Shown here piece by piece: positions 1-64,000 of a DNA stretch of 64,000 nucleotides. Where the stretch lies: positions 2,779 to 66,778 of the forward strand of contig CBDVDH010000015.1 in NCBI GenBank assembly GCA_965372715.1, in the 5' to 3' direction. The notes beneath the pieces are model-generated. The model worked only from the letters and a program-made list of their open reading frames with translations. It was not told the DNA's origin and did not search any database. The DNA comes from an uncultured bacterium. GTDB taxonomy: Bacteria; B130-G9. The stretch's first letter is position 1. Every line of letters begins with the position of its first letter. The position numbers and the translations under genes were made by a program.

Positions 1-315
1 AGGAAAGGGAAGTACGAAGACAGGGCGCTTTCCCCGAGGCCCGGGCTGATACTCCTGGACCTCAATCTGCCGGGTAAGAACGGACTAGAAGTCCTCAAAA
101 CCATACGAAGCGAGAAGCGATTTTCCACAATTCCGATCATCATTCTTACAACTTCACAGAGCGTTGATACGGTCAAACAGACCGCTGAACTGGGCGCCAA
201 TGATTATATCATGAAGCCGGCCAGCTTCGGCGAGTTCTTGGCTAGAATATCAGGCCTGGGAAGATACTGGTCAACGATCAGTGCGTTGCCAATGCAGAAA
301 GGAATTGGGCAATGA
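1..315 (+). CDS. Single-domain response regulator (Rcp1/CheY-like), 5'-truncated by window edge
   Basis: Frame 1 translates to ...RPGLILLDLNLPGKNGLEVLKTIRSEKRFSTIPIIILTTS...GANDYIMKP...YWSTISALP; its TGA overlaps the next ATG (ATGA). Not in the supplied ORF track. Confidence 0.9.
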   Translation, partial: RKGKYEDRALSPRPGLILLDLNLPGKNGLEVLKTIRSEKRFSTIPIIILTTSQSVDTVKQTAELGANDYIMKPASFGEFLARISGLGRYWSTISALPMQKGIGQ

Positions 316-1829
316 GTGAAAAGCCAAGTAGAAGGATTCTTATAGTTGACGACGATTCTGACCACAACGATCTTCAAAAGGACGCGATCCTGAAGTCCTC
401 CGGCAGCTACTCGGTTGCTCAAGCCTTTGGGCCGGATGAGTGCCTGGCAATCGTTGTCAAATCCCGGTTTGACCTGATTATTTTGGACTACACACTTCCA
501 GGCATGGACGGTCTGACGGTCATGGAGCGCATCAAGGAGATGAACCTGGACGTCCCGATACTGATGGTAACCGGACACGGCGACGAAAGTGTCGCGGTTG
601 ACGCGATGAAGCACGGCGCCTGCGACTACTTGACCAAGACGCCAGATATGCGGTTTCTCGAGGCCCTTCCGATCGTGGTTCAGAGGGCGTTGAAGCAGCA
701 CCGGTTAAAGGCTGAGAAAAAGCGGCTTGAAGAACAAGTTCGTCAGACAAAGGACTACTTGGAAAAGGTAATAGAAAACGCTGGTGAGGCCGTCTTAGTT
801 CTTGATTTGACCGGAAGGATTCTCTCGATCAATCGCGCCGGCCAGGAGATGTTTGAGAAGAGAAGTGAGCAGCTGCGGTCGAGCACGGTCTATAGTTTGG
901 CCAAGAGTGGCGAGGACCGGGAGAAGCTCAAACGGGCGCTGGATACAGCGGTCGGGGAAACGAGGAGAATTAGCGTTAAGATGATTGGTGCGGCCGACAG
1001 AACGCTGGAGGTTTCGATCTGCATCTCCTTGATCGAGGTCAATTCCCAAACGCGAGCCGTCGTCATCATGCGAGATATGACTGAGATGCTCGACATGCAG
1101 CGTAAGCTCATTGAGAGAGAGAAGCTTGCGGCGATCGGCGAGCTGGTGGGCAGTGTCGCGCACGAGCTCAACAACAAGCTGGGCCCGATTTTGGGCTATG
1201 CGGAGCTGATGCAGCGTTCGGCGAAGGATGACAAGGCCAGGCAGCGGCTCCGTGTGATCGAGGATTCGGCCCTGAAGGCAAAGAGTATTATTGAGGCCCT
1301 GCTGGGCTTTTCGAGGCATAGAAAGCCTCTACGGAGCTACTTCAACCTCAACAAAGTTCTCCAGGATGCGCTCTCTTTGATGGAATTCCAGCTGAAGAAA
1401 AACAAGGTCCAGGTGGACCTGCACCTGGCGGATGACTTGCCGGACCTGTTTGCAGATAGCGTTCAAGTTCAGCAGATTTTCGTCAATCTATTGAAGAATG
1501 CATACCAGGCGGTTCAGGGGCTTGACGACAGGAGAATCGAGATCAAGACGGCAAGGGAGGAGGACTCGATGGTGTTCTCTGTGTGTGACAATGGGGTAGG
1601 CATTCCTGAGTTCAACCTGAGTAGGGTATTTGATCCGTTCTTTACGACTCAGAGGTCCGGTAAGGGCACCGGCCTGGGCCTGAGCGTCGCGTATGGAATA
1701 GTCAAAGAGCATAACGGTGATATAGTTCTGAACAGCAAAGAAACGGCCGGAACGGAGGTGACAGTCAAGCTGCCGATCTGCGATGGGCCAGTTGCTGCGC
1801 CTCAAAAGGGTGAGCGGAGGCGCGCGTGA
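312..1829 (+). CDS. Hybrid sensor kinase: REC-PAS-HisKA-HATPase
   Basis: ILIVDDD / ILDYTLPGMDG receiver, PAS-like segment, H-box AHELNNKL, N-box QIFVNLLKNA, G-boxes DNGVGI, FDPFFTT, GTGLGL. Confidence 0.93.
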   Translation: MSEKPSRRILIVDDDSDHNDLQKDAILKSSGSYSVAQAFGPDECLAIVVKSRFDLIILDYTLPGMDGLTVMERIKEMNLDVPILMVTGHGDESVAVDAMKHGACDYLTKTPDMRFLEALPIVVQRALKQHRLKAEKKRLEEQVRQTKDYLEKVIENAGEAVLVLDLTGRILSINRAGQEMFEKRSEQLRSSTVYSLAKSGEDREKLKRALDTAVGETRRISVKMIGAADRTLEVSICISLIEVNSQTRAVVIMRDMTEMLDMQRKLIEREKLAAIGELVGSVAHELNNKLGPILGYAELMQRSAKDDKARQRLRVIEDSALKAKSIIEALLGFSRHRKPLRSYFNLNKVLQDALSLMEFQLKKNKVQVDLHLADDLPDLFADSVQVQQIFVNLLKNAYQAVQGLDDRRIEIKTAREEDSMVFSVCDNGVGIPEFNLSRVFDPFFTTQRSGKGTGLGLSVAYGIVKEHNGDIVLNSKETAGTEVTVKLPICDGPVAAPQKGERRRA

Positions 1830-2698
1830 TGGTGCATTCGAGCGCTGGGTCCGACGAGGTCAAGTTCGTGCTCAAGAGGCTGTCAGAGCTACCGACTTTG
1901 CCGGTTGCGCTTTATCGGATGCTGGACGCCCTCTCGGATCCGAGGTTGTCGATGGCCAAGATATCGCAGATCGTTTCGGAGGACCCAGCTCTGGCCACCA
2001 AGATGCTAAAGCTCGCCAATTCGCCCTATTATGGGTTTCAGAAGGAGGTCAGAAGCGTTGAGCACGCGATGGTTCTCCTCGGCGTCGAGACCGTCAAGGC
2101 CCTGGCTCTTGGGGTCTCGATATTCAACACTTTTCACGACTCGAGCGACCTAACAGGCATAAACAAGGCCGGACTCTGGACGCATTTCTTGGCTGTCGCG
2201 TTCTGTGCGAAGCAGCTTGCCTCAATAGTTCAGGTTAGCGAGCCGGATGCTGCATTTACGTCAGGGCTGATTCATGACATTGGCAGACTTGCTCTTCTTC
2301 GGTTGTTTCCCTCCGAGTCGGTCGCGGTTGTTGCGGCGATTGAAGACGGCGAACTCTCGTTGCTGGAAGCAGAGGAGAGGGCATTTGGCCTTGACCATCA
2401 GGCGGCCGGCTCATTTCTGGCGAAGAGGTGGAACCTCCCGGAAGACCTACAGGATACAATAGCTTTTCATCACGACAGAACCGCACTCGACAAGGGCGAT
2501 CTTGTGGGTTCTGTGTACCTGGCTGAGAAAATCTGCAAGTTGCGAGCGCTGGGTTGGACCGGCGAGGTAAGGGTCCCTGAAATCGCCGACGATGAGCTCA
2601 CCCAATTCCGCATAACTTCAGACCAATTAGAGGAAGTTGAAAAGCGGCTTATGGAGAAGCAGCCTGAGATTAACGAGTTCTTCAGGAGTATATGGTAG
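1826..2698 (+). CDS. HDOD domain protein
   Basis: LPTLP, DPALATKMLKLANSPYYG, GLIHDIGRL, DHQAAGSFLAKRWNLP, IAFHH. Confidence 0.92.
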   Translation: MMVHSSAGSDEVKFVLKRLSELPTLPVALYRMLDALSDPRLSMAKISQIVSEDPALATKMLKLANSPYYGFQKEVRSVEHAMVLLGVETVKALALGVSIFNTFHDSSDLTGINKAGLWTHFLAVAFCAKQLASIVQVSEPDAAFTSGLIHDIGRLALLRLFPSESVAVVAAIEDGELSLLEAEERAFGLDHQAAGSFLAKRWNLPEDLQDTIAFHHDRTALDKGDLVGSVYLAEKICKLRALGWTGEVRVPEIADDELTQFRITSDQLEEVEKRLMEKQPEINEFFRSIW

Positions 2699-4371
2699 TG
2701 CAGGGCCGAATGTCTGACAGCAACAGCGCCGGTCGGGATGATACAGACCTGCAACGCGACCTTCTGAGTCTCGTTGAGGAGATTGAGCGCATCCTCAAGC
2801 GCAGAGCATTTGACGAGCCGCTTCCGGAATGCCGCACGGAGCTGGGCAAGCGGTTTAGGTCTGCGCTGTCCAAGATGTCGGAGTTGCTGCGGGACCATTC
2901 CATCAAGATGATAGCACTTGTGGAAGCGCTTGCTGGCGCCAACCGGCTTTACTCGGAGAAGATCGAGGAGCTGTCGTCGATGCGGAGGGTTTCTGATGCG
3001 CTGAGCTCAACCCTGGACCTCGGTGAGACTTGTCGGCTTGCGTCTGAGGTCCTGGCTGAGGAGACGGGCGCGGACTCGTGCTACCTATTCCTGGTCGATG
3101 AACAGACGGATGTCCCTGTTCTTCGCGCCGTGAAGACGAACTCTGAGACGGCCGCGGCCTTTTTCTCAATGGATGCGCCTGGTGTTGACCCCTTAGTGCT
3201 TGAGCTTGCAACTAGGGCCGTGAGTGCGTGTGAGCCAGTTATCTCATCCGGCGTCGATGAGTCCGCCGGAGGATCAGCTGGGCTTGGACAACTGGTGTGT
3301 TTGCCGCTTCTGGCCTCTGGTAGGCCGATAGGTGCGGTCGCCCTCGTTGGACCATCCGGGAGCGGTCCTCGGCCTTACGCGGGCCGTATTATCGGGATAC
3401 TTGCAAGCCAGATAGCTGCTGCGCTCGTGCACAGCCATCTTTACGCGAAGCTAGCCATGGCGCAGAAGGTTCAGACCATCGTCGAGACGGCCGTAACCGT
3501 CAACCATCAGATCAACAACCCGCTCTCGGTCGTTCTTTCAAGCGTCGGAATACTCCGGCGCCAGATGGCTAAGGCCGATCTGGATGAGATCGAGCCGAGG
3601 CTCGAAGATATCGAAAAGGCCGTCTCTGAGGTTCAGGAGGCGACGCAGAAACTCGCCTCAATCGTTTCACCCGTTGTTGAAGAGTACGCAAACGGAACCA
3701 AGATGATAAGCTTGACCGACTCCGATACTTCGTTTTCTGTTTCTAAGGGAGAGTTCCTGAAGAAATACAAGGCGCTCTTGGAGCAGATGAGGCACGACGC
3801 GGAGGAACGTTCAGGCTACGAACCTGCTCGCACGGAGAGCATTGCGCATATCGGTGGCATTCTTGGGAACAAAATAGGCCTTTCTGAAGCGGAACTTGAG
3901 GATCTAAGGATGCTCTGTCTCTGGCATGATATCGGTGTCGAGGCAGTTGATGAGAAGATTCTCAGAAAGCCCGCGACACTTGATAATGAGGAGATGCTCA
4001 ACATCAAGGAGCACCCCGCGATCAGCGAGCAGCTGCTTCGGCCCGTTCATGGGCCGAGTGGTTTCGTGAAACTCGTCCGGCACCACCACGAAGATGTGAA
4101 CGGCGAGGGCTATCCTGATAAGCTGCCTGGGGCTAAGCTGGTGCTTTCAGTCCGGATTCATCGCGTTGTTGAGGCATACATTGCGATGCGATCGGACCGG
4201 CCTTTCAGGCCAGCGATGGAGCCTCAGCAGGCCCAAAACGAGCTCATAAGATGCGCGGGACTCCAGTTCGACCCCTCTGTTGTTGAGGAATTCCTTGCGC
4301 TCCTGCGCGAGCGGCCCGCATTGGAGGAGCTCTGCTCGCACAAACTCCTGGACACGACAGAAGAGGATTAG
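2692..4371 (+). CDS. GAF + HisKA-like helix + HD-GYP domain protein (possibly degenerate c-di-GMP phosphodiesterase)
   Basis: GAF (LVCLPLLASGRPIGAV), H-box-like TVNHQINNPLS, WHDIG, HHHEDVNGEGYPDKL, DRPFR, QFDP. Confidence 0.8.
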   Translation: MVVQGRMSDSNSAGRDDTDLQRDLLSLVEEIERILKRRAFDEPLPECRTELGKRFRSALSKMSELLRDHSIKMIALVEALAGANRLYSEKIEELSSMRRVSDALSSTLDLGETCRLASEVLAEETGADSCYLFLVDEQTDVPVLRAVKTNSETAAAFFSMDAPGVDPLVLELATRAVSACEPVISSGVDESAGGSAGLGQLVCLPLLASGRPIGAVALVGPSGSGPRPYAGRIIGILASQIAAALVHSHLYAKLAMAQKVQTIVETAVTVNHQINNPLSVVLSSVGILRRQMAKADLDEIEPRLEDIEKAVSEVQEATQKLASIVSPVVEEYANGTKMISLTDSDTSFSVSKGEFLKKYKALLEQMRHDAEERSGYEPARTESIAHIGGILGNKIGLSEAELEDLRMLCLWHDIGVEAVDEKILRKPATLDNEEMLNIKEHPAISEQLLRPVHGPSGFVKLVRHHHEDVNGEGYPDKLPGAKLVLSVRIHRVVEAYIAMRSDRPFRPAMEPQQAQNELIRCAGLQFDPSVVEEFLALLRERPALEELCSHKLLDTTEED

Positions 4372-4655
4372 ACAGACCTTCAGCCCACCTTGCAGAGCAA
4401 GCTAGGCGGAAGACCCGGGCCGTTTGCCAAGATAGCTTTGGCTTGTTCTGATATTTGTTGTATTAGTTCTCTGGAGATGGGTTTTTGTGTCCCAAGGGCT
4501 GCTGACCGCCGCCTTCTATGAATCGTCTCATGGATGCTATGGAGAAGATGGACAACCTTGTGTTGCCGATAAAGAGGTTTGTGATTCTTCGCTGTTTTTG
4601 TCTGGAGTAGTTGAATCTGGAGCGACAATCTCGGTTTATTGAGTTTTGACACGCG

Positions 4656-7600
4656 ATGCAGCTATTTCAGAGAGATACATACCACCTTGCGACCCGCCTT
4701 ACGGTTACGTTAGTTCTTCTGCTTGGGCCAGTGTTCTTCAGTCTCTGGCCTTTCTGGTCCCTTAATTACGGCAAGGAGCTGTTGTTTCGGTTTCTTGCAG
4801 TGATGCTGGCGTCGTTCTTTGTTGCCGGGTCCATCTCAAGAGGTTCTTTGCGTCTCGACTTAGCCTCGCTTGGCAAGCCCCTAAGGCTGCCTCTTCTGCT
4901 GGTCCTCTTGAGTCTTGCGCTGGCGACGGTCCGGGGAGGGGCCCCATTCGAGGCGAGAGCGACGTTTCTCGACGTCGTATTGGGCTTTTTGTTCGCTCTG
5001 ATTGTCGCCGAGGCCTTCAGGAATCGGACGGTGAAGCCGCTATCGGTTTTGTTCGTGCTGATCTTTGCCGGCGTTGTGAATGCGGGGATGGCAATTGGAC
5101 AATCGTTCGGCTGGGACGTCATTTTTGCGGTCCCGATCGAGGAGGTGGGTGAATCCCTGGTCTCTGGACGCCGCAAGGTGATGGGATTTCTCGGCAATCC
5201 GGTTTTTGTGTCTGAATACATCTCCGCCACGCTGCCATTTGTGCTGGCCGTGCTTCTTATTGGGAGATCGCGGGTCAAGAAGGTTGCGATGGGGGTCGTG
5301 CTCGCATTCCTCGTCGTGGCCCTACTGGTGACGATGACAAGGGCGCCCGCCATTTCAACCATTCTGGGATTCGGCGTGTTCTTGGGTCTGCTCACGATCG
5401 CCGCCGCGAGGACGCCTCATCTTCGCAAGGAGAAGCTGACCGTAGAGTTGGTCATCCTTGCCGTGGTTCTGATTTACGTCGGCGTTTTTGCCAAGTACGC
5501 CGGAGTGCTTGAACGATACTCCGAACGGGGCAGCTTCGACAGGAGGCTCTCTATGTGGTCGAACACAAGGGCCATGATTGAGGAATCGCCCGTCCTGGGT
5601 CATGGTCTTGGCGCCTTCAAGTATCGGTATCTTGACTTTCAGGTGCAGCAGAACCTCAAAAAGATGCAACATTCGCCGCCCCAGCAAGTCAGAATCTCGC
5701 CCAAGGGCGGGCTTGCACACGCTCACAACGAATACTTGCAGATGGCTGCGGAAACCGGCGCAATCGGCCTGTTCTGCTTCGCTTTTCTCGTGGTGTCGGT
5801 ATTCAGATTTGGGATCACCAGCCTCAGGCGGGCGCTGAGGAACAAGAACGACGCCTCGGCAAACGACGAGTGTATAATTGTCGTGTCCGCTCTAACTTCT
5901 CTCGTCATAATACTCGTAAATGGGCTTACCAGCTTTCCGTTGCACATCGCTCCAACAGCGACACTTGGTCTGACAGCAGTTGCGCTCGTAATCGGGCCTT
6001 CGATGAGATTGCGGAATTCGTCCCTGACTCGACAGGGCAGCCATAGCCCCGCGAGGATTGCTAGGACGCCCGGACGTCCTGCCAGATTGCTCCTGACGCT
6101 TGCTGTCTTTGCGGTAGCGATTTGGGCCCTGATGAGTCCAATCAAGGCTTTCCTCGCGGATTATCACGGCTGCGTTGGCGACAGGCTGCGCAAAGCAGGC
6201 TCTACTGAACAGGCGTTCGATAGATACGGATTCGCCGCTGCACTGCAACCGGACGATGGCCGGCTCCTCTTCAAGATGGGGCTTTGCCTGTCCACTACGG
6301 GGAAGCTTGAGCCCGCCCAGGCACTATATGAGGCGTCGCGCTTAACTTACAATGTCCCCGTCCTTCTTGTCTCATCTTCGGAGAACTCACTGAGGCTGGG
6401 GTATGTATTCGAGGCCATACGGGGCTTCAGCCGCGCGTATGCATATACCCAAATGAACCGTTACAATCGACGGCTCGGTGAAATATACCTCCGGCTCGGT
6501 CAGAGCTTCGCGGAGCGCGGACGGTTTGACCTGGCGCTCGGCTGCCTGAATGAGGCGCGAGAGCTTGCCCCTTCGGTGGGCGTTTTAAAGCTGATTGCAG
6601 AGGTTCAGGGGCAGCGAGGTACGAAGCACGACGCGGCCCGGACGTTGACCGAGATCATCGAGATGGACGAGTTCGAGATTGAGGCGGTGTTCAGGCTCGG
6701 GGAATACTACGAGAGCCAGGGGGACCTGTCCCTGGCCAGGAAGTGTTTTGAGAGGGTCAGAAGGCTCGACCCAGGTTTCCGAGGCGTTGGGGACCGCATT
6801 TTTTCGCTATCGCTTGAGCTCTCGAAGAAGGAAGATGTCCCTGCCTGGGAGCGCAGCAAGGACCTGTATCTGATGGGCAAGCTCTTCCTGAACTACGGGC
6901 AGCATCATCAGGCGCAAGAGATGTTCAAGAGAGCCAGAAAGATGGGTGTTAATGTACCGCAAGCCTACTATTTCAGGGGGGAATCCCTTGAAAAGCTGGG
7001 CACACTCGACGAGGCCGAGAGAGAGTACAGAGAAGCATTCTTACTGGATTCTCACGACGCTCGGCCACTTGTGAATCTGTTGAGGCTTTATGACGCCAAT
7101 GATGATGAGGAAGGCATCGAATGGGTTCTACAGAATGTCAAGAACTTCAAGCCGGAATACGAGCTTGAGAAGGTCTTTGTGATGCGAGGTGTGAGTAGCG
7201 ATATGCCGCACTGGCCGGACAACGTCTCTAGAGGAATCCTGCGGGGTATATCGATTGACGAGCTCTCTGTCCAATGGGATAAGAACGTGGCGCTAACGGT
7301 CGTTTGGGATTTGCAGCCGCCGGCTGGGTTGGGTCAATGCTCGGTGGAGCTCTTGCAGGACTTGGGGGGCCAAGTCCTAAGATGCGGTGGTCGGCTTGTT
7401 CTGGTCAAGGACACCGCCAACCTCATTAGAGGCCGGGATGCTTTTAGAGTAACCGAAGGCGCTCCCCTGCTCCTAGGGCCGGATGCGGAATCATGTCCGT
7501 CGCCTGGGCCTGAGGCCTTTATCCTGAATACTGATGCTAGCGTTTCGAGGGCAGTTGGCTATTCCGAGAGGATGCCCGTCGATTCCAGCAATGACTACAT

Positions 7601-7892
7601 CCTCTTCTACGGGATATGGGCTTCAAAATCTGGCGCGTATGTCGGCAAAGAGTTCTACGACCAGAATGGGCGCAAGCTCTTCTTCAATAGGAACCGCAGC
7701 AACGAGCGCGAGTGCGAGTGGGAGTATTTCCTGGAGTATTTCAGCCCGCCTCAGCAAGCGAGGTTTGTTGCCCTTTTTCTAGTGTTGGAGCAGGCTTGGG
7801 CTGACGCATGGTTCGATAAGATAGTCCTAGCCCCCATCCCCAGGGGCCCCGACATCGGAATGCGGGGGGACATCCGCAGCACCGCGCAGTAG
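4656..7892 (+). CDS. O-antigen ligase-like (Wzy_C) membrane protein with TPR repeats, possible O-oligosaccharyltransferase
   Basis: Many TM helices, GFLGNP, PVLGHGLGAF, HAHNEYLQMAAETG motif, then TPR-like repeats and a C-terminal beta-rich domain. Confidence 0.82.
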   Translation: MQLFQRDTYHLATRLTVTLVLLLGPVFFSLWPFWSLNYGKELLFRFLAVMLASFFVAGSISRGSLRLDLASLGKPLRLPLLLVLLSLALATVRGGAPFEARATFLDVVLGFLFALIVAEAFRNRTVKPLSVLFVLIFAGVVNAGMAIGQSFGWDVIFAVPIEEVGESLVSGRRKVMGFLGNPVFVSEYISATLPFVLAVLLIGRSRVKKVAMGVVLAFLVVALLVTMTRAPAISTILGFGVFLGLLTIAAARTPHLRKEKLTVELVILAVVLIYVGVFAKYAGVLERYSERGSFDRRLSMWSNTRAMIEESPVLGHGLGAFKYRYLDFQVQQNLKKMQHSPPQQVRISPKGGLAHAHNEYLQMAAETGAIGLFCFAFLVVSVFRFGITSLRRALRNKNDASANDECIIVVSALTSLVIILVNGLTSFPLHIAPTATLGLTAVALVIGPSMRLRNSSLTRQGSHSPARIARTPGRPARLLLTLAVFAVAIWALMSPIKAFLADYHGCVGDRLRKAGSTEQAFDRYGFAAALQPDDGRLLFKMGLCLSTTGKLEPAQALYEASRLTYNVPVLLVSSSENSLRLGYVFEAIRGFSRAYAYTQMNRYNRRLGEIYLRLGQSFAERGRFDLALGCLNEARELAPSVGVLKLIAEVQGQRGTKHDAARTLTEIIEMDEFEIEAVFRLGEYYESQGDLSLARKCFERVRRLDPGFRGVGDRIFSLSLELSKKEDVPAWERSKDLYLMGKLFLNYGQHHQAQEMFKRARKMGVNVPQAYYFRGESLEKLGTLDEAEREYREAFLLDSHDARPLVNLLRLYDANDDEEGIEWVLQNVKNFKPEYELEKVFVMRGVSSDMPHWPDNVSRGILRGISIDELSVQWDKNVALTVVWDLQPPAGLGQCSVELLQDLGGQVLRCGGRLVLVKDTANLIRGRDAFRVTEGAPLLLGPDAESCPSPGPEAFILNTDASVSRAVGYSERMPVDSSNDYILFYGIWASKSGAYVGKEFYDQNGRKLFFNRNRSNERECEWEYFLEYFSPPQQARFVALFLVLEQAWADAWFDKIVLAPIPRGPDIGMRGDIRSTAQ

Positions 7893-9314
7893 GGCCAGTT
7901 CGTGCCAATTGATCGCGCGTGACACCACGATTCCGCCGCCAAAAAGCACAAGCCACACAGCCGCAAACGCTGGCCGGTTTCCCCAAAGCCCCAAAGCGTA
8001 GGTCAGCGCGAAAGCCAAGACCGCCGAAGCAAACGGTCGTAGTAGAACTGCCCTCAGTTGCCATCCAGAGAGATACTGGCTCAGGAAGTACGCGATGAGT
8101 GCGAAAAGGAGAAGCTCCGTTATTAGCGTAGAAGACGCTGCACCAAGATAGCCCCAGCGCGGGATCATCAGGTAATTCAGCGCGATATTGACTAGCGCCC
8201 CTGCCATGAAGCAATACATCAACCTGACTTGCTTGCCGATGGCGATCAACAGGGTCGTGAGCATTAAGTTGCAGAAGAAGGGCACTACTGTCAGCATCAA
8301 CACCGTGAGTGCCTGGCTCGACTCCGTCCTGAAATCCCGCCCGAACAGCGCAACTATCTTCGGAGCCGCAAGCGCTACCATGACGGATATAGCGATTCCA
8401 AGCGTAAGAAGAATGACCAGCATTTGCTGACCAGCACGCACCAACATCTTTTTGGATTCCTTGACGAGGCGCGAGAAGATAGGCAACGCGATCAGCATCA
8501 GAATGGAAGGCACCAGTGCCGTAACCTCGAACACGCGAAAGGCGGCCGAATACCAGCCCAATTCCGTCTCGGACCTCATCCATCCGAGCATTAGCTGGTC
8601 TATCCGAAAATAGACGGTGGAGAAAAAGAGCGTCAAAGCAAGTGGAATCGCCTCTTTCATGAGCGATTTGAACAGAGCGGCATCTATTCTGAAGATGGGC
8701 CGACCAAATCTCTTCATGACCATTCCGAGTGCCAGGGCGGCTGCAGTCGCCGTCGCCACAGCAAAGGCATAGCCAATCCCCTTGATGCCCATTCCGTGCA
8801 GAACCAAGACGACGCCCAGAAGGACGGCCCCTCCGCGCTGCACAACGTTCGTAACCGCATCCAGGTCAAGCCGCTGATCGACAACGAAGAAAGCGTTGAA
8901 CATCTCCATGAACGACAGCGAGATGCAATACGCGGCGAAGAGATATGCCTCGGTGTGGCCTGTCATCGCTCCAGTTGCAGCGCTGCCTGGCCCGTTCAGA
9001 CCGTACATGATTACCCACAGAAGCCCGAAGACGATGCCTGATAACAGCGCCTTCAGGATCATCGAAGCGCCCAGAAGCTTCCGGGCCTCGTCCCGCCTGG
9101 TCGCAACCTCCCTTAGCATGAGAGCTGAGAAGCCGCAGTCGGCGATCAGACCCATAATGCTCGTCAGCACCAGCAGAAAGCTGTAGCGTCCGAGTCCGTC
9201 CGCGCCGAGCTTCCTGGCCACGAACACTACGAAGCCCAGGTTGACAAGCTTCTTGAAGGCCTCTGTCCCGGTCCGAAACGCCACGTTCTTGACCAGCTTG
9301 CCTAGCGTCGCCAT
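7827..9314 (-). CDS. Wzx-type oligosaccharide flippase
   Basis: FVARKLGADGLGRYS, YFRIDQLMLG, ELGWYSAAFR, NIALNYLMIPRWGYLGAA; about 12-14 TM segments. Confidence 0.9.
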   Translation of the reverse strand: MATLGKLVKNVAFRTGTEAFKKLVNLGFVVFVARKLGADGLGRYSFLLVLTSIMGLIADCGFSALMLREVATRRDEARKLLGASMILKALLSGIVFGLLWVIMYGLNGPGSAATGAMTGHTEAYLFAAYCISLSFMEMFNAFFVVDQRLDLDAVTNVVQRGGAVLLGVVLVLHGMGIKGIGYAFAVATATAAALALGMVMKRFGRPIFRIDAALFKSLMKEAIPLALTLFFSTVYFRIDQLMLGWMRSETELGWYSAAFRVFEVTALVPSILMLIALPIFSRLVKESKKMLVRAGQQMLVILLTLGIAISVMVALAAPKIVALFGRDFRTESSQALTVLMLTVVPFFCNLMLTTLLIAIGKQVRLMYCFMAGALVNIALNYLMIPRWGYLGAASSTLITELLLFALIAYFLSQYLSGWQLRAVLLRPFASAVLAFALTYALGLWGNRPAFAAVWLVLFGGGIVVSRAINWHELALLRGAADVPPHSDVGAPGDGG

Positions 9315-9405
9315 TGCTGCCTCAGCATTCAGCTGTATCCGCTACTACCGGACAGTTCTGGGTATCCACTGCCGATCACTCCGCGCTTAGACACGGGCCC
9401 GCGAA

Positions 9406-10183
9406 CTAGTCCTTCACAGCCAGCCGGAGCAATCTGCCGAAATATGGCCGGTTGAAGATCAGCAGAGCGGGCTTCGTTATTAGGAGTTGCATGACGATTT
9501 TTGGAGCAGGTGTGTTGAACGGACCCGGGACGAAGTTGAGGTAGCTCCGCCTCTTGTGGAAGAGCTGCTTGCGATACACCTGTTCCTTAATAATGTCGTA
9601 GCGTGGAGGCAGTATCCTCGGGACATACTTGGCCAGCATGTCCGCAATCGAAATGACCTCCTCGTTTGAGAAAGGCCTCTTATACATTTTGCGTATCCGC
9701 TCGCTGCCGGTCTGAACGCCCATTTGCAGGTAAACCATACACATTGGCAACGCTCGATGCATCTTTGCCCTGAGAATTAGCGCGCGCGATTTCGACAATC
9801 GCCTCCTCACCCTCGCCAATGCACACGTAATCGGCGAATTCGGCGCACTCCCTGGGCATTAGCGTGGCGTGGATGCCGCCAACCACTACCGGTGCGCCGG
9901 TCTTTTCTCGCAAGAACTCGCACAGCTGGGCCACCCGGTCGAGGTAGTTGCTCATGAGTGAGACCCCGACGAGTAGAGCATCCTTGCAGAGTTCGCCGAC
10001 CTGCTCAAGAACGCTATCCGGATACAGAAACAGCCCCGGCGGGATGTCGCCCTTCTCCTCTGCGATCTGTAGGAACAACTTCCTAGTCGCAAAGCCGGCC
10101 TGCTTGAGGCAGCTGGAAAGGACTCTCGGCCCCATGGACGAGATGTCGGAGTACGGCGATATGATGACCGCTGGTTTAGTTAT
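9406..10183 (-). pseudogene. Internally deleted B12-binding radical SAM gene
   Basis: B12-binding domain (VVVGGIHATLMP...DYVCIGEGE) in 9680-10135 joins out of frame to a late radical SAM segment (YLQMGVQTGSERIRKMYKR) near 9735. The CxxxCxxC core is absent and the apparent start is ATA. Confidence 0.75.
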
Positions 10184-10373
10184 CTCAAAAGCCCTCTCTC
10201 AACTGAAGCACACCAGGGGCCAGAAGCGGCAATGACGCCCGGTCATTCGGCACAATTGTGCCTCAGAATATCCCCGCAAAGCCCGCCCATGTCAACCTCG
10301 CAGTGACGGAGTTTCCCCGTTGGGGAAACGGGAGAAAAGGAAAAAGGGGCAAAGGGCGAAAAGGACGTCTGAA

Positions 10374-10399
10374 GTAGGGGCGCGGTCTTAGACCCGCCC
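10374..10399 (+). repeat. GTAG-family REP palindrome
   Basis: GTAGGGGCGCGGTCTTAGACCCGCCC; near-identical copies at 44133 and 51545. Confidence 0.8.
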
Positions 10400-10490
10400 G
10401 TGCCGATTGGTGAGAGTATTCGCCATGCTGGATTCGGTTGGATTGATATGGGCAGACGAACGCGGTTCGCCGCGGTGAGCTGCCCCCATC

Positions 10491-11936
10491 TCATACGATC
10501 CGAAAATAATCCACCAGGGTGCAGCGGCGGCGGCGCGTGAAGCAGCGGGCAGTCGTGATGCCCTCGCCGGTGGGGCCGGCGATTGTGTATGACGTGTGGC
10601 CTTCGCCTCCAAAGCCCAAGCCCGCGTAAGAGGGGCCATTCTTCACGAATATGCTCGTGTTTATACGGTAAGCCATCTTGCTCAGGTTCGCGATGTTCCG
10701 GGAGAACATCATCGCCGTATGGGAGCATTGCTGCTCAGCGATATATGCCCACTCGATCGCCTCATCCGCGTCCCGCGTTCTGACAATTGGGACGAGCGGC
10801 ATCAGCATCTCGCGCATCACGAGCGGATGGCGCAGATCGGTCTCGACAATCAACAGCCGTTTCCCCGCCGGAAGCGACAGCCCCGCAGCCTCCATTATCT
10901 TGGCCGCAGACCTTCCCACGAGGCGCCGATTGACCGTGAGCTCGTCGGCCTGCTTCTTCGGCTCGAAGTCGGTATAGACGACCTTTAGGACGGCCGCGAG
11001 CTCATCGGGCGAAAGCTCGTAGGCGCCATTTGCGATCATACCTCGCTTGAGCTCGTCCGCGACCTTCTCGACAACGAATATCTCCTTCTCGGCCACGCAA
11101 AGCACGTTGTGGTCGAAGCTCGCGCCGTTGACGATCTCTTTGGACGCAAGCTCGAGGTCGGCTGTCTCATCGACCACGACGGGCGGATTACCGGGCCCCG
11201 CCGCGATGACCTTTTTGCCCGACGCCATCGCCGTCTTCACGACCGCCGGGCCACCGGTTACGACCAAAAGACCGACGTCGGGATGACGCATCAGCTCCTG
11301 ACCTGTCTCGATCGTCGGGTCCGCGAGGCAGCAGGCGACATTTCGCGGGCCACCGGCCGACACGACCGCCTCGTCGATCAGCTCGACCGCCCTTCCGCTG
11401 ACTCGCTTGGCCCCGGGGTGAGCGTTGAACACGACGGCGTTGCCCGCGGCTATCATCCCGATGGCGTTATTGATGACGGTCTCGGACGGATTCGTCGAGG
11501 GCGTGATGGAGCAGATGACGCCGAACGGCGCGAGCTCCTCGATGACGAGGCCGCGGTCGCCGGAGAACGCCGTGGTCTCAAGGTCCTCGACGCCGGGCGT
11601 CTTCCTGATGGCCAGAAGGTTCTTCTGAACCTTATCCGCCGCGACGCCCATGCCCGTCTCAGAGACTGCAAGCTCCGCCAGCTCGTCCACGTGCTGAGTG
11701 CAAACGGAGCGTATCGCCTCGATCAGCTCCTTCCGCGTCTCAAGCGGCAGCTGAACGAGCTCCCGCTGCGCCTTCGCGGCCGCTGAGACTGCCTCGTTCA
11801 CGGTCGCAAACCCCGGGCCGTCCGCTGACGAACCTGGCGCGAGATCGGCCGCCGGCCTTGCAGCTGATCCGCCTCGCCCAAGCCTCGCCAGCGCCTCTCT
11901 AACAAGCCTCGCAATCCGCTCTTCGTCGATGGTCAC
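10491..11936 (-). CDS. eutE: Acylating aldehyde dehydrogenase, EutE/PduP family, with N-terminal encapsulation-peptide-like helix
   Basis: PFGVICSITPSTNPSET, VVTGGPAVV, AGPGNPPVVVDETAD, SFDHNVLCVAEKE, TIAGPTGEG, RRRRC; N-terminal IDEERIARLVREALARL plus a flexible linker. Confidence 0.88.
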   Translation of the reverse strand: MTIDEERIARLVREALARLGRGGSAARPAADLAPGSSADGPGFATVNEAVSAAAKAQRELVQLPLETRKELIEAIRSVCTQHVDELAELAVSETGMGVAADKVQKNLLAIRKTPGVEDLETTAFSGDRGLVIEELAPFGVICSITPSTNPSETVINNAIGMIAAGNAVVFNAHPGAKRVSGRAVELIDEAVVSAGGPRNVACCLADPTIETGQELMRHPDVGLLVVTGGPAVVKTAMASGKKVIAAGPGNPPVVVDETADLELASKEIVNGASFDHNVLCVAEKEIFVVEKVADELKRGMIANGAYELSPDELAAVLKVVYTDFEPKKQADELTVNRRLVGRSAAKIMEAAGLSLPAGKRLLIVETDLRHPLVMREMLMPLVPIVRTRDADEAIEWAYIAEQQCSHTAMMFSRNIANLSKMAYRINTSIFVKNGPSYAGLGFGGEGHTSYTIAGPTGEGITTARCFTRRRRCTLVDYFRIV

Positions 11937-12076
11937 CGTTCGCTCCCAAGTTCAAAAAACCGTCCAATAGTCTCCCGCAAAGCGCCTGGACTTTCAAGCG
12001 CCGCTGAGTGAATTGAGATGGGCTTGATACAATGGGGGGAATTGGGTCATGATTATCATGGAAGTGAGGTGAGATC

Positions 12077-12310
12077 ATGTCGAGTAAGGTTGAGAAACTA
12101 GCTATTGAGCTTTTAGGCCTCCCCGCGTCGGCGCGTGCGGAGCTTGCCCGAAAGCTCATCGCCAGTTTGGAGGATACGGACGACGGCGACGTTGATGCCC
12201 TTTGGCTTGAGGAGGCTGAGAGGCGGCTTTCGGAAATCCGCGAGGGCAAGGTTCACGGCGAGCCGGCCGAACAGGTACTTAGCCAAATCAGGGGGAAACT
12301 AGAATCCTGA
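12077..12310 (+). CDS. Addiction-module antitoxin component
   Basis: LPASARAELARKLIASL...WLEEAERRLSEIREGKV; lies upstream of a ParE-like gene. Confidence 0.85.
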   Translation: MSSKVEKLAIELLGLPASARAELARKLIASLEDTDDGDVDALWLEEAERRLSEIREGKVHGEPAEQVLSQIRGKLES

Positions 12311-12594
12311 CAGAATTCCATCCTGAAGCAAAGGACGAAATGGCCACGGCTGCCGAGCTCTATGAAGGCCGTGTCCCGGGCCTTGGTCTGGCTTTTCTGT
12401 CCGAACTGGAAGAGGGGATTCGACGTATTTCGCGGGCCCCGAATAGGTGGCCTGTGTTGTCTGGTGCCGTCAGGCGTTATCTCCTTAAACGTTTCCCCTA
12501 TGGCATCCTCTACACTGCCGATGACGGCGGAATACTCATCTTAGCGGTCATGCACCTCCATCGAAGGCCCGGTTATTGGAAAGATCGGATGTAA
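12307..12594 (+). CDS. RelE/ParE family toxin
   Basis: FHPEAKDEM...YEGRVPGLGLAF...RRYLLKRFPYGILY...ILAVMHLHRRPGYW. The conserved FHPEA lies upstream of the first ATG, suggesting a CTG start at 12307 overlapping the antitoxin stop. Confidence 0.85.
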   Translation: MTEFHPEAKDEMATAAELYEGRVPGLGLAFLSELEEGIRRISRAPNRWPVLSGAVRRYLLKRFPYGILYTADDGGILILAVMHLHRRPGYWKDRM

Positions 12595-12767
12595 GGCGGC
12601 ATTGGTTTGGTCAAGTTCGGCCCTGAAGGAGCACAACTTGGGAAACCGTAGATGAAGCCTACGGATCGCAGCTAAGACGGAGAGGAAAGACAATCCCGAG
12701 ACGCACCGAGGAAATGATCCGATGCCGGCCGGAGCCTGGCGTTGAAGGGGCCATTCAGCCTGTACTA

Positions 12768-14702
12768 TTACGGTTTCTTGCTGTGCAGCGTCTCACTAAG
12801 CCGAGCGAGTGCTGCCTGAATCTTGACCATGGGACTCTCCTCGATCCCTGAGAAGAACCGGTAAGCTCTTGAACCCCCTTCTTTTATCCCCTGCTCGATC
12901 GCCATATCAATGGCATCCGGCAAGTTCAAGTGCATTTCAGCCGCGCGAGCGCATTTGCTGATAGGCCAGATTCCACGATTTTCCGAGATGTATATCCTCA
13001 AACGGAGCCAGAACTTGACGAAATGAAAGTGGCCATAAATCTGATCAGGTGTGTCGCCCTTCCGCCAATTCGCGAGGTTTTCCTTCAGCGCAATCTCCAA
13101 AGCGTCTTCCAGAAGAGACGGGCATAATCTTCCATAGCGGCCTTCGCTCCTTAATTCCTGCTCGAAGACGTCACCGAGTAATGAGAAATAACCCTCGACC
13201 AAATCAGGCCCAACTGGAGCCTTTTGTCCTTCCCGATAGAGCACTGATCCTGCATCAATCAGGACGCTCCATGCCTTCGCGCGAATCCACTGTACGTAAT
13301 CTGTGGGCACGATGCCTTCGATTTGCTCACGCGCATCATCTTGTTGTGTCGGGTGGCGCCAATGCTTCAGCATTTCAGTTGGCTCGCTTTGCACATTCCT
13401 GGGTAGAGGCAATTTCGGGCGAATCAAGTCGAGACGCGCCCAAACGTTCATGCTCTTCTCGCGTAGAGCTGTGCTGTAATAACGCGTCAAACTTCTGAAG
13501 AGCATGATAAGATGTTCAATCGGATAAGGCTGTGTACCTCTACCCAATATTGACAAATCCATCGCTTCATCTCGATGGGCACGCTGATCCAAGTCTTGTA
13601 TCGCGGAGGTTATATGATCGCACCATGAGATGAGGGTTCGCCAGAAGTATACCGGTCTTTTTGCCCTACTCCGAAGATAGCTAATCATCCCTACTACGTG
13701 TCCGAAAACCTTCTTATCGTATCCCGCGCAAATGGAGAGCTGACTGTCGTAAACGGCAAGGCCCGGCTCCACCCAGCGCTTGTACATATCCATCCAGCAG
13801 CGCTGAGCATCCTCTTCATTCGCTCTGGGCGTACATAATCGGTCGCAAGTCCGCGCGGCTTGGCCCAGAATCAGCTCCAGACCGCGAGAATATCCCCCGT
13901 ATCGCATCGGATTCATGTCTGCGATAGAATCGGTGCCACCTTGAATAGCGTCGTCATAGATTCTCAGCGAATGGGCCAAGCAAGCGTTGAGGTTCTCATA
14001 AAGGAAGCCAAGTGAGCGGGCATCTTCGATCGTACAGAGTCTCTCCCCTAACTCCGTTAGGATATGAAGCTCATCGAGAATGTCCGAAAGGGAAATCTTG
14101 AGCTCGCGGCCCTTGGCCATTCGCCTCTGAGATTTCATAATCGCCTCGGAGTGAATTCTCAGAATGGTCTCGGGCCTAAGGTATTCCAGAATGCGCCAGA
14201 AGGAGAACACGACCAAGGACAAGACAACGCTACCACTCAACAAAGATGCGATGGTTGCAGCCGGGGCGTATTTGGCAAGGAGAACGCTAGTTGGGGACTT
14301 GGTCGCATCCGCAACGAATGCCAAGAGCACAAGCGAACTGAGAATTGTCGCGGCGCCTATAGCCAGAAGCGCGTGCAAGGCAGGATTACGAGGTATGACG
14401 CTGGCAGCGCCTGGTGTCAACCGGTTAGAAACGACTTGAAATATCACAAACGCAACCGTGAAAGACACCGCCAGCAAGGCTGCGATTGTCTGAGCCAACG
14501 CGCTCAGTAGGTATCTTGCCGACCCGATTAAGAACGGCGGTGAATAGAACTGAGCCAAGAGCACCGCAAGCAAGGGGATTAGAACAAGCGTAGATAGGGC
14601 AAGCCACGCAATAAATCGCCCTGGCCGGTTCAGGGACCCATATTCAAGAAAGAACAGCACCCTTCTGGAATATCGGAGCATGAGGGCAAGCACCAGACAC
14701 AA
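12768..14702 (-). CDS. Hypothetical membrane protein (DUF2254-like N-terminus, helical C-terminus)
   Basis: SARYLLSALAQTIAALLAVSFTVAFVIFQVVSNRLTP and YLRPETIL; long ORF with lower GC than neighbours. Confidence 0.6.
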   Translation of the reverse strand: MCLVLALMLRYSRRVLFFLEYGSLNRPGRFIAWLALSTLVLIPLLAVLLAQFYSPPFLIGSARYLLSALAQTIAALLAVSFTVAFVIFQVVSNRLTPGAASVIPRNPALHALLAIGAATILSSLVLLAFVADATKSPTSVLLAKYAPAATIASLLSGSVVLSLVVFSFWRILEYLRPETILRIHSEAIMKSQRRMAKGRELKISLSDILDELHILTELGERLCTIEDARSLGFLYENLNACLAHSLRIYDDAIQGGTDSIADMNPMRYGGYSRGLELILGQAARTCDRLCTPRANEEDAQRCWMDMYKRWVEPGLAVYDSQLSICAGYDKKVFGHVVGMISYLRSRAKRPVYFWRTLISWCDHITSAIQDLDQRAHRDEAMDLSILGRGTQPYPIEHLIMLFRSLTRYYSTALREKSMNVWARLDLIRPKLPLPRNVQSEPTEMLKHWRHPTQQDDAREQIEGIVPTDYVQWIRAKAWSVLIDAGSVLYREGQKAPVGPDLVEGYFSLLGDVFEQELRSEGRYGRLCPSLLEDALEIALKENLANWRKGDTPDQIYGHFHFVKFWLRLRIYISENRGIWPISKCARAAEMHLNLPDAIDMAIEQGIKEGGSRAYRFFSGIEESPMVKIQAALARLSETLHSKKP

Positions 14703-14820
14703 ACCAAAGCCTACGACAGCACAGATGAACAGAACTAAAGGCCATTTCAGGATCCGACGCAGAGGCGAAGTAGGCTTGTTCAGGCATATACACGTATGGT
14801 TTCATAGCTACGAAAATCCC

Positions 14821-15159
14821 CTAGCACGTGAGATGAAAGCCGGCGGCGACGTTCTTGGTCTGGCAGAGCTCGTTGTAGGTTCTGACAGCCTGCTCAGTGG
14901 GGGCGGCGATGAGGTCGATGTTGTGTGATTCCATGAGCTCTCTGAAGGCCTTGGGGACCTTCATGGCCCCGTAGGCGCCGGCGCCGAGGATGAGGACGTC
15001 GGGCCTCGCGGCGAGGATGTCGGCTACATCCGCCTCGCAAATGCTGTGGCCGTCCTTTCGCCACCAGTCGGGCACGACCCGACCGTCGATTATCTTCAGG
15101 TCGGAGGTGTATTGCTTTCCGTCGATGACGATTGAGCCGAAGCTGTATGATTCTATCAT
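14821..15159 (-). CDS. Mth938-like (DUF498) domain protein
   Basis: MIESYSFGSIVIDGKQYTSD...WWRKDGH...LILGAGAYG...PTEQAVRTYN...GFHLTC. Confidence 0.9.
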   Translation of the reverse strand: MIESYSFGSIVIDGKQYTSDLKIIDGRVVPDWWRKDGHSICEADVADILAARPDVLILGAGAYGAMKVPKAFRELMESHNIDLIAAPTEQAVRTYNELCQTKNVAAGFHLTC

Positions 15160-15331
15160 GATTCCATGTCCCCAGAGTTATCCTTGTTTTTCGCAGGATT
15201 GTATGCGAAACCGGTTACGGCGTCAAGTGCGTAGGGAAGTCTGCGAGGGCAATTGACTTGCCGTCCGTTTGATGTAGGCTTTTTGTCCGCAGATTACGCA
15301 GGTTACACAGATTTGAAGAGGAGAGGATTGG

Positions 15332-16948
15332 GTGCAGGCCGAGGCAGCTGGTACTGGGTGTTCACAATGGCGCGGAGGGGCGAAAGCCCTTGCGGTCGCC
15401 ATATTGGTGCTGGCGGCGGTCGTTCGGCTTTGGGGGCTGGGTGAGCAGAGCATCTGGCAGGACGAGGCTTATTCGGTGGTTCTGGCCCGGCAGGACGTTG
15501 GCGCAATCGTAGAGAGGCAGGTCGAGGACTCCTCGCCGCCGCTTTATTACCTGCTGCTGCACATCTGGATACGGATGTTCGGCGATTCGGAGCTCTGCGC
15601 CCGGCTCTTCTCCGCCTTGTTGGGCATCTGCCTCGTCGCGGCGACGCTGCTGATCGTGTCAAGGCTGTTCCGACCGGCCGTCGGGCTTTGGGCGGGTGCG
15701 ATGCTGGCCGTCGCACCGCTTGCGGTCTATTACTCGCAGGAGGCGCGAATGTATTCGCTGACGCCTCTTCTGGCGATCATCTCAGTGTATCTTTGCCACC
15801 TAATGGCCGAAAGGCCGTCCCCGAAGCGAGTGGCTTGGTTCATCGTCGTCACGGCGGCAATGCTCTACACGCAGAACTACGGCGTTTTTGTCCTGCTGGC
15901 AGAGGGGCTATACGTTTTGGCGAGGCGAAAGGAGAGGCGGGATGCGCGGCCGATGCTCGCGCTGATGGGCGTGGTCGGGGCGTATCTGCCGTGGGTTCTG
16001 GTGTTGAGCCGCCAGGTGGCGCAGAACACGACGCCCTGGATACCGAAACCCCAGGGGCGAATGCTCTTCGAGACGCTCCTGCACCTGACGTTCAAGAGCT
16101 GGCGCCTGCCCACGACCGCGTTCCTAAATGCTCTCTGGGGGATTGGCCTCGTGGCTTTAGCGGCACTCGTCGTCTCGGCAGTGTGGTTGGTCATCCGGGC
16201 GAGGCGCTCGGGGGATGCGTCTAAACAGGAAGCGATCTGGCCGGCGCTTCTTGTATTGTCCTACACGTTCGTGCCCATCGTCTGTGCGTTCATCGCATCA
16301 TACAGCAAGCCGATCTATGTGCCGGGGCGATACGACACAATCGTTCAGCCAGGGCTTTTCATACTCGCTGGTCTTGGCCTTACGGCAATCCGTATGAAAC
16401 CGCTGAGGAAGGCGCTCGGTGTGCTGATGTTCGCAGTGCTCGTTATCTCGCTTCATTCGTATTTCACAACGTATTGGAAGAGCAACGACCGGGAGATTGC
16501 GGACTACGTTGCGCGGAACGCGACAGCGAGCGACATTGTCCTTTTCACCGACCTGACGATCACGCCATTCATATATTACCGTCCAGAGTCGAGCCTCACG
16601 ACGCTTCGGTTCCCGCGAGGGGGACTGGGTTGGACGCCGAAAGGGGCCTTCACGAACGACGTGGCCTTCTTCGAGGACGAATTCAGGCTGATTGTGCAAA
16701 GGATGAGCGCGCTTTGGCCGCAGAAGAGCCGCTTGCTGGTCGTGTTCAAGCCCTCGCCAGTGCTCTATCAACGCCTCAAGTCCCGGCTGCACGAGGAGCG
16801 GTGGCTTCGATTTGAGCGGCGCGTTCCATTCAAGATGGGGCACAACGCCGAGAATCAGGTGAGCGACATCCTGATCTTCAGCATCCTCGAGGCGCCGCCA
16901 GTCTATCCTCGGACAACGAATGACGTCACGGAGACCGAGATGAGATAA
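15332..16948 (+). CDS. GT-C fold glycosyltransferase (PMT/ArnT-like, GT39/GT83)
   Basis: SIWQDEAYS, PPLYYLLLHIW, YYSQEARMYSL and multiple TM helices. Confidence 0.88.
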   Translation: MQAEAAGTGCSQWRGGAKALAVAILVLAAVVRLWGLGEQSIWQDEAYSVVLARQDVGAIVERQVEDSSPPLYYLLLHIWIRMFGDSELCARLFSALLGICLVAATLLIVSRLFRPAVGLWAGAMLAVAPLAVYYSQEARMYSLTPLLAIISVYLCHLMAERPSPKRVAWFIVVTAAMLYTQNYGVFVLLAEGLYVLARRKERRDARPMLALMGVVGAYLPWVLVLSRQVAQNTTPWIPKPQGRMLFETLLHLTFKSWRLPTTAFLNALWGIGLVALAALVVSAVWLVIRARRSGDASKQEAIWPALLVLSYTFVPIVCAFIASYSKPIYVPGRYDTIVQPGLFILAGLGLTAIRMKPLRKALGVLMFAVLVISLHSYFTTYWKSNDREIADYVARNATASDIVLFTDLTITPFIYYRPESSLTTLRFPRGGLGWTPKGAFTNDVAFFEDEFRLIVQRMSALWPQKSRLLVVFKPSPVLYQRLKSRLHEERWLRFERRVPFKMGHNAENQVSDILIFSILEAPPVYPRTTNDVTETEMR

Positions 16949-18552
16949 TCCCTTCCGGAGGCTGTAAGCGCCGCCGCGAACTTGTATTGCCCGGTGGGAG
17001 TTTCAACCGGGACGGTCAGCTCGAATACCGTGGCCGGGCCGAAGGTGAAACCAGCGGGCAGGGCGACGTTGGTGAGCCACGGTCGAGCATCCGCGTCAAA
17101 TCCACCGTTGACCAAATAGGCTACTGCCCCGTCGGGCAATACAAATGCCAAATAGAGATCGGCAGAAAGCTGAAGCCCTGCATTCTGAACAGCTATCGAG
17201 CACTGAATACTGTCACCCGGTGCGAAGCTTCCGCCGTTGAGGTACGACTGAATTGCGAGGTGAACGGGCGCGTAGTGATAGCCGATATCGACTCTATTCA
17301 TGTCCAGGGCTCCGTCGGTTTGGGTCGTGAGACTCGTAAGAAAGAGTATCTTGGGCACTTCGGCGCCGGCGTCTATACAGGGACTGTTCGTGTCCTGACC
17401 GGCGCCCAGGCTCGAGAGATAATGATCGCCGATGGGTCCCTCTACGAAGAGCGGGTCGCCGGATACGTTACCTTCACCGCCGTGAGCCCAGCCACGAATG
17501 CACGAGTAGGAGGGCGTCGAAATGCCGAAGAACTCGTTCCCGTCACCTGGGCTATTACCCCATACGATGCAGTTTGTGATGGACCCGTAACTGCTGCACA
17601 ATCCGGCGCCGAGATCAGCGGAATTGCCACTGATCGTGCAGTTGGTCAGCCCTGCCTCACAGCTATACAGCCCTCCGCCACGTAAGGCGGAGTTGCCCGT
17701 GACGAGGCAGTTAATGATGGCGGCGTAGCAGGAATAAAGCCCGCCACCGCTCTGCTCGGCAACGTTGTCCGCCACGACGCAGCTCGTGATCGTCCCTACA
17801 CAGCCGCAGACGCCGCCTCCGTAATCGGCGGAATTGCCGGCGATGACCGAATCGGTGATTTCCCCATCGCAATAATACACGCCCCCACCGTATTCCGCCG
17901 AGTTGCCGCTGACGGTGCACCCCACGATCTCGCCGTTGCAGCGGAACAGGCCGCCGCCGCGCCCCGCGCGATTGCCCTCGATCACGCAGTCTGCAATCTG
18001 CCCGTGGAAGCCATATATCCCGCCACCATAATACTGCGCCTCGTTGTCGCGGATGTCGCAATCCACGACATCGCCGTTAGAAAGATACATCCCGCCGCCG
18101 TACTTCGCGCAGTTGCCGACGATTGTGCAGTGTTCGACCCGAGCTTGGGTCCGAATGTCAGCGTAGAAGCCCCCAACAATCCCACCGCCATTGACCGACT
18201 CGCCATTCTTGACAGTGAACCCAGCCAACAAGCAGGACTCGTCTTCAGTGCCATCAAACGTAACGACAGTGCCTGCCTTGCCCCCATCAATTATAGTTGA
18301 GGCAACAAAATCGTCGTCACCAGGGTCCAACGATTGAAGGATGATGTTCTTGCCGTTATATCGCAGATTCTCCCGATATGTCCCAGGATGAACCACTATG
18401 ACGTCCTGGTCCACTGCCACGTCAATGGCGTCCTGGATTGAGACAAAATCGGCCGAACCATCGAGATTCACCTGGTATTCCGCCGGGAAGGCCGGAGCGT
18501 CACAAATCGAGATGGCTAGCAGAAGACTGAAAAGCGGAGCCTTGAGGTTCAT
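16903..18552 (-). CDS. Secreted right-handed parallel beta-helix repeat protein with shared C-terminal domain
   Basis: Signal peptide, SIQDAID...VHPGTYREN, about 9 repeats of GNSAxxGGGxxxCxGxIxxCxI, SPCIDAG, C-terminal ~115-aa domain. Confidence 0.85.
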   Translation of the reverse strand: MNLKAPLFSLLLAISICDAPAFPAEYQVNLDGSADFVSIQDAIDVAVDQDVIVVHPGTYRENLRYNGKNIILQSLDPGDDDFVASTIIDGGKAGTVVTFDGTEDESCLLAGFTVKNGESVNGGGIVGGFYADIRTQARVEHCTIVGNCAKYGGGMYLSNGDVVDCDIRDNEAQYYGGGIYGFHGQIADCVIEGNRAGRGGGLFRCNGEIVGCTVSGNSAEYGGGVYYCDGEITDSVIAGNSADYGGGVCGCVGTITSCVVADNVAEQSGGGLYSCYAAIINCLVTGNSALRGGGLYSCEAGLTNCTISGNSADLGAGLCSSYGSITNCIVWGNSPGDGNEFFGISTPSYSCIRGWAHGGEGNVSGDPLFVEGPIGDHYLSSLGAGQDTNSPCIDAGAEVPKILFLTSLTTQTDGALDMNRVDIGYHYAPVHLAIQSYLNGGSFAPGDSIQCSIAVQNAGLQLSADLYLAFVLPDGAVAYLVNGGFDADARPWLTNVALPAGFTFGPATVFELTVPVETPTGQYKFAAALTASGRDYLISVSVTSFVVRG

Positions 18553-18699
18553 TTTGTCTCCATCGATAGCTATAACAGCTTCATCCTAGCCCAGTGTGCG
18601 CTAGTCTGGCGGCAATGCCAAAGGATTCTCTTCCAAGTCTCTTCTCTTATTGGTAAGAATACCTCGGATCGTGCTTGACCTTCGATACCTACATCGTGC

Positions 18700-20742
18700 A
18701 TGATCATAATGTATCCTAATCCGGAGGGTAATTGTATGACCCGTGCTCGGCACGTAGAATGCCTAACACTTGTAGCTGTTGGTTTGTGCTTCTGTTGCCT
18801 AACCGCTCTGGTTGGTGCACAGCCATCTTTGGATGCTAGCGGCTTCTCGATCAGGTTCTTCGCCGAGAAGGTCCACTACATCACCTGGGATCGGTTGAGG
18901 CTCTACGTGGAGATTTGCCCGCCTCAGGAGGATGTTGCCGTCGATGTGTATCTTGGTCTGGGCCTGCCGGACGGGAGGTTATACTGCTTGCTTCCGGACT
19001 TGTCATTCTCGGGCCTGATGATCGAAAAAGGCAGCCTGGTCGAGGCCAGCTGGATGGGTTCCCCCTCTCCGGTTTCCGCAGCGAGAGGCTTTCATATCAA
19101 GCGGAATGGTATGGTTCCTAAGACACTTGTCTTTAGGGCCATTCTTAGGCACGATCTGAGCCTGCCTGAAGGTGAGTATTGGCTATGGGGAATGCTGACT
19201 CCTGCTGACACTCTCCAGCCCATCACGTTCAGCGCCGAATCGTTCACTTTTGACCCGCAGCACTGCACCATCTCCGGTCAGATATCCGATGAGAACGGGC
19301 CCGCCTCGTCCGCGACGGTAAAGGTGCGCGCCTCGTCAAATGAGGTTCTGAGCGATAGAGATGGTAGATTCGTTCTTGAGGGTGTTCCATGCGACGTGCG
19401 ACTCGACGTCTCCGGCTGGAAATACGAGTATTATTGCACCGCTGCGCAGGTTCTCACGCCAACCACTAGCGTCGTGCTAAAGCTAGACCCGATAACCCCG
19501 GTTGATAACGAGGAATATGAATGGGTGCCTCCTATACCGTCCGTATCCGACCACCAATTCAACTGCATGAAATGCCTTACCCCGGCGTTTGAGCAGTGGT
19601 CCGCCAATTTCCACGCTCGCTCCGCCAGCAATGAGATATTCCAGACGCTTTACACCGGGGCCGACGTTGACGGGAACCCTGGCGTTGGGCTTGGCTACAA
19701 GCTCGATTTTCCAGAGACGGCAGGCAGCTGCGCGCTTTGCCACGCTCCCTCAGAGGCGCTCAAATCGCCATACGATTCGGATATGGCTAATCTCAGTCTG
19801 CTGGGTCAGCAAGGCGTCTTCTGTGATTTCTGCCATAAGATCATCGACGTTGACCTGTCTAACCTGGGCACGGTCTATGGCATTAACGCAATTGAATTGC
19901 GCCGTCCGTTCGCTGACCGCTGGATTGTGCTGGGACCAATCAAAGATGCCGGGCGCATAAGCACCTTCCTGCCCCTGATGAAGAAAAGCGAGATATGCGC
20001 TCCGTGCCACGCCTGTGATTTCTGGGGCGTGCCGACCTATACTTCATATCCTGAATGGGAAGCCAGCGAATACAAGGAAATGGGCATACAGTGCCAGGCG
20101 TGCCACTACAGGCCGGACGGGATCACCAAGAACTTCGCTCCTCTCAGCCACGCGCAGGAACGTGACCCGGACACCATCCCTTCTCATCTCATCATGGGCG
20201 AGGACAACATCTCGTTGCACTACGAATCCGCGATACTATCAATTGCGGCCTTAAAGGAACCGGATGATCGCCTTGTGACGACAGTCGAAGTGTTCAACGC
20301 CTTTGCAGGACATCATCTTCCTACCGGCAGGCCGATACGCAACATCATACTACTTGTCAACGCCTTCGATCGCGATGGCAACGAGCTCGAGTTCGTCGGG
20401 GAGCAAGTTGTGCCGATATACGGCGGCACGGGCGGCGGGCCACGGGACTTCGCCGGGCGCCCGGGGAAAATGTTCGCCAAGATACTGGTTGACCAGCTTG
20501 GCAATCACCCCGCCCCGTCGTGGCGGCAGACGATGATCCTGTCCGACACCCGCATCCCCGCGCTTCAATCCGATTTTTCAACCTACGAATTCCGCTTGCC
20601 AGTGGCTGCAAACACCGCGACGGTCGATGCGCGGCTCGTTTATCGGAAGATCTTCAAGGATATGGCCGATGAGAAAGGCTTGCAGCTCGAAGACATCTTG
20701 ATGACAACTGAGAACGAGTCATTCCATTTCGGGGGAGATTGA
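18700..20742 (+). CDS. Secreted multiheme c-type cytochrome with carboxypeptidase-regulatory-like domain
   Basis: CALCH, CDFCH, CAPCH, CQACH plus a variant CMKCL; AGHHLPTG and DTRIP motifs; signal peptide. Confidence 0.85.
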   Translation: MIIMYPNPEGNCMTRARHVECLTLVAVGLCFCCLTALVGAQPSLDASGFSIRFFAEKVHYITWDRLRLYVEICPPQEDVAVDVYLGLGLPDGRLYCLLPDLSFSGLMIEKGSLVEASWMGSPSPVSAARGFHIKRNGMVPKTLVFRAILRHDLSLPEGEYWLWGMLTPADTLQPITFSAESFTFDPQHCTISGQISDENGPASSATVKVRASSNEVLSDRDGRFVLEGVPCDVRLDVSGWKYEYYCTAAQVLTPTTSVVLKLDPITPVDNEEYEWVPPIPSVSDHQFNCMKCLTPAFEQWSANFHARSASNEIFQTLYTGADVDGNPGVGLGYKLDFPETAGSCALCHAPSEALKSPYDSDMANLSLLGQQGVFCDFCHKIIDVDLSNLGTVYGINAIELRRPFADRWIVLGPIKDAGRISTFLPLMKKSEICAPCHACDFWGVPTYTSYPEWEASEYKEMGIQCQACHYRPDGITKNFAPLSHAQERDPDTIPSHLIMGEDNISLHYESAILSIAALKEPDDRLVTTVEVFNAFAGHHLPTGRPIRNIILLVNAFDRDGNELEFVGEQVVPIYGGTGGGPRDFAGRPGKMFAKILVDQLGNHPAPSWRQTMILSDTRIPALQSDFSTYEFRLPVAANTATVDARLVYRKIFKDMADEKGLQLEDILMTTENESFHFGGD

Positions 20743-20746
20743 CAAC

Positions 20747-23590
20747 GTGGGGACCGCCTTTCAAACACTTGCCCGCAGCCTAGCATCTGGATGCCATCCG
20801 CGCTTCGGAGCGAAGTTATTCTGGAGCTTCATCCTTATCCTTCTTTGGGGGGGCCTCTTCATACTTCCGAGTGCTTGGGCTCAGGAGCCTAGACCCCACA
20901 GATGGACATCGACGTTGGGACCGCCCGGGGGGCTGGGCTACGACACACGCATCGACCCGCGCGACCCCAACATCGTCTATACAACCGACCAGTGGGCGGG
21001 CATGTGCATGAGCTACGATGGCGGCTATACATGGCACCCGAGAAACGAGGGCATCACAAGCAGATTCGGGCCGTCGCTCGACTCGGTTCCGATTTTCTGT
21101 TGCACGATTGACCCATACGACTCCAACATCGTTTGGTGCGGGACTTATGGGATGCGTGGGGTCTATAAGTCATTCGACAAGGGGGAGAGCTGGGTCAAAA
21201 TGGACCGCGGGATACCCGACCTCGAGGCGATGTCGTTCAGGTCCTTCACGATCAACCCCGACGACACAAATATCGTCTATACTGGGGTGGAGATTCCGGT
21301 CATCGGCCAGAATAAGTCGCGAGGCATGATATTCAAGACGACCGACGGTGGGGACAACTGGTTCACGGTTTTGGAGTGCGACGCCCTGGTTCGGTACATC
21401 GTGATCGACCCGGAGGACACGGACGTTGTCTATACGGCAACCGGCATATTTGATAGGTGGGACGTGGTCCCCGAGGGCATACTTAAGTCCGATGACGGAG
21501 GCGCAACCTGGTATCCCGTCAACAATGGCATCGACAACCTTGTGGTTGGGGGCCTGACTATGCACCCGTTCGACCACAACACGCTCTTCTGCGCGACGGG
21601 CCGGCACGAGGGTTTCGGCCCAGAGCCAGAGCCACGGCACGGCTCCATCCTAAAGACCACGGATGGGGGCCAGAGCTGGACGGAGATCGGGCCGGCGTAT
21701 CGCTGTTGGAACGCAGTGGAGGTTGACCGGAGCGATCCTGACATCATCTACGCATCAAGCGAATGGCAGTTTGCGAGAAGCTACGATGGAGGAGAGTCGT
21801 GGCAGACGATGCCTCTGGGCCTGCCGGACGTCTATTCAGGTGTTCCGATAACCATAACGATCGACCCCACCAACCCGGACAAGGTGTTTGTGAACTCCTA
21901 CACGGGCGGGCTGTATCTGTCTTTGGACGCCGGCGCCACCTGGATGAATGCAATGAACGGTTTCACTGGCGCCGAGCTGACCGACATCGCCATGGACCCC
22001 AACAGTCCGTCCGTTGTTTTTACCGTGGGGCGACCCGGCCCGTTCAAGAGCTTTGATGGCGGCCTCAACTGGTTGGGAACCGGGGGAATGTCCGGCGTCC
22101 AACCAAGGCCAGAGTGGTCGGCCGTTTGCGTCAAACCGGACGAGACGAACGTTGTCCTTGCTGCCGACCAGTTCTATGGGGAGCTATACAGGACTCTGGA
22201 CCGCGGGGAATCCTGGGACATCCTGCTGGTCATCATTCCGGTTGACCAGGTCCAATACCCTCTTTCTATTCAGGGGATCAAGACAATTGTCTTTGCGCCC
22301 TCCGATCCCTCGGTTGTCTATGCAGGCGCGAGGATACCCGATAAGACGATCGAGTTCGACCGAATGACCCCTTACGATACCACCCGTCCGAGCATGGGGG
22401 TCTATAAATCGACGGACGGGGGCGATACCTGGGTTCAGATGAACGATGGTCTGGAGAAGACCACAAAGAACATCAATCAGATCGTTGTGCACCCGCACGA
22501 CCCCGACACCGCCTATGCCGCGACGCTCAACTCCGGCGTTTACAAGACAGTTGACGGCGGCGGCCACTGGATTGACATAAACTTCGGGATAACCAGAATG
22601 GACATCAGGTCAATAGCCATAGACCCCAACAACACAGACGTGTTATATGCGGGGGCTGAAAACGCCGGGATATTCAAGAGTGAGGACGGCGGTTTGAGTT
22701 GGGTTCAGGCTAATGTAGGACTAGATGCCGAGGCAACCATACGTGACCTAGCGGTCGGTCCACTCAACAGCAATCGGGTCTATGCGGGCGACTGGCACAC
22801 CGGCGCATACATCTCGGAGGATGCCGGCGGGGTCTGGATGCACATAAATGAGGGCCTTGAGAACCGAGCGATAACGGCGCTCGACATCTCCGCGGACGGG
22901 TCAGTCCTTTACGCAGCCACCCAGGGCGGCGGCGTCTTCAGACTTGGGGATGTGGAGACGACGGCGACCCTCATGGGCCGGGTTCTGGATGCTGTAACCG
23001 GCGAGCCGGTTCAATCTGCGCTCGTTGCCCTTGACTCGACGACGTCAACTGTGCGAACCGACACAGACGGCAACTTCACGATAGAGAACCTGCCCGCACG
23101 AGCATACTCTCTTGACGTCTCCGCCTCGACCTACAAATCCTACCAGGAAGGCGACGTTCTGCTTATCGGGGGCCAGACTAAGATAACGGAGATAACGCTC
23201 TGTAGAAGACTGTATCCGGCGCTCTTCCCCTTGGTCAATGGTACCGTTTTCGTGCCCGGCGATACACTTAGACTCGATGCGCGCCTTGAGCACAAGGGCC
23301 CATCGATACACATCGATGTCTATCTGGCAATCGATACCCCTGGGGGATTGCTTTTCTTCGATGGTCTAGGCTTTACATCGGACATAGTGGGCTTCCCGTT
23401 TTTCGCCATGACCGGAACTGACTTGTTCTTCCAGATCGCTGAGATGTCTATTACAGAGCATTTTCCGTCAGGGCAGTACTCTGCCTATGGCGCCGTGACA
23501 ACATCCGGCGCTTATGACCTCTATTCGGCGACTAGGGCTACTTCATTTGAGGTAGCAGCATCCCAATTGAGAAACGGAGAGAACCGATAA
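20747..23590 (+). CDS. Secreted BNR/Asp-box (VPS10-like) beta-propeller protein with carboxypeptidase-regulatory-like domain and shared C-terminal domain
   Basis: More than 12 SxDGGxTW repeats, GRVLDAVTGEPVQSALV, C-terminal domain like that of 16903-18552. Confidence 0.88.
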   Translation: MGTAFQTLARSLASGCHPRFGAKLFWSFILILLWGGLFILPSAWAQEPRPHRWTSTLGPPGGLGYDTRIDPRDPNIVYTTDQWAGMCMSYDGGYTWHPRNEGITSRFGPSLDSVPIFCCTIDPYDSNIVWCGTYGMRGVYKSFDKGESWVKMDRGIPDLEAMSFRSFTINPDDTNIVYTGVEIPVIGQNKSRGMIFKTTDGGDNWFTVLECDALVRYIVIDPEDTDVVYTATGIFDRWDVVPEGILKSDDGGATWYPVNNGIDNLVVGGLTMHPFDHNTLFCATGRHEGFGPEPEPRHGSILKTTDGGQSWTEIGPAYRCWNAVEVDRSDPDIIYASSEWQFARSYDGGESWQTMPLGLPDVYSGVPITITIDPTNPDKVFVNSYTGGLYLSLDAGATWMNAMNGFTGAELTDIAMDPNSPSVVFTVGRPGPFKSFDGGLNWLGTGGMSGVQPRPEWSAVCVKPDETNVVLAADQFYGELYRTLDRGESWDILLVIIPVDQVQYPLSIQGIKTIVFAPSDPSVVYAGARIPDKTIEFDRMTPYDTTRPSMGVYKSTDGGDTWVQMNDGLEKTTKNINQIVVHPHDPDTAYAATLNSGVYKTVDGGGHWIDINFGITRMDIRSIAIDPNNTDVLYAGAENAGIFKSEDGGLSWVQANVGLDAEATIRDLAVGPLNSNRVYAGDWHTGAYISEDAGGVWMHINEGLENRAITALDISADGSVLYAATQGGGVFRLGDVETTATLMGRVLDAVTGEPVQSALVALDSTTSTVRTDTDGNFTIENLPARAYSLDVSASTYKSYQEGDVLLIGGQTKITEITLCRRLYPALFPLVNGTVFVPGDTLRLDARLEHKGPSIHIDVYLAIDTPGGLLFFDGLGFTSDIVGFPFFAMTGTDLFFQIAEMSITEHFPSGQYSAYGAVTTSGAYDLYSATRATSFEVAASQLRNGENR

Positions 23591-26500
23591 TGAACCGGAT
23601 AGACTCTGGCGTCTTGAGGCTAATGGCCATCCTGGCGATCATTGCTGTTGCGTCGGGGTGCTCGCGGGATGTTCTTGCAGACGAGGCCCAGGAAGGGTAT
23701 TCGCCTAGCATCCTGCTCGTTGACGACAGTGCGTCCTTCTTCTTGACAAGCACCGCATACTATCTCACGGAGGCGCTCGATCATATCGGCTTTGAATACG
23801 ACACGTTCAGCATAGCTGAGTCGGCGACTTCACCCAGTGTGGCTCTTCTTTCGTCCTACGAGATTGTGGTCTATTCTGTTGGCGGGAGCGGTTTCGGTCT
23901 TTACCGCGGCGAGGGCGCCAGAAGAGTCATGGCTTACCTGGATGCTGGTGGGGCACTTCTCCTCTCGGCCGGCGAGCATGCGTATCAGAACACGGAGAGT
24001 CTGCTGCTCGAATACATGCACGTCGCGTATGATTACTACACGCGACCACTTCTGATACTTGGCGCGCCGCACGATCCTATTGGGTCCGGCATGTCCTTCT
24101 CAACGGAATCACCCTTCGGCAATAGAGATTTTTTCATGCTCGTCAGGCCACTCGATGAATACGCTCAGGTCTTCATGACCATGAGTTCCGAGTCACTAGT
24201 CAATGGGGCGGCAGTTCGCCTGCCGGCCGATGGAACCACGCTTCATTACCGTGCAGTGTACCTCTCCTTTGCCCTCGAGGCGCTAGTTGACATTGAGGGG
24301 CGCCCGAGCGGCCGCGATGAACTCCTTCGTCGGATCATCCGTTGGCTACACGACACGACGCCTCCGTCAATCGTCCGCGCCTCGCCTATGCCGGATGAGC
24401 AGGCGGCTCAGACGAACCCCACGATATCGATCGAGTTGTCCGACGAGGGGACAGGAGTTGATCCCAGCAGCATTGAATTACTTGTGGATGGAGACGTCGT
24501 GGAATTCGAGACGCAGGAGCTCATGGATTCTGTCATCGTCCTCTATTCGCCGGATGAGCATCTTGCGCCCGGCTCTGAGATGGTCATTGAGATCGTTTGT
24601 GCGGATAGGTCCCCGACACCGAATCAGATGGAGTCATATCGATATACCTTCACGATTCGACCGGATGCCGTGCCGGACACCGAGCCGCCCTTTGTGGAGG
24701 ACTTCGGGCCTGCTGGTGTCGTTGAGAATCCAGCCGACCCGTTCTCGGTTTTCGCGATGATAGGCGACAACGGAACGGGCGTTGCCATTGGCAGCCTTGT
24801 GATGACGGTCAACGGCCGGGATGTCAATGCCAGTATCAAGCGCGCCGATGAGGGATGGATGATGACCTATATAGGTAAGGGAGAGTTCGGTTTGAACAGG
24901 AGTTACGACGTTGAGATAACGGGTCAGGACCTCGCCGCGCCGCCCAACGTAATGGCGTCCCATTCTTTCTCGTTCTCAATTGGCGCCGACGTGTGGCCGC
25001 CGATTCTCATCTCCACGTCACCGCCGGACGGAGCGGTGGTCGATCTCGACGAGTTGTTCGGGGAGACGTCGAGCGGGATTTCTGCCTTCATAAGGGATTG
25101 CGGCGGCCGAATAGACGCAGATTCGGTCCGAATGACGATCAACGACGCGATTGTCAGTCCCACGCTGTTCATGATGTTCAACAGCGCGAAAGTGAATTAC
25201 TACGGGAGCAGCGGTCGATTCGAGTATGGGCAGCAAGTTAGGGTGGAGCTGTCCGCAAGCGACGATGCCCCGTCGCAGAATGCAATGGAACCTGTGTCCT
25301 GGACGTTCCGTTTCGCGGAGGACGGCGCGCCGCCGAGAGTTCTCATAACAATTCCGGCCCACCAAGAGCGAGATGTGCCCCGGAATACTCATGTGTTTGC
25401 CGTCGTCTCAGATGACGTGGCGCCGGAGAGCGTATCATCTGATACGCTGCGGGTGGAGAGTGACCCGGGTGGGGTTTGGCAAGGGCAGCTGGTATATGAT
25501 CCCTACGCCGCTTGTATCCATTTCACACCCTATGAGTACTTCCCATCCGGCGCGACCGTTTCCGTCACGGTATATGATTCCCTGATGGACAGAGGAGGTA
25601 ACGCCCTGCAAGAGCCCTATCACTTTGAATTCAGAACGTCCGGTCAGTATGACTTCGATCCGCCAGATGTAACATCCTTCAGGGAGGGAAGCGTTGGCGA
25701 CAGGGCGATTAGATGCCAATGGAACGTCTCCCCAGACCCCGCCTTCTTCAAGGTCTATTACGACAGTGATGGCTGCTGTGAGCCATACGAGGGGACAGAC
25801 GCCGACCAGGGCCCCTCGCCGTTCAAGGTCTTCCGGCAAACCGCCATCGACGTTACAGGCCTAGACAACCAGAGAACCTACTACTTTGCCGTGACCGAAG
25901 TGGACGCTTGCGCAAACGAGAGTGACTATACTGTGGAGGAGTATGTGGCCTCGCCCGAAGAACTGCTCGATGCTCCCACTCTGGGCACTGTCGTCGCCGG
26001 CGCGGGCTCAGCGCTGCTTCAGTGGTCGAGGCCTGATAACCTGTTTGTGACCGGCTACCGCGTCCATTATCGAGCGATTGATGTCGAGGTCAGTGAAACT
26101 CAATCTGGTCAGGATTTCAGCACTCTGGATGTTGGGCTCACGAGGGATTATACGCTGAAAGGTCTTACAAACGGTGTTCAATATGAGCTCTTCGTGACGG
26201 CGTTCGACGAACTGGGCCAGGACGGGCACGCATCGAACGTTATGACTGTTCGCCCAGCAGCAGATGTTGACTGGTTCCAGATTGAACCCGCCGGGCCCAC
26301 GCCCTACCCGCGCTTCAATCACCAGGTCGTCCTCGACCCCGCTCGCAAGCGCGTCTATGTCTTAGGCGGAACTCCTGACTACGAGGAGGAGGACATCCTA
26401 TACGTTCTGGATCTTGAACGCCTCAGATGGGAGCAGGTGCCGACATACGGGCCTTTCCCGACGTTCGGTCGATGTCTGGCGCACTTTGATTCCGCCCGTG

Positions 26501-27687
26501 ACTGCATCTGGATGCTCGCGTTTGACATGAATGTCTATCAGCTCGTCCTGCCCGACCATGTTTGGGTCAAGTATGAGCCTGTCGGAGAGGCCCCAGTGTT
26601 TGAACCCTCCGAAGGCACGCCGCTTATCGGGTCTGGGTTTCTCGACGCGTCGCGCAACCGCCTGCTTTATTATGGGGCATACCTCATGAGTTCCAGCGGC
26701 GAATTCGTGACCGACTTCTACGCCTTTGACCTTCAGACACATGAATGGAGCACCTTTGAGTGCGATGGTTTCTGCCCTTCGACCATCTATCTGACAGCGA
26801 TGGCCTATGCTGAGGCCCTCGACCGCGCATTCCTGTTCGGGGGCTTGGGTGAGGATGGCTTCACAAGCAACATGTTCATACTCGATCCAGAATCGTTGCT
26901 CTGGTTTTCTATGCCGCTCGACGGCGTTGCGCCAACGGAGACCTATATTCACGACATGCGATACGATTCCGACTTCAACAGGATAATCGTATTTGGGGGA
27001 AGAACGTCTAATTTCTCGGTCTCCAACGCAATCTTCTCCTATGACATCAGCGGAAACAGTTGGACCGACCTGGCACCGATACTCACAGGAATCCCCAGGC
27101 CGCCTATCGTCCGCACGCCTATCCTCATGATACCCGCTGGGGTGGTGGGCCCCTATGGCTACATGATGATAGTCTGCGGGTATGATTATCAAGAGATGTT
27201 TGACGACGTTTATTGCCTGAGACTCTATGATTTCACAGCTGATGCAACCCCTCCCGCGAGAGTTGACGACTTGGGCGCCCACCTGAGCGAGGATGGGAGC
27301 CTCGTGCGTCTTCACTGGACTGCGCCGGGCGATGATGGCTCGCTTGGCCGTGCTGAAGGCTACGACGTGCGTTTTTCGATGGCGCCGATCAGCACTGAGG
27401 AGGATTTCGAGGCGGCGCCGCTGGCCCCGGTGCTCATTTTCCCATCGTTCCCGGGCACCACTGAGAACCTATTATTTGACCTGCCGGAGGCCAACAGGCG
27501 ATACTACTTCGCTCTCAAAGCGTTTGACGAGGCGATGAACTACTCAGAGCTCTCCAACTGCGCAAGCGCTGGACTCAACCCTGAATTGCCATCGCCGCAT
27601 CAGCTTGAGAACGGCGCCATAGCGCCAAATCTGCGCGATTCTGACGACTCCAGGACCACAATTGAGAACAGCCCAATCCTCAGATAG
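23590..27687 (+). CDS. Large secreted protein with Ig-like repeats, FN3 and Kelch domains
   Basis: Repeated DTTPP...DEGTGVDPSSIELLVDG Ig-like units, FN3 (YYFAVTEVDACANES; WTAPGDDG), Kelch-type VYVLGG / LFGG repeats. Confidence 0.85.
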   Translation: MNRIDSGVLRLMAILAIIAVASGCSRDVLADEAQEGYSPSILLVDDSASFFLTSTAYYLTEALDHIGFEYDTFSIAESATSPSVALLSSYEIVVYSVGGSGFGLYRGEGARRVMAYLDAGGALLLSAGEHAYQNTESLLLEYMHVAYDYYTRPLLILGAPHDPIGSGMSFSTESPFGNRDFFMLVRPLDEYAQVFMTMSSESLVNGAAVRLPADGTTLHYRAVYLSFALEALVDIEGRPSGRDELLRRIIRWLHDTTPPSIVRASPMPDEQAAQTNPTISIELSDEGTGVDPSSIELLVDGDVVEFETQELMDSVIVLYSPDEHLAPGSEMVIEIVCADRSPTPNQMESYRYTFTIRPDAVPDTEPPFVEDFGPAGVVENPADPFSVFAMIGDNGTGVAIGSLVMTVNGRDVNASIKRADEGWMMTYIGKGEFGLNRSYDVEITGQDLAAPPNVMASHSFSFSIGADVWPPILISTSPPDGAVVDLDELFGETSSGISAFIRDCGGRIDADSVRMTINDAIVSPTLFMMFNSAKVNYYGSSGRFEYGQQVRVELSASDDAPSQNAMEPVSWTFRFAEDGAPPRVLITIPAHQERDVPRNTHVFAVVSDDVAPESVSSDTLRVESDPGGVWQGQLVYDPYAACIHFTPYEYFPSGATVSVTVYDSLMDRGGNALQEPYHFEFRTSGQYDFDPPDVTSFREGSVGDRAIRCQWNVSPDPAFFKVYYDSDGCCEPYEGTDADQGPSPFKVFRQTAIDVTGLDNQRTYYFAVTEVDACANESDYTVEEYVASPEELLDAPTLGTVVAGAGSALLQWSRPDNLFVTGYRVHYRAIDVEVSETQSGQDFSTLDVGLTRDYTLKGLTNGVQYELFVTAFDELGQDGHASNVMTVRPAADVDWFQIEPAGPTPYPRFNHQVVLDPARKRVYVLGGTPDYEEEDILYVLDLERLRWEQVPTYGPFPTFGRCLAHFDSARDCIWMLAFDMNVYQLVLPDHVWVKYEPVGEAPVFEPSEGTPLIGSGFLDASRNRLLYYGAYLMSSSGEFVTDFYAFDLQTHEWSTFECDGFCPSTIYLTAMAYAEALDRAFLFGGLGEDGFTSNMFILDPESLLWFSMPLDGVAPTETYIHDMRYDSDFNRIIVFGGRTSNFSVSNAIFSYDISGNSWTDLAPILTGIPRPPIVRTPILMIPAGVVGPYGYMMIVCGYDYQEMFDDVYCLRLYDFTADATPPARVDDLGAHLSEDGSLVRLHWTAPGDDGSLGRAEGYDVRFSMAPISTEEDFEAAPLAPVLIFPSFPGTTENLLFDLPEANRRYYFALKAFDEAMNYSELSNCASAGLNPELPSPHQLENGAIAPNLRDSDDSRTTIENSPILR

Positions 27688-28513
27688 AGCGAGCACCCGC
27701 GCATCCCTGATCATTTCTTGCATCGCTCTTTTGGCCGCAACTGCGCTTCATGTCGGCTGTAGAGAAACCGTCCAAATTCGCTATTGCTTCGACGAGGCAA
27801 AGCTGTTGCTTTATGACCTCCATGTGGAGGCCTCTTTACTCCCCGATATCGCGTTCAGCGCACGGGGAGAGGCGATATGGCGTTGCCTCAAGCGTGAGCC
27901 CGGCGAATCTGATCTTGAGATCACGCTTCGGGACCTTGTCGTTACCCGAGACCGGGCCCCGGTTCCGCACAAGACCCCGAGGCAGAGCGAAGCGGCGATC
28001 AGATTCAGGATGTCCGATCGGGGCGATATAGTTGTCGCAGACCAAGAAGCCGACAACTACGGCGCGAATCCCGCGAAGATGGTGCTTGAGGCGCTGCTCG
28101 ATGCGGTTCCGCGACTGCCAGCGTGCCCGATCGGCGAAAACGACGGCTGGACTGCACAGTCCAGGGAGGCCGCGACCAGCTTGCTCCAGCAAGAAGCGAA
28201 CCAGGTGTTAGTTCGATACGAATGTGTCGTTGAAGAGGTCCCAATCCTGTTCGGCGGCGTCGTCCTGTCTCTTTCGTCGTCGTTCGAGAGCGAAGCTCAG
28301 AATGATTCCTCCGAGCCGCTGATTTCTGGGCGCGGAGAGGGCAGAATCGTCCTACGCCCCGATGATTGCACGATAAAGAGCCTTGTGCATGAGACCTGGG
28401 CGGTGATTGCGCTCCCCCAATCCCCAGGGCAAGAAAGAACCGACGCTCCAAGGGCTTCGTACCGCATGAGACTCGCACTCAATCTCATTGAAGAACGCGA
28501 GGTTGCAGAATGA
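27662..28513 (+). CDS. Hypothetical exported protein, probable lipoprotein
   Basis: Hydrophobic stretch ending LHVGC; overlaps both neighbours as in an operon. Confidence 0.55.
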   Translation: MRTAQSSDRASTRASLIISCIALLAATALHVGCRETVQIRYCFDEAKLLLYDLHVEASLLPDIAFSARGEAIWRCLKREPGESDLEITLRDLVVTRDRAPVPHKTPRQSEAAIRFRMSDRGDIVVADQEADNYGANPAKMVLEALLDAVPRLPACPIGENDGWTAQSREAATSLLQQEANQVLVRYECVVEEVPILFGGVVLSLSSSFESEAQNDSSEPLISGRGEGRIVLRPDDCTIKSLVHETWAVIALPQSPGQERTDAPRASYRMRLALNLIEEREVAE

Positions 28514-29862
28514 AGATCGCTTTTTTTGGCGTTCTGTCACCCATTCGTTCGGGCGTCGCCGACTATTCCCGGAATCTACTCCCCGAGCTCAAGAAACTTA
28601 TGGACATCGACGTATTCATCGACGACTACGACTCTGACGATGAGGGCATAACGTCGCAGTTCGAGGTGTTCAACTACCTACGCTTCGAGAGGCGCCTCGA
28701 GACCGAGAGATATGACGCAATTGTCTATCAGATGGGCAACGACCTTCACCACAGGTTCATGTATCACATCGTCTTCAACTTCCCTGGCGTCGTCGTCCTG
28801 CATGACTTCAACCTTCACCCATCGAGAGCCAGCATGCTCCGCGCGACCGGCGACGAGGCGACATACGCCCGCGAGTTAGAGGAATGCCTGGGCCCAAAGG
28901 GCCCCGAGGTCGCGCGCCTCGTCATGGCAGGCGACCAGTTCAACGCGCTGCTGGATACGTTCCCGATGAACGAGAAGGTCCTAAGGAGCAGCCTGGCCGC
29001 CATCGTGCATAACCCCTACGTCAAGCGGATGGTCAAGATAGCGGCCCCGGATACCCCCGCGAGCCTCGTTAATATGGGCATCCCCGTGTGCAAGAACGTC
29101 TTGAAGAAGGCTCAGGCCCGAAGGAAGCTGAACCTGCCGCTTGGGAAGTTCGTCGTCCTTTGTCCAGGCTTTGTTGGGCCCCACAGAAAGCCCGACGTAG
29201 CGCTGGACGGCTTCGCGCAGCTCCTCAAGAAACATCCCAACGCTCTACTCATAATCATAGGAGACCCCGACCCCAGAGTTGACATCGCCAGCAAGATCAA
29301 CCGTCGCGGCCTGGCCGAATCGGTCAGACTGCGAAGCTACGTCCCAGACGAGACGTTTGGCAACTACATTGCCGCGTCGGACGTTGTTTTGAACCTCAGG
29401 ACGAACAAGATCCGTGAGACCTCCGCCACAATGCTGACCGCAATGTCGCTCGGAAGGCCCGTCGTGGCGACCCGTCTCGTCCACAGCTGCCACCTGCCAG
29501 CCGGCGCATGCCTTTTCGTGGAGCATTCCCCTACCGAGGCGGACGACGTCGCGCAGCGCCTCGAACAGCTATGGTCCAACCCCAAGGAGGGCGAGAACAT
29601 TGGCAAGGCCGCCCAGACCTATATAAGGCAAAACCACAGCATCAAGCAGGCGGCCCAGGGCTACAAGACCGCCATCGACGCTGTGTTGGCTGAAACAGCA
29701 AAGGACACAAAGCACACGGAGCGGGCCAAGACCCTCCGCGAGCGCCTCTCCTGGCTCGACGAGGAGAAGAGGCGCATCCTCAGCGACCTCTGCGGTGATT
29801 CGGAACACAAGCTGCTGGCCGATGAGCTGGAGCACGCGATGGCGGAGCTGGGCTTGGGCTAG
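28510..29862 (+). CDS. Glycosyltransferase family 4
   Basis: SPIRSGVADYS, YQMGNDLHH, VVVLHDFNLH, ETSATMLTAMSLGRPVV. Confidence 0.88.
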   Translation: MKIAFFGVLSPIRSGVADYSRNLLPELKKLMDIDVFIDDYDSDDEGITSQFEVFNYLRFERRLETERYDAIVYQMGNDLHHRFMYHIVFNFPGVVVLHDFNLHPSRASMLRATGDEATYARELEECLGPKGPEVARLVMAGDQFNALLDTFPMNEKVLRSSLAAIVHNPYVKRMVKIAAPDTPASLVNMGIPVCKNVLKKAQARRKLNLPLGKFVVLCPGFVGPHRKPDVALDGFAQLLKKHPNALLIIIGDPDPRVDIASKINRRGLAESVRLRSYVPDETFGNYIAASDVVLNLRTNKIRETSATMLTAMSLGRPVVATRLVHSCHLPAGACLFVEHSPTEADDVAQRLEQLWSNPKEGENIGKAAQTYIRQNHSIKQAAQGYKTAIDAVLAETAKDTKHTERAKTLRERLSWLDEEKRRILSDLCGDSEHKLLADELEHAMAELGLG

Positions 29863-29915
29863 CGCAGGCCATCATATCGCTGCGCAATCTGGCGCCGCAA
29901 TTTGCTTGGCTAATG

Positions 29916-29949
29916 TTGACAGTCTGTCCGGTATGACTTATAGTAATAC
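29916..29949 (+). promoter_or_regulatory. Sigma70 promoter with overlapping RHH operator for the mazEF-like pair
   Basis: TTGACA-17 bp-TATAGT; imperfect inverted repeat GTATGAC-N5-GTAATAC across the -10 box; GGAGG RBS follows. Confidence 0.75.
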
Positions 29950-29961
29950 CGGAGGTGAGAC

Positions 29962-30204
29962 ATGGAAACTGCAAAAGTCGCAATCAGCATAAACAAAGAG
30001 ACCCTGAAGCGCCTCGACCGTCTCGTGAAGGAACAGGTTTTCCCCAGTCGGAGCAGGGCGATTCAAGAGGCGATTGAGGACAAGCTCAACCGGCTGGATC
30101 GCACACGCCTTGCCCAGGAGTGCGCGAAGCTGGACCCGGTCGCCGAACAGGCAATCGCCGAAGAAGGCCTGTCCGAGGAGCTGGACCGATGGCCGGAATA
30201 CTAA
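29962..30204 (+). CDS. CopG/ribbon-helix-helix antitoxin
   Basis: [18 protein letters not shown]...[11 protein letters not shown]. Confidence 0.88.
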
Positions 30205-30527
30205 GGGGCGATATACGGTGGGCCGACCTCAATCCCGTCCGGGGACGTGAACAAGGCGGGAAACGCCCCGTCGTCATAATCAGCCAGGACGTGTTCAACG
30301 AACGTTCGGGCACGGTCATCGCAATGGCGATAACCAGTCAGCCCCAAAGAGCGGGCTTCCCCTTAACACTCACCCTGGAACCATCGAAACTGCCCAAGCC
30401 ATCATGGGTCAAGATAAGCCAAGTCCGAACGCTCTCGGCCGAACGAATCGGCGAGGTTGTAGATTCGCTCTCTCCAGAACAGATGGCGCAGTTGATCCAG
30501 GGACTAAACGAAATCATAGGCGGCTAG
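30189..30527 (+). CDS. mazF: PemK/MazF family endoribonuclease toxin
   Basis: [32 protein letters not shown]...[11 protein letters not shown]; start moved to ATG 30189. Confidence 0.92.
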
Positions 30528-30666
30528 CCAAATTGTTTAGATGTGGGGACAGCCGCAGCGTGTCCCCACGCCCCTCCGCTGTTTTCGAGTCATGCGCCGA
30601 CACATTGCTGCGCAATCTGACGGCACCGCCACCAGCGACAAAGTCGCTGAGAGCGAGGCAGAGAGC

Positions 30667-30885
30667 TCACCTACGGTTTGTCATGTGACCGGCGAGCGTT
30701 TTGTTGTAGGGGCGGTTCACGAACCGCCCTTTATCGCTCGCGTGATCGACGTCGATGCCAACCAGATGCCCGTCCGCGTCGAAATCGAGAACGACGCCCG
30801 GCGCAACCTCTTTCGATTTCGTCCCGGGCTTGTCGATCAGATCGATGTAAAGAGAGTCGGTTTCTTCGTAATAATGCAGCTTCAC
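30667..30885 (-). CDS. DUF2283 family protein with REP-derived C-terminus
   Basis: MKLHYYEETDSLYIDL...EVAPGVVLDFDADGHLVGIDVDHAS; the tail GRFVNRPY is read from the REP at 30706-30729. Confidence 0.78.
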   Translation of the reverse strand: MKLHYYEETDSLYIDLIDKPGTKSKEVAPGVVLDFDADGHLVGIDVDHASDKGRFVNRPYNKTLAGHMTNRR

Positions 30886-30953
30886 GGCCGTTCCTCAGTG
30901 TCCTATCACATCCTTCTTAGGACAGGTGGGATCATTAATCCGCAAGAAAGACG

Positions 30954-31226
30954 CTAGTGTTCACGATAGATATGTCCCCGGGTGCCAACGGCCATAACCA
31001 GGACAGTTCGGGCGGCGTCATCCACAGTGTAAAGGACACGATAATCCCCGATGCGGAGTCGAAAAGACTGACTTCCGCTAAGCTTCTTTACTCTATGAGG
31101 TCTCGGGTCAGTTTCTAGCGCGAGAATAGCAGTTGCGACCCGCTCAAACATGCCGCTTGGCAGTTTGTCCATGCTCTTCTCAGCAGAACGCTTGATCTTG
31201 ATCGAGTATTTTTGGCCCTCTTTCAT
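30954..31226 (-). CDS. RelE/ParE family toxin
   Basis: LETDPRPHRVKKLSG...FRLRIGDYRVLYTVDD. Confidence 0.9.
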   Translation of the reverse strand: MKEGQKYSIKIKRSAEKSMDKLPSGMFERVATAILALETDPRPHRVKKLSGSQSFRLRIGDYRVLYTVDDAARTVLVMAVGTRGHIYREH

Positions 31227-31432
31227 GCTTGGTGCTTTTCAGCGAGGTACTCCCTAAATGGTCGGGAGGGCTCGTCGCGCCGGCTTTCTATCAGCGCTAG
31301 GTCCAACAGGTCCTCGGCCAAGCTTTTGTCGCTCGCGATGCCTGCCAGGACTGCGTCCCTGTCTTCCTTCGAGAGACTCTTGAGCGCCGTAAGAAAGACT
31401 TCGGCGATCGCTTCCTGACTCCTCATATTCAC
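31223..31432 (-). CDS. Probable antitoxin for the downstream RelE toxin
   Basis: Small protein (EDLLDLALIESRRDEPSRPFREYL) with ATGA overlap to the toxin and a GGAGG RBS. Confidence 0.75.
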   Translation of the reverse strand: MNMRSQEAIAEVFLTALKSLSKEDRDAVLAGIASDKSLAEDLLDLALIESRRDEPSRPFREYLAEKHQA

Positions 31433-31649
31433 CTCCGAGTTGAATCTGTCTTATTGAAATCAGACTTCCACGATAGTGCCGCCAATTTCACCTTGTTTCA
31501 AGTGAAAAGAGCGCCGCAATTTCAGCATCAATGACGAAGTCATTGGCAGGTCGCTACCAGATTGCTCCGCAATATGGCTGCGCTGCACAGAAATCGCGGA
31601 GGGGGTGCGGGGGATTCGCCGTACGGCGAACTGTCCCCTGCAAGATCCG

Positions 31650-32126
31650 TTACGCCTCGGCTCGCGGGCGCTGGCGGCGGAGTTTGAAGAAGAAGGATTG
31701 GGCGAGCATGGCGATTAGGAAGATGTTCGTGATAATGACCTCCCAGCCGGCCTTTGCGCCCTCGCCGGACGTTGTGAAACAGCCGCAGCTGATGTCGAGG
31801 CCTCGGACGAGCGCTGCGGCGCTTGCGATGATGAAGACGACGAGGAGGGACCCGGTAACGGCCGACGCGCCGTCGGAGAACGGGCCCAGGATGAGGCACA
31901 GTCCGATAACGAGCTCTATCCAGGGCAGTATCACGGCGAAGAAGTTGATGATGAAGAACGGCAGCATCCGGTAGTTATAGACCATATCCGCGAACTGGTC
32001 GGGATGGATGATCTTGTCGATGCTGGCATAGACGAAGACGCCGCCGACGAAGACTCTGAAGAGAAGGGCCGTTATCTTGTTCCAGAAGACGAGCTTGAGA
32101 ATGCATCCGGCCGACCGTTCGCTCAT
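31650..32126 (-). CDS. MauE/DoxX family membrane protein
   Basis: FVYASIDKIIHP, LPWIELVIG, RGLDISCGCF. Confidence 0.9.
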   Translation of the reverse strand: MSERSAGCILKLVFWNKITALLFRVFVGGVFVYASIDKIIHPDQFADMVYNYRMLPFFIINFFAVILPWIELVIGLCLILGPFSDGASAVTGSLLVVFIIASAAALVRGLDISCGCFTTSGEGAKAGWEVIITNIFLIAMLAQSFFFKLRRQRPRAEA

Positions 32127-32650
32127 TCCTCGACAGGCCCCTTCCCCCGGTATTCTTTCATGCCGCCGCCAAAGACGAGTATCGGCCGCTTCAGCGTTTC
32201 GCGAAGCATCTCCGCCAGCTCATAAGCCTCGTCGCACTCAACGTCGCTGCAATACGTAACGATCTTGGCGGTTTTCAGGAGAGATGCCTTATGAGGCGGG
32301 AAGGCTTCCTCGAAGCTCTCGGACGGGATGTTGATCGCGCCTCGTATATGCCCCGTGTCGAACTCAACCTTCTTTCTGGCGTCGATGAAGAGCACGCCTG
32401 ACGTCTTCAGCAGCCTGAGCGCGGTTGCCAGATCGATCTCGGAAACTGTTGCCTCCTGGCCCGGCTTCCGCGTCTCGACGATCTTCTTCTTTGGCGGCTT
32501 GTAACCGAACAGATCGACGTTGGGCGTCCGCGCCGCGTTGACGATGAGGCCAATGGCGCTCGCCGCGACAACTAAGAACAGCGAGCGGATAATCAGTCTT
32601 TTAATGTAAACCTTGCCATTAGGCATCGCAAATATCCGTCCTGAGATCAC
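32123..32650 (-). CDS. Membrane-anchored rhodanese-like domain protein
   Basis: FIDARKKVEFDTGHIRGAINIP, IVTYCSDVEC; pairing with MauE is common. Confidence 0.88.
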   Translation of the reverse strand: MISGRIFAMPNGKVYIKRLIIRSLFLVVAASAIGLIVNAARTPNVDLFGYKPPKKKIVETRKPGQEATVSEIDLATALRLLKTSGVLFIDARKKVEFDTGHIRGAINIPSESFEEAFPPHKASLLKTAKIVTYCSDVECDEAYELAEMLRETLKRPILVFGGGMKEYRGKGPVEE

Positions 32651-32760
32651 AACTCAAATGCGTCTTCTGACCCCTATCGAAGACCAGCCTTGCCTCGAAG
32701 CCACGCGAGAATACCACAGTAGATGCGGTTTACTCAACAGCCGAAGGCCGGAGCGATACT

Positions 32761-32848
32761 GCGGGGGCGGGGCTTGTCTCCGCCCGTTTGCTCGTAAGCA
32801 CGCGACGTTACAGGCAGGGCAGGCATTCGCCGCGCGGCGGACCCCTAC
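32761..32848. repeat. Inverted REP pair (GTAG family)
   Basis: GCGGGGGCGGGGCTTGTCTCCGCCC ... CGGACCCCTAC; the first unit is the reverse complement of the copy inside galT (50663-50687). Confidence 0.7.
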
Positions 32849-32955
32849 ACAGGTCTGCGGACGCCAACACGCCCCAAGGGCGGTCTTAAAGATGATTGCC
32901 ATCAAACTTGGTTATTCAGGCGACGTCAGCCAAGGGGCAAACTCCCCATTTTTGC

Positions 32956-32983
32956 TTGACACGGAAATGGCGGGCCGTATCAT
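32956..32983 (+). promoter_or_regulatory. Putative sigma70 promoter for rnfDGEA
   Basis: TTGACA-16 bp-TATCAT about 90 bp upstream of rnfD. Confidence 0.55.
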
Positions 32984-33072
32984 TTGGGGCGTTTTGGCCG
33001 GGCGGACAGTGTCGAGAGTCAGGCTAAATAGGTGTCCAAGCAGGGAATCAATGGCGGTCTGCAAGCTAAGTA

Positions 33073-34071
33073 ATGACGCGAACTGGTTTGGCTGACGTTC
33101 TAGTTGTTTCGTCCTCCCCGCACATCAGGGCGCCTGAGTCGGTCAGCCGCATAATGTGGGACGTCAATCTCGCCCTTGTCCCGGCGGCATTTGCAGCGGT
33201 CTATTTCTTCGGGCTGCCGGCGCTTATGACAATCGTCATCACCGTTCTGTCTTGCGTTGTGTTTGAGGCGCTTTTATTGCGCTTGTTCGGCAAGTCGGTA
33301 AGGGCCTCCGACGGCAGCGCTGTGGTTACGGGGCTTCTACTAGCGTTCAACCTCCCGTCAACAGCACCCTGGTGGCTCGCAGTTACAGGCGGCTTCATAG
33401 CGATGCTCCTCGGAAAGCACGTGTATGGTGGGCTGGGCAGCAACCCCTTCAACCCGGCTCTGGTGGCCCGGGTAGCTCTTCTCATCGCCTGGCCGTCATT
33501 CATGACAACGTTCCCAGCCCCGTTCGGAGGAAGAGGCGGCACGGACGCCATCTCGGCCGCGACGCCGCTTAACCTGCTGAAGACGGACATAGACATGGGG
33601 CTGCATCTCAAGAACTCCGCGAAGGTCCTATTATCGGACCTCTTCGTAGGGAACGTGCCCGGCTGCCTCGGCGAAGTATCGGCGCTGGCTCTCCTTCTGG
33701 GCGCGGGGTATCTTCTCATAAGAAAGGTCATCAGCTGGCATATTCCGGTCGCATACATCGGGACCGTTGTCGTTTACTCAGGTATCTATTGGCTGATGGA
33801 CTCGACAACGTACGCCAGTCCGGGTTTCCACGCCTTTTCCGGCGGCCTCATGATTGGCGCCTTATTCATGGCGACCGACATGGTTACGTCACCAGTCACC
33901 AAGAAGGGCATGCTTATTTTCGGCGTCGGTTGCGGTCTTCTGACGATGATCATAAGATTCTACGGCGGGTATCCGGAGGGTGTATCGTTCTCTATCCTCT
34001 TCATGAATGCTCTGACGCCGTTAATAGACAAGTTCACAAAACCCAGAATCCTGGGGGAGGTCAAGGAATAA
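33073..34071 (+). CDS. rnfD: Rnf complex subunit D
   Basis: SSSPHIR, KHVYGGLGSNPFNPAL, FMN site SAATPL, GEVS, FMATDMVTSP, YPEGVSF. Confidence 0.95.
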   Translation: MTRTGLADVLVVSSSPHIRAPESVSRIMWDVNLALVPAAFAAVYFFGLPALMTIVITVLSCVVFEALLLRLFGKSVRASDGSAVVTGLLLAFNLPSTAPWWLAVTGGFIAMLLGKHVYGGLGSNPFNPALVARVALLIAWPSFMTTFPAPFGGRGGTDAISAATPLNLLKTDIDMGLHLKNSAKVLLSDLFVGNVPGCLGEVSALALLLGAGYLLIRKVISWHIPVAYIGTVVVYSGIYWLMDSTTYASPGFHAFSGGLMIGALFMATDMVTSPVTKKGMLIFGVGCGLLTMIIRFYGGYPEGVSFSILFMNALTPLIDKFTKPRILGEVKE

Positions 34072-34640
34072 TGGATACTGTGCCAAAGATGGTTGCCGTG
34101 CTCACCATTGTCTGCTGCGTTGCTGCGCTTGCGCTGTCGCAAGTCTATAATGTGACCAAGGAACCAATAGCAGAGGCAGAAAAGAGCGAGCAGTTAAAGG
34201 CGGTCGAGGCCGTGCTGCCTCCATATACGAACGACCCTCTGAAGGAAGTCGAAAAGCACAAATACCAGGGGACCGAATACGAGTTCTACGTGGGCAAGAA
34301 GGACGGCAAGGTCGTCGGACGCGCCGTCAAGGTCAAGACTGACGCCGGTTACAGCGGCACCATCGAGACCATGCTCGGAATAGCCCCGGACAGCAAAATA
34401 ACCGGAATCTACATTCTGAAGCACGCCGAGACGCCCGGGCTTGGCGCCAAGATCGTCGAGAAATCCTTTACCGATCAATTCGTCGGCAAGTCGCTGGCTA
34501 AATTCAAGATATCCGTCAAAAAGGACGGAGGCGACATCGATCAGATTACGGGGGCGACGATCTCACCGAGGGCCGTCTGCCTCGCCGTGAGGCACGGGCT
34601 TCTCGCTCACAAAGCTATCTACGAGAAGAAGACGCAATGA
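34071..34640 (+). CDS. rnfG: Rnf complex subunit G
   Basis: True start ATG 34071 (MDTVPKMV); GYSG, ETPGLG, FMN site DQITGATISPRAV. Confidence 0.95.
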   Translation: MDTVPKMVAVLTIVCCVAALALSQVYNVTKEPIAEAEKSEQLKAVEAVLPPYTNDPLKEVEKHKYQGTEYEFYVGKKDGKVVGRAVKVKTDAGYSGTIETMLGIAPDSKITGIYILKHAETPGLGAKIVEKSFTDQFVGKSLAKFKISVKKDGGDIDQITGATISPRAVCLAVRHGLLAHKAIYEKKTQ

Positions 34641-34704
34641 ACCGCCAATTCGCCGTTCGGCGAATCTCCGGCCTCCGGCCTGCGACTGATGAGGGTGAGT
34701 CAGC

Positions 34705-35298
34705 TTGAGCGCGGTTAGAGAGTTCACCAAAGGATTCTGGGAGCTCAACCCGCTTCTGAAGCTCGTGCTGGGCCTATGCCCCGCCCTTGCGGTTACGACC
34801 TCGGTAGAAAACGGCGTCGGAATGGGGCTCGCCGCGACGTTCGTTCTCGTCTGCTCCAATGTCATGATCTCAATGATACGGAAGATTATCCCAAAGAAGG
34901 TCAGAATCCCCTGCTTCATCGTCGTCATCGCGTCGTTCGTAACCATCGTCGATCTCGTCATGCACGGCTTCTTTATCGAGCTTTACAGGAGCCTCGGCCT
35001 CTTCATCCCGCTCATCGTTGTCAACTGCATCATCCTGGGCCGGGCTGAGGCGTTTGCGTCGCGGAACACCGTCTTCCGCTCGCTGCTCGATGGCCTCGGG
35101 ATGGGCTTTGGCTTTACCGTCGCACTCATCGTTCTGGGAACCATCCGGGAGATCCTTGGCAACGGAACCGTCTTCGGTGTCCTGGTGATGGGCACAAGCT
35201 ATGAGAAGTTCCTCATAATGATACTCCCTCCCGGCGCGTTCATTACGCTTGGCCTGCTGCTTGGGCTGATGAACAAGATCGAGATGAACAGGAAATAG
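34705..35298 (+). CDS. rnfE: Rnf complex subunit E
   Basis: LGLCPALAVT, FIPLIVVNCIILGRAEAFA, LPPGAF. Confidence 0.95.
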   Translation: MSAVREFTKGFWELNPLLKLVLGLCPALAVTTSVENGVGMGLAATFVLVCSNVMISMIRKIIPKKVRIPCFIVVIASFVTIVDLVMHGFFIELYRSLGLFIPLIVVNCIILGRAEAFASRNTVFRSLLDGLGMGFGFTVALIVLGTIREILGNGTVFGVLVMGTSYEKFLIMILPPGAFITLGLLLGLMNKIEMNRK

Positions 35299-35317
35299 AT
35301 GAGGCGCGAGAGCAGAA

Positions 35318-35899
35318 ATGACTGAGATACTCCTTCTGATAATTAGCGCCGTCTTCGTCAACAACTTCGTGCTGGCGCGATTCCTGGGGATATGCCCCTA
35401 CCTCGGCGTCTCCAAACGCGTCGAAACAGCCGTCGGGATGGGCGCCGCAGTCATATTCGTCATGACAATGGCCTCAATCGTCTCGTGGACTGTCCATTAC
35501 TTTCTACTCGTCCCGCTCGGCCTCGAATACCTCCAGATCATCGCATTCATCCTGATCATCGCCGCGCTCGTGCAACTGGTTGAGATGTTCGTCCAAAAAA
35601 CGAGTCAAGCGCTCTACAAGGCGCTCGGCATCTACCTCCCGCTGATAACGACCAACTGCGCCGTTCTGGGCGTCTCGATCCTCAACATCCAGAAGAAGTT
35701 CACCCTACTTTCGACCCTCTTCTACGGTTTTGGCGGCGCGGTCGGCTTCGCGCTCGCTATCATCATCTTCGCCGGCCTGCGCGAGCGCATCGAGCTCATG
35801 GACGTGCCCAAACCCCTCAAGGGCATCTCAATCGGCCTCATCACGGCCGGCATCCTCTCCCTCGCGTTCATGGGCTTTTCAGGCCTCGTCAAGGAGTAG
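35318..35899 (+). CDS. rnfA: Rnf complex subunit A
   Basis: NNFVLARFLGICP, LPLITTNCAVLG, LAFMGFSGL. Confidence 0.95.
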   Translation: MTEILLLIISAVFVNNFVLARFLGICPYLGVSKRVETAVGMGAAVIFVMTMASIVSWTVHYFLLVPLGLEYLQIIAFILIIAALVQLVEMFVQKTSQALYKALGIYLPLITTNCAVLGVSILNIQKKFTLLSTLFYGFGGAVGFALAIIIFAGLRERIELMDVPKPLKGISIGLITAGILSLAFMGFSGLVKE

Positions 35900-35953
35900 G
35901 GAAGTTACGCGACGCGCAGCGACTGAATCGATATCCACGATGGAGACGGAGAG

Positions 35954-36397
35954 TTGCCCCAGCACTCACATTCTCGTTGCTGGATTCATCTGATCTGGTC
36001 AACTTTCAGAAGAGAGAAGGTTCTCCACGGCGAGAACGCGGCGCGCGTATCCAATTGCCTCATGTCTATCGCTGAATCCAATGGCATATACATCAAGGCG
36101 CTTCACGTCAATCCCGATCATGTGCATGCACTGATCGATCTGTCTGCTACGCGATCCGTGGATGGAGCTGTGAAGCTTCTAAAGGGGAGTTCATCTCGGT
36201 GGATCAATGCCAATCGGCTGGTGATGGGGCACTTCCGGTGGGCGAGGGGCTATGGCGCGTTTTCAGTTTCGCAATCCGTTCCTGAGGATGTCATCGCCTA
36301 TATCGAGGGGCAGGAGGAGCATCATAGGGTAAGGACATTCGCGGAGGAGTATGAGGCTTTCGCGCGGCGGTATGGGCTGTGCTCTGGGGTAGAATGA
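35954..36397 (+). mobile_element. tnpA: IS200/IS605-superfamily Y1 HUH transposase (TnpA / REP-associated RAYT-like), no TnpB
   Basis: IHLIWST, HUH motif DHVH, LKGSSSRWIN, WARGYGAFSVS, catalytic Y in YIEGQEEHH. Confidence 0.88.
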
Positions 36398-36443
36398 CCA
36401 GAAAAGAGGAGAGAGGAGGGGGAGTCGCGTCGCCCTCTCAGGT

Positions 36444-36610
36444 CCCCCGAATGAATTCGGGGGTTAGGATAATTGGAACCATCTATATCACCGCGTTGAA
36501 ACGCGGTGATTCGGAGGGATGAACTCTCGGCACGGGCCACCCCATCGCCCGGCTTCAGCCGAGGCGATGCAGACGGCTACGATGTCCTAACCCCCATCTT
36601 CAGATGGGGG
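36444..36610 (+). repeat. Four-palindrome cassette (TGAA/TTCA-loop REP array), copy 1
   Basis: CCCCCGAATGAATTCGGGGG; ATCACCGCGTTGAAACGCGGTGAT; ATCGCCCGGCTTCAGCCGAGGCGAT; CCCCCATCTTCAGATGGGGG. Confidence 0.85.
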
Positions 36611-36759
36611 ATCCGGGGCGGCCGACACCTCCCCTATATGCCCTTCAGCTGTGGGATCCGGGGGAGCCTGACTCACTCCCCCTCCTTATAATGCTCATAA
36701 GGTCAGGCGAAGGGTCTTCTTGGGCTAAAGCCATTCTTGGTCCTTCCCCAGACGCACCT

Positions 36760-37056
36760 TCATTCTCTCTCGATCTGCTCGTCATTCCAGAAGTCTGCAA
36801 ACCGGGCATAGGCCAGGGGAGGACCGAGGCGGTGGATGTTGTCGGCGAAGTCGATTATCGTGCACTTTTGAGTGCCACCGAATTTAGGGCCACGAAGCCC
36901 CCGGCCGATAATCTGTTCATAGAGGACCTCACTCGTCGTGGGGCGGCAGAGCGCGATGCACTTGGTCTTCGGCGCGTCGAATCCAGTAGTTAAGACCCCG
37001 TAGTTGCAGAGAAACTCGATCTTCTGCTCTTTGAAATCGTGAATGAGCCCACGCCA
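36760..37056 (-). pseudogene. C-terminal fragment of an SF2 (DEAD/DEAH-type) helicase
   Basis: Startless frame absent from the ORF track: FLCNYGVLTTGFDAPKTKCIALCRPTTSEVLYEQIIGRGLRGPKFGGT (helicase motifs V and VI), with an in-frame TAG immediately upstream. Confidence 0.8.
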
Positions 37057-37100
37057 CTACACAACACTGCACGCAGTCATAACGTAGCCGGACCCAACAC

Positions 37101-38543
37101 CTACAGGTCGAAATAGAGAGCGATCTCGTAAGGATGCGTCCGGCGGCCTATAGCCTTCACGTCGTTTTGGAGCTTGTAATCGACCCAAACATCTATCGCA
37201 TCCCTTGGGAAGACGCCGCCTGCCAGCAGATACGAATGGTCGTCCTTCAGCGCCTGAAGCGACTCCTCCAGATTCTTCGGCACAGGCGTTATCTTGGCCA
37301 ACTCCCCGGCCGACATCTCAGCCACGTCCGTGTCAAACGGCCCAAAACCCTCATGGGTCGGCTCGATCTTGTTCTTGATCCCGTCCAGCCCTGCCATCAG
37401 CATCGCAGAAAGCGCCAGATAAGGATTGGCCGTCGCGTCCCCAGGCCTGAACTCGATGCACTTCGTCTCCGGTGTGTCCGCGTACAGCGGAATCCGAATA
37501 GCGGCCGACCGATTGCCGGACGAGAAAAACAGATTCGTCGGCGCCTCATAACCCGGCACGAGCCTTCTGTAGGAATTGGTGCTGGGACTCGTGAAGGCAA
37601 GCAGCGACCTGCCGTGCCTGAGTATTCCACCTATATAGTAAAGCGCCTCGTCGCTCAGATTCGCGTAGGCGCCTTTCTTGTAGAAAATGGGCTTGCCGTC
37701 CTTCTTCAGAAACTGGTGGAAGTGCATCCCATTGCCAGCCTCGCCAAAGAACGGCTTCGGAAGGAACACGGCCACTGAACCGGCCTCGCGGGCTATATTG
37801 CGAATGAGGTATTTGCCCAGCAATATATTATCCGCCGTGCGCTGCAATCTGTCGTGGAGGCACTCGATCTCAACCTGACCGTCCGCTCCAACCTCGTGAT
37901 GATGATATTTGACGCCTATCCCTGCGTCCTCCATCGCGCGAACCATGCGCATGCGCACGTCGAGCAGCTGATCAAGTGGAGGCGCTGCCTGATAGCCGTC
38001 CTTGGGGCCGAGGCCGATGTCAACGCCCTCCTCGCCAAGCGATGACAGAGCGCTGCGGGACTCCATCGCCCGCATAGTGTAGCCCGAGCCGTAACACTCG
38101 TCGTAGAATGAGACGGCCGAGACGAGGTTGAACTCAAGCTCAGGCAGCCAAGAGCTCTCGTCTGCGACGCCGAATCCGGCCAGGTATTTCTCCGCCTTTC
38201 GCGCGATATGCCGAGGGTCGCGCTCGAAAGGCTCGCACGTGTCGCAAAGCACGCAGTCGCATATAACGCTGAGCGTCGGCTCCTCGAAGAAGGGATCAAC
38301 GAACGCCGTGGTCGGGTCCGGCCTCAGGAGCATGTCCCCTCGCGCGAGCCTCGTGAAACCGGGCACGCTCGACCCGTCGAAGCCGACGCCTGCCTTCAGA
38401 AGCTCCATGCCCTTCTCGGTAACCGGGACCGTTACGTGGCGCCATCGACCTACAAGGTCGCAATACTTGAGGTCGCACGAGCGGAAGTTGCCCACAAGAT
38501 AGCCAATCAGGTCGTCTATGGTTCGAATCTCTGCAATTGCCAT
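37101..38543 (-). CDS. glnA: Glutamine synthetase type I
   Basis: FDGSSVPGF, HHHEVG, FLPKPFFGEAGNGMHFHQ, NSYRRLVPGYEAP, NRSAAIRIP, IEFRPGD; likely start ATG 38543 after GGGAG. Confidence 0.96.
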   Translation of the reverse strand: MAIAEIRTIDDLIGYLVGNFRSCDLKYCDLVGRWRHVTVPVTEKGMELLKAGVGFDGSSVPGFTRLARGDMLLRPDPTTAFVDPFFEEPTLSVICDCVLCDTCEPFERDPRHIARKAEKYLAGFGVADESSWLPELEFNLVSAVSFYDECYGSGYTMRAMESRSALSSLGEEGVDIGLGPKDGYQAAPPLDQLLDVRMRMVRAMEDAGIGVKYHHHEVGADGQVEIECLHDRLQRTADNILLGKYLIRNIAREAGSVAVFLPKPFFGEAGNGMHFHQFLKKDGKPIFYKKGAYANLSDEALYYIGGILRHGRSLLAFTSPSTNSYRRLVPGYEAPTNLFFSSGNRSAAIRIPLYADTPETKCIEFRPGDATANPYLALSAMLMAGLDGIKNKIEPTHEGFGPFDTDVAEMSAGELAKITPVPKNLEESLQALKDDHSYLLAGGVFPRDAIDVWVDYKLQNDVKAIGRRTHPYEIALYFDL

Positions 38544-38674
38544 TTGTCTCTCCCTATGAAATCGTGAGTAAACGCCGCCCGCTGCCCTCTGTCCCGATCC
38601 CGATCGAGCTCGAGTGAAAGGCCTCACATCGAATCGCAACACCAGAAAGCCCTGGTCTTCGACGGCAGCGAGGC

Positions 38675-38703
38675 AATATATCTCCGGAACACCGCCATGT
38701 CAA
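38675..38703 (-). promoter_or_regulatory. Sigma70 promoter for glnA
   Basis: Minus strand TTGACA-17 bp-TATATT. Confidence 0.7.
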
Positions 38704-38976
38704 GCGGATACCGGGCCGAGCGGTTCCGTGAAACAGAAACTGGGAGAAAAGGAAAAAAGGACAAGGGGAGAAAAGGAAAGAGCCGCAGCCTTGAGCGCTT
38801 CAGCCGAGCCGGATTGACCCCTTGACCCTTGTCCGCCATAGCCTCGGCGAAGGCGGAAGCCTCACAATCCCCAATCCCCAATCCGAAATCGGCACGTCCT
38901 ACGGCAGCTCGTTGATCCAGCCCCACCCTAAGATCTGGGCGTCACCATAGGCTTTGATGGAGACGGGGCCGGGTGT

Positions 38977-41910
38977 TCAGTTGAGCAAGCTCTTCAGATA
39001 ATCGATAGTTGGCTGGAAGATCCGGCGGAAACCGGGCAAGACCTCGTCCAATGTCGTTTCCATGGCCTCTAGCACCGCCTTGAAACTTCTTGTGTGTCCT
39101 CGATCCTTGAGGAGAACCAGTCGTGGCAGTACGACGTCATACCAGCGTCTAGTGGGATGCAGGATATTCATAGGATCTTCGACAATGCTCTCGTGTTCGA
39201 CGGCCAGCCAGTGGGCATAACCCATCAAGAAGAACCTCACAGCCTGACACTTGTCGGAGATGTTTCCCTTCCAGAAGCACTCACCCATCTTCATGTGCAG
39301 GTCAACCAGCCGCTTGTGGTCTTTCCCGGCTGCTTTGACGCATTCGTCATAGCACTTCTGAGCTGAGTCTTGACGATCGAGCTTCAGTGCCGCAACAGCC
39401 ATCGCCTCATATGCCTCGCTTATTACATCGGCTTGACCGCATTTCAGTGCGTACTTCACGGCAAGATCCGAGGCTTGATAGGCTCTCTTGCTTTGACCTA
39501 CCCCAATCCAGCACTCACTGAGAATCGAATGCCAGCCCGCAAGGTCGCAGAACTGCTTTCGCTCCTCAAACATGGGGAGGAACACATCTGAGAGGGTGAT
39601 CACTGCCCTTGGCAATCGGCGGTCAGACAGCTCTAACGCCATGCCTTCGCTGAGCAGCAGAAACACTTCGGACGACTTGTGTTGCTCATTTATCCCTCTG
39701 CATTCCAGAGCGTACACTTTAGCGGGTCGATATCGCTTCCTCAGGAGTAGAATGTAATAACGGCTCTGCAAAGCCTCGGCCAAGACGCCAGGATCACGGA
39801 GCTTCCTGGCTTCCCTAAGCGCGGTGCGGGAGTAGTCGTCCGCGAGATCCAAGTTGTCAAGTTGAGCGGCTCTAGTCGCCATCAGTGCAAGCAACATGGC
39901 GGCATCCTCTCGCCAACCCAACTCGATTGCGGCCGCAACACAATCATCGAATACAGTGAAGCGTTCGATTGACGCACTAGGAACCAATTTGGGTAGATCG
40001 CCGAGCAAAAGCCTCATCCCACGCTCAGAGCCTACCCATCTTGCAGTGTTCAGGCCCTCGGACAGAAGGTCGATTGCACTGTCTGTATCGCCCTTCGTGG
40101 CTTTACATGCGATTAGGCCGAGGATGGCGCCGACCATCGCATCAGAGGATTTCTGCTCGCGCGCTTCTGACAGTGCCTGCCCTAATACCGCTTCCGCAGA
40201 CTCGAACTCCCCAAGCGCAATCCTGCAGTTGGCAATGTTGACCGACAACTGAGCGTCCTCGGTCAGGTCACCTCTCTCGCTTCTTCTCTCTTGAATGCCG
40301 ACGAGAATGTCATGTGCTTTCTGCGGTTGGTTATCCATTATTGAAAGCGCATGATTCTGATCCACCAGCTCAAGCGTTTCGCCTCGGAGCGCATCCTTAT
40401 GCTTCTTAGCTAAATGCAAGGTACGCCTTATCCCTTTTGAATACTCCCGTTCATCGCCGCTGTTGAGGAACGCAATTGCCTTGTCGTTTATAGTCCTAAT
40501 AAGCGCGTCGAAGTCCCCGGAGCCCCTTAGTTCCCTCTCTAACGCGAGCCATATCCGCAAGGCCTTTGCCTTCTGTCCTGCTCTGCAGAAATACTGTCCG
40601 CAAAAATAAAGGCAATCAGGCTTGGCGTCAATAAGTCGGTGTCTTTCAATGAATCCCAGGAGGCTCTCCGCGATGACTCTTACGTGATACCAGTGCGGCG
40701 TATCGAGGATCTGCCTTCCGGAATAAGACAGCACGTCGCAGATAAGTCGTGGGCTCCTCAACTCCAAAGCCTGCCCGACAGCCTCGCCGAAATTCAGAAT
40801 GCTGACGAACGGAGCCTTGTTGGAGGCCGCGCAGATCTTCGTTTTTATCTCTGTTGCCTCTTCCTTGGATGTCGAAATCCTGAACATGTCTCGTATGTCG
40901 TCAGCCACTTGTATCAGCTGAACATCCACTGGACCTTCCAGAACGTCACCAGGTAGCATCTCGATTAGACCTGTTGATGCAATCTCCCGTGCCAATCGCA
41001 GACAGTTGTCATGGGGCACTCCTATCACAGCAGCAAGAGTCGAAATCGGTATCGGAAGGCCAAAATGCGACGCCGTTTTGAGCAGGAGTTTCTCAGCTGT
41101 TTTGAGGCCAACTAACATCTGCGAAATCACATCTCCGGATGCACTGACTGCTAAAGCTTGTACCGGAAGCCCGCTATCAAGTGACGTCCTGATTCTCTTC
41201 AAGACACTCTCGAAGCCCCCTGTCAGTTCGTAAATCTCATGCATTTCGTCGCGCTTGCGGCCTGATTTGGCACTTTTGAGGATCGATCTTGCCTCTGTCT
41301 TGGTTACCCGAGCTGTCATTAGGTGTCGAACAGCCAGACCATTCTTGGTTCTGACCCTCCTTTCAGACATCGTCACGTATCCAGGAGACCGCCCATAAGC
41401 TAGGTGGCAGTTCCTCAGTTTTTGGGGAATGTGTTCCTCCAGCATTGCTAGAAGCTGCATGCCTTCAATGATCTCGAATTCATGACCAGGATAATGGCCC
41501 TTTCTGTAGCAGGCAATTGCTTTCTGCGGATTGGCCTTCACCTTGCCGGAGGCTATCACAATGATCTTGTTCATCATCCAGTTAGCACCACTATCGCGAT
41601 CCATCCAAGGACACGTCGCAGCTTCATCGATCTGCCTGATTATCTCCTGGGACTTGCCACGCCCTGATCCCTGACTGACATCGCCTGCTTTCAAGACGAT
41701 GGCAGTTGTCATCGTGGCCCCCTTTGTGTCGGTTCCCAGAATCACGACGTCTTTCCCGAATTCATTTGCGCCGTGGTTGTCCAGGACTTTCCCATGCGCG
41801 ATCTTCTGGTAGAGAGGAATGACAAGATCCTTTCTCAGCCTCTCCTCTGGAAGCTCGCGTAGCCATTCGAGACGCAAACTTTGGCTGAGGAAATCAAATG
41901 AGCTAGCCAT
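38977..41910 (-). CDS. N-terminal PD-(D/E)xK restriction-endonuclease-like domain + helical/winged-helix region + TPR array; candidate defence protein
   Basis: EERL...HGANEFGKDVV...AIVLKAGD...QIDEA; ELTGG and LLLKTASHFGLPIPISTLAAV resemble STAND helical domains; about 550 aa of TPR-like repeats; lower GC. Confidence 0.65.
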   Translation of the reverse strand: MASSFDFLSQSLRLEWLRELPEERLRKDLVIPLYQKIAHGKVLDNHGANEFGKDVVILGTDTKGATMTTAIVLKAGDVSQGSGRGKSQEIIRQIDEAATCPWMDRDSGANWMMNKIIVIASGKVKANPQKAIACYRKGHYPGHEFEIIEGMQLLAMLEEHIPQKLRNCHLAYGRSPGYVTMSERRVRTKNGLAVRHLMTARVTKTEARSILKSAKSGRKRDEMHEIYELTGGFESVLKRIRTSLDSGLPVQALAVSASGDVISQMLVGLKTAEKLLLKTASHFGLPIPISTLAAVIGVPHDNCLRLAREIASTGLIEMLPGDVLEGPVDVQLIQVADDIRDMFRISTSKEEATEIKTKICAASNKAPFVSILNFGEAVGQALELRSPRLICDVLSYSGRQILDTPHWYHVRVIAESLLGFIERHRLIDAKPDCLYFCGQYFCRAGQKAKALRIWLALERELRGSGDFDALIRTINDKAIAFLNSGDEREYSKGIRRTLHLAKKHKDALRGETLELVDQNHALSIMDNQPQKAHDILVGIQERRSERGDLTEDAQLSVNIANCRIALGEFESAEAVLGQALSEAREQKSSDAMVGAILGLIACKATKGDTDSAIDLLSEGLNTARWVGSERGMRLLLGDLPKLVPSASIERFTVFDDCVAAAIELGWREDAAMLLALMATRAAQLDNLDLADDYSRTALREARKLRDPGVLAEALQSRYYILLLRKRYRPAKVYALECRGINEQHKSSEVFLLLSEGMALELSDRRLPRAVITLSDVFLPMFEERKQFCDLAGWHSILSECWIGVGQSKRAYQASDLAVKYALKCGQADVISEAYEAMAVAALKLDRQDSAQKCYDECVKAAGKDHKRLVDLHMKMGECFWKGNISDKCQAVRFFLMGYAHWLAVEHESIVEDPMNILHPTRRWYDVVLPRLVLLKDRGHTRSFKAVLEAMETTLDEVLPGFRRIFQPTIDYLKSLLN

Positions 41911-42147
41911 AGGCGTATTCTTGAGCTCGGATAGATTTCTTCATGACATTCCTGTACTGATAAATAATCGCCCGATAATACTGTGAATCACAGTATATGA
42001 CTTTTTTCATGCCCGCAAGAAATATGGTATAACTCTTGGTATTCGTCTGATAGCCCATGTTCTTGAGAGTAGAAGTGAGCTGTTGGCGCCGATCCAAGGC
42101 CAGGGGCGAAGCACAGAGCCGAGGTTATGGCCGGTGGCGCGGGTGAG

Positions 42148-43026
42148 CTAACTGCGCAGGAAGTGCCTCACGGTGACGGCGGCCTTCAGCATGGCGAAGA
42201 ACTCGATCCGGGACATCAGAATGGATACGAAGGCGAGGCGCGGGGAGCGCTCGCGGATGAGGTCGATGTGGATGTTGCGCAGGGTGACTTTGATGATGGT
42301 CTTGATGTAGAAGCCGAAGGCGGCGCCTCGGACCTTGCGCATGGCGAGGTAGCCCCAGTAATGCCAGCGATACATCATCTTGCAGAGGGTGATGATGGTG
42401 TCGGTTCGCTGGTGATGAACGATGGCGTCGGGCGTGTAGGCCAGCCGTTTGCCCATCGAGTTCAACCGAAAGCCCATCTCCGTGTCCTCGCCGTTGGTGC
42501 GGAAACGCTCGTCGAAGCCGCCCGCCTCGAGCAGGACCTGCCGCCGATATGAGCTGCAAACGCCCCAGAGGAAATCGACGCTGGGCCTGAACTCGTCGCC
42601 GTGGCCTTGTGAGGCGTGCAGTCTGCGCCACCTGTCCGCGATAGAGTCACCCGCCGCCTCAATTGCCCGTCCGCCAGCACCGTCCACGCCAACCTCGTAG
42701 CAGGCCTCGAGCTCGCGGATGAGACCGTGGTCGGCGACCGCGTCCGCGTCGATGAACACAACGACGTCCCCCGATGCCTCGTTGAGCAGGACGTTACGGC
42801 CGTGTGCGACGCCCATGTTCTTATCGAGGGTGATTAATTTGACGACAGGCTGGAAAGCCCGTCCTACGCTGACGTATCGGGAAATGATCTCAGCGCTGCG
42901 GTCTGTGGAGCCGTCATCGACGACGAGTATCTCGTCCGGCGGCCGCGATTGCTCAAGGAGCGACTCGAGACAGCCGGCGATGAACTGCTCGGCATTGTAG
43001 CATGGGACGGCGGCGGTTATTCGCAA
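42148..43026 (-). CDS. Glycosyltransferase family 2 (contains an in-frame REP)
   Basis: VPCYNAEQFI, VVDDGSTD, FIDAD, GGFDERF, GEDTEMGFRL. Confidence 0.9.
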   Translation of the reverse strand: MRITAAVPCYNAEQFIAGCLESLLEQSRPPDEILVVDDGSTDRSAEIISRYVSVGRAFQPVVKLITLDKNMGVAHGRNVLLNEASGDVVVFIDADAVADHGLIRELEACYEVGVDGAGGRAIEAAGDSIADRWRRLHASQGHGDEFRPSVDFLWGVCSSYRRQVLLEAGGFDERFRTNGEDTEMGFRLNSMGKRLAYTPDAIVHHQRTDTIITLCKMMYRWHYWGYLAMRKVRGAAFGFYIKTIIKVTLRNIHIDLIRERSPRLAFVSILMSRIEFFAMLKAAVTVRHFLRS

Positions 43027-43027
43027 G

Positions 43028-43969
43028 TTAGGCCAGGGCGATGCCCGTTATGAACTTGGCGGCGGACAGGCCTGCGATCGCCCCGTCCGCAACCGCCGTG
43101 CAGACTTGCCTGAGGTTGGTTGTGCGGACGTCGCCTGCGGCAAAGACGCCCGGAACAGATGTGGACATGTCCTCCTTGGCCTCGATAAATCCCTTGTCAT
43201 CTGTTTCGAGGATACCGCCGAGGAATTCTGCGTTGGGCGCAATGCCGACGGCTATGAAAACGCCATCGACAGCCAGATCCCTAAGACTGCCGTCCTTGAC
43301 GCTGCGAACCCGGACCCCGGTGACCTGATCGTCGCCGAGCACCTCCTCGAGATTACTGCTGAAGACTCGCTCGACGTTCTTGAGCTTGGCAAGCTCGTCG
43401 GAGGTCTCGCCGGCCAGTCTGAGCTGGTCTCTTCGGTGAATATGATAGACCTTCTTGGTGAGGCGCGAAAGGTGAATGACGTCTTCGACGGCCGTTGTGC
43501 CACCGCCAACGACGGCGACGGTCTGACCTTTGTAGAAATTGCCGTCACACACCGCGCACGTGGATACTCCCTTGCCGAAGAACTTCCACTCCCCGGGCAC
43601 GCCAAGTAGTCTTGGCCGAGCGCCTGTTGCGACGATGACAGCCTTACATTCACGTTTCTCTCCGCTGCTGGTCTCTACTATCAGCGGCTCACCCGGAACG
43701 ATTTTCGTCGCGGTCTCCGAGAGAATCTCTACGTCAAGGGACGACAGGTGCTCCTGAAACTTCACGACGAGCTCGGCAGACGACGTCCCAGCCGGAAAGC
43801 CCAGGTAGTTGTCGATGCCCTGCGTTCGCATTATCTGCCCGCCTGGGGCCACGTGCTCCAGCAGCAACACATCCACTGCCGACCTCTTCACGTAAATCGC
43901 CGCCGACATCCCCGCCGGCCCGGCGCCGATTATCACTACGGTATCGTTCGGGTCAGGACTCGTTGGCAT
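43028..43969 (-). CDS. trxB: Thioredoxin-disulfide reductase
   Basis: IIGAGPAG, GKGVSTCAVCDG, VVGGGTTA, VFAAGDVR, RQVCTAVADG. Confidence 0.92.
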   Translation of the reverse strand: MPTSPDPNDTVVIIGAGPAGMSAAIYVKRSAVDVLLLEHVAPGGQIMRTQGIDNYLGFPAGTSSAELVVKFQEHLSSLDVEILSETATKIVPGEPLIVETSSGEKRECKAVIVATGARPRLLGVPGEWKFFGKGVSTCAVCDGNFYKGQTVAVVGGGTTAVEDVIHLSRLTKKVYHIHRRDQLRLAGETSDELAKLKNVERVFSSNLEEVLGDDQVTGVRVRSVKDGSLRDLAVDGVFIAVGIAPNAEFLGGILETDDKGFIEAKEDMSTSVPGVFAAGDVRTTNLRQVCTAVADGAIAGLSAAKFITGIALA

Positions 43970-44132
43970 AAACTCCCCTCCAAAGCGCCGTCCGCGCTAA
44001 TATCTTTCTGTGTATGATTGACCGAACATTTGTCCTCTCAACTGCTATTGTATTGAGAACAATGACCGCGAATGCTGCAGCAATCGTGCAGATTGTTTTA
44101 CAGATTGACCTTCTCCGTCAAGGTTTTTGGCT

Positions 44133-44239
44133 GTAGGGGCGCGGTCTTAAGACCACGCCCGTTCCAATTGACTGCCAGGGTGAGGGCGCCGTATCTTTTC
44201 GGACTGACACAGGCGGGCGGGTCTGAGACCCGTCCCTAC
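44133..44239. repeat. Inverted REP pair (GTAG family)
   Basis: GTAGGGGCGCGGTCTTAAGACCACGCCC ... GGGCGGGTCTGAGACCCGTCCCTAC. Confidence 0.8.
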
Positions 44240-44284
44240 TGGGCATCCGCAGATTATGCGGATGTCTGACTTAGCGAGGGAATA

Positions 44285-45655
44285 ATGTCGAGCCGAAACT
44301 CGAGAATCGTCGTCATCGGGGCGCAGGCCGCCGGCCTCGGCGCCGCGACCGCCGCGAAAAAGATCGACCGAAGAGTGAACGTTACGGTTCTGGAGCGGTC
44401 GATCTACGCGTCGAGCTCGCCGTGCGGGCTGCCCTACTTCATCGGCGGCGAGATTGAGGACATCAAAAAGCTCTCATTCGCCGAGCCGAACGTCATCAGG
44501 GACAAAATGGGCATCGACCTGCGCCTCAAGCACGAGGTCCTCGCAATCGATACCGAGCACAAATCAGTGACTTGCAGCGACTTCAACGCGGGCAGCGAAT
44601 ACGAACTCCAGTATGACAAGCTGATCCTGGCGACGGGCGCCTCGCCCAAAGTTCATCCGGTGGATGGCGTCGATGCCGACGGGGTCTTCACGCTTCGCAA
44701 CATTGGCGACGCGGTGGCAATCGAGGAGTATATCGGCAAGAACTCGCCCAGCCGCGCCGTGGTCGTCGGCGCCGGTTACATCGGGCTGGAGATGGTTGAG
44801 GCGCTGGTGCGGCTGGGGATGGACGTAACGCTGATAGAGATGCTGCCGCAGATTCTGATAGGCATGGACCCTGACATGGCGGCGGTGGTCAGACAGCGGG
44901 TTGAGGAAAGGGGCGTGATGGTGCTGACGAATTCGCCGCTTGAGAATGTTGTCTGTGACGGGAACGGCCGCGTCGTTTCCGTGCAAGCGAAGGGCGAGGC
45001 AATTGACGCTGACCTTGTGATACTCGCGCTCGGCGTGGCGCCGAATGTTGTGCTTGCTGAGGCTGTTGGCATCACCATCGGTGAACGCGGCGCCATCGTG
45101 GTTGACGACCATCAGCGGACCTCCGCGCCTGATGTCTTCGCGGCCGGCGATTGCTGCCAGGCCAGGAACATCGTCTCAGGCCAGGAGGTCTATATGCCGC
45201 TGGCAACGGTTGCGGAGAAGCAGGGCAAGGTCGCCGGCGAGAACGCAGCCGGGGGAGACTCATGCTTCGCTGGAGTCCTTGGGACCGGCATATCAGCGGC
45301 ATTTGACCTCGTGTTCGCCTCGACAGGCCTTACGGCTCAAGCCGCCAGGCAACTGGGCGTAGAGGCCTCGTCTCAGGCGTTCACGGGCCATTCACACGCG
45401 GCCTACTATCCCAACCCTAAGCCACTGAAGCTAAAGATTGTATTCAACCCGAAGACAGGGAAGCTACTGGGCGCTCAGGCCGTCGGCGAGGAGGGCGTCG
45501 TTGCGAGAATCAACGCCCTTATCGTCTCAATCCACGCTGGACTTACTGTGAAAGACCTCACCCAGCTCGACTTGCCATACGCGCCTCAGTTCGGCTCCAG
45601 CTGGGACCCCATACACGTCGTCGCCATGATGGCCGCGAGGAAGCTGCGTGATTAG
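44285..45655 (+). CDS. CoA-disulfide reductase / NADH oxidase family flavoprotein
   Basis: SSSPCGLPY redox Cys, LILATGA, GAGYIGLE, FAAGDC, LDLPYAPQF. Confidence 0.88.
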   Translation: MSSRNSRIVVIGAQAAGLGAATAAKKIDRRVNVTVLERSIYASSSPCGLPYFIGGEIEDIKKLSFAEPNVIRDKMGIDLRLKHEVLAIDTEHKSVTCSDFNAGSEYELQYDKLILATGASPKVHPVDGVDADGVFTLRNIGDAVAIEEYIGKNSPSRAVVVGAGYIGLEMVEALVRLGMDVTLIEMLPQILIGMDPDMAAVVRQRVEERGVMVLTNSPLENVVCDGNGRVVSVQAKGEAIDADLVILALGVAPNVVLAEAVGITIGERGAIVVDDHQRTSAPDVFAAGDCCQARNIVSGQEVYMPLATVAEKQGKVAGENAAGGDSCFAGVLGTGISAAFDLVFASTGLTAQAARQLGVEASSQAFTGHSHAAYYPNPKPLKLKIVFNPKTGKLLGAQAVGEEGVVARINALIVSIHAGLTVKDLTQLDLPYAPQFGSSWDPIHVVAMMAARKLRD

Positions 45656-45815
45656 CTGGAAGGAAGAGATGTCTGCGCAATCAATATATGACGGGTACCG
45701 AATAATCAGTTAGAGAACGGGCCAGCAGTAACCCTTTTAGGCGGGGTATGATGCTCCTTTCGTGGACGATGGCCCAGCTTTGCGCCCAAATCGGGCCATC
45801 CCGGATATGCAGTTC

Positions 45816-46178
45816 TTATGGCTGCTGGCTATCGGGGGCGGGCAGGACGAGCGATTCAAGGGTGTCAATGAGAGCTGGGATGGCCTCCGTTGCTACAATC
45901 CACATCTTGTCGTGTCTGATCTCGCCATACTCGTGCGCCAGGACATTGCGCAGCCCAATTATCCGGCGCCAGGGAACCTCTGGATGGTCCTCCTGAAAGG
46001 CTCCAGATACCCGTCTTGCCGCCTCACCCAGGATTTCCAAGTGTCGCTCGACAGCACCTCGCAGCATACGATCCTGTAGGTAGTCCTGATATGCCCGGGA
46101 TGCAACGAAGCTCCCCACCGCACGCGCGGCATCCAGCATGTCCCAAAGAAACGCCGCATCGTCCGTGCTAGGACGCAT
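45816..46178 (-). CDS. hepT: HEPN (DUF86) ribonuclease toxin
   Basis: AVERHLEILGEAA, PEVPWRRIIGLRNVLAHEY (RxxxxH); start moved to ATG 46178. Confidence 0.9.
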   Translation of the reverse strand: MRPSTDDAAFLWDMLDAARAVGSFVASRAYQDYLQDRMLRGAVERHLEILGEAARRVSGAFQEDHPEVPWRRIIGLRNVLAHEYGEIRHDKMWIVATEAIPALIDTLESLVLPAPDSQQP

Positions 46179-46482
46179 AGAAGACCTCGTAGCTCGAGAG
46201 GATAGCCTGCCGTCGAAACGGATTTCGGATTGCATCCTTTTCCACCAGGTCCACATCCCGACCGAAGATGTCCTTCAGCTCGTCTATCATATCCACGATG
46301 TCGAAACCGCTCCAACGGGAATCCAAAGCGAATGTCACCAACACGTCCACGTCACTTTCTGGCCCGAAATCCTCCCGAAGCACCGAGCCAAAGAATGCGA
46401 ACTCGGAGATCTTCCACTTGCCGCAAAACGCCTCGACGTTGTGCCGAGGAACATTGATACGCAGGTTTGTCATGATACTCAC
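46168..46482 (-). CDS. mntA: Minimal nucleotidyltransferase antitoxin
   Basis: FFGSVLREDFGPESDVDVLV, FGRDVDLV. Confidence 0.9.
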   Translation of the reverse strand: MSIMTNLRINVPRHNVEAFCGKWKISEFAFFGSVLREDFGPESDVDVLVTFALDSRWSGFDIVDMIDELKDIFGRDVDLVEKDAIRNPFRRQAILSSYEVFYAS

Positions 46483-46548
46483 CCCGTCAGATGATCTTCA
46501 CACTGTATCCTACTTTTGCTGTACTTGTTGAGTTGGCTAAACAGTTGA

Positions 46549-47364
46549 GTGATACTTGTGACAATGCCACACAATCCATTCTTTGAATATGATGACATCC
46601 GGATCTTCAACGATGATTTCCTCACCACGGATTGCGTGGCCGAGGATTCGATCGACCTGATAGTGACGTCGCCGCCCTACAACGTTGAGATCGATTACGG
46701 TTCCTACGACGATCAAATGTCCTACGCTTCTTACCTCGACTTCACACGTCAGTGGTTGCATAAGGCCTCGTCCGTTCTAAAAGATGACGGGCGCTTATGC
46801 CTCAATATCCCGCTGGACAAGAACAAGGGTGGACAGCAGTCAGTCTATGCCGACATCCTGGGCATCGCCAAGCAGGTGGGCCTCAAGTATCACACCACCA
46901 TCGTCTGGAACGAGCAGAACATCTCGAGGCGCACGGCGTGGGGCTCGTGGCTCTCGGCGAGCGCGCCCTACGTCATCGCGCCCGTTGAGATGATCGCAAT
47001 TCTTTACAAGAACTCCTGGAAGAAGACGAGCGGGTCGGGCAAGTCGGACATCGAAAGGCAGGACTTCATGGATTGGACGAACGGTGTCTGGTCGTTTTCT
47101 GGCGAGAGCAAGAAGCGCGTCGGCCACCCCGCGCCATTTCCCATAGAACTGCCCCGACGATGCATAAAGCTCTTCACGTTCGTCGATGACCTCGTGCTCG
47201 ATCCGTTCGTGGGCAGCGGCTCGACATTGCTCGCATGCGCTTTCACTGGCAGGCGCGGAATGGGCATCGACATCGACCCCCAATACTGCCAGCTCGCCGC
47301 AGATAGATTGACAGAAGAGGCAGAGATCACAATGGCGAGACCGAATACGGAAGCGGTGGGCTAG
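46549..47364 (+). CDS. Site-specific DNA methyltransferase (N4-C/N6-A, beta class), orphan
   Basis: Motif IV TSPPYN precedes motif I DPFVGSGST; HPAPFP. Confidence 0.92.
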   Translation: MILVTMPHNPFFEYDDIRIFNDDFLTTDCVAEDSIDLIVTSPPYNVEIDYGSYDDQMSYASYLDFTRQWLHKASSVLKDDGRLCLNIPLDKNKGGQQSVYADILGIAKQVGLKYHTTIVWNEQNISRRTAWGSWLSASAPYVIAPVEMIAILYKNSWKKTSGSGKSDIERQDFMDWTNGVWSFSGESKKRVGHPAPFPIELPRRCIKLFTFVDDLVLDPFVGSGSTLLACAFTGRRGMGIDIDPQYCQLAADRLTEEAEITMARPNTEAVG

Positions 47365-47483
47365 CAGTGGAGTGTTGCCCGCTCACATTATCTCGGCTTT
47401 CGACTTACAACTTTCGACTGTTTCCGCCTTGCGGAAACTGCTCCCCCCCAATAACCAGACTGATGCAAGCTGGTTCTGGCTTT

Positions 47484-47660
47484 TTGGAGTGCGGTGGCCT
47501 GACGCCGCTTTCGGTGGCGGTGACCCGGCGCCGCCCTCTGATAGACGGCTCCTTCGACCTCGCAGATAGCGATTCGGAGATACGGACGTTAATCGGTGCA
47601 GGCAGATGCCGCGTCAGGCCGCGGGAAATGAAAGCGGTGCCGGGTCAGAAGCACTCCAAA
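47484..47660. repeat. Inverted REP pair (GGAGTGC family)
   Basis: TTGGAGTGCGGTGGCCTGACGCCGCTTT ... AAAGCGGTGCCGGGTCAGAAGCACTCCAAA. Confidence 0.65.
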
Positions 47661-48033
47661 TCACCCAACGGGTGCAAGACGCATCGCTATTGTATTCGAC
47701 AAGATCAGCCTCGTGAATGGCTCAGGCGAGCTCAAGACGCGACGTCAACGATTATCGACCTGATTATTGGGGTCCCAGATTCTGCTTGACCGGGAGATCA
47801 GAGCAGGTATCCTTGTTACTCTTGAGTCTGGCAATGTGGATAATTGTGTCTCGGGTCAGGTGCGACCCGGGTCGTTGTGACGGGATTTGTGATTAGTGTT
47901 GAGCCGTGCTTCGCGGCGCCTATCCTCTCTGCCAAACTTTGACAAAAGTGGTTATTTGGGGCATATTCTAACCGTAAGATGTTTGGCTTTAGGGATAGGT
48001 TATTGTAGTAATCACGCTCTCTATAGGAGGTGA

Positions 48034-49947
48034 ATGAAAATGAAACGGAGATTGGGAATAAGGGCTTGCAGGGGCATGACCCTCATCGAGGTCGTCATCG
48101 TCATTGCGATCATAGCGACGCTTGCGGCGGTGGCGATCCCATCGCTCGTCACTACCCTTGACCTCAAGGACCGCGAGGCAACTGAAGAGAAGATGAACAA
48201 TCTGGAGGAGGCGCTCAACAACTACTACGAGGACGTCGGCGAGTATCCCTCCTATTTGGACCTTACTAGTGACGGGCGCCAGAAAGCCGACGACAACGGC
48301 TGGACCAGCATCGACTTCCTCGTGTACAATCCATACCCAGAAGAGGGCACGGGCATCAGGGACACAGTCAGACTTAAAAAGTGGAATGGCCCATATCTGA
48401 CAGCATCGTTCCACAAGGAAGACTACAAGAAGGACGCCTGGGGCAGGGCGATAAACTACCAGCCGCAGTATGGCCGTTCGAGGGCCGAATCCGCGGATGG
48501 TCAACAGTATGCGGGCGCAGAAGACCTGCCGGCCAACGCTGTGCTGTTGGCCAGCATGGGCAAGACGCCTGGCTGGGGCTTCAGGGACGCCTCAAAGTCC
48601 GGGTCAGGTGGGACGACTGGCGGAATGATGACCTGGCGCGAGCTCTGCAAGTTCATCTCATACAGCGAGCTCATGAGCAAATACGAGCACATCCTCAAGG
48701 ATAACGTCATCAAAATCATAAGCTGCGCGAACATCGACCGAACGAAGGCCCAGGAGACTGAAGACCGCTACGAGGAGATTAAGACAGCGATCTGCGGCTC
48801 TCCACAGGACCTCGAGGGCGGCGGCTGCATAAGCGGCTTCGCAGCTGACCTTGGCTTAGCATTGCCAAAGGGCGCCGCGGAGACCGTCAACCCTACTGTT
48901 GCGCTCAATCTGGAGTACTTTGCGGACTATGACAATCCACTCCAGCTGCTCATCTTTCGTTTTCTGGATCCTGGGTCGAAGGCCAGGTATTACGGCAATC
49001 CTCGGGACGTCCCGCCTCCCTATAAGATGGGTGGGCCGGACGCATTTGATGCAGACGCTGTGAGGCAAAACAGGGAGGGGCAAGGAGCACCCGGCTATGC
49101 CTGCTTGGGATGGCGAGGTCCCTACATGACCTCCGATTATGGCACCGCCTACACCAACGAGGACGACGACATTGATACGACCTACGATTGCTTTCTCGAC
49201 GGATGGCTCAATCCGCTTGGCGTGTATGAAGAAGGTGACGAGTACAAGGGCGCAGTTCTGGACCTCGGGTTCGGGAACCGGGATGAGGACGAGGATGACT
49301 ACGCCGCCTTGGGTGGTATCATCGCCTCGCCGGGGCCGAATAGAATGTTTGACAGGATGACGGGGATGATGTTAGACCCCAATTGGCAGCGGGCTGGCGG
49401 CAATCCGAGTGGGGTGTTTAGTTCCGAAGGTCAGGACGATGACGACGTGTTTGTGCCGCTCTACAAAGCGGACCTGTGGGCGAACATCGCGCCGGATCCG
49501 GATCCGCCCATTGACACCCCAGTTGACATTCAGATCCACAATTACAACAAGACAATGGAGAATGTGACGGGCATAGTTGTCATATTCCCTGATCCAGGGC
49601 AGCCAGCAGCATTCAATGTCGTAGAACTCATGAGAGGGACCGGGGGGGTCGAACGGCCGATGATTCCCCTGGAAGGGGAGAAAACTACCGTGGTGGCGAA
49701 GAATCAATTCAGCGAATTCAAGCCCGAACTAAACAGCAAAGTCACGACCAACTTGTTCGTTCCAGTAGGGTACGCCTTTTTCTACATCAAGGTGCAGGGT
49801 ACCAGGGCAGGGGCGAATCCCGACTACTGTCCCGCGCTACAGCGGGTGTCTTGGCAAAGCAACGACCGCATTTACGCTCAGCGAGTTTGCGTCAAGAGCG
49901 GGAAATCGACGATTTCCTTGAAGTTCACGGTGCTTGGTGGTGGTTGA
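48034..49947 (+). CDS. Large prepilin-type (GspG-like) protein with duplicated pseudopilin domain
   Basis: Class III signal RG/MTLIEVVIVIAIIATLAAVAIP; WNGPYL...DAWG and a second WRGPYM...DGWLNP...SPGPN; AGGAGG RBS. Confidence 0.85.
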   Translation: MKMKRRLGIRACRGMTLIEVVIVIAIIATLAAVAIPSLVTTLDLKDREATEEKMNNLEEALNNYYEDVGEYPSYLDLTSDGRQKADDNGWTSIDFLVYNPYPEEGTGIRDTVRLKKWNGPYLTASFHKEDYKKDAWGRAINYQPQYGRSRAESADGQQYAGAEDLPANAVLLASMGKTPGWGFRDASKSGSGGTTGGMMTWRELCKFISYSELMSKYEHILKDNVIKIISCANIDRTKAQETEDRYEEIKTAICGSPQDLEGGGCISGFAADLGLALPKGAAETVNPTVALNLEYFADYDNPLQLLIFRFLDPGSKARYYGNPRDVPPPYKMGGPDAFDADAVRQNREGQGAPGYACLGWRGPYMTSDYGTAYTNEDDDIDTTYDCFLDGWLNPLGVYEEGDEYKGAVLDLGFGNRDEDEDDYAALGGIIASPGPNRMFDRMTGMMLDPNWQRAGGNPSGVFSSEGQDDDDVFVPLYKADLWANIAPDPDPPIDTPVDIQIHNYNKTMENVTGIVVIFPDPGQPAAFNVVELMRGTGGVERPMIPLEGEKTTVVAKNQFSEFKPELNSKVTTNLFVPVGYAFFYIKVQGTRAGANPDYCPALQRVSWQSNDRIYAQRVCVKSGKSTISLKFTVLGGG

Positions 49948-49990
49948 TCGGTTAGCTAGGCATACTTGACCAAGAACGACAGTTCTGTTC

Positions 49991-50035
49991 ACCGGGCAGC
50001 TCGCGAGTCGCGAGCTGCCCGGTTTTTGCTTTTTG
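49991..50035 (+). terminator. Intrinsic terminator
   Basis: ACCGGGCAGCTCGCG-AGT-CGCGAGCTGCCCGGT followed by T-rich tail. Confidence 0.85.
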
Positions 50036-50077
50036 CGGTTGCGGGCTAGTTTCCGAGGGGCGGCGTTCCTCCCCAAT

Positions 50078-50246
50078 CCCCCATCTGAAGATGGGGGATA
50101 ATGCAATGATAGCCTTCAGCATCGCCTCGGCTGAAGCCGGGCGAAGAGGTGAGGGCCGTCCTTAGGCGCATAGCTATGATTCACCGCGTTTCAACGCGGT
50201 GATATCGATGATTCTCATCATATTAACACCCGACTTCAGTCGAGTG
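50078..50246 (-). repeat. Four-palindrome cassette, copy 2 (inverted relative to 36444-36610)
   Basis: Same four palindromes in the same order on the minus strand with diverged spacers. Confidence 0.85.
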
Positions 50247-50348
50247 AACCGGCGCCGTCGCGACCCCCGCCTCCTCCGAGTCAGTTTGCTGTTTTCCAGC
50301 CTCGCATTATCACTCGCATCTGCCGCCGCGTGTCGTATAATCTAACGC

Positions 50349-51488
50349 ATGTTTGAGATACGGTTCAATCCAGTCGCGGGCGAATGGGTCATCGTCGCGG
50401 CCCAGAGGATGAAGCGACCTGTGCTGCCGACCGATTCGTGCCCGTTCTGCCCTGGGGTCGGCAAAACGCCCCCCCACTACGACGTCTTCGTCTATCAGAA
50501 CGATTATCCCTCGATGACGCTGGCTACACCCGGAGATTCGTGGGTCGGCACAACCGATGCGGGCGGAGACAAGAAAGCTGGGCCGGAAGCAGTTTCTCAG
50601 GCCCGTGTTGGGGCAGGCCTTGTGTCTGCCCAGCGTGTCGGATCCGACGCTGAGCTCGATGCGGGCGGAGACAAGCCCCGCCCCTACAAAGCGGCTGCCA
50701 ATTCGCCGTTCGGCGAACCTATGGCTGCCAACCTCTACGTCAGTGAGCCCTCTTTCGGGGCGTGCGAGATCATACTATACAGCTCCGACCACGGAGCGAA
50801 CATCTACGATCTGGCAGATTGGCACATCGAGAAGCTCGTCCGATGTTGGCAGCAGCGGACGAGGGAGCTTGGCTCGATTCAGGGCATAAGATACGTCTTC
50901 GTCTTCGAGAATCGAGGCGAGGCGGTCGGTGTTACGATTCACCACCCCCACGGGCAAATCTACGCTTTCCCGTTCGTCCCGCGCAAGATTCAACAAGAGA
51001 TCGAATCCTGCCGGCAATACGTGAAGAAGAACTCCCGCTGCCTCCTATGCGACATGGCCTCAGAAGAGCTCCGCCGCGGCGTGCGCCTCGTCGCGGAGAA
51101 TGAGCATTTCGCCTGCTTCATCCCGTTCTTCGCGCGATTCCCGTTTGAGGCGCACGTGATCAGTCGTCGGCACTTGGCCTCTGTTACCGACCTGAATGAT
51201 GCCGAGGTGCTGGCGTTCGGCAAGATTCTTCAAGCCCTCATACGCGGCTATGACAGGCTCTTTGGCTTCACGGCAGCGTATATCATGGCCTTCCACCAGG
51301 CCCCTACCGACGGCGGCGACTACTCGGCCTATCACTTCCACGTCGAGTTCTATCCGGCGCACGCTGACAGCAAGACCCGCAAGCACCTCTCCGGCACCGA
51401 GATAGGCATCGACGTCTTCGTGAACCCGTCCGACGTCGAGGCAAACGCCGCCCAGCTGAGGCGCGCGGTTGAAGCTTCTGAACGGTAG
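50349..51488 (+). CDS. galT: Galactose-1-phosphate uridylyltransferase with in-frame REP-derived insertion
   Basis: RFNPVAGEWVIVAAQRMKRP, CPFCPG, NDYP, FENRGEAVGVTIHHPHGQIYA, YHFHVEF. Confidence 0.92.
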   Translation: MFEIRFNPVAGEWVIVAAQRMKRPVLPTDSCPFCPGVGKTPPHYDVFVYQNDYPSMTLATPGDSWVGTTDAGGDKKAGPEAVSQARVGAGLVSAQRVGSDAELDAGGDKPRPYKAAANSPFGEPMAANLYVSEPSFGACEIILYSSDHGANIYDLADWHIEKLVRCWQQRTRELGSIQGIRYVFVFENRGEAVGVTIHHPHGQIYAFPFVPRKIQQEIESCRQYVKKNSRCLLCDMASEELRRGVRLVAENEHFACFIPFFARFPFEAHVISRRHLASVTDLNDAEVLAFGKILQALIRGYDRLFGFTAAYIMAFHQAPTDGGDYSAYHFHVEFYPAHADSKTRKHLSGTEIGIDVFVNPSDVEANAAQLRRAVEASER

Positions 51489-51544
51489 GCGCCAACGGAG
51501 CTGGTAGTCTGCGTGGGTTTCGCGCCTACCGGTCTGGTCGTTTT

Positions 51545-51649
51545 GTAGGGGCGCGGTCTTTGACCCGCCCGTTCGAATTGATGGTCGCATAACATGCCTC
51601 GTATCGCAGGGATTGATGTGGGCGGGCGGGTCTGAGACACCGCCCCTAC
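51545..51649. repeat. Inverted REP pair (GTAG family); supplies the stop codon of the DUF362 gene
   Basis: GTAGGGGCGCGGTCTTTGACCCGCCC ... GGGCGGGTCTGAGACACCGCCCCTAC. Confidence 0.8.
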
Positions 51650-52731
51650 AGGACCTTCAGGATGTCTTCGGCCGTAGGCGGACAGCCCGGGACGTGGGGC
51701 AGTTTCTCACGGGTCGCGAACGCGGCGGAGCAGTTGCCGATGCAGATCGTGGCGCCCTTGACGTGCGGATAGGCGGCGTCAATCCCCGCGAGAAAGATGC
51801 GTTTGCCCAGGACCCCTTTCAGCGCGAAATTGACGACCTTCAGAGGATGCTTCCAGGGCTGCTTGAGCAGGCCCTTGACGGTCTCTGAGATTGCGTTTGA
51901 GCAGCCGGAGCAGGCGCCGCAGGGGAAGTAATATAGATTGACCTTCTTGTAGTGGCCCTTCGAGCGCTTGAACTCTGTCCGAACCTCGTCCAGCGGCACG
52001 CCTCGGACCTCGCCGAGCTCGACAATAGGGATATGGCCAACCTCGCCCGGCTCAAAACCCATGATCTGAAGCGCCAGATTGTCGAGCTCAAGGGCGTCAT
52101 TCCCGAAAAGAAGAAGACCGAGGTCTTTTCGCTCGCCGAACTTTCCGGGACCCTCGCCCTGAAGCGCCCAAATCGCATCGATAATTGATAGGTCAGGCTT
52201 CAGCGCCTCGTACAGGGCGGGAACGGCCCTGTCAAGGCCCAAGCGATGAAAGCGCATCTTATCGGCGTTCGTCAGAATGCCCTTCTGATTCTTGAGGCAG
52301 AGCGTTGCGCCGGTCAGGATGTGCGTCTTCATCTTGGCGACGTTGATGTAGGCGCATTCGTGGAAAAGCGTGGGCAGCTGTAGCTCGCCGAACTCCCACT
52401 TTCTGGGCGCTCTGCTCACTTTTTGCAGGTTGACGACTTCCGCTCCGTGGCGCGCGGCAAGCTCGAAAAGGCCGGTTCTCTTGAAAGCCTGGTCCGTATC
52501 GACGCCAACCACGCAGCTCTCGGCAATGATGCAGCGCTTTCCGCCAAAACGTTCCAGCAGCGCCTCGAGAATCGCCGGATGCGTCGTTGCGCCAACCTCC
52601 GGCGCGTGGGCGTTCACGATGTTCGGCTTGATCAGTATCCTCTTGGGGCCCGGATCAAATCCACACGCCGAAAGGCCAGCCTCGATAGCGGATCGAATCT
52701 CGGCATAACTCGTGCGAGCGACAAAAAGCAC
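51646..52731 (-). CDS. DUF362 domain Fe-S protein
   Basis: ILIKPN, TTHP, KMKTH, LCLKNQKG, GEGP, C-terminal ACSGC / IGNC / VPGCPP. Confidence 0.88.
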   Translation of the reverse strand: MLFVARTSYAEIRSAIEAGLSACGFDPGPKRILIKPNIVNAHAPEVGATTHPAILEALLERFGGKRCIIAESCVVGVDTDQAFKRTGLFELAARHGAEVVNLQKVSRAPRKWEFGELQLPTLFHECAYINVAKMKTHILTGATLCLKNQKGILTNADKMRFHRLGLDRAVPALYEALKPDLSIIDAIWALQGEGPGKFGERKDLGLLLFGNDALELDNLALQIMGFEPGEVGHIPIVELGEVRGVPLDEVRTEFKRSKGHYKKVNLYYFPCGACSGCSNAISETVKGLLKQPWKHPLKVVNFALKGVLGKRIFLAGIDAAYPHVKGATICIGNCSAAFATREKLPHVPGCPPTAEDILKVL

Positions 52732-52739
52732 TTCGCCCG

Positions 52740-53738
52740 CTACGGAAAGGAGGACGGGTCATCGAGAACGAGCATCTCGGACTCGGGCGGCGAGACGTCG
52801 AATGGCCCCGACGCCACGTTGCTGACAACGTGCTCGGGGCGCCCGGCTCGCGCGACAACAGCGCACCAAGTACAATTGCCGCCTAGTATCTCCCCCGGCT
52901 CGAACGACAGCTTCAGCCGAAACCGCAAATCTTCGGTCTGTTCCAGTTCCTCAAGAGCGATACCACGGCGCCCAGCTTCAGGCTCATAGAAAACGACCTC
53001 GCCGCTACGACCGATCAGTCCAATGAACAGCTCATATTGTGCATTGACGAGGTGATTAGCCCTGACATCAAACGTAACCTCGTAGAGCTCCCTCTGGTCA
53101 GCGACGCAAAGCTCTTTCGTTATAGCCACGTTGAACTGCACAGGCTGTTGGATACAAGACGAGGTGAGCCCAGGACGCATAACCGACCAGCTTCTCGCAG
53201 GGCCCTCCACCTCGGGCGCCATGCTGACCGGCTTCGGTTCCCAGCCGCCTATCGGACACGACGCGACTTTCGACTCGCTACCTGCGGCGCGGCGCAGCAT
53301 TGGGCCATCGAGTAGCAGCCTCTCTGGAGAAGGCTTTGGATCGCCCAGCGCCATTGCGGACGGCGCCCCGATGAAGCGATAAGCTCGCCGCATCGAGTTT
53401 TTGGCCATGTCGCTGGCAAAAAGCTCGACGTTGTATTCGCCGGTTGATGACCCGGTCGGCCTATATGAGACGCTATATCCTTGCGCTATCTTGCTGAGCG
53501 ACGGCTTAACCTCTCGTCCGTCCATGATGAGGCGGATCGATAATGGATCAACCCCGGATAGGTTGTCGCGAACACGAAGAACTACCTCGCCAGCTTCCGT
53601 CAGGTTCCCCGATCGAAGCGTGGACTGAGTCAATGTCGCCTCGCACATTGAACCTGCGCTCAGAACAATAAGAACCGCTACCGTCACATACCATCTCAAC
53701 ATGAATCCTCCCAATACCTTAAGTCGAATGTCTTGCAC
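52740..53738 (-). CDS. Secreted hypothetical protein with Ig-like domain and divergent shared C-terminal domain
   Basis: Signal peptide; VRDNLSGVDPLSIRLIMDGREV unit as in 23590-27687; C-terminal YELFIGLIGRSGEVVFY...GNCTWCAVV...FDV. Confidence 0.7.
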   Translation of the reverse strand: MQDIRLKVLGGFMLRWYVTVAVLIVLSAGSMCEATLTQSTLRSGNLTEAGEVVLRVRDNLSGVDPLSIRLIMDGREVKPSLSKIAQGYSVSYRPTGSSTGEYNVELFASDMAKNSMRRAYRFIGAPSAMALGDPKPSPERLLLDGPMLRRAAGSESKVASCPIGGWEPKPVSMAPEVEGPARSWSVMRPGLTSSCIQQPVQFNVAITKELCVADQRELYEVTFDVRANHLVNAQYELFIGLIGRSGEVVFYEPEAGRRGIALEELEQTEDLRFRLKLSFEPGEILGGNCTWCAVVARAGRPEHVVSNVASGPFDVSPPESEMLVLDDPSSFP

Positions 53739-53804
53739 TAGCTCGGCGAATCTTCGCCAGCCAATTGCCTACCACCAACGGCAGGCTGGAAAGCCCGCCC
53801 CACG

Positions 53805-54023
53805 TCAGCTTTCGACCGCGTCCATGATTCCTTTTAGCTTTTTCACACCTGGCCCCAAGAGGGATACGGCCTCTTGAGCGTTGAGAAGTAACACCTCTTT
53901 CGCACGGGCGTCAATAGCCCTGAACGCCACGCTCATCAAGTGGTCCCGCATACGCTGTATCGCTTGCTCGGCGTCCGCCAAAGACGAAACGACGTCTTCT
54001 TTTCGCTGCGATATTTCAACCAT
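53805..54023 (-). CDS. Small hypothetical protein
   Basis: 72-aa helical ORF overlapping the GT2 stop, GGAGG upstream. Confidence 0.5.
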   Translation of the reverse strand: MVEISQRKEDVVSSLADAEQAIQRMRDHLMSVAFRAIDARAKEVLLLNAQEAVSLLGPGVKKLKGIMDAVES

Positions 54024-55008
54024 CGTTATTCCAGCGCCTCCTGAATACTATTTCTGTCATTACTTGCCGATAGGCTGCTATCCTGCTTCTAGCCTCGGCG
54101 CCTTTGCCAAGAAAAAACACAACACTAAAGACTATCAACCTGATCGCCGCGCCAACGGCTATCACCAGCCGCAGGGCGACGCCAGACAGCTTGTCCCTGT
54201 GCCGATCAAAGAAGTAGCACAGACTACAATAGGATTCAAACACGGTTCTCTCAAGCTCTTGGTCCGCGGACGCGCCCTGGGCATGCTCAACCGCAACTTC
54301 TGGGCAGAAGAGAACCCTAAAACCACGCTCACGGAGCCTCAACGACAGGTCCTGGTCCTCGAAGTAAAGGAAAAAGCCGGGGTCAAACAGACCAACGCTC
54401 TCAAGGTGAAGCCTTCTGCATAGAACGCACGCGCCGACTGCGTAGTCAACGTCCCGGCCAGCAACAACACCGTTCGCGGCGCGGCCGGCCTCCTGCCGGT
54501 CAAGTCCCTGCCTGGGCGCGGAGTGGCGACCAAAGGCGCGGTCGAGAAAAAGCATCTTTGCCAAAAGCTCCCGCAAAGTAACCACTCCACGATAGACCGG
54601 CGGGATCGGTTTTGCGTCCCTTTCAAGACCGGGAGCTGCGCACGCTGCGCTCTTGTTCCGCTCGAGGCAATCCACAAGCTGGCGCAGCGCCGGTGCGCCG
54701 ATCTCACAATCGGGGTTCAGAAGCAGGACTAGTTCCTCACGACCCACCATGATCCCAATGTTGCATCCGGTCGCAAAGCCCAGATTCTGCCTACTTTGGA
54801 CGACCTTAACCTCAGGAAACATCGACCTAACCGCCTCGGGCGTCCCGTCAGACGATGCGTTCTCAACAACGACGGTCCGCAAGTCGAAGGAATCGCGGCA
54901 GTTTCGAAGGCTGTTCAGACATCTCACAACCGAATCCTTGCAGTTGTAGCTGACGGAGACGACATCGATAGCCTGAACAGGCGATGAATGTGTTTTCATT
55001 GGTGACAT
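54016..55008 (-). CDS. Glycosyltransferase family 2 (WbbL-like)
   Basis: VSVSYN, VENASSDGT, NLGFATGCNIG, LLLNPD, FFLYFEDQDL. Confidence 0.9.
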   Translation of the reverse strand: MSPMKTHSSPVQAIDVVSVSYNCKDSVVRCLNSLRNCRDSFDLRTVVVENASSDGTPEAVRSMFPEVKVVQSRQNLGFATGCNIGIMVGREELVLLLNPDCEIGAPALRQLVDCLERNKSAACAAPGLERDAKPIPPVYRGVVTLRELLAKMLFLDRAFGRHSAPRQGLDRQEAGRAANGVVAGRDVDYAVGACVLCRRLHLESVGLFDPGFFLYFEDQDLSLRLRERGFRVLFCPEVAVEHAQGASADQELERTVFESYCSLCYFFDRHRDKLSGVALRLVIAVGAAIRLIVFSVVFFLGKGAEARSRIAAYRQVMTEIVFRRRWNNDG

Positions 55009-55214
55009 ATCGGTGTCCGCATTTGTGTTTGGTCAAGAACTCCTCTTGTGGAATTGTGGACAAGAGGCGTCAACAGGTCAAGGACTTCAAGAACGTTGCC
55101 TTTGATGTGGGTTTTGCAGTGTGTCGTCCATCATTCAGATTCGCAACGGCGTGTGGTTTCATTCACTGGGCCTCGTGATGTTCTTGGCCTCCTCCCGCGT
55201 TTTCGACACGCTCT

Positions 55215-55300
55215 TGTCACATTCTGTTACACTGTTCCCGGATGAGCCATTCTCGCGTATCCGAGCGGCTATAAGGCTCCATGAGTCACATATTGTTACA
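55215..55300. promoter_or_regulatory. Two putative enhancer-binding-protein sites
   Basis: TGTCACATTCTGTTACA (55215-55231, TGT-N11-ACA) and AGTCACATATTGTTACA (55284-55300), 14 of 17 identical, 170-255 bp upstream of a sigma54 site. Confidence 0.65.
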
Positions 55301-55443
55301 GATTCTTTGTGTAGCAGACCCCGAGATTAGACATTAACGACGCACGGTGCGGTTGCGGCACGACCTCCTATTCTTACCGCACACGGCGCAATCGGCGATC
55401 ACAAGGGCAAGAGCGCCCACACCACAAGATTTAGTGGGATTGA

Positions 55444-55460
55444 TTGGCACAGGACGTGCT
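55444..55460 (+). promoter_or_regulatory. Sigma54 (-24/-12) promoter
   Basis: TTGGCAC-AGGAC-GTGCT with GG at 55446-47 and GC at 55458-59; predicted TSS near 55471. Confidence 0.7.
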
Positions 55461-55470
55461 TAAACACAGA

Positions 55471-55765
55471 AGCGAGACAGATGTTGTGGTTTTGGGAATC
55501 GAGAGGCTGGCTTAGCACATTAAATCGGGGCGGAGACGAGTGTGTGGTTTCGAAGAGTTCTCCTCTTTCGAGATTAGGCTTCTCGCCCGTTGCATTTCTC
55601 CATAGGTGTCGTGTGGGAAAGCGTTGGTCTCGGTGCCTGCTGATGCGGAATCCAACTGGGCGTTGGATGCGTAACAGGGGCGCTGGGCCTTTCCCCACTT
55701 TTTGATTCTAAGTTATAAAAGTCTCTTGAGTAGTATAGGGAACCGGTTGGTTCCCGTTTTTTTTT
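55471..55765 (+). ncRNA. Candidate structured non-coding RNA (~295 nt), family not recognised
   Basis: Bounded by sigma54 promoter and terminator; closing stem 55484-55506/55698-55718 and two long internal hairpins, all rich in G-U pairs on the + strand; no convincing ORF. Confidence 0.6.
55738..55765 (+). terminator. Intrinsic terminator
   Basis: GGGAACC-GGTT-GGTTCCC then G and a 9-T run. Confidence 0.85.
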
Positions 55766-56310
55766 GATCAAACTGCCGCGGCGCTCTGAGCTTCCGTTTC
55801 AGCCATTTCTGCGTGGGATTCGGGAGCGGTAGTGAATGGGGGCCTAGCATAAGTGTCGAGCGCAGGTTTCCCGATCCAGCGCCATAATGGGATGAGTCAG
55901 CGGAATGCGAGATGGTATATGTAGTGGGCAGAGTTGTGCATGTGGCCAGTATATAGACGCACGCATCCCCCGTGTGGATTTCGGCTACACACGGGCCCGG
56001 TATTGGTCCACGCAACAGGCCCACCGGAAAGCGTCCTGGTCACTTCCTCCCTTTTGCTTCGGTCAAATGCGCCTCAAGGAGGCTTTCGCTAGTCGCTCTC
56101 CGTGCGGCAGATCGGCGCCTTTGGTGTTGTCTGCACTGAGCACTGCCCTCAGAGGTAAGCCTTTGGATCGTGCTGGTTCGGTCATCGCCAGGCTTGACAG
56201 TTCGGTGGGTTCCGAGTTATAGAAAAGGGACAGGGATGAGTTCCTGTTACGGGCGGCCAGAGAGTACGGATTGATCTGAACGACGTTTTCATATTGTCGG
56301 GAGGTTAGAT

Positions 56311-56586
56311 GTGATGGACAAGGACTACATGCCGATTGCGAAAGCGGACATAGAGAAGTCCCAGATGGGCGATGAGACATTGCTCTACAACTCGGACAAC
56401 GACAAGGTGACGGTATTGAATAAGACGGCTGCCGCTGTCTGGCAGCTTTGCGACGGGAAGCATACCATTTCGCAGATCACAGAAATGATAAACGAGAGTT
56501 TCAACCCGCCGGATGATTGCGACGTGTCCGGCGACGTTGAGGCGACGATTGAGAAGTTTAGGCAAGACGGGGTTCTGAAGGAGTAG
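56311..56586 (+). CDS. PqqD family RiPP recognition element (stand-alone)
   Basis: GDETLLYNSDNDKVTVLNKTAAAVWQLCDGKHTISQI...DVEATIEKF; GGAGG RBS; TTGACA at 56194 upstream. Confidence 0.9.
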   Translation: MMDKDYMPIAKADIEKSQMGDETLLYNSDNDKVTVLNKTAAAVWQLCDGKHTISQITEMINESFNPPDDCDVSGDVEATIEKFRQDGVLKE

Positions 56587-56722
56587 TGTTTGTTCCTTCA
56601 ATTCTGACGTATTATCAACAAGGGCAGCCCAGTTCAGGGTGGCGAAATGGCCCGCCATTGTTGAGCGGTGCGTTCGGATTATGACGCAGCGTTGGGACAT
56701 CAGGTCATTCGGAGTTTGAAAG

Positions 56723-58114
56723 TTGTCAGAGGTCATCACGGTTTCTCATGCGAGGCCCAAGCTGCCAGACGGGGTAGTTGAGCTTTCTCGTGCCGGTCAA
56801 TACCTTTTGCTGCACCCCAGATTGCCGAAGTTCGCGCTGCTAAACGACACCGCCCGGTTCATCGCATCCCTTTGTGACGGGCGCCGGACGAGTTCGGACA
56901 TAGCCCGGCTGGTCGCGAGCCACTACGGGATTGATGTTGACCGGGTCTCTTCTGACGTCGAATGCTCATTGAAGCAGCTTGAGGCGTCAGGGATGTTCAG
57001 CGACATGGTTCTAGACGAGAAGAGGTCTTTCGCGAGAGAAAACAAACGGGTTCATCTCACTATTACGGGCCACTGCAACCTCAGGTGCGCGCATTGCGGC
57101 ACGGTCGGTTCGCTGCACAAGGACGACGCCCTCACCACTTCAGACGTTAGATACATCGTGGATCAGTTGGCCGCAGTGCCGGGGTCCTCGATTGCGATCA
57201 CGGGAGGGGAGCCACTTCTTCGCAAGGACATTGTCGAAATCGTTGAATACTCCGCCCAACGGACAAAGACGATCGTCTCCACAAATGGGACGCTCGTGAC
57301 CGAGGAGCTTGCGAGGGGGCTCGGGCCACTTCCCGTGACGTTTCAGGTTAGTCTGGACGGTGCTACGGCGGAGGTTCACGACCCCATCCGAGGCTCAGGT
57401 GAGTTTCAGAGAGCGCTAAACGGCATCAAGCTGTTGCAGCGAAACGGAGCGGGGTCGAACGTCGAAATCTGCCGGACCGTCATGGGCCAGCCGGAGGACG
57501 ATTTTGATGCCCTGCTCGAGTTGGGTGAAAGCCTGGGAGTTGGGGGAATAAGGTTCCTTTGCCTGGCACGGTTGGGGCGGGCGGAGGACGACTACGATAT
57601 GCTCAATCCGACGTTTGGGAGCTTTCGAAAGTTCTATAAGGCTTACTTCAAGGCGATCTCTGATTCCGGCAGCAAGATTTCCGTGGGCGGCGGTATTCCA
57701 GGCCTTTACATCGACGTCCCGGACAGCACAATGTGGTGTCACGTTGGGGAGATGCTCGAGGTCGATCCGGAGGGGAAGATATATCCCTGCTCCATGTTGA
57801 ATCATCAGGAGTATGAGCTAGGCAATATCTGGGAGATGACGTTGCAGCAGGCTGCTGAATGCGATAGATTCATGCGGCTTCACGAGCTTCTCGCGGGCAG
57901 AGTCGAGAGGATCGAGGTGTGCAAGAAATGCGCCTTCAAGAACTACTGTCAGGGCGGATGCCCCGGAATGGCGCTGGTTGATAATGGGACTTTATTGGCA
58001 CAAGATGCCATTTGCGAGCTTCGCAAGGAGTTGTTTGAGGACCTTTTCTTCGAGGTTCTCCCGAAGCTCACGAGCAAACACGCTCTAAGCAGCTCTGAGG
58101 AGATTCAGATATAG
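56723..58114 (+). CDS. RRE-fused radical SAM/SPASM peptide maturase
   Basis: N-terminal RRE (LNDTARFIASLCDGRRT), CNLRCAHC, TGGEPLL, SLDG, SPASM CHVG...IYPC...CKKCAFKNYCQGGCP...C. Confidence 0.92.
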   Translation: MSEVITVSHARPKLPDGVVELSRAGQYLLLHPRLPKFALLNDTARFIASLCDGRRTSSDIARLVASHYGIDVDRVSSDVECSLKQLEASGMFSDMVLDEKRSFARENKRVHLTITGHCNLRCAHCGTVGSLHKDDALTTSDVRYIVDQLAAVPGSSIAITGGEPLLRKDIVEIVEYSAQRTKTIVSTNGTLVTEELARGLGPLPVTFQVSLDGATAEVHDPIRGSGEFQRALNGIKLLQRNGAGSNVEICRTVMGQPEDDFDALLELGESLGVGGIRFLCLARLGRAEDDYDMLNPTFGSFRKFYKAYFKAISDSGSKISVGGGIPGLYIDVPDSTMWCHVGEMLEVDPEGKIYPCSMLNHQEYELGNIWEMTLQQAAECDRFMRLHELLAGRVERIEVCKKCAFKNYCQGGCPGMALVDNGTLLAQDAICELRKELFEDLFFEVLPKLTSKHALSSSEEIQI

Positions 58115-58181
58115 CAATATCGAGGCGTGTCCGATACGCTTGGCTGTAGTTTCTTTCAAGTGAACGGTTCGGAGAGGTAGA

Positions 58182-59378
58182 TTGGCGCAACTGGTTACTC
58201 CAAGCCCCGAACAAGTCATCAAGAAGTTCGGCAAGCTCTGCGCTCACGCGGAGTACTATCGAGTATTTGAGCTCGATCTCTGTATCCGTTCTGACTCGGC
58301 AACCATCCTGTCGTATTTTGAGAAAATGTACTCGCATTTTGTTGTTCCGCCCCCGGATAAGCAGGTGCTCACTTACTACGTTATTGAGACACCGGTGGTT
58401 CGCGGGAACCCCGTCATCGTAGCTGACGACAGGGTTTACCTGGTTCGCAATCCGGACATATTACCCGGGTTTTCATACATGACTGTTTTCAACTCGTTTA
58501 TTGCCAAACTCCGGGAGCATTTTCTTATCCATTCGGGGGCCATGGAGTTCAAGGGCAACGGGATAATCATTCCGGGCGCGGCCCGCTGCGGCAAGACAAC
58601 CGTTACCCTATCGCTGATCGGCCGCGGGTTTTCTCTCTTCTCCGACGAGATCGCGGCGATTCACCGGCTCGACCACAAGGTCTATCCCTTCCCGAGGGGC
58701 CTCGGCATGCGCGAGGGAGTTGGGCACACTTTAAGGGGCGTTGACTTCGAGAGGCTCGAAACCATACCAATGATCGGTGGTGGTTTCAAACGCGTCCTGG
58801 ACATTGGTGAGCTGAAGGGAGCGCTGGCTACAGAGCCGTGTCCCGCGAAGTTCATATTCTTTCTTGTGCCATCTGTGGACGAGGACTACTCCCAGTTGGC
58901 GTCGCAGAAGGTTCTATACCTAATAACGAGTGATGTGCCCGGCAAAATGCTCGCCGAAATGGGCAAGGTTGATGGCGTTGAGTCGGTGGAGGTTACGGGC
59001 GACACCTCCGAGGCGAAGTTCCCAATCGTCCGTTTCCGCGTTCAGAGCGGCTATCCCGTCCTGGCGAAGCTGGAAGAGATATGCTACAATCACAATGTTC
59101 TGATCTTTGACACCGTCAAGGGTGAACACGTCAAACCTGACTTTGAGGGACGACCGCAGCTGACGCCAATGCCATATTCCAGGGCGATGTTTGAGCTTCT
59201 AACAAGGGCCCGGTCCGGCGCGCGCTCGGCGCTCTTGACCACCCAGTTCAAGGGAAGCGTCACAAAGATGTACCTTGCGCTCGCCGACATCGTCAGAAAG
59301 ACGAAATGCTACGAACTGGTCGTCGGCAGGCTCGACGAAATGATCGACATGATCGAAGAGACAGTTGCCGGCGATTAG
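58182..59378 (+). CDS. HPr kinase-related P-loop protein
   Basis: FLIHSGAM, Walker A GAARCGKTT, FSDEIAAI, PFPRGL. Confidence 0.8.
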   Translation: MAQLVTPSPEQVIKKFGKLCAHAEYYRVFELDLCIRSDSATILSYFEKMYSHFVVPPPDKQVLTYYVIETPVVRGNPVIVADDRVYLVRNPDILPGFSYMTVFNSFIAKLREHFLIHSGAMEFKGNGIIIPGAARCGKTTVTLSLIGRGFSLFSDEIAAIHRLDHKVYPFPRGLGMREGVGHTLRGVDFERLETIPMIGGGFKRVLDIGELKGALATEPCPAKFIFFLVPSVDEDYSQLASQKVLYLITSDVPGKMLAEMGKVDGVESVEVTGDTSEAKFPIVRFRVQSGYPVLAKLEEICYNHNVLIFDTVKGEHVKPDFEGRPQLTPMPYSRAMFELLTRARSGARSALLTTQFKGSVTKMYLALADIVRKTKCYELVVGRLDEMIDMIEETVAGD

Positions 59379-59419
59379 GTAAGAAGAACCTGATCTGCAC
59401 CTCGAAAGGGGGCTCGTAT

Positions 59420-62400
59420 ATGAAGATAACGCTCGCTTCAAGACCGTTTTTCCACCTTCTGCTGGCAGCCTCGCTCTTTGCGATGGTTTCGGGCCCAGTT
59501 TTTTGCGCCGAAATAGCGAAGGCCGTTGTGCGCGAGAGCGGCGAGAGTCATTTCCTAATTGATTTCGAGGCGCCCAGACCCACATTCGGATGGGACGAGC
59601 TTGAAGGTAATCTGTATGACGTTGTGAAGGTCGCTGGCTGTGAAAGCATCGGTGAGCCGGGCAGGCCGGATGTGCCGTTTCTGGGCTTCTTGCTTGCGGT
59701 CCCATCGGACTGCGAGCCTTCTGCCAATTGCGAATCGGCTCAGGATGAGGAGTTCTTCGGCTTTCACGTCGCGCCGAGCCCGCGGTTCGTCAGGGCGGAG
59801 CTGGGCGAGACGGTTGCTCTTGAGCCTCGCTTTGAGCTAGACGAGGAGCAATACAACACCGACGCCTACTACCCAGACTCGATCGTCGAGGCGGAGTACT
59901 TCGGGGTTCTGCGGGGGCAGCCGCTCATCCGTGTGATGGTCTTCCCGGTGAGGTTCAATCCGGTCTCGGGCAGCCTTCAGGTCATCAAGCGAGCGACCTT
60001 TACGGTGCACTTCGAGAGGGATTCGACCAAATCGCGTTGCAGCAGAGCAGGCGTTCTATATTCGGAGATTGGGTCATCGTCCAGAATGGTCGATGCGGTC
60101 AAGAGCTGCGTCGCAAACCCCGACGATGTCCAGCCCATTTTGGCCAGGGATGTCCCGGCCTCGGACCATGACGTGATACCGCTTGCGAACGGTTTGCACC
60201 AATACAAGATCGCCGTTAGCGAGGACAGCATCTACGAGGTTACGGGCGCCGACTTGGTTGCGGCGGGCATCACAATCTCGACGATCGCCCCGGACGGACT
60301 TGCGATAGGCAATCTAGGACAAGGTGTTGCGATTCTCGTCGAGGACGGCGCCGACGGAAGCTTTGATGAGTCGGACTACCTCCTGTTTTGGGGCGAGGCG
60401 CCGGAGAGCGAGTTCACGAACTACAACATATACTGGCTCGACTTCGATCGGGAAGTGGCTTTGAGAATGGAGGTTGTTGATGCTGCTCCGACCGGTGGGG
60501 CGCCGGTCGCCACGTCCTTTATCAATACACCACGATTTGAGGAGGACACAAGCTATTGGCAAAACATCCCCGACAGCGAGGGCGAGGACCACTACTTCTG
60601 GGGAGCCTATGTCCCAGCTCCTGACACCGAGACATATCCATTGGAAATCCACAACCTTTCAAGTGAGGCCTTCAACGCGACAATAATCGTTGAGTTCAGG
60701 GGAAGGACCGATATAACACGCGTTGATCCTGACCATCACACCCAGATACTGCTCAACGATCAGATCATCGATGACAAGACGTGGAACGGCCAGATCAAGT
60801 TCATTCACAGCATTACAGGTCCGCAGTCTCTGCTTCGGAATGGACGAAACGAACTGAAGGTGGAGTATCCGGGCGACCTAACGCTCGTTGACCAGGTCTT
60901 TTTCAACTACTTCCAGATCACGTATCTCGCGACGTTCGTGGCGACCGTCGGTGTGCTAGAGTTCTCGCCTCAGGAAACAGGCTTGACTGAGTTTCGAGTC
61001 AGCGGCTTTTCGTCGGACGAGATAATGGTGTTCGACGTGACTGACCCCTTTGGAGTGAAGAACCTCACGAACGTCTCTGTTGCGCCTGACGGTGACGGGT
61101 TCGCCGTGAGCTTTCAGGACGACACGTCTCCCGATAAGAGATATGTCGTCGCTCAGAGCTCAGCGTTTAGGACCGGGATGTCGCTTCAACCTGACATTCC
61201 CTCCTCTCTCATGTCGGCCGAGAACCGGGCCGACTATATCATCATCTCACACGCCAATTTCATTGAGGCAGCCGAGGGCATAGCCCAGCATCATGCGGCG
61301 AAGGGCGAGGTGGTGCTGCTGGCTGACGTTGAGGACATCTATGACGAGTTCAATTTCGGCCTAAAGAGCCCGCAGGCCATAAAGGATTTCCTGGAGTACG
61401 CGTATGAGAATTATTCACCGCCTCCTCCGACAGACGTGTTGCTCGTGGGCGATGCGGACATGGATTACAAAAACAGAGTTGGTTCGGAGGTCGATTTCGT
61501 GCCAACCCACGTTTACAACGATCCCGATACAAGGCGCCTCGGCGAGACGCCGACCGACAATTGGTTCGTGTGTGTTGATGGCCCGGACGTCCTGCCCGAC
61601 ATGAACATCGGGCGGATCTGCGCCAAACGCGCGAGCGACGTCGATGACGTGCTTGCCAAAATACAGGCTTATGACAACGGTCAGGCGAGCGGCGACTGGT
61701 TATATAGGGTGCTTCTTGTCGCCGACGGTGAGAGCGCCTCGGTTGCCATCAACCAACAACTGAGCTCGTTCTACCTGCCTGATGAGTATGAGGACACTCA
61801 CGTCAACTTCAATGACTACGGTTCAGGACAAGATGCCAATGAGGACATAATCTCAAATCTCAACGAAGGCTGTCTGCTGGTCAATTACGCGGGCCACGGT
61901 AACATAAACAGGTGGGCCAAGGGCATGTTCTCTTCAGGCGACGTGGCCGGGCTCCAAAACGGTGTTCGGATGCCGTTTGTGATAACTTTGACCTGCCTGA
62001 ACGGTTTCTTTCCACATCTGGACAGCACCGCGTGCTTGGGCGACGTTTTCATGAAAACGGCCGGGAAAGGCGCTATAGCCTCCTGGTCCCCGACCGGCGT
62101 TGACACACCCTCCAACCATTCGATACTGGTAAATGTGTTCTTCGAGTCGGTCTTCTATGATTTCAACTGCTACCTGGGCGCGGCCACGACGACCGCCAAG
62201 GTCCGGGGCTACGCGATCGCGGGATATAGCAGTTATTTCGACTGCATAGTCGAGACATTTACACTGTTCGGCGACCCCGGACTTGCACTCGCTGTTCCGA
62301 CGGCGCCGCCGGAGCCGCGTCTCACGGTCTGGACTGATAAGGAAACATATTACGCCGATCAGACTATCAACGTCGATGTGATGCTTGAGAACACCGGCGG

Positions 62401-62659
62401 CGCATCGATGCAGGTTGATGCCTACCTGGCTCTGGATTACAACGGAACGCTTCTCTACTATCCTAGCTTCGGCCTCGAGCCGGCGCCAATTCCCGTCGAT
62501 CTTCCCGCGTTTCTGAAGTTGAGGCTTCGCGCCGCCTCTTTGGCAGTGCCGAACCCGGCGCCTGCCGGGACATACGCGTTCTATGCGGCGCTGACACAGC
62601 CCGGCGACATGTCGCAGATCATCGGCGCAATAGACGCGGCGACGTTCGAGATCCGCTGA
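59420..62659 (+). CDS. C25 (gingipain/PorU-like) cysteine peptidase with propeptide and shared C-terminal domain
   Basis: Signal peptide from ATG 59420, GEPGRPDVP propeptide, ADYIIIS, DIYDEF, LLVGDA, DMNIGRI, catalytic NYAGHG and TLTCLNG, LFGDP. Confidence 0.9.
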   Translation: MKITLASRPFFHLLLAASLFAMVSGPVFCAEIAKAVVRESGESHFLIDFEAPRPTFGWDELEGNLYDVVKVAGCESIGEPGRPDVPFLGFLLAVPSDCEPSANCESAQDEEFFGFHVAPSPRFVRAELGETVALEPRFELDEEQYNTDAYYPDSIVEAEYFGVLRGQPLIRVMVFPVRFNPVSGSLQVIKRATFTVHFERDSTKSRCSRAGVLYSEIGSSSRMVDAVKSCVANPDDVQPILARDVPASDHDVIPLANGLHQYKIAVSEDSIYEVTGADLVAAGITISTIAPDGLAIGNLGQGVAILVEDGADGSFDESDYLLFWGEAPESEFTNYNIYWLDFDREVALRMEVVDAAPTGGAPVATSFINTPRFEEDTSYWQNIPDSEGEDHYFWGAYVPAPDTETYPLEIHNLSSEAFNATIIVEFRGRTDITRVDPDHHTQILLNDQIIDDKTWNGQIKFIHSITGPQSLLRNGRNELKVEYPGDLTLVDQVFFNYFQITYLATFVATVGVLEFSPQETGLTEFRVSGFSSDEIMVFDVTDPFGVKNLTNVSVAPDGDGFAVSFQDDTSPDKRYVVAQSSAFRTGMSLQPDIPSSLMSAENRADYIIISHANFIEAAEGIAQHHAAKGEVVLLADVEDIYDEFNFGLKSPQAIKDFLEYAYENYSPPPPTDVLLVGDADMDYKNRVGSEVDFVPTHVYNDPDTRRLGETPTDNWFVCVDGPDVLPDMNIGRICAKRASDVDDVLAKIQAYDNGQASGDWLYRVLLVADGESASVAINQQLSSFYLPDEYEDTHVNFNDYGSGQDANEDIISNLNEGCLLVNYAGHGNINRWAKGMFSSGDVAGLQNGVRMPFVITLTCLNGFFPHLDSTACLGDVFMKTAGKGAIASWSPTGVDTPSNHSILVNVFFESVFYDFNCYLGAATTTAKVRGYAIAGYSSYFDCIVETFTLFGDPGLALAVPTAPPEPRLTVWTDKETYYADQTINVDVMLENTGGASMQVDAYLALDYNGTLLYYPSFGLEPAPIPVDLPAFLKLRLRAASLAVPNPAPAGTYAFYAALTQPGDMSQIIGAIDAATFEIR

Positions 62660-62711
62660 TGCTCACTGCCTTCAGCCCCACAAACGGTTTGGCACAAAGC
62701 GTAGGAAGGGG

Positions 62712-63311
62712 TTGAAGTTGGCTGAACTAGACCATCGACTTGCGGACGAAGTCCTTGAGCTGTGGAAATCAAAGGGCAGGCAAAGCGTTCTGAAGACAAC
62801 AGGGCTCAGCATGGTCCCAACGCTCGAGCCTGGCGACGAGATCGTTGTTCGGCACGCTGATGTCCGCGAGATCAAGCGAGGAGACCTCGTCACCTTCAAG
62901 GTCGGGCCCGAGGTTGTAACCCACAGAGTCATCAAACGAATAGAAACAGATGGCAGCCTTTCGTTCCTTCAGAAAGGCGACAAAGGTACCAGAACCTTTC
63001 CTTTGCCCGCCGATTGCGTCGTCGGGAGAGTCGTCGAGATAAGGCTAAGGTCGGGCAGACACGTGATATCGCTGACTAGTCGGTTTGCCAGGTCGGCGGG
63101 TTACGCGGTCGCGCTGCTTGAGCTGCTGTTCGACGGACCGATTCGATACCTCTCAAAAAAACTAAAGGACAGGAACGGCAGTCGAGGGAGCGGGCCTCTA
63201 TTCTTCTACCGCGTTTTCCTGCGACTCAGAGACAAGACAATAGGCCCGGTTCTCAAAGTGGTGAGACTACTGTGCAGAACGTGCGTCAAGTCGGAGGGTG
63301 AGTCGGGGTAA
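62712..63311 (+). CDS. S24/S26 family (signal-peptidase-like, Ser-His) peptidase
   Basis: TGLSMVPTLEPGD, RGDLVTF, VTHRVI, QKGD, VVGRV. Confidence 0.85.
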   Translation: MKLAELDHRLADEVLELWKSKGRQSVLKTTGLSMVPTLEPGDEIVVRHADVREIKRGDLVTFKVGPEVVTHRVIKRIETDGSLSFLQKGDKGTRTFPLPADCVVGRVVEIRLRSGRHVISLTSRFARSAGYAVALLELLFDGPIRYLSKKLKDRNGSRGSGPLFFYRVFLRLRDKTIGPVLKVVRLLCRTCVKSEGESG

Positions 63312-63342
63312 TCCCAGACAGAAAGCCCACTGATCGGGGTAT

Positions 63343-63444
63343 GTAGGGGCGGTTCACGAACCGCCCTATGTGACCAATACGAGACGCGTTCGCGGGGCTG
63401 AATCCCCATCAATGTGGAAAGGGCGGCTCGTGAGCCGCCCCTAC
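63343..63444. repeat. Inverted REP pair (GTAG family)
   Basis: GTAGGGGCGGTTCACGAACCGCCC (identical to 30706-30729) ... GGGCGGCTCGTGAGCCGCCCCTAC. Confidence 0.82.
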
Positions 63445-63453
63445 AAGCCGCCC

Positions 63454-63999
63454 CTATGAGCCGCCCTCGTTAACCTTGGACTCAACCCAGAGCGAGTCCA
63501 TCAGCTCAAGCGTCGCGTCCCCAGGAGTCTTGCCCTCCTTGCTGAGCGACGCCTCAATATGTCTGAACCGGCGCTCAAAGCGCTGCACTGCGTCTCGAAG
63601 CGCGTCGTCGGGATTCGTTTTCAAGTATCTACCGAGGTTCAGCGCAATGAACAGAAGGTCCCCATATTCAGCGTCAATCCGAGCCTGGTGACCGGCATCC
63701 GTTGCCTCCTGGAGCTCGAGAATCTCCTCCCGTAACTTGTCGAGAGCGCCGGCGACATCCGGCCACTCGAACCCCACACGGCCAACCTTGTCCTGGACGA
63801 CAAGCGCCTGCATAAATCCTGGCAGCGACCGTGGAATATCGGCCAGCACCGACTTTGCGCCTCGTTCGCCCTTCTTGATCTCCTCCCAGTTCTTCAGGAC
63901 CTCCTTTGAATCCATGTTCTTTTTGTCCCCAAAGACGTGCGGATGCCTCCTTATGAGCTTATCGACCGCGGCCGAAAGAACGTCGCCGATGTTAAACTC
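63454..63999 (-). CDS. mazG: Nucleoside triphosphate pyrophosphohydrolase MazG, 5'-truncated by window edge
   Basis: KLIRRHPHVFG, NWEEIK, QDKVGRVGFEW, EYGDLLF, FERRFRHIE. Confidence 0.92.
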   Translation of the reverse strand, partial: EFNIGDVLSAAVDKLIRRHPHVFGDKKNMDSKEVLKNWEEIKKGERGAKSVLADIPRSLPGFMQALVVQDKVGRVGFEWPDVAGALDKLREEILELQEATDAGHQARIDAEYGDLLFIALNLGRYLKTNPDDALRDAVQRFERRFRHIEASLSKEGKTPGDATLELMDSLWVESKVNEGGS

Positions 64000-64000
64000 A

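Follow-up and report, generated by a model that had tools for sequence, protein, structure and literature searches.

The window analysed here is a stretch of 64,000 nucleotides from the genome (G000, 3.56 Mb) of an uncultured, Coatesbacteria-like diderm bacterium. An earlier note, made from the sequence alone, had proposed that five exported proteins encoded in it share a domain of about 110 aa, possibly a lineage-specific sorting or anchoring signal. All five proteins are present, and their translations each start with a signal-peptide-like segment. The domain is common to four of them, namely a beta-helix protein, a multiheme cytochrome, a BNR propeller protein and a C25 peptidase, and the fifth carries a divergent copy. 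The features are as follows, with positions counted from the first letter of the window and with HMM scores from a profile iterated on the ORFs of the same genome.

16903..18552, minus strand: exported right-handed beta-helix protein, 549 aa, with a C-terminal domain (Pfam Beta_helix/Chlam_PMP; translation)
16918..17250, minus strand: domain copy 1, aa 435-545 of 549, 4-residue tail (HMM 1.1e-29)
18700..20742, plus strand: exported multiheme c-type cytochrome, 680 aa (Pfam Cytochrome_C554; NCBIfam ExtKL-like)
18853..19245, plus strand: domain copy 2, N-terminal, aa 52-182 (HMM 1.1e-15; alignment)
20747..23590, plus strand: exported BNR/sortilin-type propeller protein, 947 aa (Pfam Sortilin-Vps10 2.4e-35, BNR)
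23231..23548, plus strand: domain copy 3, aa 829-934 of 947, 13-residue tail (HMM 1.9e-19)
52740..53738, minus strand: exported protein, 332 aa, outside all Pfam families (conserved in Coatesbacteria MAGs)
52791..53090, minus strand: domain copy 5, divergent, about aa 217-316 of 332 (hhalign 93.3%)
59306..62659, plus strand: C25 cysteine peptidase with propeptide, ORF of 1117 aa (Pfam Peptidase_C25, PF01364, 6.9e-81; Propeptide_C25 1.3e-18)
62324..62647, plus strand: domain copy 4, aa 1007-1114 of 1117, 3-residue tail (HMM 1.9e-25)

Copy 1 starts immediately behind the beta-helix end motif (...VDIGYHYAP). The cytochrome is ordered as signal peptide, domain, CarboxypepD_reg and haem region, and a long insertion separates the middle strands of its copy in the alignment. 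CarboxypepD_reg also precedes the copy in the BNR propeller protein, and that of the C25 peptidase sits behind a PTAPPEP linker. The true start of the C25 ORF is probably an internal Met at about 59420, ahead of the signal peptide.

In pairwise BLASTP, the terminal pieces of the beta-helix and BNR proteins matched with an E value of 1.7e-11 (28% over 123 aa), those of BNR and C25 with 4.6e-11, and those of the beta-helix and C25 proteins with 3.9e-6. The domain pieces of the cytochrome and BNR proteins reached just 1e-3 over 36 aa, and the piece from 52740-53738 did not match the other terminal pieces (best E 3.7). Nor was this last protein significant by itself against the iterated HMM (0.27 per domain, 0.1 for the whole protein). 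A profile of copy 5 with 12 homologues aligned with the domain profile over 94 columns (hhalign probability 93.3%, E 2.7e-7), and this profile comparison places the copy as a divergent member of the family. The domain is thus common to all five proteins, four by HMM and the fifth by hhalign. The repeat was moreover larger than first noted, since the HMM converged on 131 copies in 113 ORFs of the genome; judged from these comparisons, it lies far above chance expectation.

The AlphaFold2 model, built from copy 4, is a beta-sandwich with a pLDDT of 96.9, and according to this model the domain is an autonomous eight-strand E-set beta-sandwich, like CARDB, DUF11, MG and RbmA FnIII domains. The top structural match was the FnIII domain of RbmA, a secreted binding and scaffolding domain of the Vibrio cholerae biofilm matrix (Z 11.1-11.7, rmsd 2.1-2.5, 103-104 aa), although the identity was 14%, the match was barely ahead of many other sandwiches, and RbmA is a two-domain matrix protein and not a tag on enzymes. 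A CARDB-like fold was likewise found, in CARDB of PF1109 (3idu, 2kl6; Z 10.4-10.8, rmsd 2.3-2.4, 98 aa), and MG domains also ranked among the best matches; with lower scores, the list also contains a carbohydrate-binding domain of Wzt (Z 8.7) and a CBM that binds porphyran (Z 8.3). Since the match list is flat, with 301 chains at Z of at least 8, the fold gives no pointer to function.

No Pfam or NCBIfam model covered the domain in the five whole proteins or in 44 isolated copies. Sub-threshold Pfam matches of the copies were to DUF11, MG2 and NPCBM_assoc, the best being NPCBM_assoc for one member (3.3e-4), and no member reached the cut-off. DUF11 matched three of the 44 copies (best E 0.021, not a significant match to PF01345), RbmA-like_FnIII matched one at 0.003, and CARDB (PF07705) was absent among the 25 listed of the 26 families matched. 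The first half of the profile aligned weakly with DUF11 repeats (6-15 bits per repeat), and the second half is conserved and family-specific (P-x-G-x-Y-x-F-x-A-A-L ... F). An Asp in the vDvY strand is almost invariant. DUF11 (PF01345; TIGR01451, 'conserved repeat domain') and CARDB are E-set sandwiches of surface proteins with the same fold; however, they lack this conserved second half and are usually internal tandem repeats, whereas the present domain is a terminal module and often single. In the ESM Atlas, a search by features gave unnamed clusters at 0.94 and 0.90, with an RbmA-like one at 0.81 as a mere lead, and a word-indexed homologue search with the beta-helix tail gave four orthologues only, all unnamed. 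By these sequence comparisons the domain constitutes an uncatalogued family remotely akin to DUF11, and the accessible portions of the literature on Coatesbacteria and on T9SS or novel sorting contained nothing on it.

Across the genome, 72 of the 113 ORFs carry the domain at the C-terminus only, at the extreme end; their tails are usually of 3-8 aa, and the protein stops 0-8 residues past the last strand. Another 21 carry it at the N-terminus only, just behind the signal peptide, and in those with a recognisable signal-peptidase site the domain mostly starts within a few residues of it. Internal copies occur in 11 ORFs, and 14 copies lie upstream of the final one in C-terminal tandems, sets of two to three copies being found on giant proteins. 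Altogether the domain lies at a protein end, not between other domains, in 102/113 ORFs. A signal-peptide-like start was found in 97 of the 113 in comparison with 504 of 1572 background ORFs, and the proposal of a shared, positionally biased module on otherwise unrelated Sec-exported proteins is supported. The passengers include beta-helix proteins, four propeller types (BNR, PQQ, FG-GAP and Reg_prop), C25, FGE-sulfatase, AhpC, PKD and the cytochrome; DUF1565/Beta_helix proteins dominate, and most of the giant proteins of 2-4 kaa are among the passengers. Domain proteins account for 107,793 of the 1,065,163 coded residues, for 15 of the 21 largest proteins and, by a crude predictor, for 75 of the 250 signal-peptide-like proteins of at least 400 aa.

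In one beta-helix family (end motif ...VDMGYHYP), some paralogues have the domain ahead of the passenger and some have it after. Of the N-terminal copies, 12/21 group in one clade, which indicates that this placement arose few times and spread by gene duplication. P and T are enriched 1.7-fold immediately upstream of the C-terminal copies, where the linkers are short; in homologues from genome G028, a Pro/Thr-rich linker lies ahead of four of the 11 best C-terminal copies. No conserved tail or cleavage motif was found around the C-terminal copies, the proteins simply stopping past the last strand, and a 4-mer scan of all C-terminal tails recovered the beta-helix end motif alone.

The domain was found in all seven genomes of the phylum (44-150 matches each), and also outside it, in another small phylum and in three further lineages, with 12 matches in G072 and 24 in G114 among the domain-rich genomes elsewhere. 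Its description as lineage-specific was thus only partly right, because at least five further family-level lineages have it. The statement that no T9SS C-terminal motif is present was confirmed. The domain copies (five proteins and the 44 copies) did not match the T9SS tail models (TIGR04183/PF18962, TIGR04131, FlgD_ig); TIGR04183 and PorV gave no match in the host genome, and neither the type B tail (TIGR04131) nor SprA was found in the seven family genomes, the same search having found SprA in 10 other genomes as a positive control. FlgD_ig gave one match per genome, in an ORF of about 233 aa which, by our reading, has the size of flagellar FlgD. SLH and exosortase were also not found in the genome. 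Among 31 genomes, SprA and type A tails co-occurred in the same 10, none of which has the domain; conversely, SprA was absent from all 14 domain-positive genomes tested and type A tails from 13, with a single match in G005. The cell itself is diderm, with Omp85 and three secretins.

Based on these results, the domain may be a portable surface-retention or docking module, a reading to which we assign a probability of roughly 0.4. Attached at one terminus to over 100 Sec-exported proteins, it would remain part of the mature protein after export and would bind an envelope or matrix component common to them all, for which a glycan or a repeated surface protein is the likeliest candidate, and by which a large share of the exoproteome would be held on or near the cell. 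The earlier note had raised docking, instead of a cleaved signal, as a second possibility, and the 21 N-terminal ORFs fit this better; the upstream tandem copies and the internal copies likewise follow the pattern of a binding module, not of a single cleaved signal. The use of either protein end, even within one beta-helix family, the excess of signal-peptide-like starts, the Pro/Thr-rich linkers, and the presence of the RbmA scaffold, CARDB, MG and carbohydrate-binding domains among the structural matches are all consistent with docking, and no T9SS, SLH or exosortase system was found in the genome to account for sorting. SLH, BACON and dockerins are N- or C-terminal modules, single or in sets of two to three, often placed after Pro/Thr linkers on dozens of unrelated exoproteins; the domain resembles them in its working on paper, but not in fold or sequence. 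However, no ligand or receptor was found, and of the families recurring within two genes of domain genes (B12-radical SAM, Wzy_C-TPR, PMT_2, cyclase-STAND and SPASM-radical SAM) none was convincingly enriched as a partner (best p 0.048). The flat match list also weighs against docking, as do the few origins of the N-terminal placement, and because new domains are generally added at protein ends, terminal bias alone is weak evidence.

A less probable explanation is that the domain is a plain structural Ig-like unit, i.e., a spacer, cap or stabiliser that plays no shared part in targeting, its abundance having resulted from the expansion of a few gene families (beta-helix and giant adhesin-like proteins) together with domain gain at ends. 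The common fold with its undiscriminating matches, the remote kinship with the DUF11/CARDB repeats from which surface proteins are commonly built, the dominance of DUF1565/Beta_helix passengers and the origin of much of the N-terminal set in one clade could all be accounted for in this way. However, such a unit would hardly be expected on so many unrelated passengers or so regularly at a protein end, and the end placement is kept elsewhere: in G028 and G012 the best-scoring copy was C-terminal in each of 12 loci.

It is rather unlikely, though the tight C-terminal position, the copies per genome and the absence of T9SS from the domain-positive genomes tested suit it too, that the domain is a secretion or sorting signal, a folded end read by outer-membrane export or attachment machinery in lineages without T9SS. 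The parallel would be the T9SS type A C-terminal domain (TIGR04183/PF18962; SprA, PorV, PorU) of Bacteroidota and relatives, likewise a small C-terminal beta-sandwich, found per genome on about 100 Sec-exported proteins that are otherwise unrelated and that include C25 peptidases. The number of matches to the domain per genome also resembles that of T9SS tails, of which there were 64-104 in each of four genomes among those richest in such tails in this sample. Since the cell is diderm, large exoproteins need an outer-membrane route, and the domain would then be the address label of an undescribed one, replacing T9SS in Coatesbacteria and a few candidate lineages; on this improbable scheme, the folded E-set domain would be recognised at whichever terminus of the cargo it stood, and roughly one in three large exoproteins, giants of 4000 residues among them, would take this route. 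The mutual exclusion with T9SS, from which G005 with its single type A match departs, points in the same direction. However, it represents about six independent lineages, not independently chosen, with p of about 0.04 if 10 of 24 genomes is taken as the base rate of T9SS. Moreover, no candidate machinery was found, the T9SS domain and the present one have no sequence match, T9SS tail structures were absent among the top 50 listed structural matches (Foldseek, VIA), and the N-terminal, tandem and internal copies are ill-suited to a single terminal signal such as the exclusively C-terminal T9SS domain.

The proposal of the earlier note that the tag is cleaved by the adjoining C25 enzyme and the protein then joined to a glycan that the Wzy_C and glycosyltransferase genes close by would supply is very improbable, since the domain is present on C25 proteins themselves (3/8 in G000, at least 6/14 in G028), domain-rich G072 and G114 have no C25, C25 is equally common in genomes without the domain, and N-terminal copies could not be removed in the manner of a T9SS tail. 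By sequence, the window C25 is PorU-like but below the NCBI PorU cut-off (NF033707, E 2.3e-72, 244.1 bits; equivalog cut-off 420), most domain-rich genomes have many C25 genes, and the window contains Wzy_C-TPR, PMT_2 and glycosyltransferase genes. However, these glycan genes were not significantly enriched near domain genes (Wzy_C-TPR, three of eight paralogues, p 0.048, post hoc and uncorrected; PMT_2, two of seven), and a scan of 45 window proteins turned up no Wzx family, which the earlier note had named. The C25 peptidases belong to the cargo and are no dedicated processing enzymes.

To our knowledge, surface construction in Coatesbacteria and comparable uncultured diderms is undescribed. 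Here one uncatalogued domain marks proteins that hold about 10% of the coded residues, most of the largest ones included, and it provides a handle for defining the exoproteome of these lineages by sequence alone. A new family model could annotate thousands of 'hypothetical' metagenomic proteins. The domain is equally a handle for finding the partner that reads it, whether a glycan, a scaffold or a channel, and if that partner were a translocon, it would represent a new secretion route.

Five exported proteins of the window were held by the earlier note to have a domain of about 110 aa in common, and all five were found where that note had placed them, each with a signal-peptide-like start:

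16903-18552, minus strand, right-handed beta-helix protein (its end motif, see below, at about 17251-17330)
18700-20742, plus strand, multiheme cytochrome
20747-23590, plus strand, BNR/sortilin propeller
52740-53738, minus strand, 332-aa protein of no Pfam family
59306-62659, plus strand, C25 peptidase with propeptide (true start likely an internal Met near 59420)

In BLASTP comparisons among the five terminal pieces, the beta-helix piece matched those of the BNR (E 1.7e-11) and C25 proteins (E 3.9e-6), the latter two matched each other (E 4.6e-11), the cytochrome piece gave a weak match (E 1e-3 over 36 aa) and the 52740-53738 piece matched none of the other four. Against the HMM iterated over the source genome, the beta-helix, cytochrome, BNR and C25 copies scored 1e-15 to 1e-29 and the 52740-53738 protein only 0.1. 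Because the profile-profile match of the latter copy to the domain, with 12 homologues added, had 93.3% probability (E 2.7e-7, 94 columns), it is regarded as a divergent member, and the domain is thus common to all five proteins. A 1365-aa protein (23590-27687) with a classical lipobox (VASGC) and Big_5, fn3 and Kelch propeller domains lies directly after three domain genes and has no copy itself. The only Pfam match of a 637-aa protein (48034-49944) is a prepilin-type methylation motif at its N-terminus (N_methyl, 6.4e-6). Dispersed over the window are a MazF/PemK-like toxin, an IS200-type transposase, a HepT-like RNase and an N6/N4 DNA methylase (30120-30524, 35954-36394, 45819-46256, 46549-47361).

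The genome-wide count proposed in the earlier note was made in the source genome, G000 (3.56 Mb, 112 contigs, 95.9% complete; the window is G000:C15:2779-66778). An HMM seeded with three copies and iterated over all stop-to-stop ORFs (E <=1e-5) converged at 113 ORFs with 131 copies, which were end-biased and mostly on exported proteins. The domain was only at the extreme C-terminus in 72 ORFs, only at the N-terminus in 21 and internal in 11, the other nine carriers being short or fragmentary. C-terminal copies were mostly followed by 3-8 residues, the protein stopping just past the last strand, and N-terminal copies usually started a few residues from the signal-peptidase site where this was recognisable. 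A further fourteen copies stood upstream of the terminal one in C-terminal tandems (2-3 copies), on carriers that ranged from about 340 aa to 4250 aa and were mostly giants of >2000 aa. By a crude test, 97/113 domain ORFs had a signal-peptide-like start versus 504/1572 other ORFs of >=300 aa; contig ends cut five of the 16 domain ORFs without one. Based on gene prediction made in this analysis (2912 genes, 110 with the domain), domain proteins comprised 107,793 of 1,065,163 coded residues and 15 of the 21 largest proteins, and the domain occurred on 75 of the 250 signal-peptide-like proteins of >=400 aa without further membrane segments.

The passengers, i.e., the remainders of the carrier proteins, were surveyed with Pfam in 76 of the 150 library matches listed (the first batch of those <=1700 aa). 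They were mostly beta-helices (DUF1565, Beta_helix, NosD, Chlam_PMP), along with FGE-sulfatase domains, PQQ, BNR, FG-GAP and Reg_prop propellers, PKD and HYDIN-type Ig domains and an AhpC redoxin. The positional rule was the same as in G000, and mostly DUF1565 beta-helices or FGE-sulfatase domains followed N-terminal copies. In G000 the beta-helix passenger has an end motif, ...PCIDAG...TTQ.DG.PDTG.VDMGYHYP (e.g., C11:27532-29193, C7:68959-72672), which forms the very C-terminus when the domain is N-terminal and lies 5-10 residues upstream of C-terminal domains, including that in the window; thus one passenger family bears the domain at either end. A tree of 124 copies placed 12 of the 21 N-terminal ones in a single 14-member clade (support 0.85) and another four in a second clade; N-terminal placement therefore had a few origins, from which gene duplication multiplied it.

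No Pfam or NCBIfam model covers the domain, either in whole proteins or in 44 isolated copies, so that the match to a characterised family which the earlier note had set against its own proposal was not found. Sub-threshold Pfam matches in the 44 copies were all E-set sandwiches (DUF4785_2nd, Arrestin_C, DUF11, MG2, NPCBM_assoc, RbmA-like_FnIII), the best being 3.3e-4 in one member. The AlphaFold2 model on the 44-copy alignment is an eight-strand beta-sandwich (pLDDT 96.9, pTM 0.87), and this predicted structure matched RbmA FnIII (Z 11.7, rmsd 2.2, 104 aa), the Ig-like domain of AlkC (Z 10.9), the N-terminal domain of GH66 enzymes (Z 10.8), CARDB of PF1109 (Z 10.8) and MG domains of complement and alpha-2-macroglobulin (Z near 10). 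The ranking is flat (301 chains reach Z >=8), and the predicted fold is a common one that points to no particular function. The profile also gathers giant DUF11-repeat proteins via numerous weak matches, each covering half its length and worth 6-15 bits; the family is therefore a remote relative of DUF11/CARDB. None of the 44 copies passed a Pfam cut-off. For the same reason the library counts (3886 cluster representatives at E <=1e-3, 1228 at 1e-10, 57 at 1e-30) are inflated: six of the 150 matches listed had 12-24 matching stretches, and the three of these inspected were DUF11-type repeat proteins. The library match P0147 (4457 aa; C25 peptidase from a Candidatus Electrothrix MAG by its source name) carries 13 DUF11 repeats ahead of its C25 domain and matched only via summed weak scores. 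A less probable but possible reading is that the domain is a plain structural one spread by family expansion.

The GTDB phylum of G000 holds only seven species genomes in one family and four genera (source names of the sequences place the lineage in Candidatus Coatesbacteria), and all seven were positive with 44-150 matches each. In a wider survey of 151 genomes (<=29 candidates scored per genome, cut-off 1e-8), 12 were positive: these seven and G012, G028, G063, G072 and G114, with 1, 19, 4, 12 and 24 matches, respectively. The domain is strongly expanded in a few lineages, but "lineage-specific", the term of the earlier note, holds only in part: 5 of the 144 other families were positive, and in the small phylum of G028 11/14 genomes had 7-67 matches each. 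The distribution is patchy and not confined to one lineage. In all 12 loci taken from G028 and G012 the best-scoring copy was C-terminal with tails of 3-19 aa, and a Pro/Thr-rich linker preceded 4/11 best copies from G028 loci.

The domain could also be a folded signal that directs secretion or attachment by an as yet undescribed route, which we consider unlikely. In favour of such a signal are copy numbers like those of type IX secretion (T9SS) tails, a very tight C-terminal habit and the lack of a T9SS in the domain-positive genomes tested; unlike T9SS tails, the domain is also N-terminal, tandem and internal. Type A tails (TIGR04183) and the translocon SprA (TIGR04189) co-occurred in the same 10/31 genomes, none of which had the domain; SprA was not found in 14 domain-positive genomes (G000-G006, G012, G028, G031, G040, G063, G072, G114), nor were type A tails save one match in G005. 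The shuttle PorV was not found in G000, nor were type B tails (TIGR04131) in the seven genomes of its family. The G005 match (G005:C226:3233-3472), a lone T9SS/FlgD_ig-type tail in a 504-aa ORF of an own-family genome 83% complete, may be contamination or a solitary relic. FlgD_ig had one match per genome in an ORF of ~233 aa, taken from its size to be flagellar FlgD. G000 encodes Omp85 and three secretins, the cell being diderm; SLH and exosortase were not found there. None of the titles and abstract openings inspected on Coatesbacteria, or on type IX and novel protein sorting in candidate phyla, concerned such a domain.

Cleavage by C25 with attachment to glycans, the model of the earlier note, is very improbable. 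C25 peptidases (8 in G000, 6-16 in its family, 14 in G028, 25 in G031, 15 in G040) occur equally in domain-free genomes, are absent from the domain-positive G072 and G114, and themselves carry the domain (3/8 in G000, at least 6/14 in G028); C25 is thus a frequent passenger and no required processor. Neither a conserved cleavage motif nor a short tail turned up around the domain. Among genes <=2 positions from domain genes in G000, B12-radical SAM, Wzy_C-TPR, PMT_2 glycosyltransferase, cyclase-STAND and SPASM radical SAM families recurred and none was convincingly enriched; the strongest signal, Wzy_C-TPR (3/8 paralogues nearby, post hoc p 0.048), does not sustain the proposed glycan link.

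G000 has eight Wzy_C (O-antigen-ligase-like)-TPR fusions, seven PMT_2 glycosyltransferases and 25 B12-binding radical SAM enzymes, all of them high numbers for a genome of 3.6 Mb; window genes 4656-7889 and 15332-16945 are among the Wzy_C-TPR/PMT_2/radical SAM loci. Regulators with zinc-ribbon, adenylate/guanylate cyclase, AAA_16 and TPR domains (STAND-type; G000:C22:27325-31134, C22:42991-46395, C8:31661-35113) lie beside giant domain genes, 3/11 paralogues being within two genes of one. The row 56723-63308 (PqqD-fused radical SAM/SPASM enzyme, HPr-kinase-C-like protein, C25 peptidase, S24/S26-type signal-peptidase-like protein) is possibly a peptide-maturation set, and a paralogue of its radical SAM gene (G000:C48:24561-25919) also adjoins a domain-bearing gene.

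The reading that we favour, with a probability of about 0.4, is a binding module retained on the protein, because of the placement at either end, the tandems, internal copies and linkers, and the adhesion/binding-type fold. After export, the domain would be kept on its protein and may bind an envelope or matrix component common to its many carriers.

Follow-up and report, generated by a model that had tools for sequence, protein, structure and literature searches.

A structured RNA of about 295 nt is very probably encoded on the + strand of the window, the 64,000-nt stretch of DNA from an uncultured bacterium that was analysed here. The predicted RNA extends from a start near position 55471 to the end of a U tail at position 55765, and it defines a new RNA family, known to date from a single family of Candidatus Coatesbacteria. 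Our best explanation of the whole, mechanism included, is that the locus encodes a stand-alone, activator-controlled regulatory sRNA of the Hfq type, an explanation which we put forward tentatively. The original prediction for this region comprised a pair of 17-mers, a sigma-54 promoter, a terminator and a self-folding transcript, and all four elements could be read in the window sequence at the positions given there.

The unit was identified in all seven genomes of the Candidatus Coatesbacteria family, with one copy in each. DNA matches were obtained in all six of the other family genomes and in none of 34 genomes outside the family. Using a covariance model built on two of the hairpins described below (P3 and P4), one copy was detected in each of the seven family genomes and none in 144 other genomes. 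In the genome from which the window was taken, the same model gave one real match and one noise match (E = 0.38), and no paralogue was found in that genome either by nhmmer or by the covariance model. No known RNA family was recovered from Rfam 15, in which no covariance model matched positions 54000-57000 at E values up to 1, or any part of the window at the gathering score. A match in Photobacterium jeanii (L017) covered a 22-nt pattern only and was dismissed as chance. DNA contigs of close relatives (about 95% alike) were present in two salt-marsh sequencing runs, and parts of the stretch were present in DNA contigs of one marine-sediment and one subsurface run; a search of sequencing runs listed no RNA run that contains it.

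Upstream of the RNA, two copies of a putative activator (bEBP) site were found, a distal one (UAS1; 55215-55231), an imperfect palindrome of 17 bp that reads TGTCAYA-N3-TGTTACA, and a proximal one (UAS2; 55284-55300), which starts 161 bp before the promoter. These were followed by a predicted sigma-54 type -24/-12 promoter on the + strand (TGGCAC-N5-GTGCT; 55445-55460), in which the GC at -13/-12 places the predicted start near 55471. Both sites and the -24/-12 element were present in all 10 homologous loci with an upstream flank. The distance between UAS1 and UAS2 was 69 bp in the window and 68-69 bp across the 10 loci, and the sites started 137-161 bp (UAS2) and 205-230 bp (UAS1) before the promoter. 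TGGCAC-N5-nTGCT was kept at the same place in every one of these loci while the N5 itself varied, and the conserved sequence block began at the predicted transcription start. The 3.56-Mb genome contained 34 strict promoter matches against about 27 expected by chance, according to a rough estimate that assumes uniform base composition; the promoter match by itself is thus near chance, and it is its conservation that exceeds chance. We infer the promoter, the start site and the terminator from consensus matches together with this conservation. Profile searches of the genome identified rpoN (one Sigma54_DBD match above the cut-off) and 10 matches to Sigma54_activat above the cut-off. The GG at -24 and the GC at -12 in the fixed spacing of the consensus TGGCAC-N5-TTGCW, the genes for sigma-54 and its activators, and the presence of upstream sites at enhancer distance are all features of sigma-54 systems, and control of the RNA gene by sigma-54 and an activator is likely. 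The view of the locus as a self-contained unit of this type was upheld.

The layout had also been likened to that of PEP-CTERM/PrsR-controlled surface genes. According to Haft 2006 (PMC1569441), the PEP-CTERM element is restricted to Proteobacteria and lies upstream of genes for PEP-CTERM proteins; its 17-nt motif 1 ends in TTTACA and is separated from the sigma-54 motif by a spacer of 62.8 nt on average (range, 32-92). The two arrangements share a 17-nt motif, sometimes repeated, before a -24/-12 element in a long non-coding region, and the TTTACA end resembles the GTTACA of the sites found here. However, the nearest site in the present loci starts 137-161 bp before the promoter instead of 32-92 nt, and the promoter is followed by a non-coding RNA and a terminator, unlike the protein gene of the PEP-CTERM element. 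The best score for PrsR (TIGR02915) in the genome was 433.2 bits, below the cut-off of 502.6, and no match to the EpsH exosortase (TIGR02602) was obtained in this genome, which is 95.9% complete. Given the different spacing, the sub-threshold PrsR score and the missing EpsH, the PEP-CTERM/PrsR assignment was abandoned.

Elsewhere in the same genome, the same 17-bp site flanks the gene for a giant protein of 1756 aa containing kinase, STAND ATPase, TPR, sigma-54 AAA+ and Fis-type HTH domains, which we regard as the candidate activator. Among the 34 promoter-like sites, only two had the 17-bp site upstream, namely that of the RNA gene and one just after the giant activator gene. Orthologues of the protein were encoded in all seven family genomes. 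The combination of a site upstream of the activator gene with a site plus promoter downstream of it recurred in five of the six genomes with flanks, representing three genera; no such sites were found in G003 near its fragmented activator gene. The 15-bp core of the site occurred at five places in the genome, which is about the chance expectation. Site adjacency moderately favours the giant kinase-STAND-TPR protein as the activator of the RNA gene. The leader following the second promoter, behind the activator gene, showed no folding advantage (z = 0.11). A link of the activator's neighbours to defence was considered and rejected, with PADLOC returning only generic helicase, kinase and AAA+ similarities.

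The fold of the RNA is supported by covariation. The predicted folding energy of the + strand was -114.7 kcal/mol (z = -4.18; 0 of 200 shuffles as good), and that of the - strand was -74.3 kcal/mol (z = -2.48; 7 of 200 shuffles as good). A structure alignment was made from 10 distinct sequences with 50-97% identity. In the fold derived from this alignment of relatives, and tested on the same 10 sequences, 96.4% of 610 cells were paired and 12 of the 61 pairs had changed on both sides. None of 500 shuffles reached these values, and slid controls reached only 40-53% pairing. G-U pairs occupied 94 of the 610 cells, and a - strand folded in mirror image would have only 81.6% of its cells paired; the strand-specific, RNA-level structure proposed earlier was corroborated, with the G-U pairs favouring the + strand.

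The alignment supports four hairpins and a terminator, all on the + strand. The RNA opens with a nearly invariant 5' block (55474-55497), consisting of GAGAC and a G/U-rich run that ends in GGGA. Within it lies P1, a possible weak hairpin (55473-55478 with 55489-55494), the six pairs of which were formed in 100% of cells with one-sided changes only. P2 (55528-55588) has a conserved GC-rich base and a variable tip; three of its 10 pairs had changed on both sides, and at 55535 and 55582 naturally occurring variants re-establish pairing. P3 (55592-55614) is a small hairpin in which two of the seven pairs had changed on both sides, and in the most distant homologue (G003) a different sequence still pairs. 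P4 (55615-55695) is a long irregular hairpin. Three of the six pairs in its base helix had changed on both sides, and the 25 pairs of its upper helix were formed in 98.4% of cells, with conserved bulges. A 26-nt block in P4 (55620-55645) was invariant in nine of the 10 sequences, the tenth (L004) having one substitution, and its pairing partner was also nearly invariant. P2 and P4 correspond to hairpins A and B of the original prediction, both of which proved to be conserved with compensatory changes. An outer pairing of GAGAC with GTCTC and a closing stem of about 21 bp had also been proposed, but this long-range stem was found only in the window's genome and was rejected as a feature because it was not conserved across the 10 sequences. 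In the window, the 5' region paired with the 3' linker only slightly better than shuffled sequences did (z = -2.0; 4.3% of them as good), and for none of the nine other sequences was there an advantage (z from -1.26 to +1.26).

Downstream of P4, a variable A/U-rich linker (55696-55737) leads to an intrinsic terminator (55738-55765). The linker was 27-46 nt long, with an A+U content of 54-74% compared with 43-50% for the body of the RNA, and this held for all 10 sequences. The terminator is composed of a 7-bp GC-rich stem with a 4-nt loop (55738-55755) and a U tail encoded by nine T up to 55765. Three of its seven pairs had changed on both sides, and the first 10 bases after the stem contained 8-9 T in 10 of 10 sequences.

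An open reading frame of 74 aa with an ATG start (55481-55705) is located just after the predicted start, and genes for peptide maturation lie nearby, which could suggest that the transcript is an mRNA for this or a shorter peptide, such as a precursor for the neighbouring maturases. The frame was not conserved, however. Its ATG is replaced by AAG or AGG in other genera, it shrinks to 64 aa in G001, and no + strand ORF of at least 30 aa was common to all 10 sequences; three of them (L005, L027 and L028) had none at all, and another (L025) had only an unrelated 40-aa TTG ORF. Indels in the alignment were mostly not multiples of three, and frame-breaking ones were observed even between sequences with 93% identity. 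Variable columns were distributed over the three codon positions as 48/72, 42/70 and 44/70, without a third-position excess, and about 40 nt lacked a single synonymous change in nine of the 10 sequences, unlike the evolution of coding sequence. The translation of the 74-aa ORF was rich in W, R and C. A separate precursor peptide was not apparent either, since no conserved small ORF was found in the gap at 55766-56310 across four loci. By comparative sequence analysis the RNA is non-coding, and an mRNA for a small protein is hardly conceivable.

The only constant neighbour was a divergent operon on the - strand (GT2 / unknown / DUF362), the first gene of which encodes a GT2 glycosyltransferase according to Pfam (54016-55008); this synteny was kept wherever a locus included an upstream flank. 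For the GT2 gene itself, a separate sigma-70-like promoter was predicted (55081-55053, - strand), which is conserved and about 135 bp from UAS1. The neighbour genes gave nothing above the cut-off in an NCBIfam search. On the downstream side, a PqqD gene (56311-56586) and a radical-SAM gene followed on the same strand in the window and in four further loci (G001, G004, G003 and L025), whereas an unknown 91-aa ORF and an S8 subtilase were found in genus g2, and MnhE and a flavoprotein oxidoreductase in L028. The original prediction had linked the RNA to the genes on either side. Towards the envelope-type GT2 operon this link is constant but one of synteny only, and as a fixed link it was not upheld for the PqqD/radical-SAM cassette, which followed in five loci, with different genes in g2 and L028.

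These neighbourhoods bear on two other readings of the locus. One is a cis-acting leader, a riboswitch or attenuator in which the sigma-54 transcript would conditionally read through the terminator and express the PqqD / radical-SAM / kinase / C25 cassette. Riboswitches usually have this layout, with a terminator at the end of a structured RNA, and in five loci the RNA lies upstream of, and on the same strand as, the PqqD and radical-SAM genes. Such a leader is nevertheless very unlikely: there is no constant downstream gene but three different downstream contexts, the gap between the terminator and the next gene is about 250-545 nt, the RNA is single-copy in each genome, the terminator is strong and conserved, and the linker before it varies in length with no conserved antiterminator apparent. 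The other reading is that of an element acting at the DNA level only, for example an extended regulatory region of the GT2 operon or a remnant of a mobile element, with no functional RNA. The constancy of the GT2 operon would agree with it, but the compensatory changes and strand-favouring G-U pairs indicate selection at the RNA level, the promoter and terminator bracket the conserved block exactly, the element is single-copy without repeats, and the GT2 gene is served by its own promoter; this reading is highly improbable. Because the terminator is maintained through compensatory changes and the downstream genes differ between genera, the RNA gene was regarded as an independent unit.

For this independent unit, the following mechanism is proposed. 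A sigma-54 activator would bind the two 17-bp sites, which are spaced by 68-69 bp and precede the promoter by about 140-230 bp, and would remodel sigma-54 RNA polymerase at TGGCAC-N5-GTGCT, with transcription starting near 55471 and stopping at the terminator near 55765. The RNA would then act in trans as a regulatory sRNA, most likely by Hfq-assisted base pairing, with its nearly invariant 5' block as the pairing region; P4 would act as a module for stability or protein recognition. An hfq gene was detected in the genome (86.6 bits; C4:1700-1888), and the RNA carries its own terminator, with an A/U-rich linker ahead of the U-rich tail in each of the 10 sequences, as expected of Hfq-type RNAs. 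We infer trans action and the use of Hfq from these features, and base pairing of the Hfq type is a possibility that we hold with some reserve.

Searches for pairing partners gave no signal. Perfectly complementary 12-mers to the RNA numbered 109 in the genome, with 108.8 expected. When the 5' 34 nt were scanned for duplexes against 2780 crudely called start regions, the best value was -34.2 kcal/mol, within the range of -32.5 to -36.8 obtained with five shuffled seeds. Nor did pairing with the activator mRNA, as in feedback, stand out in four genomes (z from -0.77 to +0.31), or pairing with the leader of GT2 in nine loci (z from -1.18 to +2.14). These scans were crude, with no accessibility term, ad hoc ORF calls and, in the GT2-leader scan, very long duplexes. 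No 7-nt window of the RNA combined a conservation of at least 90% with a prediction of being mostly unpaired, and the 5' block, although nearly invariant, did not come out as mostly unpaired in the prediction.

Conservation is strongest within the P4 helix, which fits recognition by a protein or ligand better than base pairing. P4 with its invariant bulges could dock a specific protein; RNA made in sigma-54-driven bursts would then titrate or assemble this protein, as a sponge, decoy or RNP scaffold in the manner of GlmY-RapZ, 6S RNA or CsrB. The near-invariance of 55620-55645 and its partner strand, the conservation of bulged bases and G-U positions beyond what pairing alone would fix, the absence of a target signal in the scans that were run, the lack of a conserved accessible seed and the presence of csrA in the genome all speak for such a role. 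On the other hand, no candidate partner protein was put forward. The approximately four to five conserved GGA motifs counted on the alignment are mostly in stems and not in hairpin loops, unlike those of CsrB/RsmZ-type sponges; the rod with a central bubble typical of 6S RNA is absent and there is no Rfam match; and protein binding does not account for the near-invariance of the 5' block or for the Hfq-like 3' end. We consider this role somewhat unlikely. Also unlikely is a broader proposal, in which the RNA would be the output of a signalling pathway headed by the giant kinase-STAND-TPR sigma-54 activator and the nearly invariant hairpin of about 80 nt would be a protein- or ligand-recognition module. 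The RNA would then be no ordinary base-pairing sRNA; it would form a new class of riboregulator or RNP, confined to the candidate phylum and tied to genes for envelope glycosylation or peptide maturation. A switch is also possible between CGAGAC of the 5' region and GTCTCG within P4, both of which are invariant.

Among known systems, GlmY and GlmZ of Enterobacteriaceae offer a close parallel to the proposed regulatory sRNA. These sRNA genes, of about 150-200 nt or more, encode RNAs with several stem-loops and have a sigma-54 promoter activated by GlrR, with repeated palindromic activator sites of the TGT...ACA type 100-230 bp upstream; both RNAs are linked to envelope sugar metabolism, and GlmY binds a protein via a conserved stem-loop. 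The present locus is likewise a stand-alone gene for a multi-hairpin RNA with a predicted sigma-54 promoter, repeated TGT...ACA-type sites upstream and a syntenic link to envelope sugar metabolism. It differs in its sites, of which there are two, each of 17 bp (TGT-N11-ACA) and spaced by 68-69 bp, in its likely activator, which is a kinase-STAND-TPR fusion and not a response regulator, in the absence of any Rfam sequence or structure match, and in its occurrence in an unrelated phylum. Qrr RNAs are about 100 nt long and occur in several copies with a conserved single-stranded seed, and CrcZ is a sponge with repeated A-rich motifs; by comparison, the RNA described here is about 295 nt long and single-copy, with no repeated motif and no seed found. 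Qrr (with LuxO) and CrcZ (with CbrB) are reported to be sRNAs that need sigma-54 and a dedicated activator (bioRxiv 10.1101/2021.07.01.450815; PMC6296734). They resemble the present RNA in being independent units with intrinsic terminators. With Hfq-dependent trans-acting sRNAs in general, the RNA shares its own promoter, a U tail after an A/U-rich stretch, an hfq gene in the genome and a conserved 5' block, whereas it is much longer and more structured, its strongest conservation is in a helix, and neither a target nor a clearly accessible seed was found.

Candidatus Coatesbacteria are uncultured, and among the papers listed in a literature search by that name none concerned their RNAs, judging by titles and the openings of abstracts. 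The RNA family described here is new but of a kind already known, and it does not open a long-standing question. As a candidate RNA family it is a clean one, for which sequence analysis has defined the promoter, the enhancer sites, the terminator, the fold and a probable dedicated activator; the RNA and this probable activator could be tested in a surrogate host. It would also allow an unusual activator architecture, which joins kinase, STAND, TPR and sigma-54 AAA+ domains, to be tested in a defined case, and would give a first handle on the sigma-54 regulatory circuits of the Coatesbacteria lineage.

A candidate RNA of ~295 nt was predicted on the + strand of contig C15 (55471-55765), in a metagenome-assembled genome of 3.56 Mb. 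Upon reading of the region 54900-56100, the two 17-mers, the promoter, and the terminator of the original prediction were all present at the coordinates assigned to them. No Rfam 15 family matched at E up to 1 in 54000-57000 or at gathering score in the whole window, in line with the description of the RNA as unrecognised. A DNA search recovered the region from 6/6 other genomes of the Candidatus Coatesbacteria family, representing four genera, and from 0/34 genomes outside the family. A covariance model built on the core formed by hairpins P3 and P4 detected exactly one copy per genome in 7/7 family genomes and had no match in 144 other genomes; the single real match in the window's own genome was also obtained with nhmmer. 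An exact-word scan with a 22-nt pattern taken from the invariant core gave six matching stretches among species-representative genomes, two of them Candidatus Coatesbacteria, and eight matching metagenome contigs. Another of the six, an exact match in a scaffold of Photobacterium jeanii (L017, 7484-7505), showed zero similarity beyond the pattern and was rejected as a chance match. Since the search outside the family comprised a sample of genomes and this one scan, the RNA is described as having no match elsewhere within the searched set.

The predicted fold of the + strand (-114.7 kcal/mol, z = -4.18) was equaled by 0/200 shuffles and that of the - strand (-74.3 kcal/mol, z = -2.48) by 7/200. 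For comparison, ten distinct full-length sequences with pairwise identities of 50-97% were retained after removal of identical copies, and their consensus structure, obtained with RNAalifold, consisted of hairpins P1, P2, P3, and P4, a linker, and the terminator, in this order. P1, a weak hairpin at the 5' end, exhibited one-sided changes only. Changes on both sides of a pair were found in 3/10 pairs of P2 (55528-55588; hairpin A of the original prediction), 2/7 of the small hairpin P3 (55592-55614), 3/6 at the base of P4 (55615-55695; the former hairpin B, long and irregular), and 3/7 of the terminator, in which a GC-rich stem of 7 bp (55738-55755) precedes a run of nine T to 55765. Counted on the alignment after one spurious helix was dropped, 96.4% of 610 cells were paired and 12/61 pairs carried both-side changes, values which refer to ten related sequences and a structure derived from the same alignment. 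On three measures, taken on this same source alignment, the observed values were matched by 0/500 shuffles, and sliding the partners by 1-3 columns lowered pairing to 40-53%. G-U pairs occupied 94/610 cells, so that on the - strand the paired fraction of the mirror fold would fall to 81.6%, which upholds the earlier argument for a strand-specific structure. In addition, natural variants at 55535 and 55582, identified in DNA contigs of public runs, restored two P2 pairs. A proposed closing stem, together with a GAGAC/GTCTC pair, did not hold: when the 5' region was paired with the 3' linker, z was -2.0 in the window and between -1.26 and +1.26 for the nine remaining sequences. An invariant CGAGAC at the 5' end (55473-55478) was exactly complementary to an invariant GTCTCG inside P4 (55628-55633); this 6-bp match, for which chance expectation is roughly estimated at ~7%, could mean an alternative fold of the RNA.

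A 74-aa ORF starting with ATG (55481-55705), with a translation rich in W, R, and C, lies inside the region. Its ATG reads AAG or AGG in other genera, and no + strand ORF of at least 30 aa was common to all ten sequences, L005, L027, and L028 (further homologous loci) being devoid of any. Alignment gaps were mostly 1 or 2 in length and variable columns were even across codon positions (48/72, 42/70, and 44/70). These data corroborate the proposal of a non-coding RNA, and coding or DNA-only readings, taken jointly, retain a minimal probability.

The constant neighbor, seen wherever an upstream flank was available, was a divergent operon encoding a GT2 glycosyltransferase, an uncharacterised protein of 332 aa, and a DUF362 protein, preceded by a sigma-70-like promoter on the - strand (TTGACC, 17 bp, CACAAT; 55053-55081) conserved in all 10 loci that were aligned. 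Translation of GT2 may start at 55017, 9 nt further upstream than listed. Downstream in the window, a stand-alone PqqD-family gene (56311-56586, +; Pfam E = 2.5e-11), which a longer antisense ORF (56305-56739) covers, was followed by an unusual cassette (56723-62659, +) encoding a PqqD-radical-SAM-SPASM maturase, an HprK-related kinase-like protein, and a 1117-aa C25/PorU-like peptidase, none of which reached an NCBIfam cut-off. The suggested link to the genes on either side is constant, as synteny, for the GT2 operon, and a fixed link is not supported for the PqqD gene and the cassette, which were present in the window, G001, G004, G003, and L025, with an uncharacterised ORF plus an S8 subtilase in their place in one genus (g2) and MnhE and an oxidoreductase in L028. 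A cis-acting leader would be transcribed into the gene that follows, but the next gene was ~250-545 nt away and differed between loci. In the 545-nt gap before the PqqD gene, no ORF was conserved across 4 loci, nor was the precursor peptide of the cassette located there. The RNA is therefore regarded as its own unit rather than a leader of the peptide-modification cassette, and the cis-acting reading is very unlikely.

With regard to function, the RNA would act in trans as an Hfq-type base-pairing sRNA, a mechanism we propose tentatively. It has its own predicted promoter and terminator, a near-invariant 5' block (55474-55497), and an A/U-rich linker between P4 and the terminator (54-74% A+U, compared with 43-50% in the body, in 10/10 sequences), and an hfq gene is present. 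Further, of the 10 bases directly past the terminator stem, 8-9 were U in 10/10 sequences. Crude scans gave no base-pairing target signal, and no conserved stretch was predicted to be open, both of which count against base pairing and for a protein-binding RNA with P4 as a protein or ligand docking site. P4 was the most conserved part, holding conserved bulges and a 26-nt stretch invariant in 9/10 sequences. This conservation speaks for the docking-site reading, which is rated somewhat less probable than base pairing.

The sigma-54-type promoter TGGCAC-N5-GTGCT (55445-55460, +) has GC at -13/-12, giving a predicted start near 55471, right where RNA conservation begins. One rpoN gene and 10 genes for sigma-54 activators are present in the genome. 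The strict promoter pattern occurred 34 times, near a rough chance estimate, and a promoter match alone therefore proves little. In 10/10 loci with an upstream flank, two 17-bp imperfect palindromes (55215-55231 and 55284-55300 in the window) were 68-69 bp apart, the nearer starting 137-161 bp before TGGCAC-N5-nTGCT. Only 2/34 promoter matches had such a site within 350 bp upstream, namely that of this RNA and one 60-70 bp past the stop codon of a 1756-aa sigma-54 activator gene on contig C40 (15589-20856, -; L029:7587-12857). Two further copies of the 15-bp site core (C40:8336 and C53:6313) had no sigma-54 promoter match nearby, one of them being just past a helicase/MZB gene pair downstream of the activator locus.

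The 1756-aa protein contains protein kinase, AAA_16 STAND ATPase, TPR, sigma-54 interaction (AAA+), and Fis-type HTH domains, and orthologues were identified in 7/7 family genomes. The 17-bp site was present on both flanks of its gene, ~100 bp before the start and, with the promoter, after the stop, in the window's genome, G001, G002, G006, and G004 (5/6 genomes with flanks, three genera); no sites were seen around the gene in G003. On adjacency only, this protein is a probable activator of the RNA promoter. Contig C11 encodes another protein of comparable size (1850 aa). In the region past the activator gene (C40 ~14940-15540, -; L030:830-1450), the 17-bp site and the promoter TGGCAC-N5-ATGCT precede a ~430-nt leader, one sequence block of which is conserved in three genera, and the leader is followed by a gene for a single-domain response regulator. 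Rfam gave no match to this leader, and its folding showed no advantage (z = 0.11).

A PEP-CTERM/PrsR-type layout had also been proposed. The motif described by Haft et al. (2006; PMC1569441) is 17 nt long, ends in TTTACA, lies a mean of 62.8 nt before a sigma-54 motif upstream of PEP-CTERM genes in Proteobacteria, and co-occurs with PrsR, PrsK, and PrsT. Compared with the element as described there, the RNA locus has a different spacing and no protein gene after its promoter. The genome search gave a best PrsR score of 433 bits, below the cut-off of 502.6, and no EpsH exosortase. This assignment was accordingly abandoned, and the likeness is generic to NtrC-type enhancers.

GlmY/GlmZ with GlrR are known sigma-54-dependent sRNAs. 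The design of the RNA is that of this group, of which Qrr with LuxO and CrcZ with CbrB are further examples; relative to these sRNAs, it is longer and more structured and appears to be controlled by an activator of unusual type. As judged from sequence comparison, it is outside every described RNA family and represents a solid candidate for a new Rfam family.

Follow-up and report, generated by a model that had tools for sequence, protein, structure and literature searches.

The cassette at positions 56311 to 63311 of the window, which is a 64,000-nucleotide stretch of a contig from an uncultured bacterium, is probably a single-copy maturation operon for ribosomal peptides of about 40 residues that are encoded elsewhere in the genome. 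For the chemistry of this maturation and for the role of its protease, we infer the steps proposed below. The five open reading frames all lie on the + strand, at the positions where the original prediction had placed five co-oriented genes (Table 1).

Table 1. Features of the cassette (positions in the window) and genes of the candidate precursor peptides (positions on the contig named).
Feature	Location	Strand	Size and basis
Possible sigma-70-type promoter of the operon	56196..56228	+	TTGACA, 17-18 nt spacer, TTATAGA; ~85 nt upstream of the PqqD gene; inferred from sequence
PqqD-type RiPP recognition element, stand-alone, LppB-like	56311..56586	+	91 aa; Pfam PqqD E 2.5e-11
Radical SAM/SPASM enzyme, fused N-terminal RRE	56723..58114	+	463 aa; Pfam domains
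HprK/PEPCK-fold P-loop kinase-like protein, LppK-like	58182..59378	+	398 aa
C25 cysteine peptidase (gingipain/PorU-like), secreted, C25 propeptide domain	59420..62659	+	1079 aa from ATG at 59420
Soluble archaeal-type signal-peptidase-I-like Ser-His-Asp peptidase, LppS-like, proposed leader peptidase	62712..63311	+	199 aa; TIGR02228
Peptide gene	C89:2730-2852		profile search
Peptide gene	C62:16111-16233		profile search
Peptide gene	C17:24315-24434		profile search
Peptide gene	C31:7325-7444		profile search
Peptide gene	C14:57986-58108		profile search
Peptide gene	C14:55738-55863		profile search
Peptide gene	C6:30310-30423		profile search

The two RiPP recognition elements (RREs) that had been predicted, one stand-alone and one fused, are the only PqqD domains in the genome, which is 95.9% complete, and the stand-alone protein is 41-42% identical to PqqD genes that adjoin cis-encoded precursors in two relatives (L100 and L101). 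The radical SAM enzyme has a PqqD-type RRE at residues 27-91, a Radical_SAM domain at 113-267 and a SPASM domain at 342-403 in Pfam, and carries the cluster motif CX3CX2C (C118/C122/C125) and the full SPASM cysteine set that was foreseen, with CX2CX5CX3C at C400-C413 plus C339, C356, C380, and C431. With the radical SAM protein of locus L193 it shares 32% identity over 443 aa, and it scores below every NCBIfam equivalog cut-off. The third protein, described at first as P-loop kinase-like, has the Walker A motif GAARCGKTT and matches Hpr_kinase_C only at residues 110-166 and with 29.9 bits against the Pfam cut-off of 33.3, while its AF2 model (pLDDT 90.3) matches PEPCK and HprK/P folds. Its full-length family (about 380 aa) comprises 144 clusters at E<=1e-30. 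Among the genes of the cassette its own is the most conserved, with 76-83% identity across genera.

The C25 protein, whose longest open reading frame is 59306-62659 and whose signal-peptide-like start is at the ATG at 59420, matches Peptidase_C25 (E 6.9e-81) and Propeptide_C25. In alignments its GHG histidine and TCLNG cysteine fall on the catalytic motifs of RgpB and PorU, in agreement with the secreted gingipain-like protease with intact His and Cys of the original prediction. Over 926 aa it shares 36% identity with the C25 protein linked to the Brocadia cassette, and with cassette-linked C25 proteins as queries it tops the C25 paralogues of the genome (Brocadia, 580 against 341 bits; Anaerolineae, 524 against 265 bits). 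The S26 protein, correctly read as a Ser-His peptidase, has Ser33, His71, and also Asp90, passes the TIGR02228 cut-off (52.7 against 51.85) and starts with a charged helix-like stretch and no membrane segment; it is 28% identical to the S26 protein of the Brocadia cassette and is the sole match of that query in the genome.

The lasso cyclase, transporter and nucleotidyltransferase reported missing are indeed so: neither exporter nor nucleotidyltransferase is found among the five genes or their immediate neighbours, neither lasso cyclase nor immunity gene among the cassette genes, and a PF14907 nucleotidyltransferase gene is present elsewhere in the genome, alone on contig C7. The cassette is without an exporter although the C25 protease appears secreted and the peptides have no signal peptide, which counts against the maturation of these peptides by the cassette.

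The kinase-like gene is found in all seven genomes of the phylum examined (Coatesbacteria-like MAGs), where the cassette is single-copy, and the five-gene order is kept in L001, L094, and L095, which represent three genera and are the only loci long enough to show order. Because of this presence and this kept order, which also bear out the expected co-occurrence in other genomes, the cassette is a real conserved operon, beyond chance. A block similar to the putative promoter, ...TCGAGTTAT..., is found upstream of PqqD in L003 and L004.

No precursor was visible to the original prediction, and peptide profiles gave nothing in the window better than E 0.9. The search for a conserved short open reading frame in the gene neighbourhoods, which had been proposed as a check, gave none conserved between genera in the 1.3-kb gap upstream of the cassette and did give one of about 40 aa in cis at the cassettes of relatives. 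It lies near PqqD, C25, and S26 genes in kinase-gene relatives from Brocadia and Desulfobacteraceae, and adjoins the PqqD and/or the kinase gene in L099, L100, L101, and L104; in Anaerolineae and Brocadia loci, HprK-like, C25, S26, and PF14907 genes are clustered. In this wider family the leader of the peptides is conserved and the core is short and hypervariable. In L193 a two-Cys core is followed directly by a radical SAM gene, and Brocadia-type cores beside cassettes lacking this gene mostly have no Cys, but L192 has a two-Cys core and no radical SAM gene within 12 kb, so the link between the enzyme and the cysteines is not strict.

A profile of three of these cis open reading frames, searched against the 119,569 six-frame open reading frames of the window's genome, ranked two peptide paralogues first (E ~0.04) and a third at rank four (E 4), a result that is statistically weak alone; the C-terminal 16 residues are identical in these three. 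In the reciprocal search, an HMM of 21 peptides from the phylum only was run against 15,565 open reading frames of other loci, and its best 16 matches are all small open reading frames at kinase/C25 cassettes or just downstream of a gene for the tail domain described below (E 3.5e-7 to 0.12), while the first match outside such frames comes only at E 0.31. The family in the window's genome has seven genes of about 40 residues, all outside the window and in trans. Their leader consensus is M-x(3-7)-Y-E-x-P-x-V-x-T-L...L-G-P-S-L-S and their core consensus is C-T-G-F-G-G-(S/A)-x-x-C, with Cys as the final residue in all; one leader weakly matches NF033528 lasso_cyano (E 0.099). Synonymous variation in 12 of 12 core codon columns, against only three amino-acid changes among the seven paralogues, and GGAG-type ribosome-binding sites at six of the seven genes argue that the peptide genes are real. 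Every one of the seven genomes of the phylum has peptides (3-17 profile matches per genome at E<=1), and since cassette and peptides are both universal there, presence and absence cannot discriminate.

Six of the seven peptide genes, all but the one on contig C6, adjoin genes of secreted proteins, namely beta-helix proteins and a C25 paralogue, which have in common a system-specific FN3-like domain at the C-terminus. This tail domain is a beta-sandwich and matched no model in Pfam or NCBIfam. The window's genome has 12 strong tail-domain proteins, of which eight flank peptide genes and four have no adjoining one, and across the phylum the domain is present in 23 of 28 peptide loci, always on the strand of the peptide and nearly always just upstream. 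In other phyla, 9 of 39 loci have a peptide up to about 500 nt downstream of the tail domain and 26 have none by the profile used. The domain-then-peptide pairing adjoins kinase, C25, and S26 genes outside the phylum, and all five genomes reached through such loci carry a full-length kinase-family gene. The original prediction of an uncharacterised RiPP-like or surface-protein maturation system with its substrate encoded elsewhere is thus supported by seven candidate precursors in trans, with a YxxPxV leader and paired with secreted proteins.

The original prediction knew of no characterised relative, a point that no longer stands. The linear polyphosphorylated peptide (LPP) pathway of Bacillota, LppA/K/B/S/D/N (Popov et al., Nat Commun 2026, PMC13381572), is the closest and only characterised relative of the cassette. 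According to that paper, the RREs of lasso peptide and LPP systems bind the leader motif [Y/W]xxPx[L/V/I], LppK phosphorylates Ser3 of the core, leader removal by LppS (S29/H68/D93) requires LppB, and the final product and role of the pathway are still unknown. Compared with the pathway as described there, the cassette also has a discrete PqqD-type RRE, a soluble archaeal-type SpI-like peptidase, whose Ser33/His71/Asp90 correspond to the LppS triad, and an HprK-like kinase, recognised by partial matches to TIGR04352 and PF07475 below their cut-offs, by the Walker A motif and by the fold rather than by direct comparison with the LppK sequence. The YxxPxV leader is shared as well, and the PF14907 nucleotidyltransferase is found in relatives of the cassette and elsewhere in this genome. 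Unlike in LPP, the counterparts of LppN (PF14907) and of the MsbA-like exporter LppD are not in the operon, and the precursors are not in the cluster but on other contigs, in multiple copies and paired with tail-domain proteins, in a different phylum. Two enzymes are additional in the cassette, the radical SAM/SPASM enzyme, which bears an RRE itself, and the secreted C25 peptidase (about 1,080 aa); the main text of PMC13381572 contains no 'radical SAM', 'C25' or 'gingipain'. While LPP is defined there by a linear product with phosphorylation as the primary modification, the radical SAM/SPASM enzyme of the cassette points to a cross-link in addition.

Phosphorylated lasso peptides of the paeninodin type share with the cassette the kinase family and the RRE type, being made with an HprK-like kinase, a PqqD B1 protein and a nucleotidyltransferase, and have a Y/WxxP leader motif (PMC13381572). 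They differ by their macrolactam synthetase (C) and B2 cysteine protease, which are not seen among the cassette genes, where the proposed leader peptidase belongs to the serine family S26. Sactipeptide and ranthipeptide maturases (CteB with SCIFF, StsB, and PapB) have the same RRE-rSAM-SPASM architecture and a Cys-containing core, and the enzyme of the window has their RRE, CX3CX2C motif and complete SPASM cysteines. CteB is its closest solved relative (5wgg, E 1.2e-13) and StsB its best NCBIfam match, but the scores are far under the family cut-offs (138 against 625 bits), those for the named subfamilies StsB and PapB included; these pathways also lack kinase, S26, and C25 partners. The resemblance to SynChlorMet (Scm) and HPr-rel-A (NCBIfam TIGR04248-04251 and TIGR04352/04353) in the original prediction did not survive, with only weak matches to ScmD (35.1 against 100 bits), ScmE (121.1 against 400), ScmF (98.8 against 400), and HprK_rel_A (TIGR04352 kinase, 52.7 against 200), all far under the family cut-offs, and no match of TIGR04353 to the PqqD of the window.

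In the proposed mechanism, the free PqqD and the RRE of the radical SAM enzyme would bind the YExPxV leader, and the radical SAM/SPASM enzyme would cross-link the two-Cys core, probably by a thioether as in CteB. The HprK-like kinase may phosphorylate a hydroxyl residue near the core start, with Thr2 as the candidate. The soluble S26 peptidase would then cut the leader after LGPSLS, a predicted cleavage site with small residues at -3 and -1, with PqqD presenting the substrate as LppB does for LppS. In the least certain step, the secreted C25 protease may have the peptide, the tail-domain proteins or both as its extracytoplasmic substrates.

The same cytoplasmic steps are shared by a doubtful alternative, the sorting and attachment of surface proteins, which differs in the purpose of the peptide: the C25 enzyme, acting like the T9SS sortase PorU, would recognise and cleave the FN3-like C-terminal domain of surface proteins and move this cargo onto the matured peptide, giving a putative conjugate in which the peptide, phosphorylated and perhaps glycosylated, is a consumable anchor or acceptor. 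The best NCBIfam matches of the C25 protein are PorU and PorU2 and PorU (6za2) is among its closest solved relatives, but its scores (NF033707, 244 against 420 bits; NF052324, 189 against 450) do not reach the cut-offs, and the C25 protein is not assigned to the T9SS sortase PorU. Cargo and then peptide genes are 30-450 nt apart on one strand, which suggests stoichiometric use, and one C25 paralogue has a tail domain itself and is encoded next after a peptide gene. T9SS cargo has a C-terminal beta-sandwich domain, as the tail-domain proteins do, and the tail domain accompanies C25, S26, and PqqD genes in Chloroflexota, Planctomycetota, Acidobacteriota, and Desulfobacterota. In contrast to the PorU system, the tail domain belongs to no Pfam or NCBIfam model and a ribosomal peptide with RiPP enzymes is attached here. 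Against protein attachment, the sequences on either side of the tail domain show no evident conserved cleavage motif, the domain is N-terminal in PT-rich membrane-anchored proteins of Chloroflexota, and no export route is seen for the peptide. SprA and PorV are also unmatched in the genome, an absence that is not proven because the SprA control matched nowhere and the PorV control only below its cut-off. Tentatively, cassette, scattered peptides and tail-domain proteins may be the parts of a single undescribed system of surface display that is widespread among uncultured phyla. There the peptide would be cross-linked, phosphorylated and trimmed in the cytoplasm and used one-for-one by a PorU-like C25 transpeptidase as acceptor or anchor for secreted proteins that the dedicated tail domain marks.

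An ordinary secreted bioactive RiPP, antimicrobial or signal, with the C25 protease as a mere extracellular trimming enzyme and the adjacency to surface genes meaningless, is unlikely. The set of RRE, radical SAM enzyme and leader peptidase fits such a product, as does the hypervariable core of the wider family, which many natural-product RiPPs also have beside a conserved leader, but the core is nearly invariant over four genera of the phylum with up to 17 profile matches per genome, unlike in diversifying bacteriocins. The universality of the system in the phylum, the tail-domain pairing conserved across phyla and the lack of an exporter or immunity gene in the cassette are also against it. 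It is very improbable that the enzymes act on a large protein, whether the C25 protease of the cassette or the beta-helix proteins that are secreted, and that the small peptides are unrelated to the cassette: the operon has no precursor, and some radical SAM/SPASM enzymes mature proteins, as does anSME, the second-closest solved relative, but two PqqD-type RREs imply a leader-bearing peptide, homologous cassettes have a homologous small open reading frame in cis, and the peptides have the RRE-type YxxPxV motif in a genome with no further RRE.

The maturation operon with its peptides in trans turns a cassette without substrate into a testable system, for which the sequences of the precursors, the site of their predicted cleavage and the candidates for modified residues can be named. 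It also places LPP within a far broader family, in which a radical SAM enzyme and a giant PorU-like protease are further components. RiPP mining tools that demand a precursor inside the cluster would miss such systems. In at least five phyla RiPP enzymes occur with a small peptide and with secreted proteins that bear an unannotated FN3-like tail domain, a three-way association that is new. Should it reflect the attachment of proteins, lineages without cultured members, anammox bacteria included, would have a new sorting mechanism. If the surface-display reading is true, the system would be analogous to the attachment of T9SS cargo to A-LPS but based on a peptide, and this RiPP would have a structural, not antibiotic, role.

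The cassette is built by five genes, and the original prediction was accurate on their layout, since all five open reading frames lie on the plus strand at exactly the coordinates it had reported (see the table). The rSAM protein has a CX3CX2C motif (C118/122/125), a SPASM motif CX2CX5CX3C and additional cysteines, and its closest solved structure is the thioether-forming CteB. The kinase-like protein has the Walker A sequence GAARCGKTT, and its AF2 model (pLDDT 90.3) matches the PEPCK and HprK/P folds. The GHG and TCLNG motifs of the C25 protein align with RgpB and PorU, and Ser33, His71, and Asp90 are present in the S26 peptidase. Apart from the peptidase, no cassette protein meets an NCBIfam equivalog cut-off. 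A profile check did not uphold the suggested likeness to the SynChlorMet and HPr-rel-A cassettes, the scores being far short of the NCBIfam cut-offs, as they also are with the StsB, mycofactocin, and PorU models. Upstream of the cassette region, the window also encodes a DNA methyltransferase and a protein whose N-terminus has a methylation motif of the prepilin type.

Features of the cassette, its surroundings and related loci (window positions unless a locus or contig is named)
Feature	Location	Strand	Remarks
DNA methyltransferase	46549-47364	+	N6/N4 type
Prepilin-type protein	48034-49947	+	637 aa
Conserved non-coding unit	55445-55768	+	sigma-54-type promoter, ~300-nt structured region, intrinsic terminator
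PqqD	56311-56586	+	Pfam PqqD
rSAM	56723-58114	+	PqqD-type RRE, Radical_SAM and SPASM domains
Kinase-like	58182-59378	+	partial Hpr_kinase_C, below Pfam cut-off
C25	59306/59420-62659	+	Peptidase_C25 and Propeptide_C25
S26	62712-63311	+	S24/S26; TIGR02228 narrowly above cut-off
Tandem C25 genes, sister species	L001 9820-13113 and 13248-16484		
Second HprK-like gene, G002	L096 4491-5594	-	367 aa
PF14907 nucleotidyltransferase, window's genome	C7:23275-24552 (L145 6275-7552)	-	stand-alone
S26-like ORF continuing into precursor	L193 6795-7550	+	SEEP-SRB2 MAG; 251 aa
Chloroflexota tail-domain gene	L202 5821-6792		domain just after N-terminal hydrophobic stretch
Chloroflexota tail-domain gene	L204 4662-5216		domain just after N-terminal hydrophobic stretch
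Chloroflexota tail-domain gene	L214 5863-6927		domain just after N-terminal hydrophobic stretch
Chloroflexota tail-domain gene	L216 3599-4351		domain just after N-terminal hydrophobic stretch

All genomes compared are MAGs, and the titles of the related contigs carry the name Candidatus Coatesbacteria. The kinase-like gene is found in 7/7 genomes of this phylum, which represent four genera of one family. Counts inside the phylum are not independent of each other. The five-gene order is intact in all three loci long enough to tell (genera g1, g2, and g4), and conservation is highest in the kinase-like protein, with 76-83% identity. A divergent gene trio, formed by GT2, an unknown secreted protein, and DUF362, adjoins the cassette in some genera only. 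In the sister species, whose rSAM is 97% identical, the cassette has two tandem C25 genes, the second of which encodes a protein 58% identical to the C25 of the window. Another related genome, G002, has a second, divergent HprK-like gene on a contig other than that of the cassette, and its product shares 41% identity in a 66-aa stretch around the P-loop.

The original prediction saw no precursor in the window, and this was confirmed. Between PqqD and rSAM lies a gap of 136 nt, which was rejected as a precursor site because it shrinks to only 27-31 nt in other genera and holds no conserved ORF. The 1.3-kb gap upstream of PqqD was rejected as well, since the only element that the genera share aligns in every frame and on either strand and is non-coding. 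This unit has the promoter TTGGCAC-N5-GTGCTTA, and in its structured region 27 consecutive nt are invariant and a long, imperfectly paired hairpin shows some compensatory changes. It is single-copy, is found in 7/7 phylum genomes and stays beside the GT2 gene even where GT2 is unlinked from the cassette; it tracks GT2 and not the cassette, and is therefore excluded from the system as a side observation. The window has no Rfam match at gathering thresholds, nor has the region 54900-56800 up to an E-value of 5, and the 6S RNA gene is located elsewhere in the genome.

Among 1.84 billion representative proteins searched by profile, the kinase-like protein belongs to a family of full-length homologues (~380 aa), with 144 clusters at E<=1e-30, in which the clade of the window scores 845 bits versus 297 for the next. 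Loci of kinase relatives, searched with a three-sequence alignment as query, show in Anaerolineae, Brocadia, and Desulfobacteraceae the order kinase, C25 (~1,070-1,090 aa), S26, and PF14907 nucleotidyltransferase, and the kinase-C25-S26 linkage is observed in Anaerolineae, Planctomycetota, Acidobacteriota, and Desulfobacterota. The C25 of the window shares 36% identity with that of the Brocadia cassette over 926 aa, and against both outgroup C25 queries it outscores the other C25 paralogues of the genome. This genome has eight C25-family matches (contigs C15, C21, C42, C1, C47, C51, C62, and C2), and the match on C1 sits within a 3,970-aa open frame. It also encodes a PF14907 nucleotidyltransferase just upstream of rimP-nusA-infB, only 19% identical to that of the Brocadia cassette, which may or may not serve this system.

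Comparison of gene neighbourhoods, as originally proposed, did reveal a conserved short ORF of ~40 aa, which adjoins the PqqD and/or kinase gene in four loci of distant relatives (L099, L100, L101, and L104; e.g. MEDRKLPEYEAPEVVTYTDEEIFEKLGPAHTGYVRGDGLL). Of the anammox bacteria, Brocadia and Kuenenia have such a cis precursor. An HMM of three such cis ORFs was run against the six-frame translation of the window's genome (119,569 ORFs); the top two matches are small ORFs with E-values of ~0.04, and a third small ORF ranks fourth, with an E-value of 4. These three have the common C-terminus LGPSLSCTGFGGSVSC. With their profile, every one of the 7 phylum genomes gives matches at E<=1 (numbering 11, 10, 3, 8, 6, 17, and 5). 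Seven full-length copies occur in the window's genome, and as candidate precursors they agree with the expectation of a substrate encoded outside the window. The seven paralogues show synonymous variation in 12/12 core codon columns versus 3 amino-acid changes, a GGAG-type ribosome-binding site precedes six of them, and all 28 distinct full-length peptides recovered in the phylum end in Cys.

The reciprocal test, in which a profile of 21 phylum-only peptides was run against 15,565 ORFs of other loci, is clean: the top 16 matches are exclusively small ORFs of other phyla, sited at kinase/C25 cassettes or closely following a tail-domain gene (described below), and the first other match appears at an E-value of 0.31. 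The peptide family comprises 246 clusters in a collection of 5.8 billion proteins, none with a name or Pfam domain. Outside the phylum, the leader of the related peptides hardly varies (...LPxYEAPxVxTYTDEEILEELGPA[QH][TA]), and the 7-12 residues of their core are hypervariable. In locus L193, no stop codon separates the S26-like ORF from the precursor peptide, into which it continues in the same frame; genes for rSAM, kinase, and C25 come next. The ORF could be a peptidase-precursor fusion or contain an internal start.

Six of the seven peptide genes flank genes of secreted proteins, which are DUF1565/beta-helix proteins, one Kelch-plus-beta-helix protein, and one C25 paralogue. These neighbours have a common C-terminal domain of ~120 aa (...WETGTEIxNAGFxxYR...GASYSFxDxNVxPGxxYxYWLVDIxTSGKWTAHGP...), here called the tail domain, which has no meaningful match in Pfam and NCBIfam at E<=10 and is predicted to fold as an FN3-like beta-sandwich (pLDDT 77 overall, above 85 in the core). 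Its profile matches 12 proteins of the window's genome strongly (E<1e-50), eight of which flank peptide genes while four do not; among the C25-family copies of this genome, the domain is present in the C62 copy only. Of the 28 peptide loci in the phylum, 23 include a tail domain on the strand of the peptide, nearly always just upstream of the peptide gene.

The proteins encoded directly upstream of the Brocadia precursors also end in the tail domain (E-values of 4e-26 and 2.5e-28). The best 80 of 190 tail-domain relatives were retrieved as 67 loci, of which 39 are from outside the phylum. A peptide lies within ~500 nt downstream of the tail domain in 9 of these 39 and at another place in 4 more, the peptide profile finds none in 26, and in 15 one or more of the kinase, C25, S26, and PqqD genes are present. 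In Chloroflexota the domain is N-terminal in PT-rich, membrane-anchored proteins beside C25-S26-PqqD: the complete ORFs, in L202 and L214, encode long, Pro/Thr-rich proteins anchored to the membrane at the C-terminus, the PT-rich ORFs of L204 and L216 run off the contig end, and in L202, L204, and L216 the domain gene directly follows the C25-S26-PqqD genes. Outside the phylum, such loci led to five genomes, each of which encodes a full-length kinase-family protein elsewhere; precursors in trans are therefore not confined to this phylum.

The roles of the C25 protease and of the tail domain can be read in two ways. Conservatively, the protease would trim the peptide outside the cell; more boldly, it would form part of a system for sorting or attachment, similar to that of PorU, with the peptide as acceptor. 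Searches for the T9SS core, whose controls were weak, gave no match to SprA or PorV, and no exporter was found in the cassette. A full-text search of a paper library gave no paper joining C25 or gingipain with PqqD, HprK, or an RRE, and the main text of a 2025 RRE survey (PMC12710340) has no mention of a kinase, C25, or signal peptidase. The 19 matching sequencing runs listed are all DNA metagenomes, none RNA, each with at most 0.28 of the sampled words.

In the linear polyphosphorylated peptide (LPP) pathway of Bacillota, as described in PMC13381572, LppK polyphosphorylates the core Ser3, and the SpI-like LppS (S29/H68/D93) removes the leader only in the presence of the RRE protein LppB. The RREs of LPP and lasso systems bind [Y/W]xxPx[L/V/I/F/A], a motif that the leader YExPxV fits, and the window's genome, which is 95.9% complete, has exactly two PqqD domains, both in the cassette. 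Signal peptidases prefer small residues at positions -3 and -1. From this preference and the alignment with the cis forms, the leader would be cleaved after LGPSLS, leaving the core CTGFGG(S/A)xxC, in which Thr2 is the candidate phosphorylation site. In L193, the cis precursor has the core CSPSPC and is followed by an rSAM 32% identical to that of the window, while most cores adjoining cassettes that lack rSAM have no Cys, locus L192 being an exception. Homology to this characterised system and comparative genomics suggest that the cytoplasmic part of the cassette works in the manner of an LPP pathway with an extra radical SAM cross-linking step.
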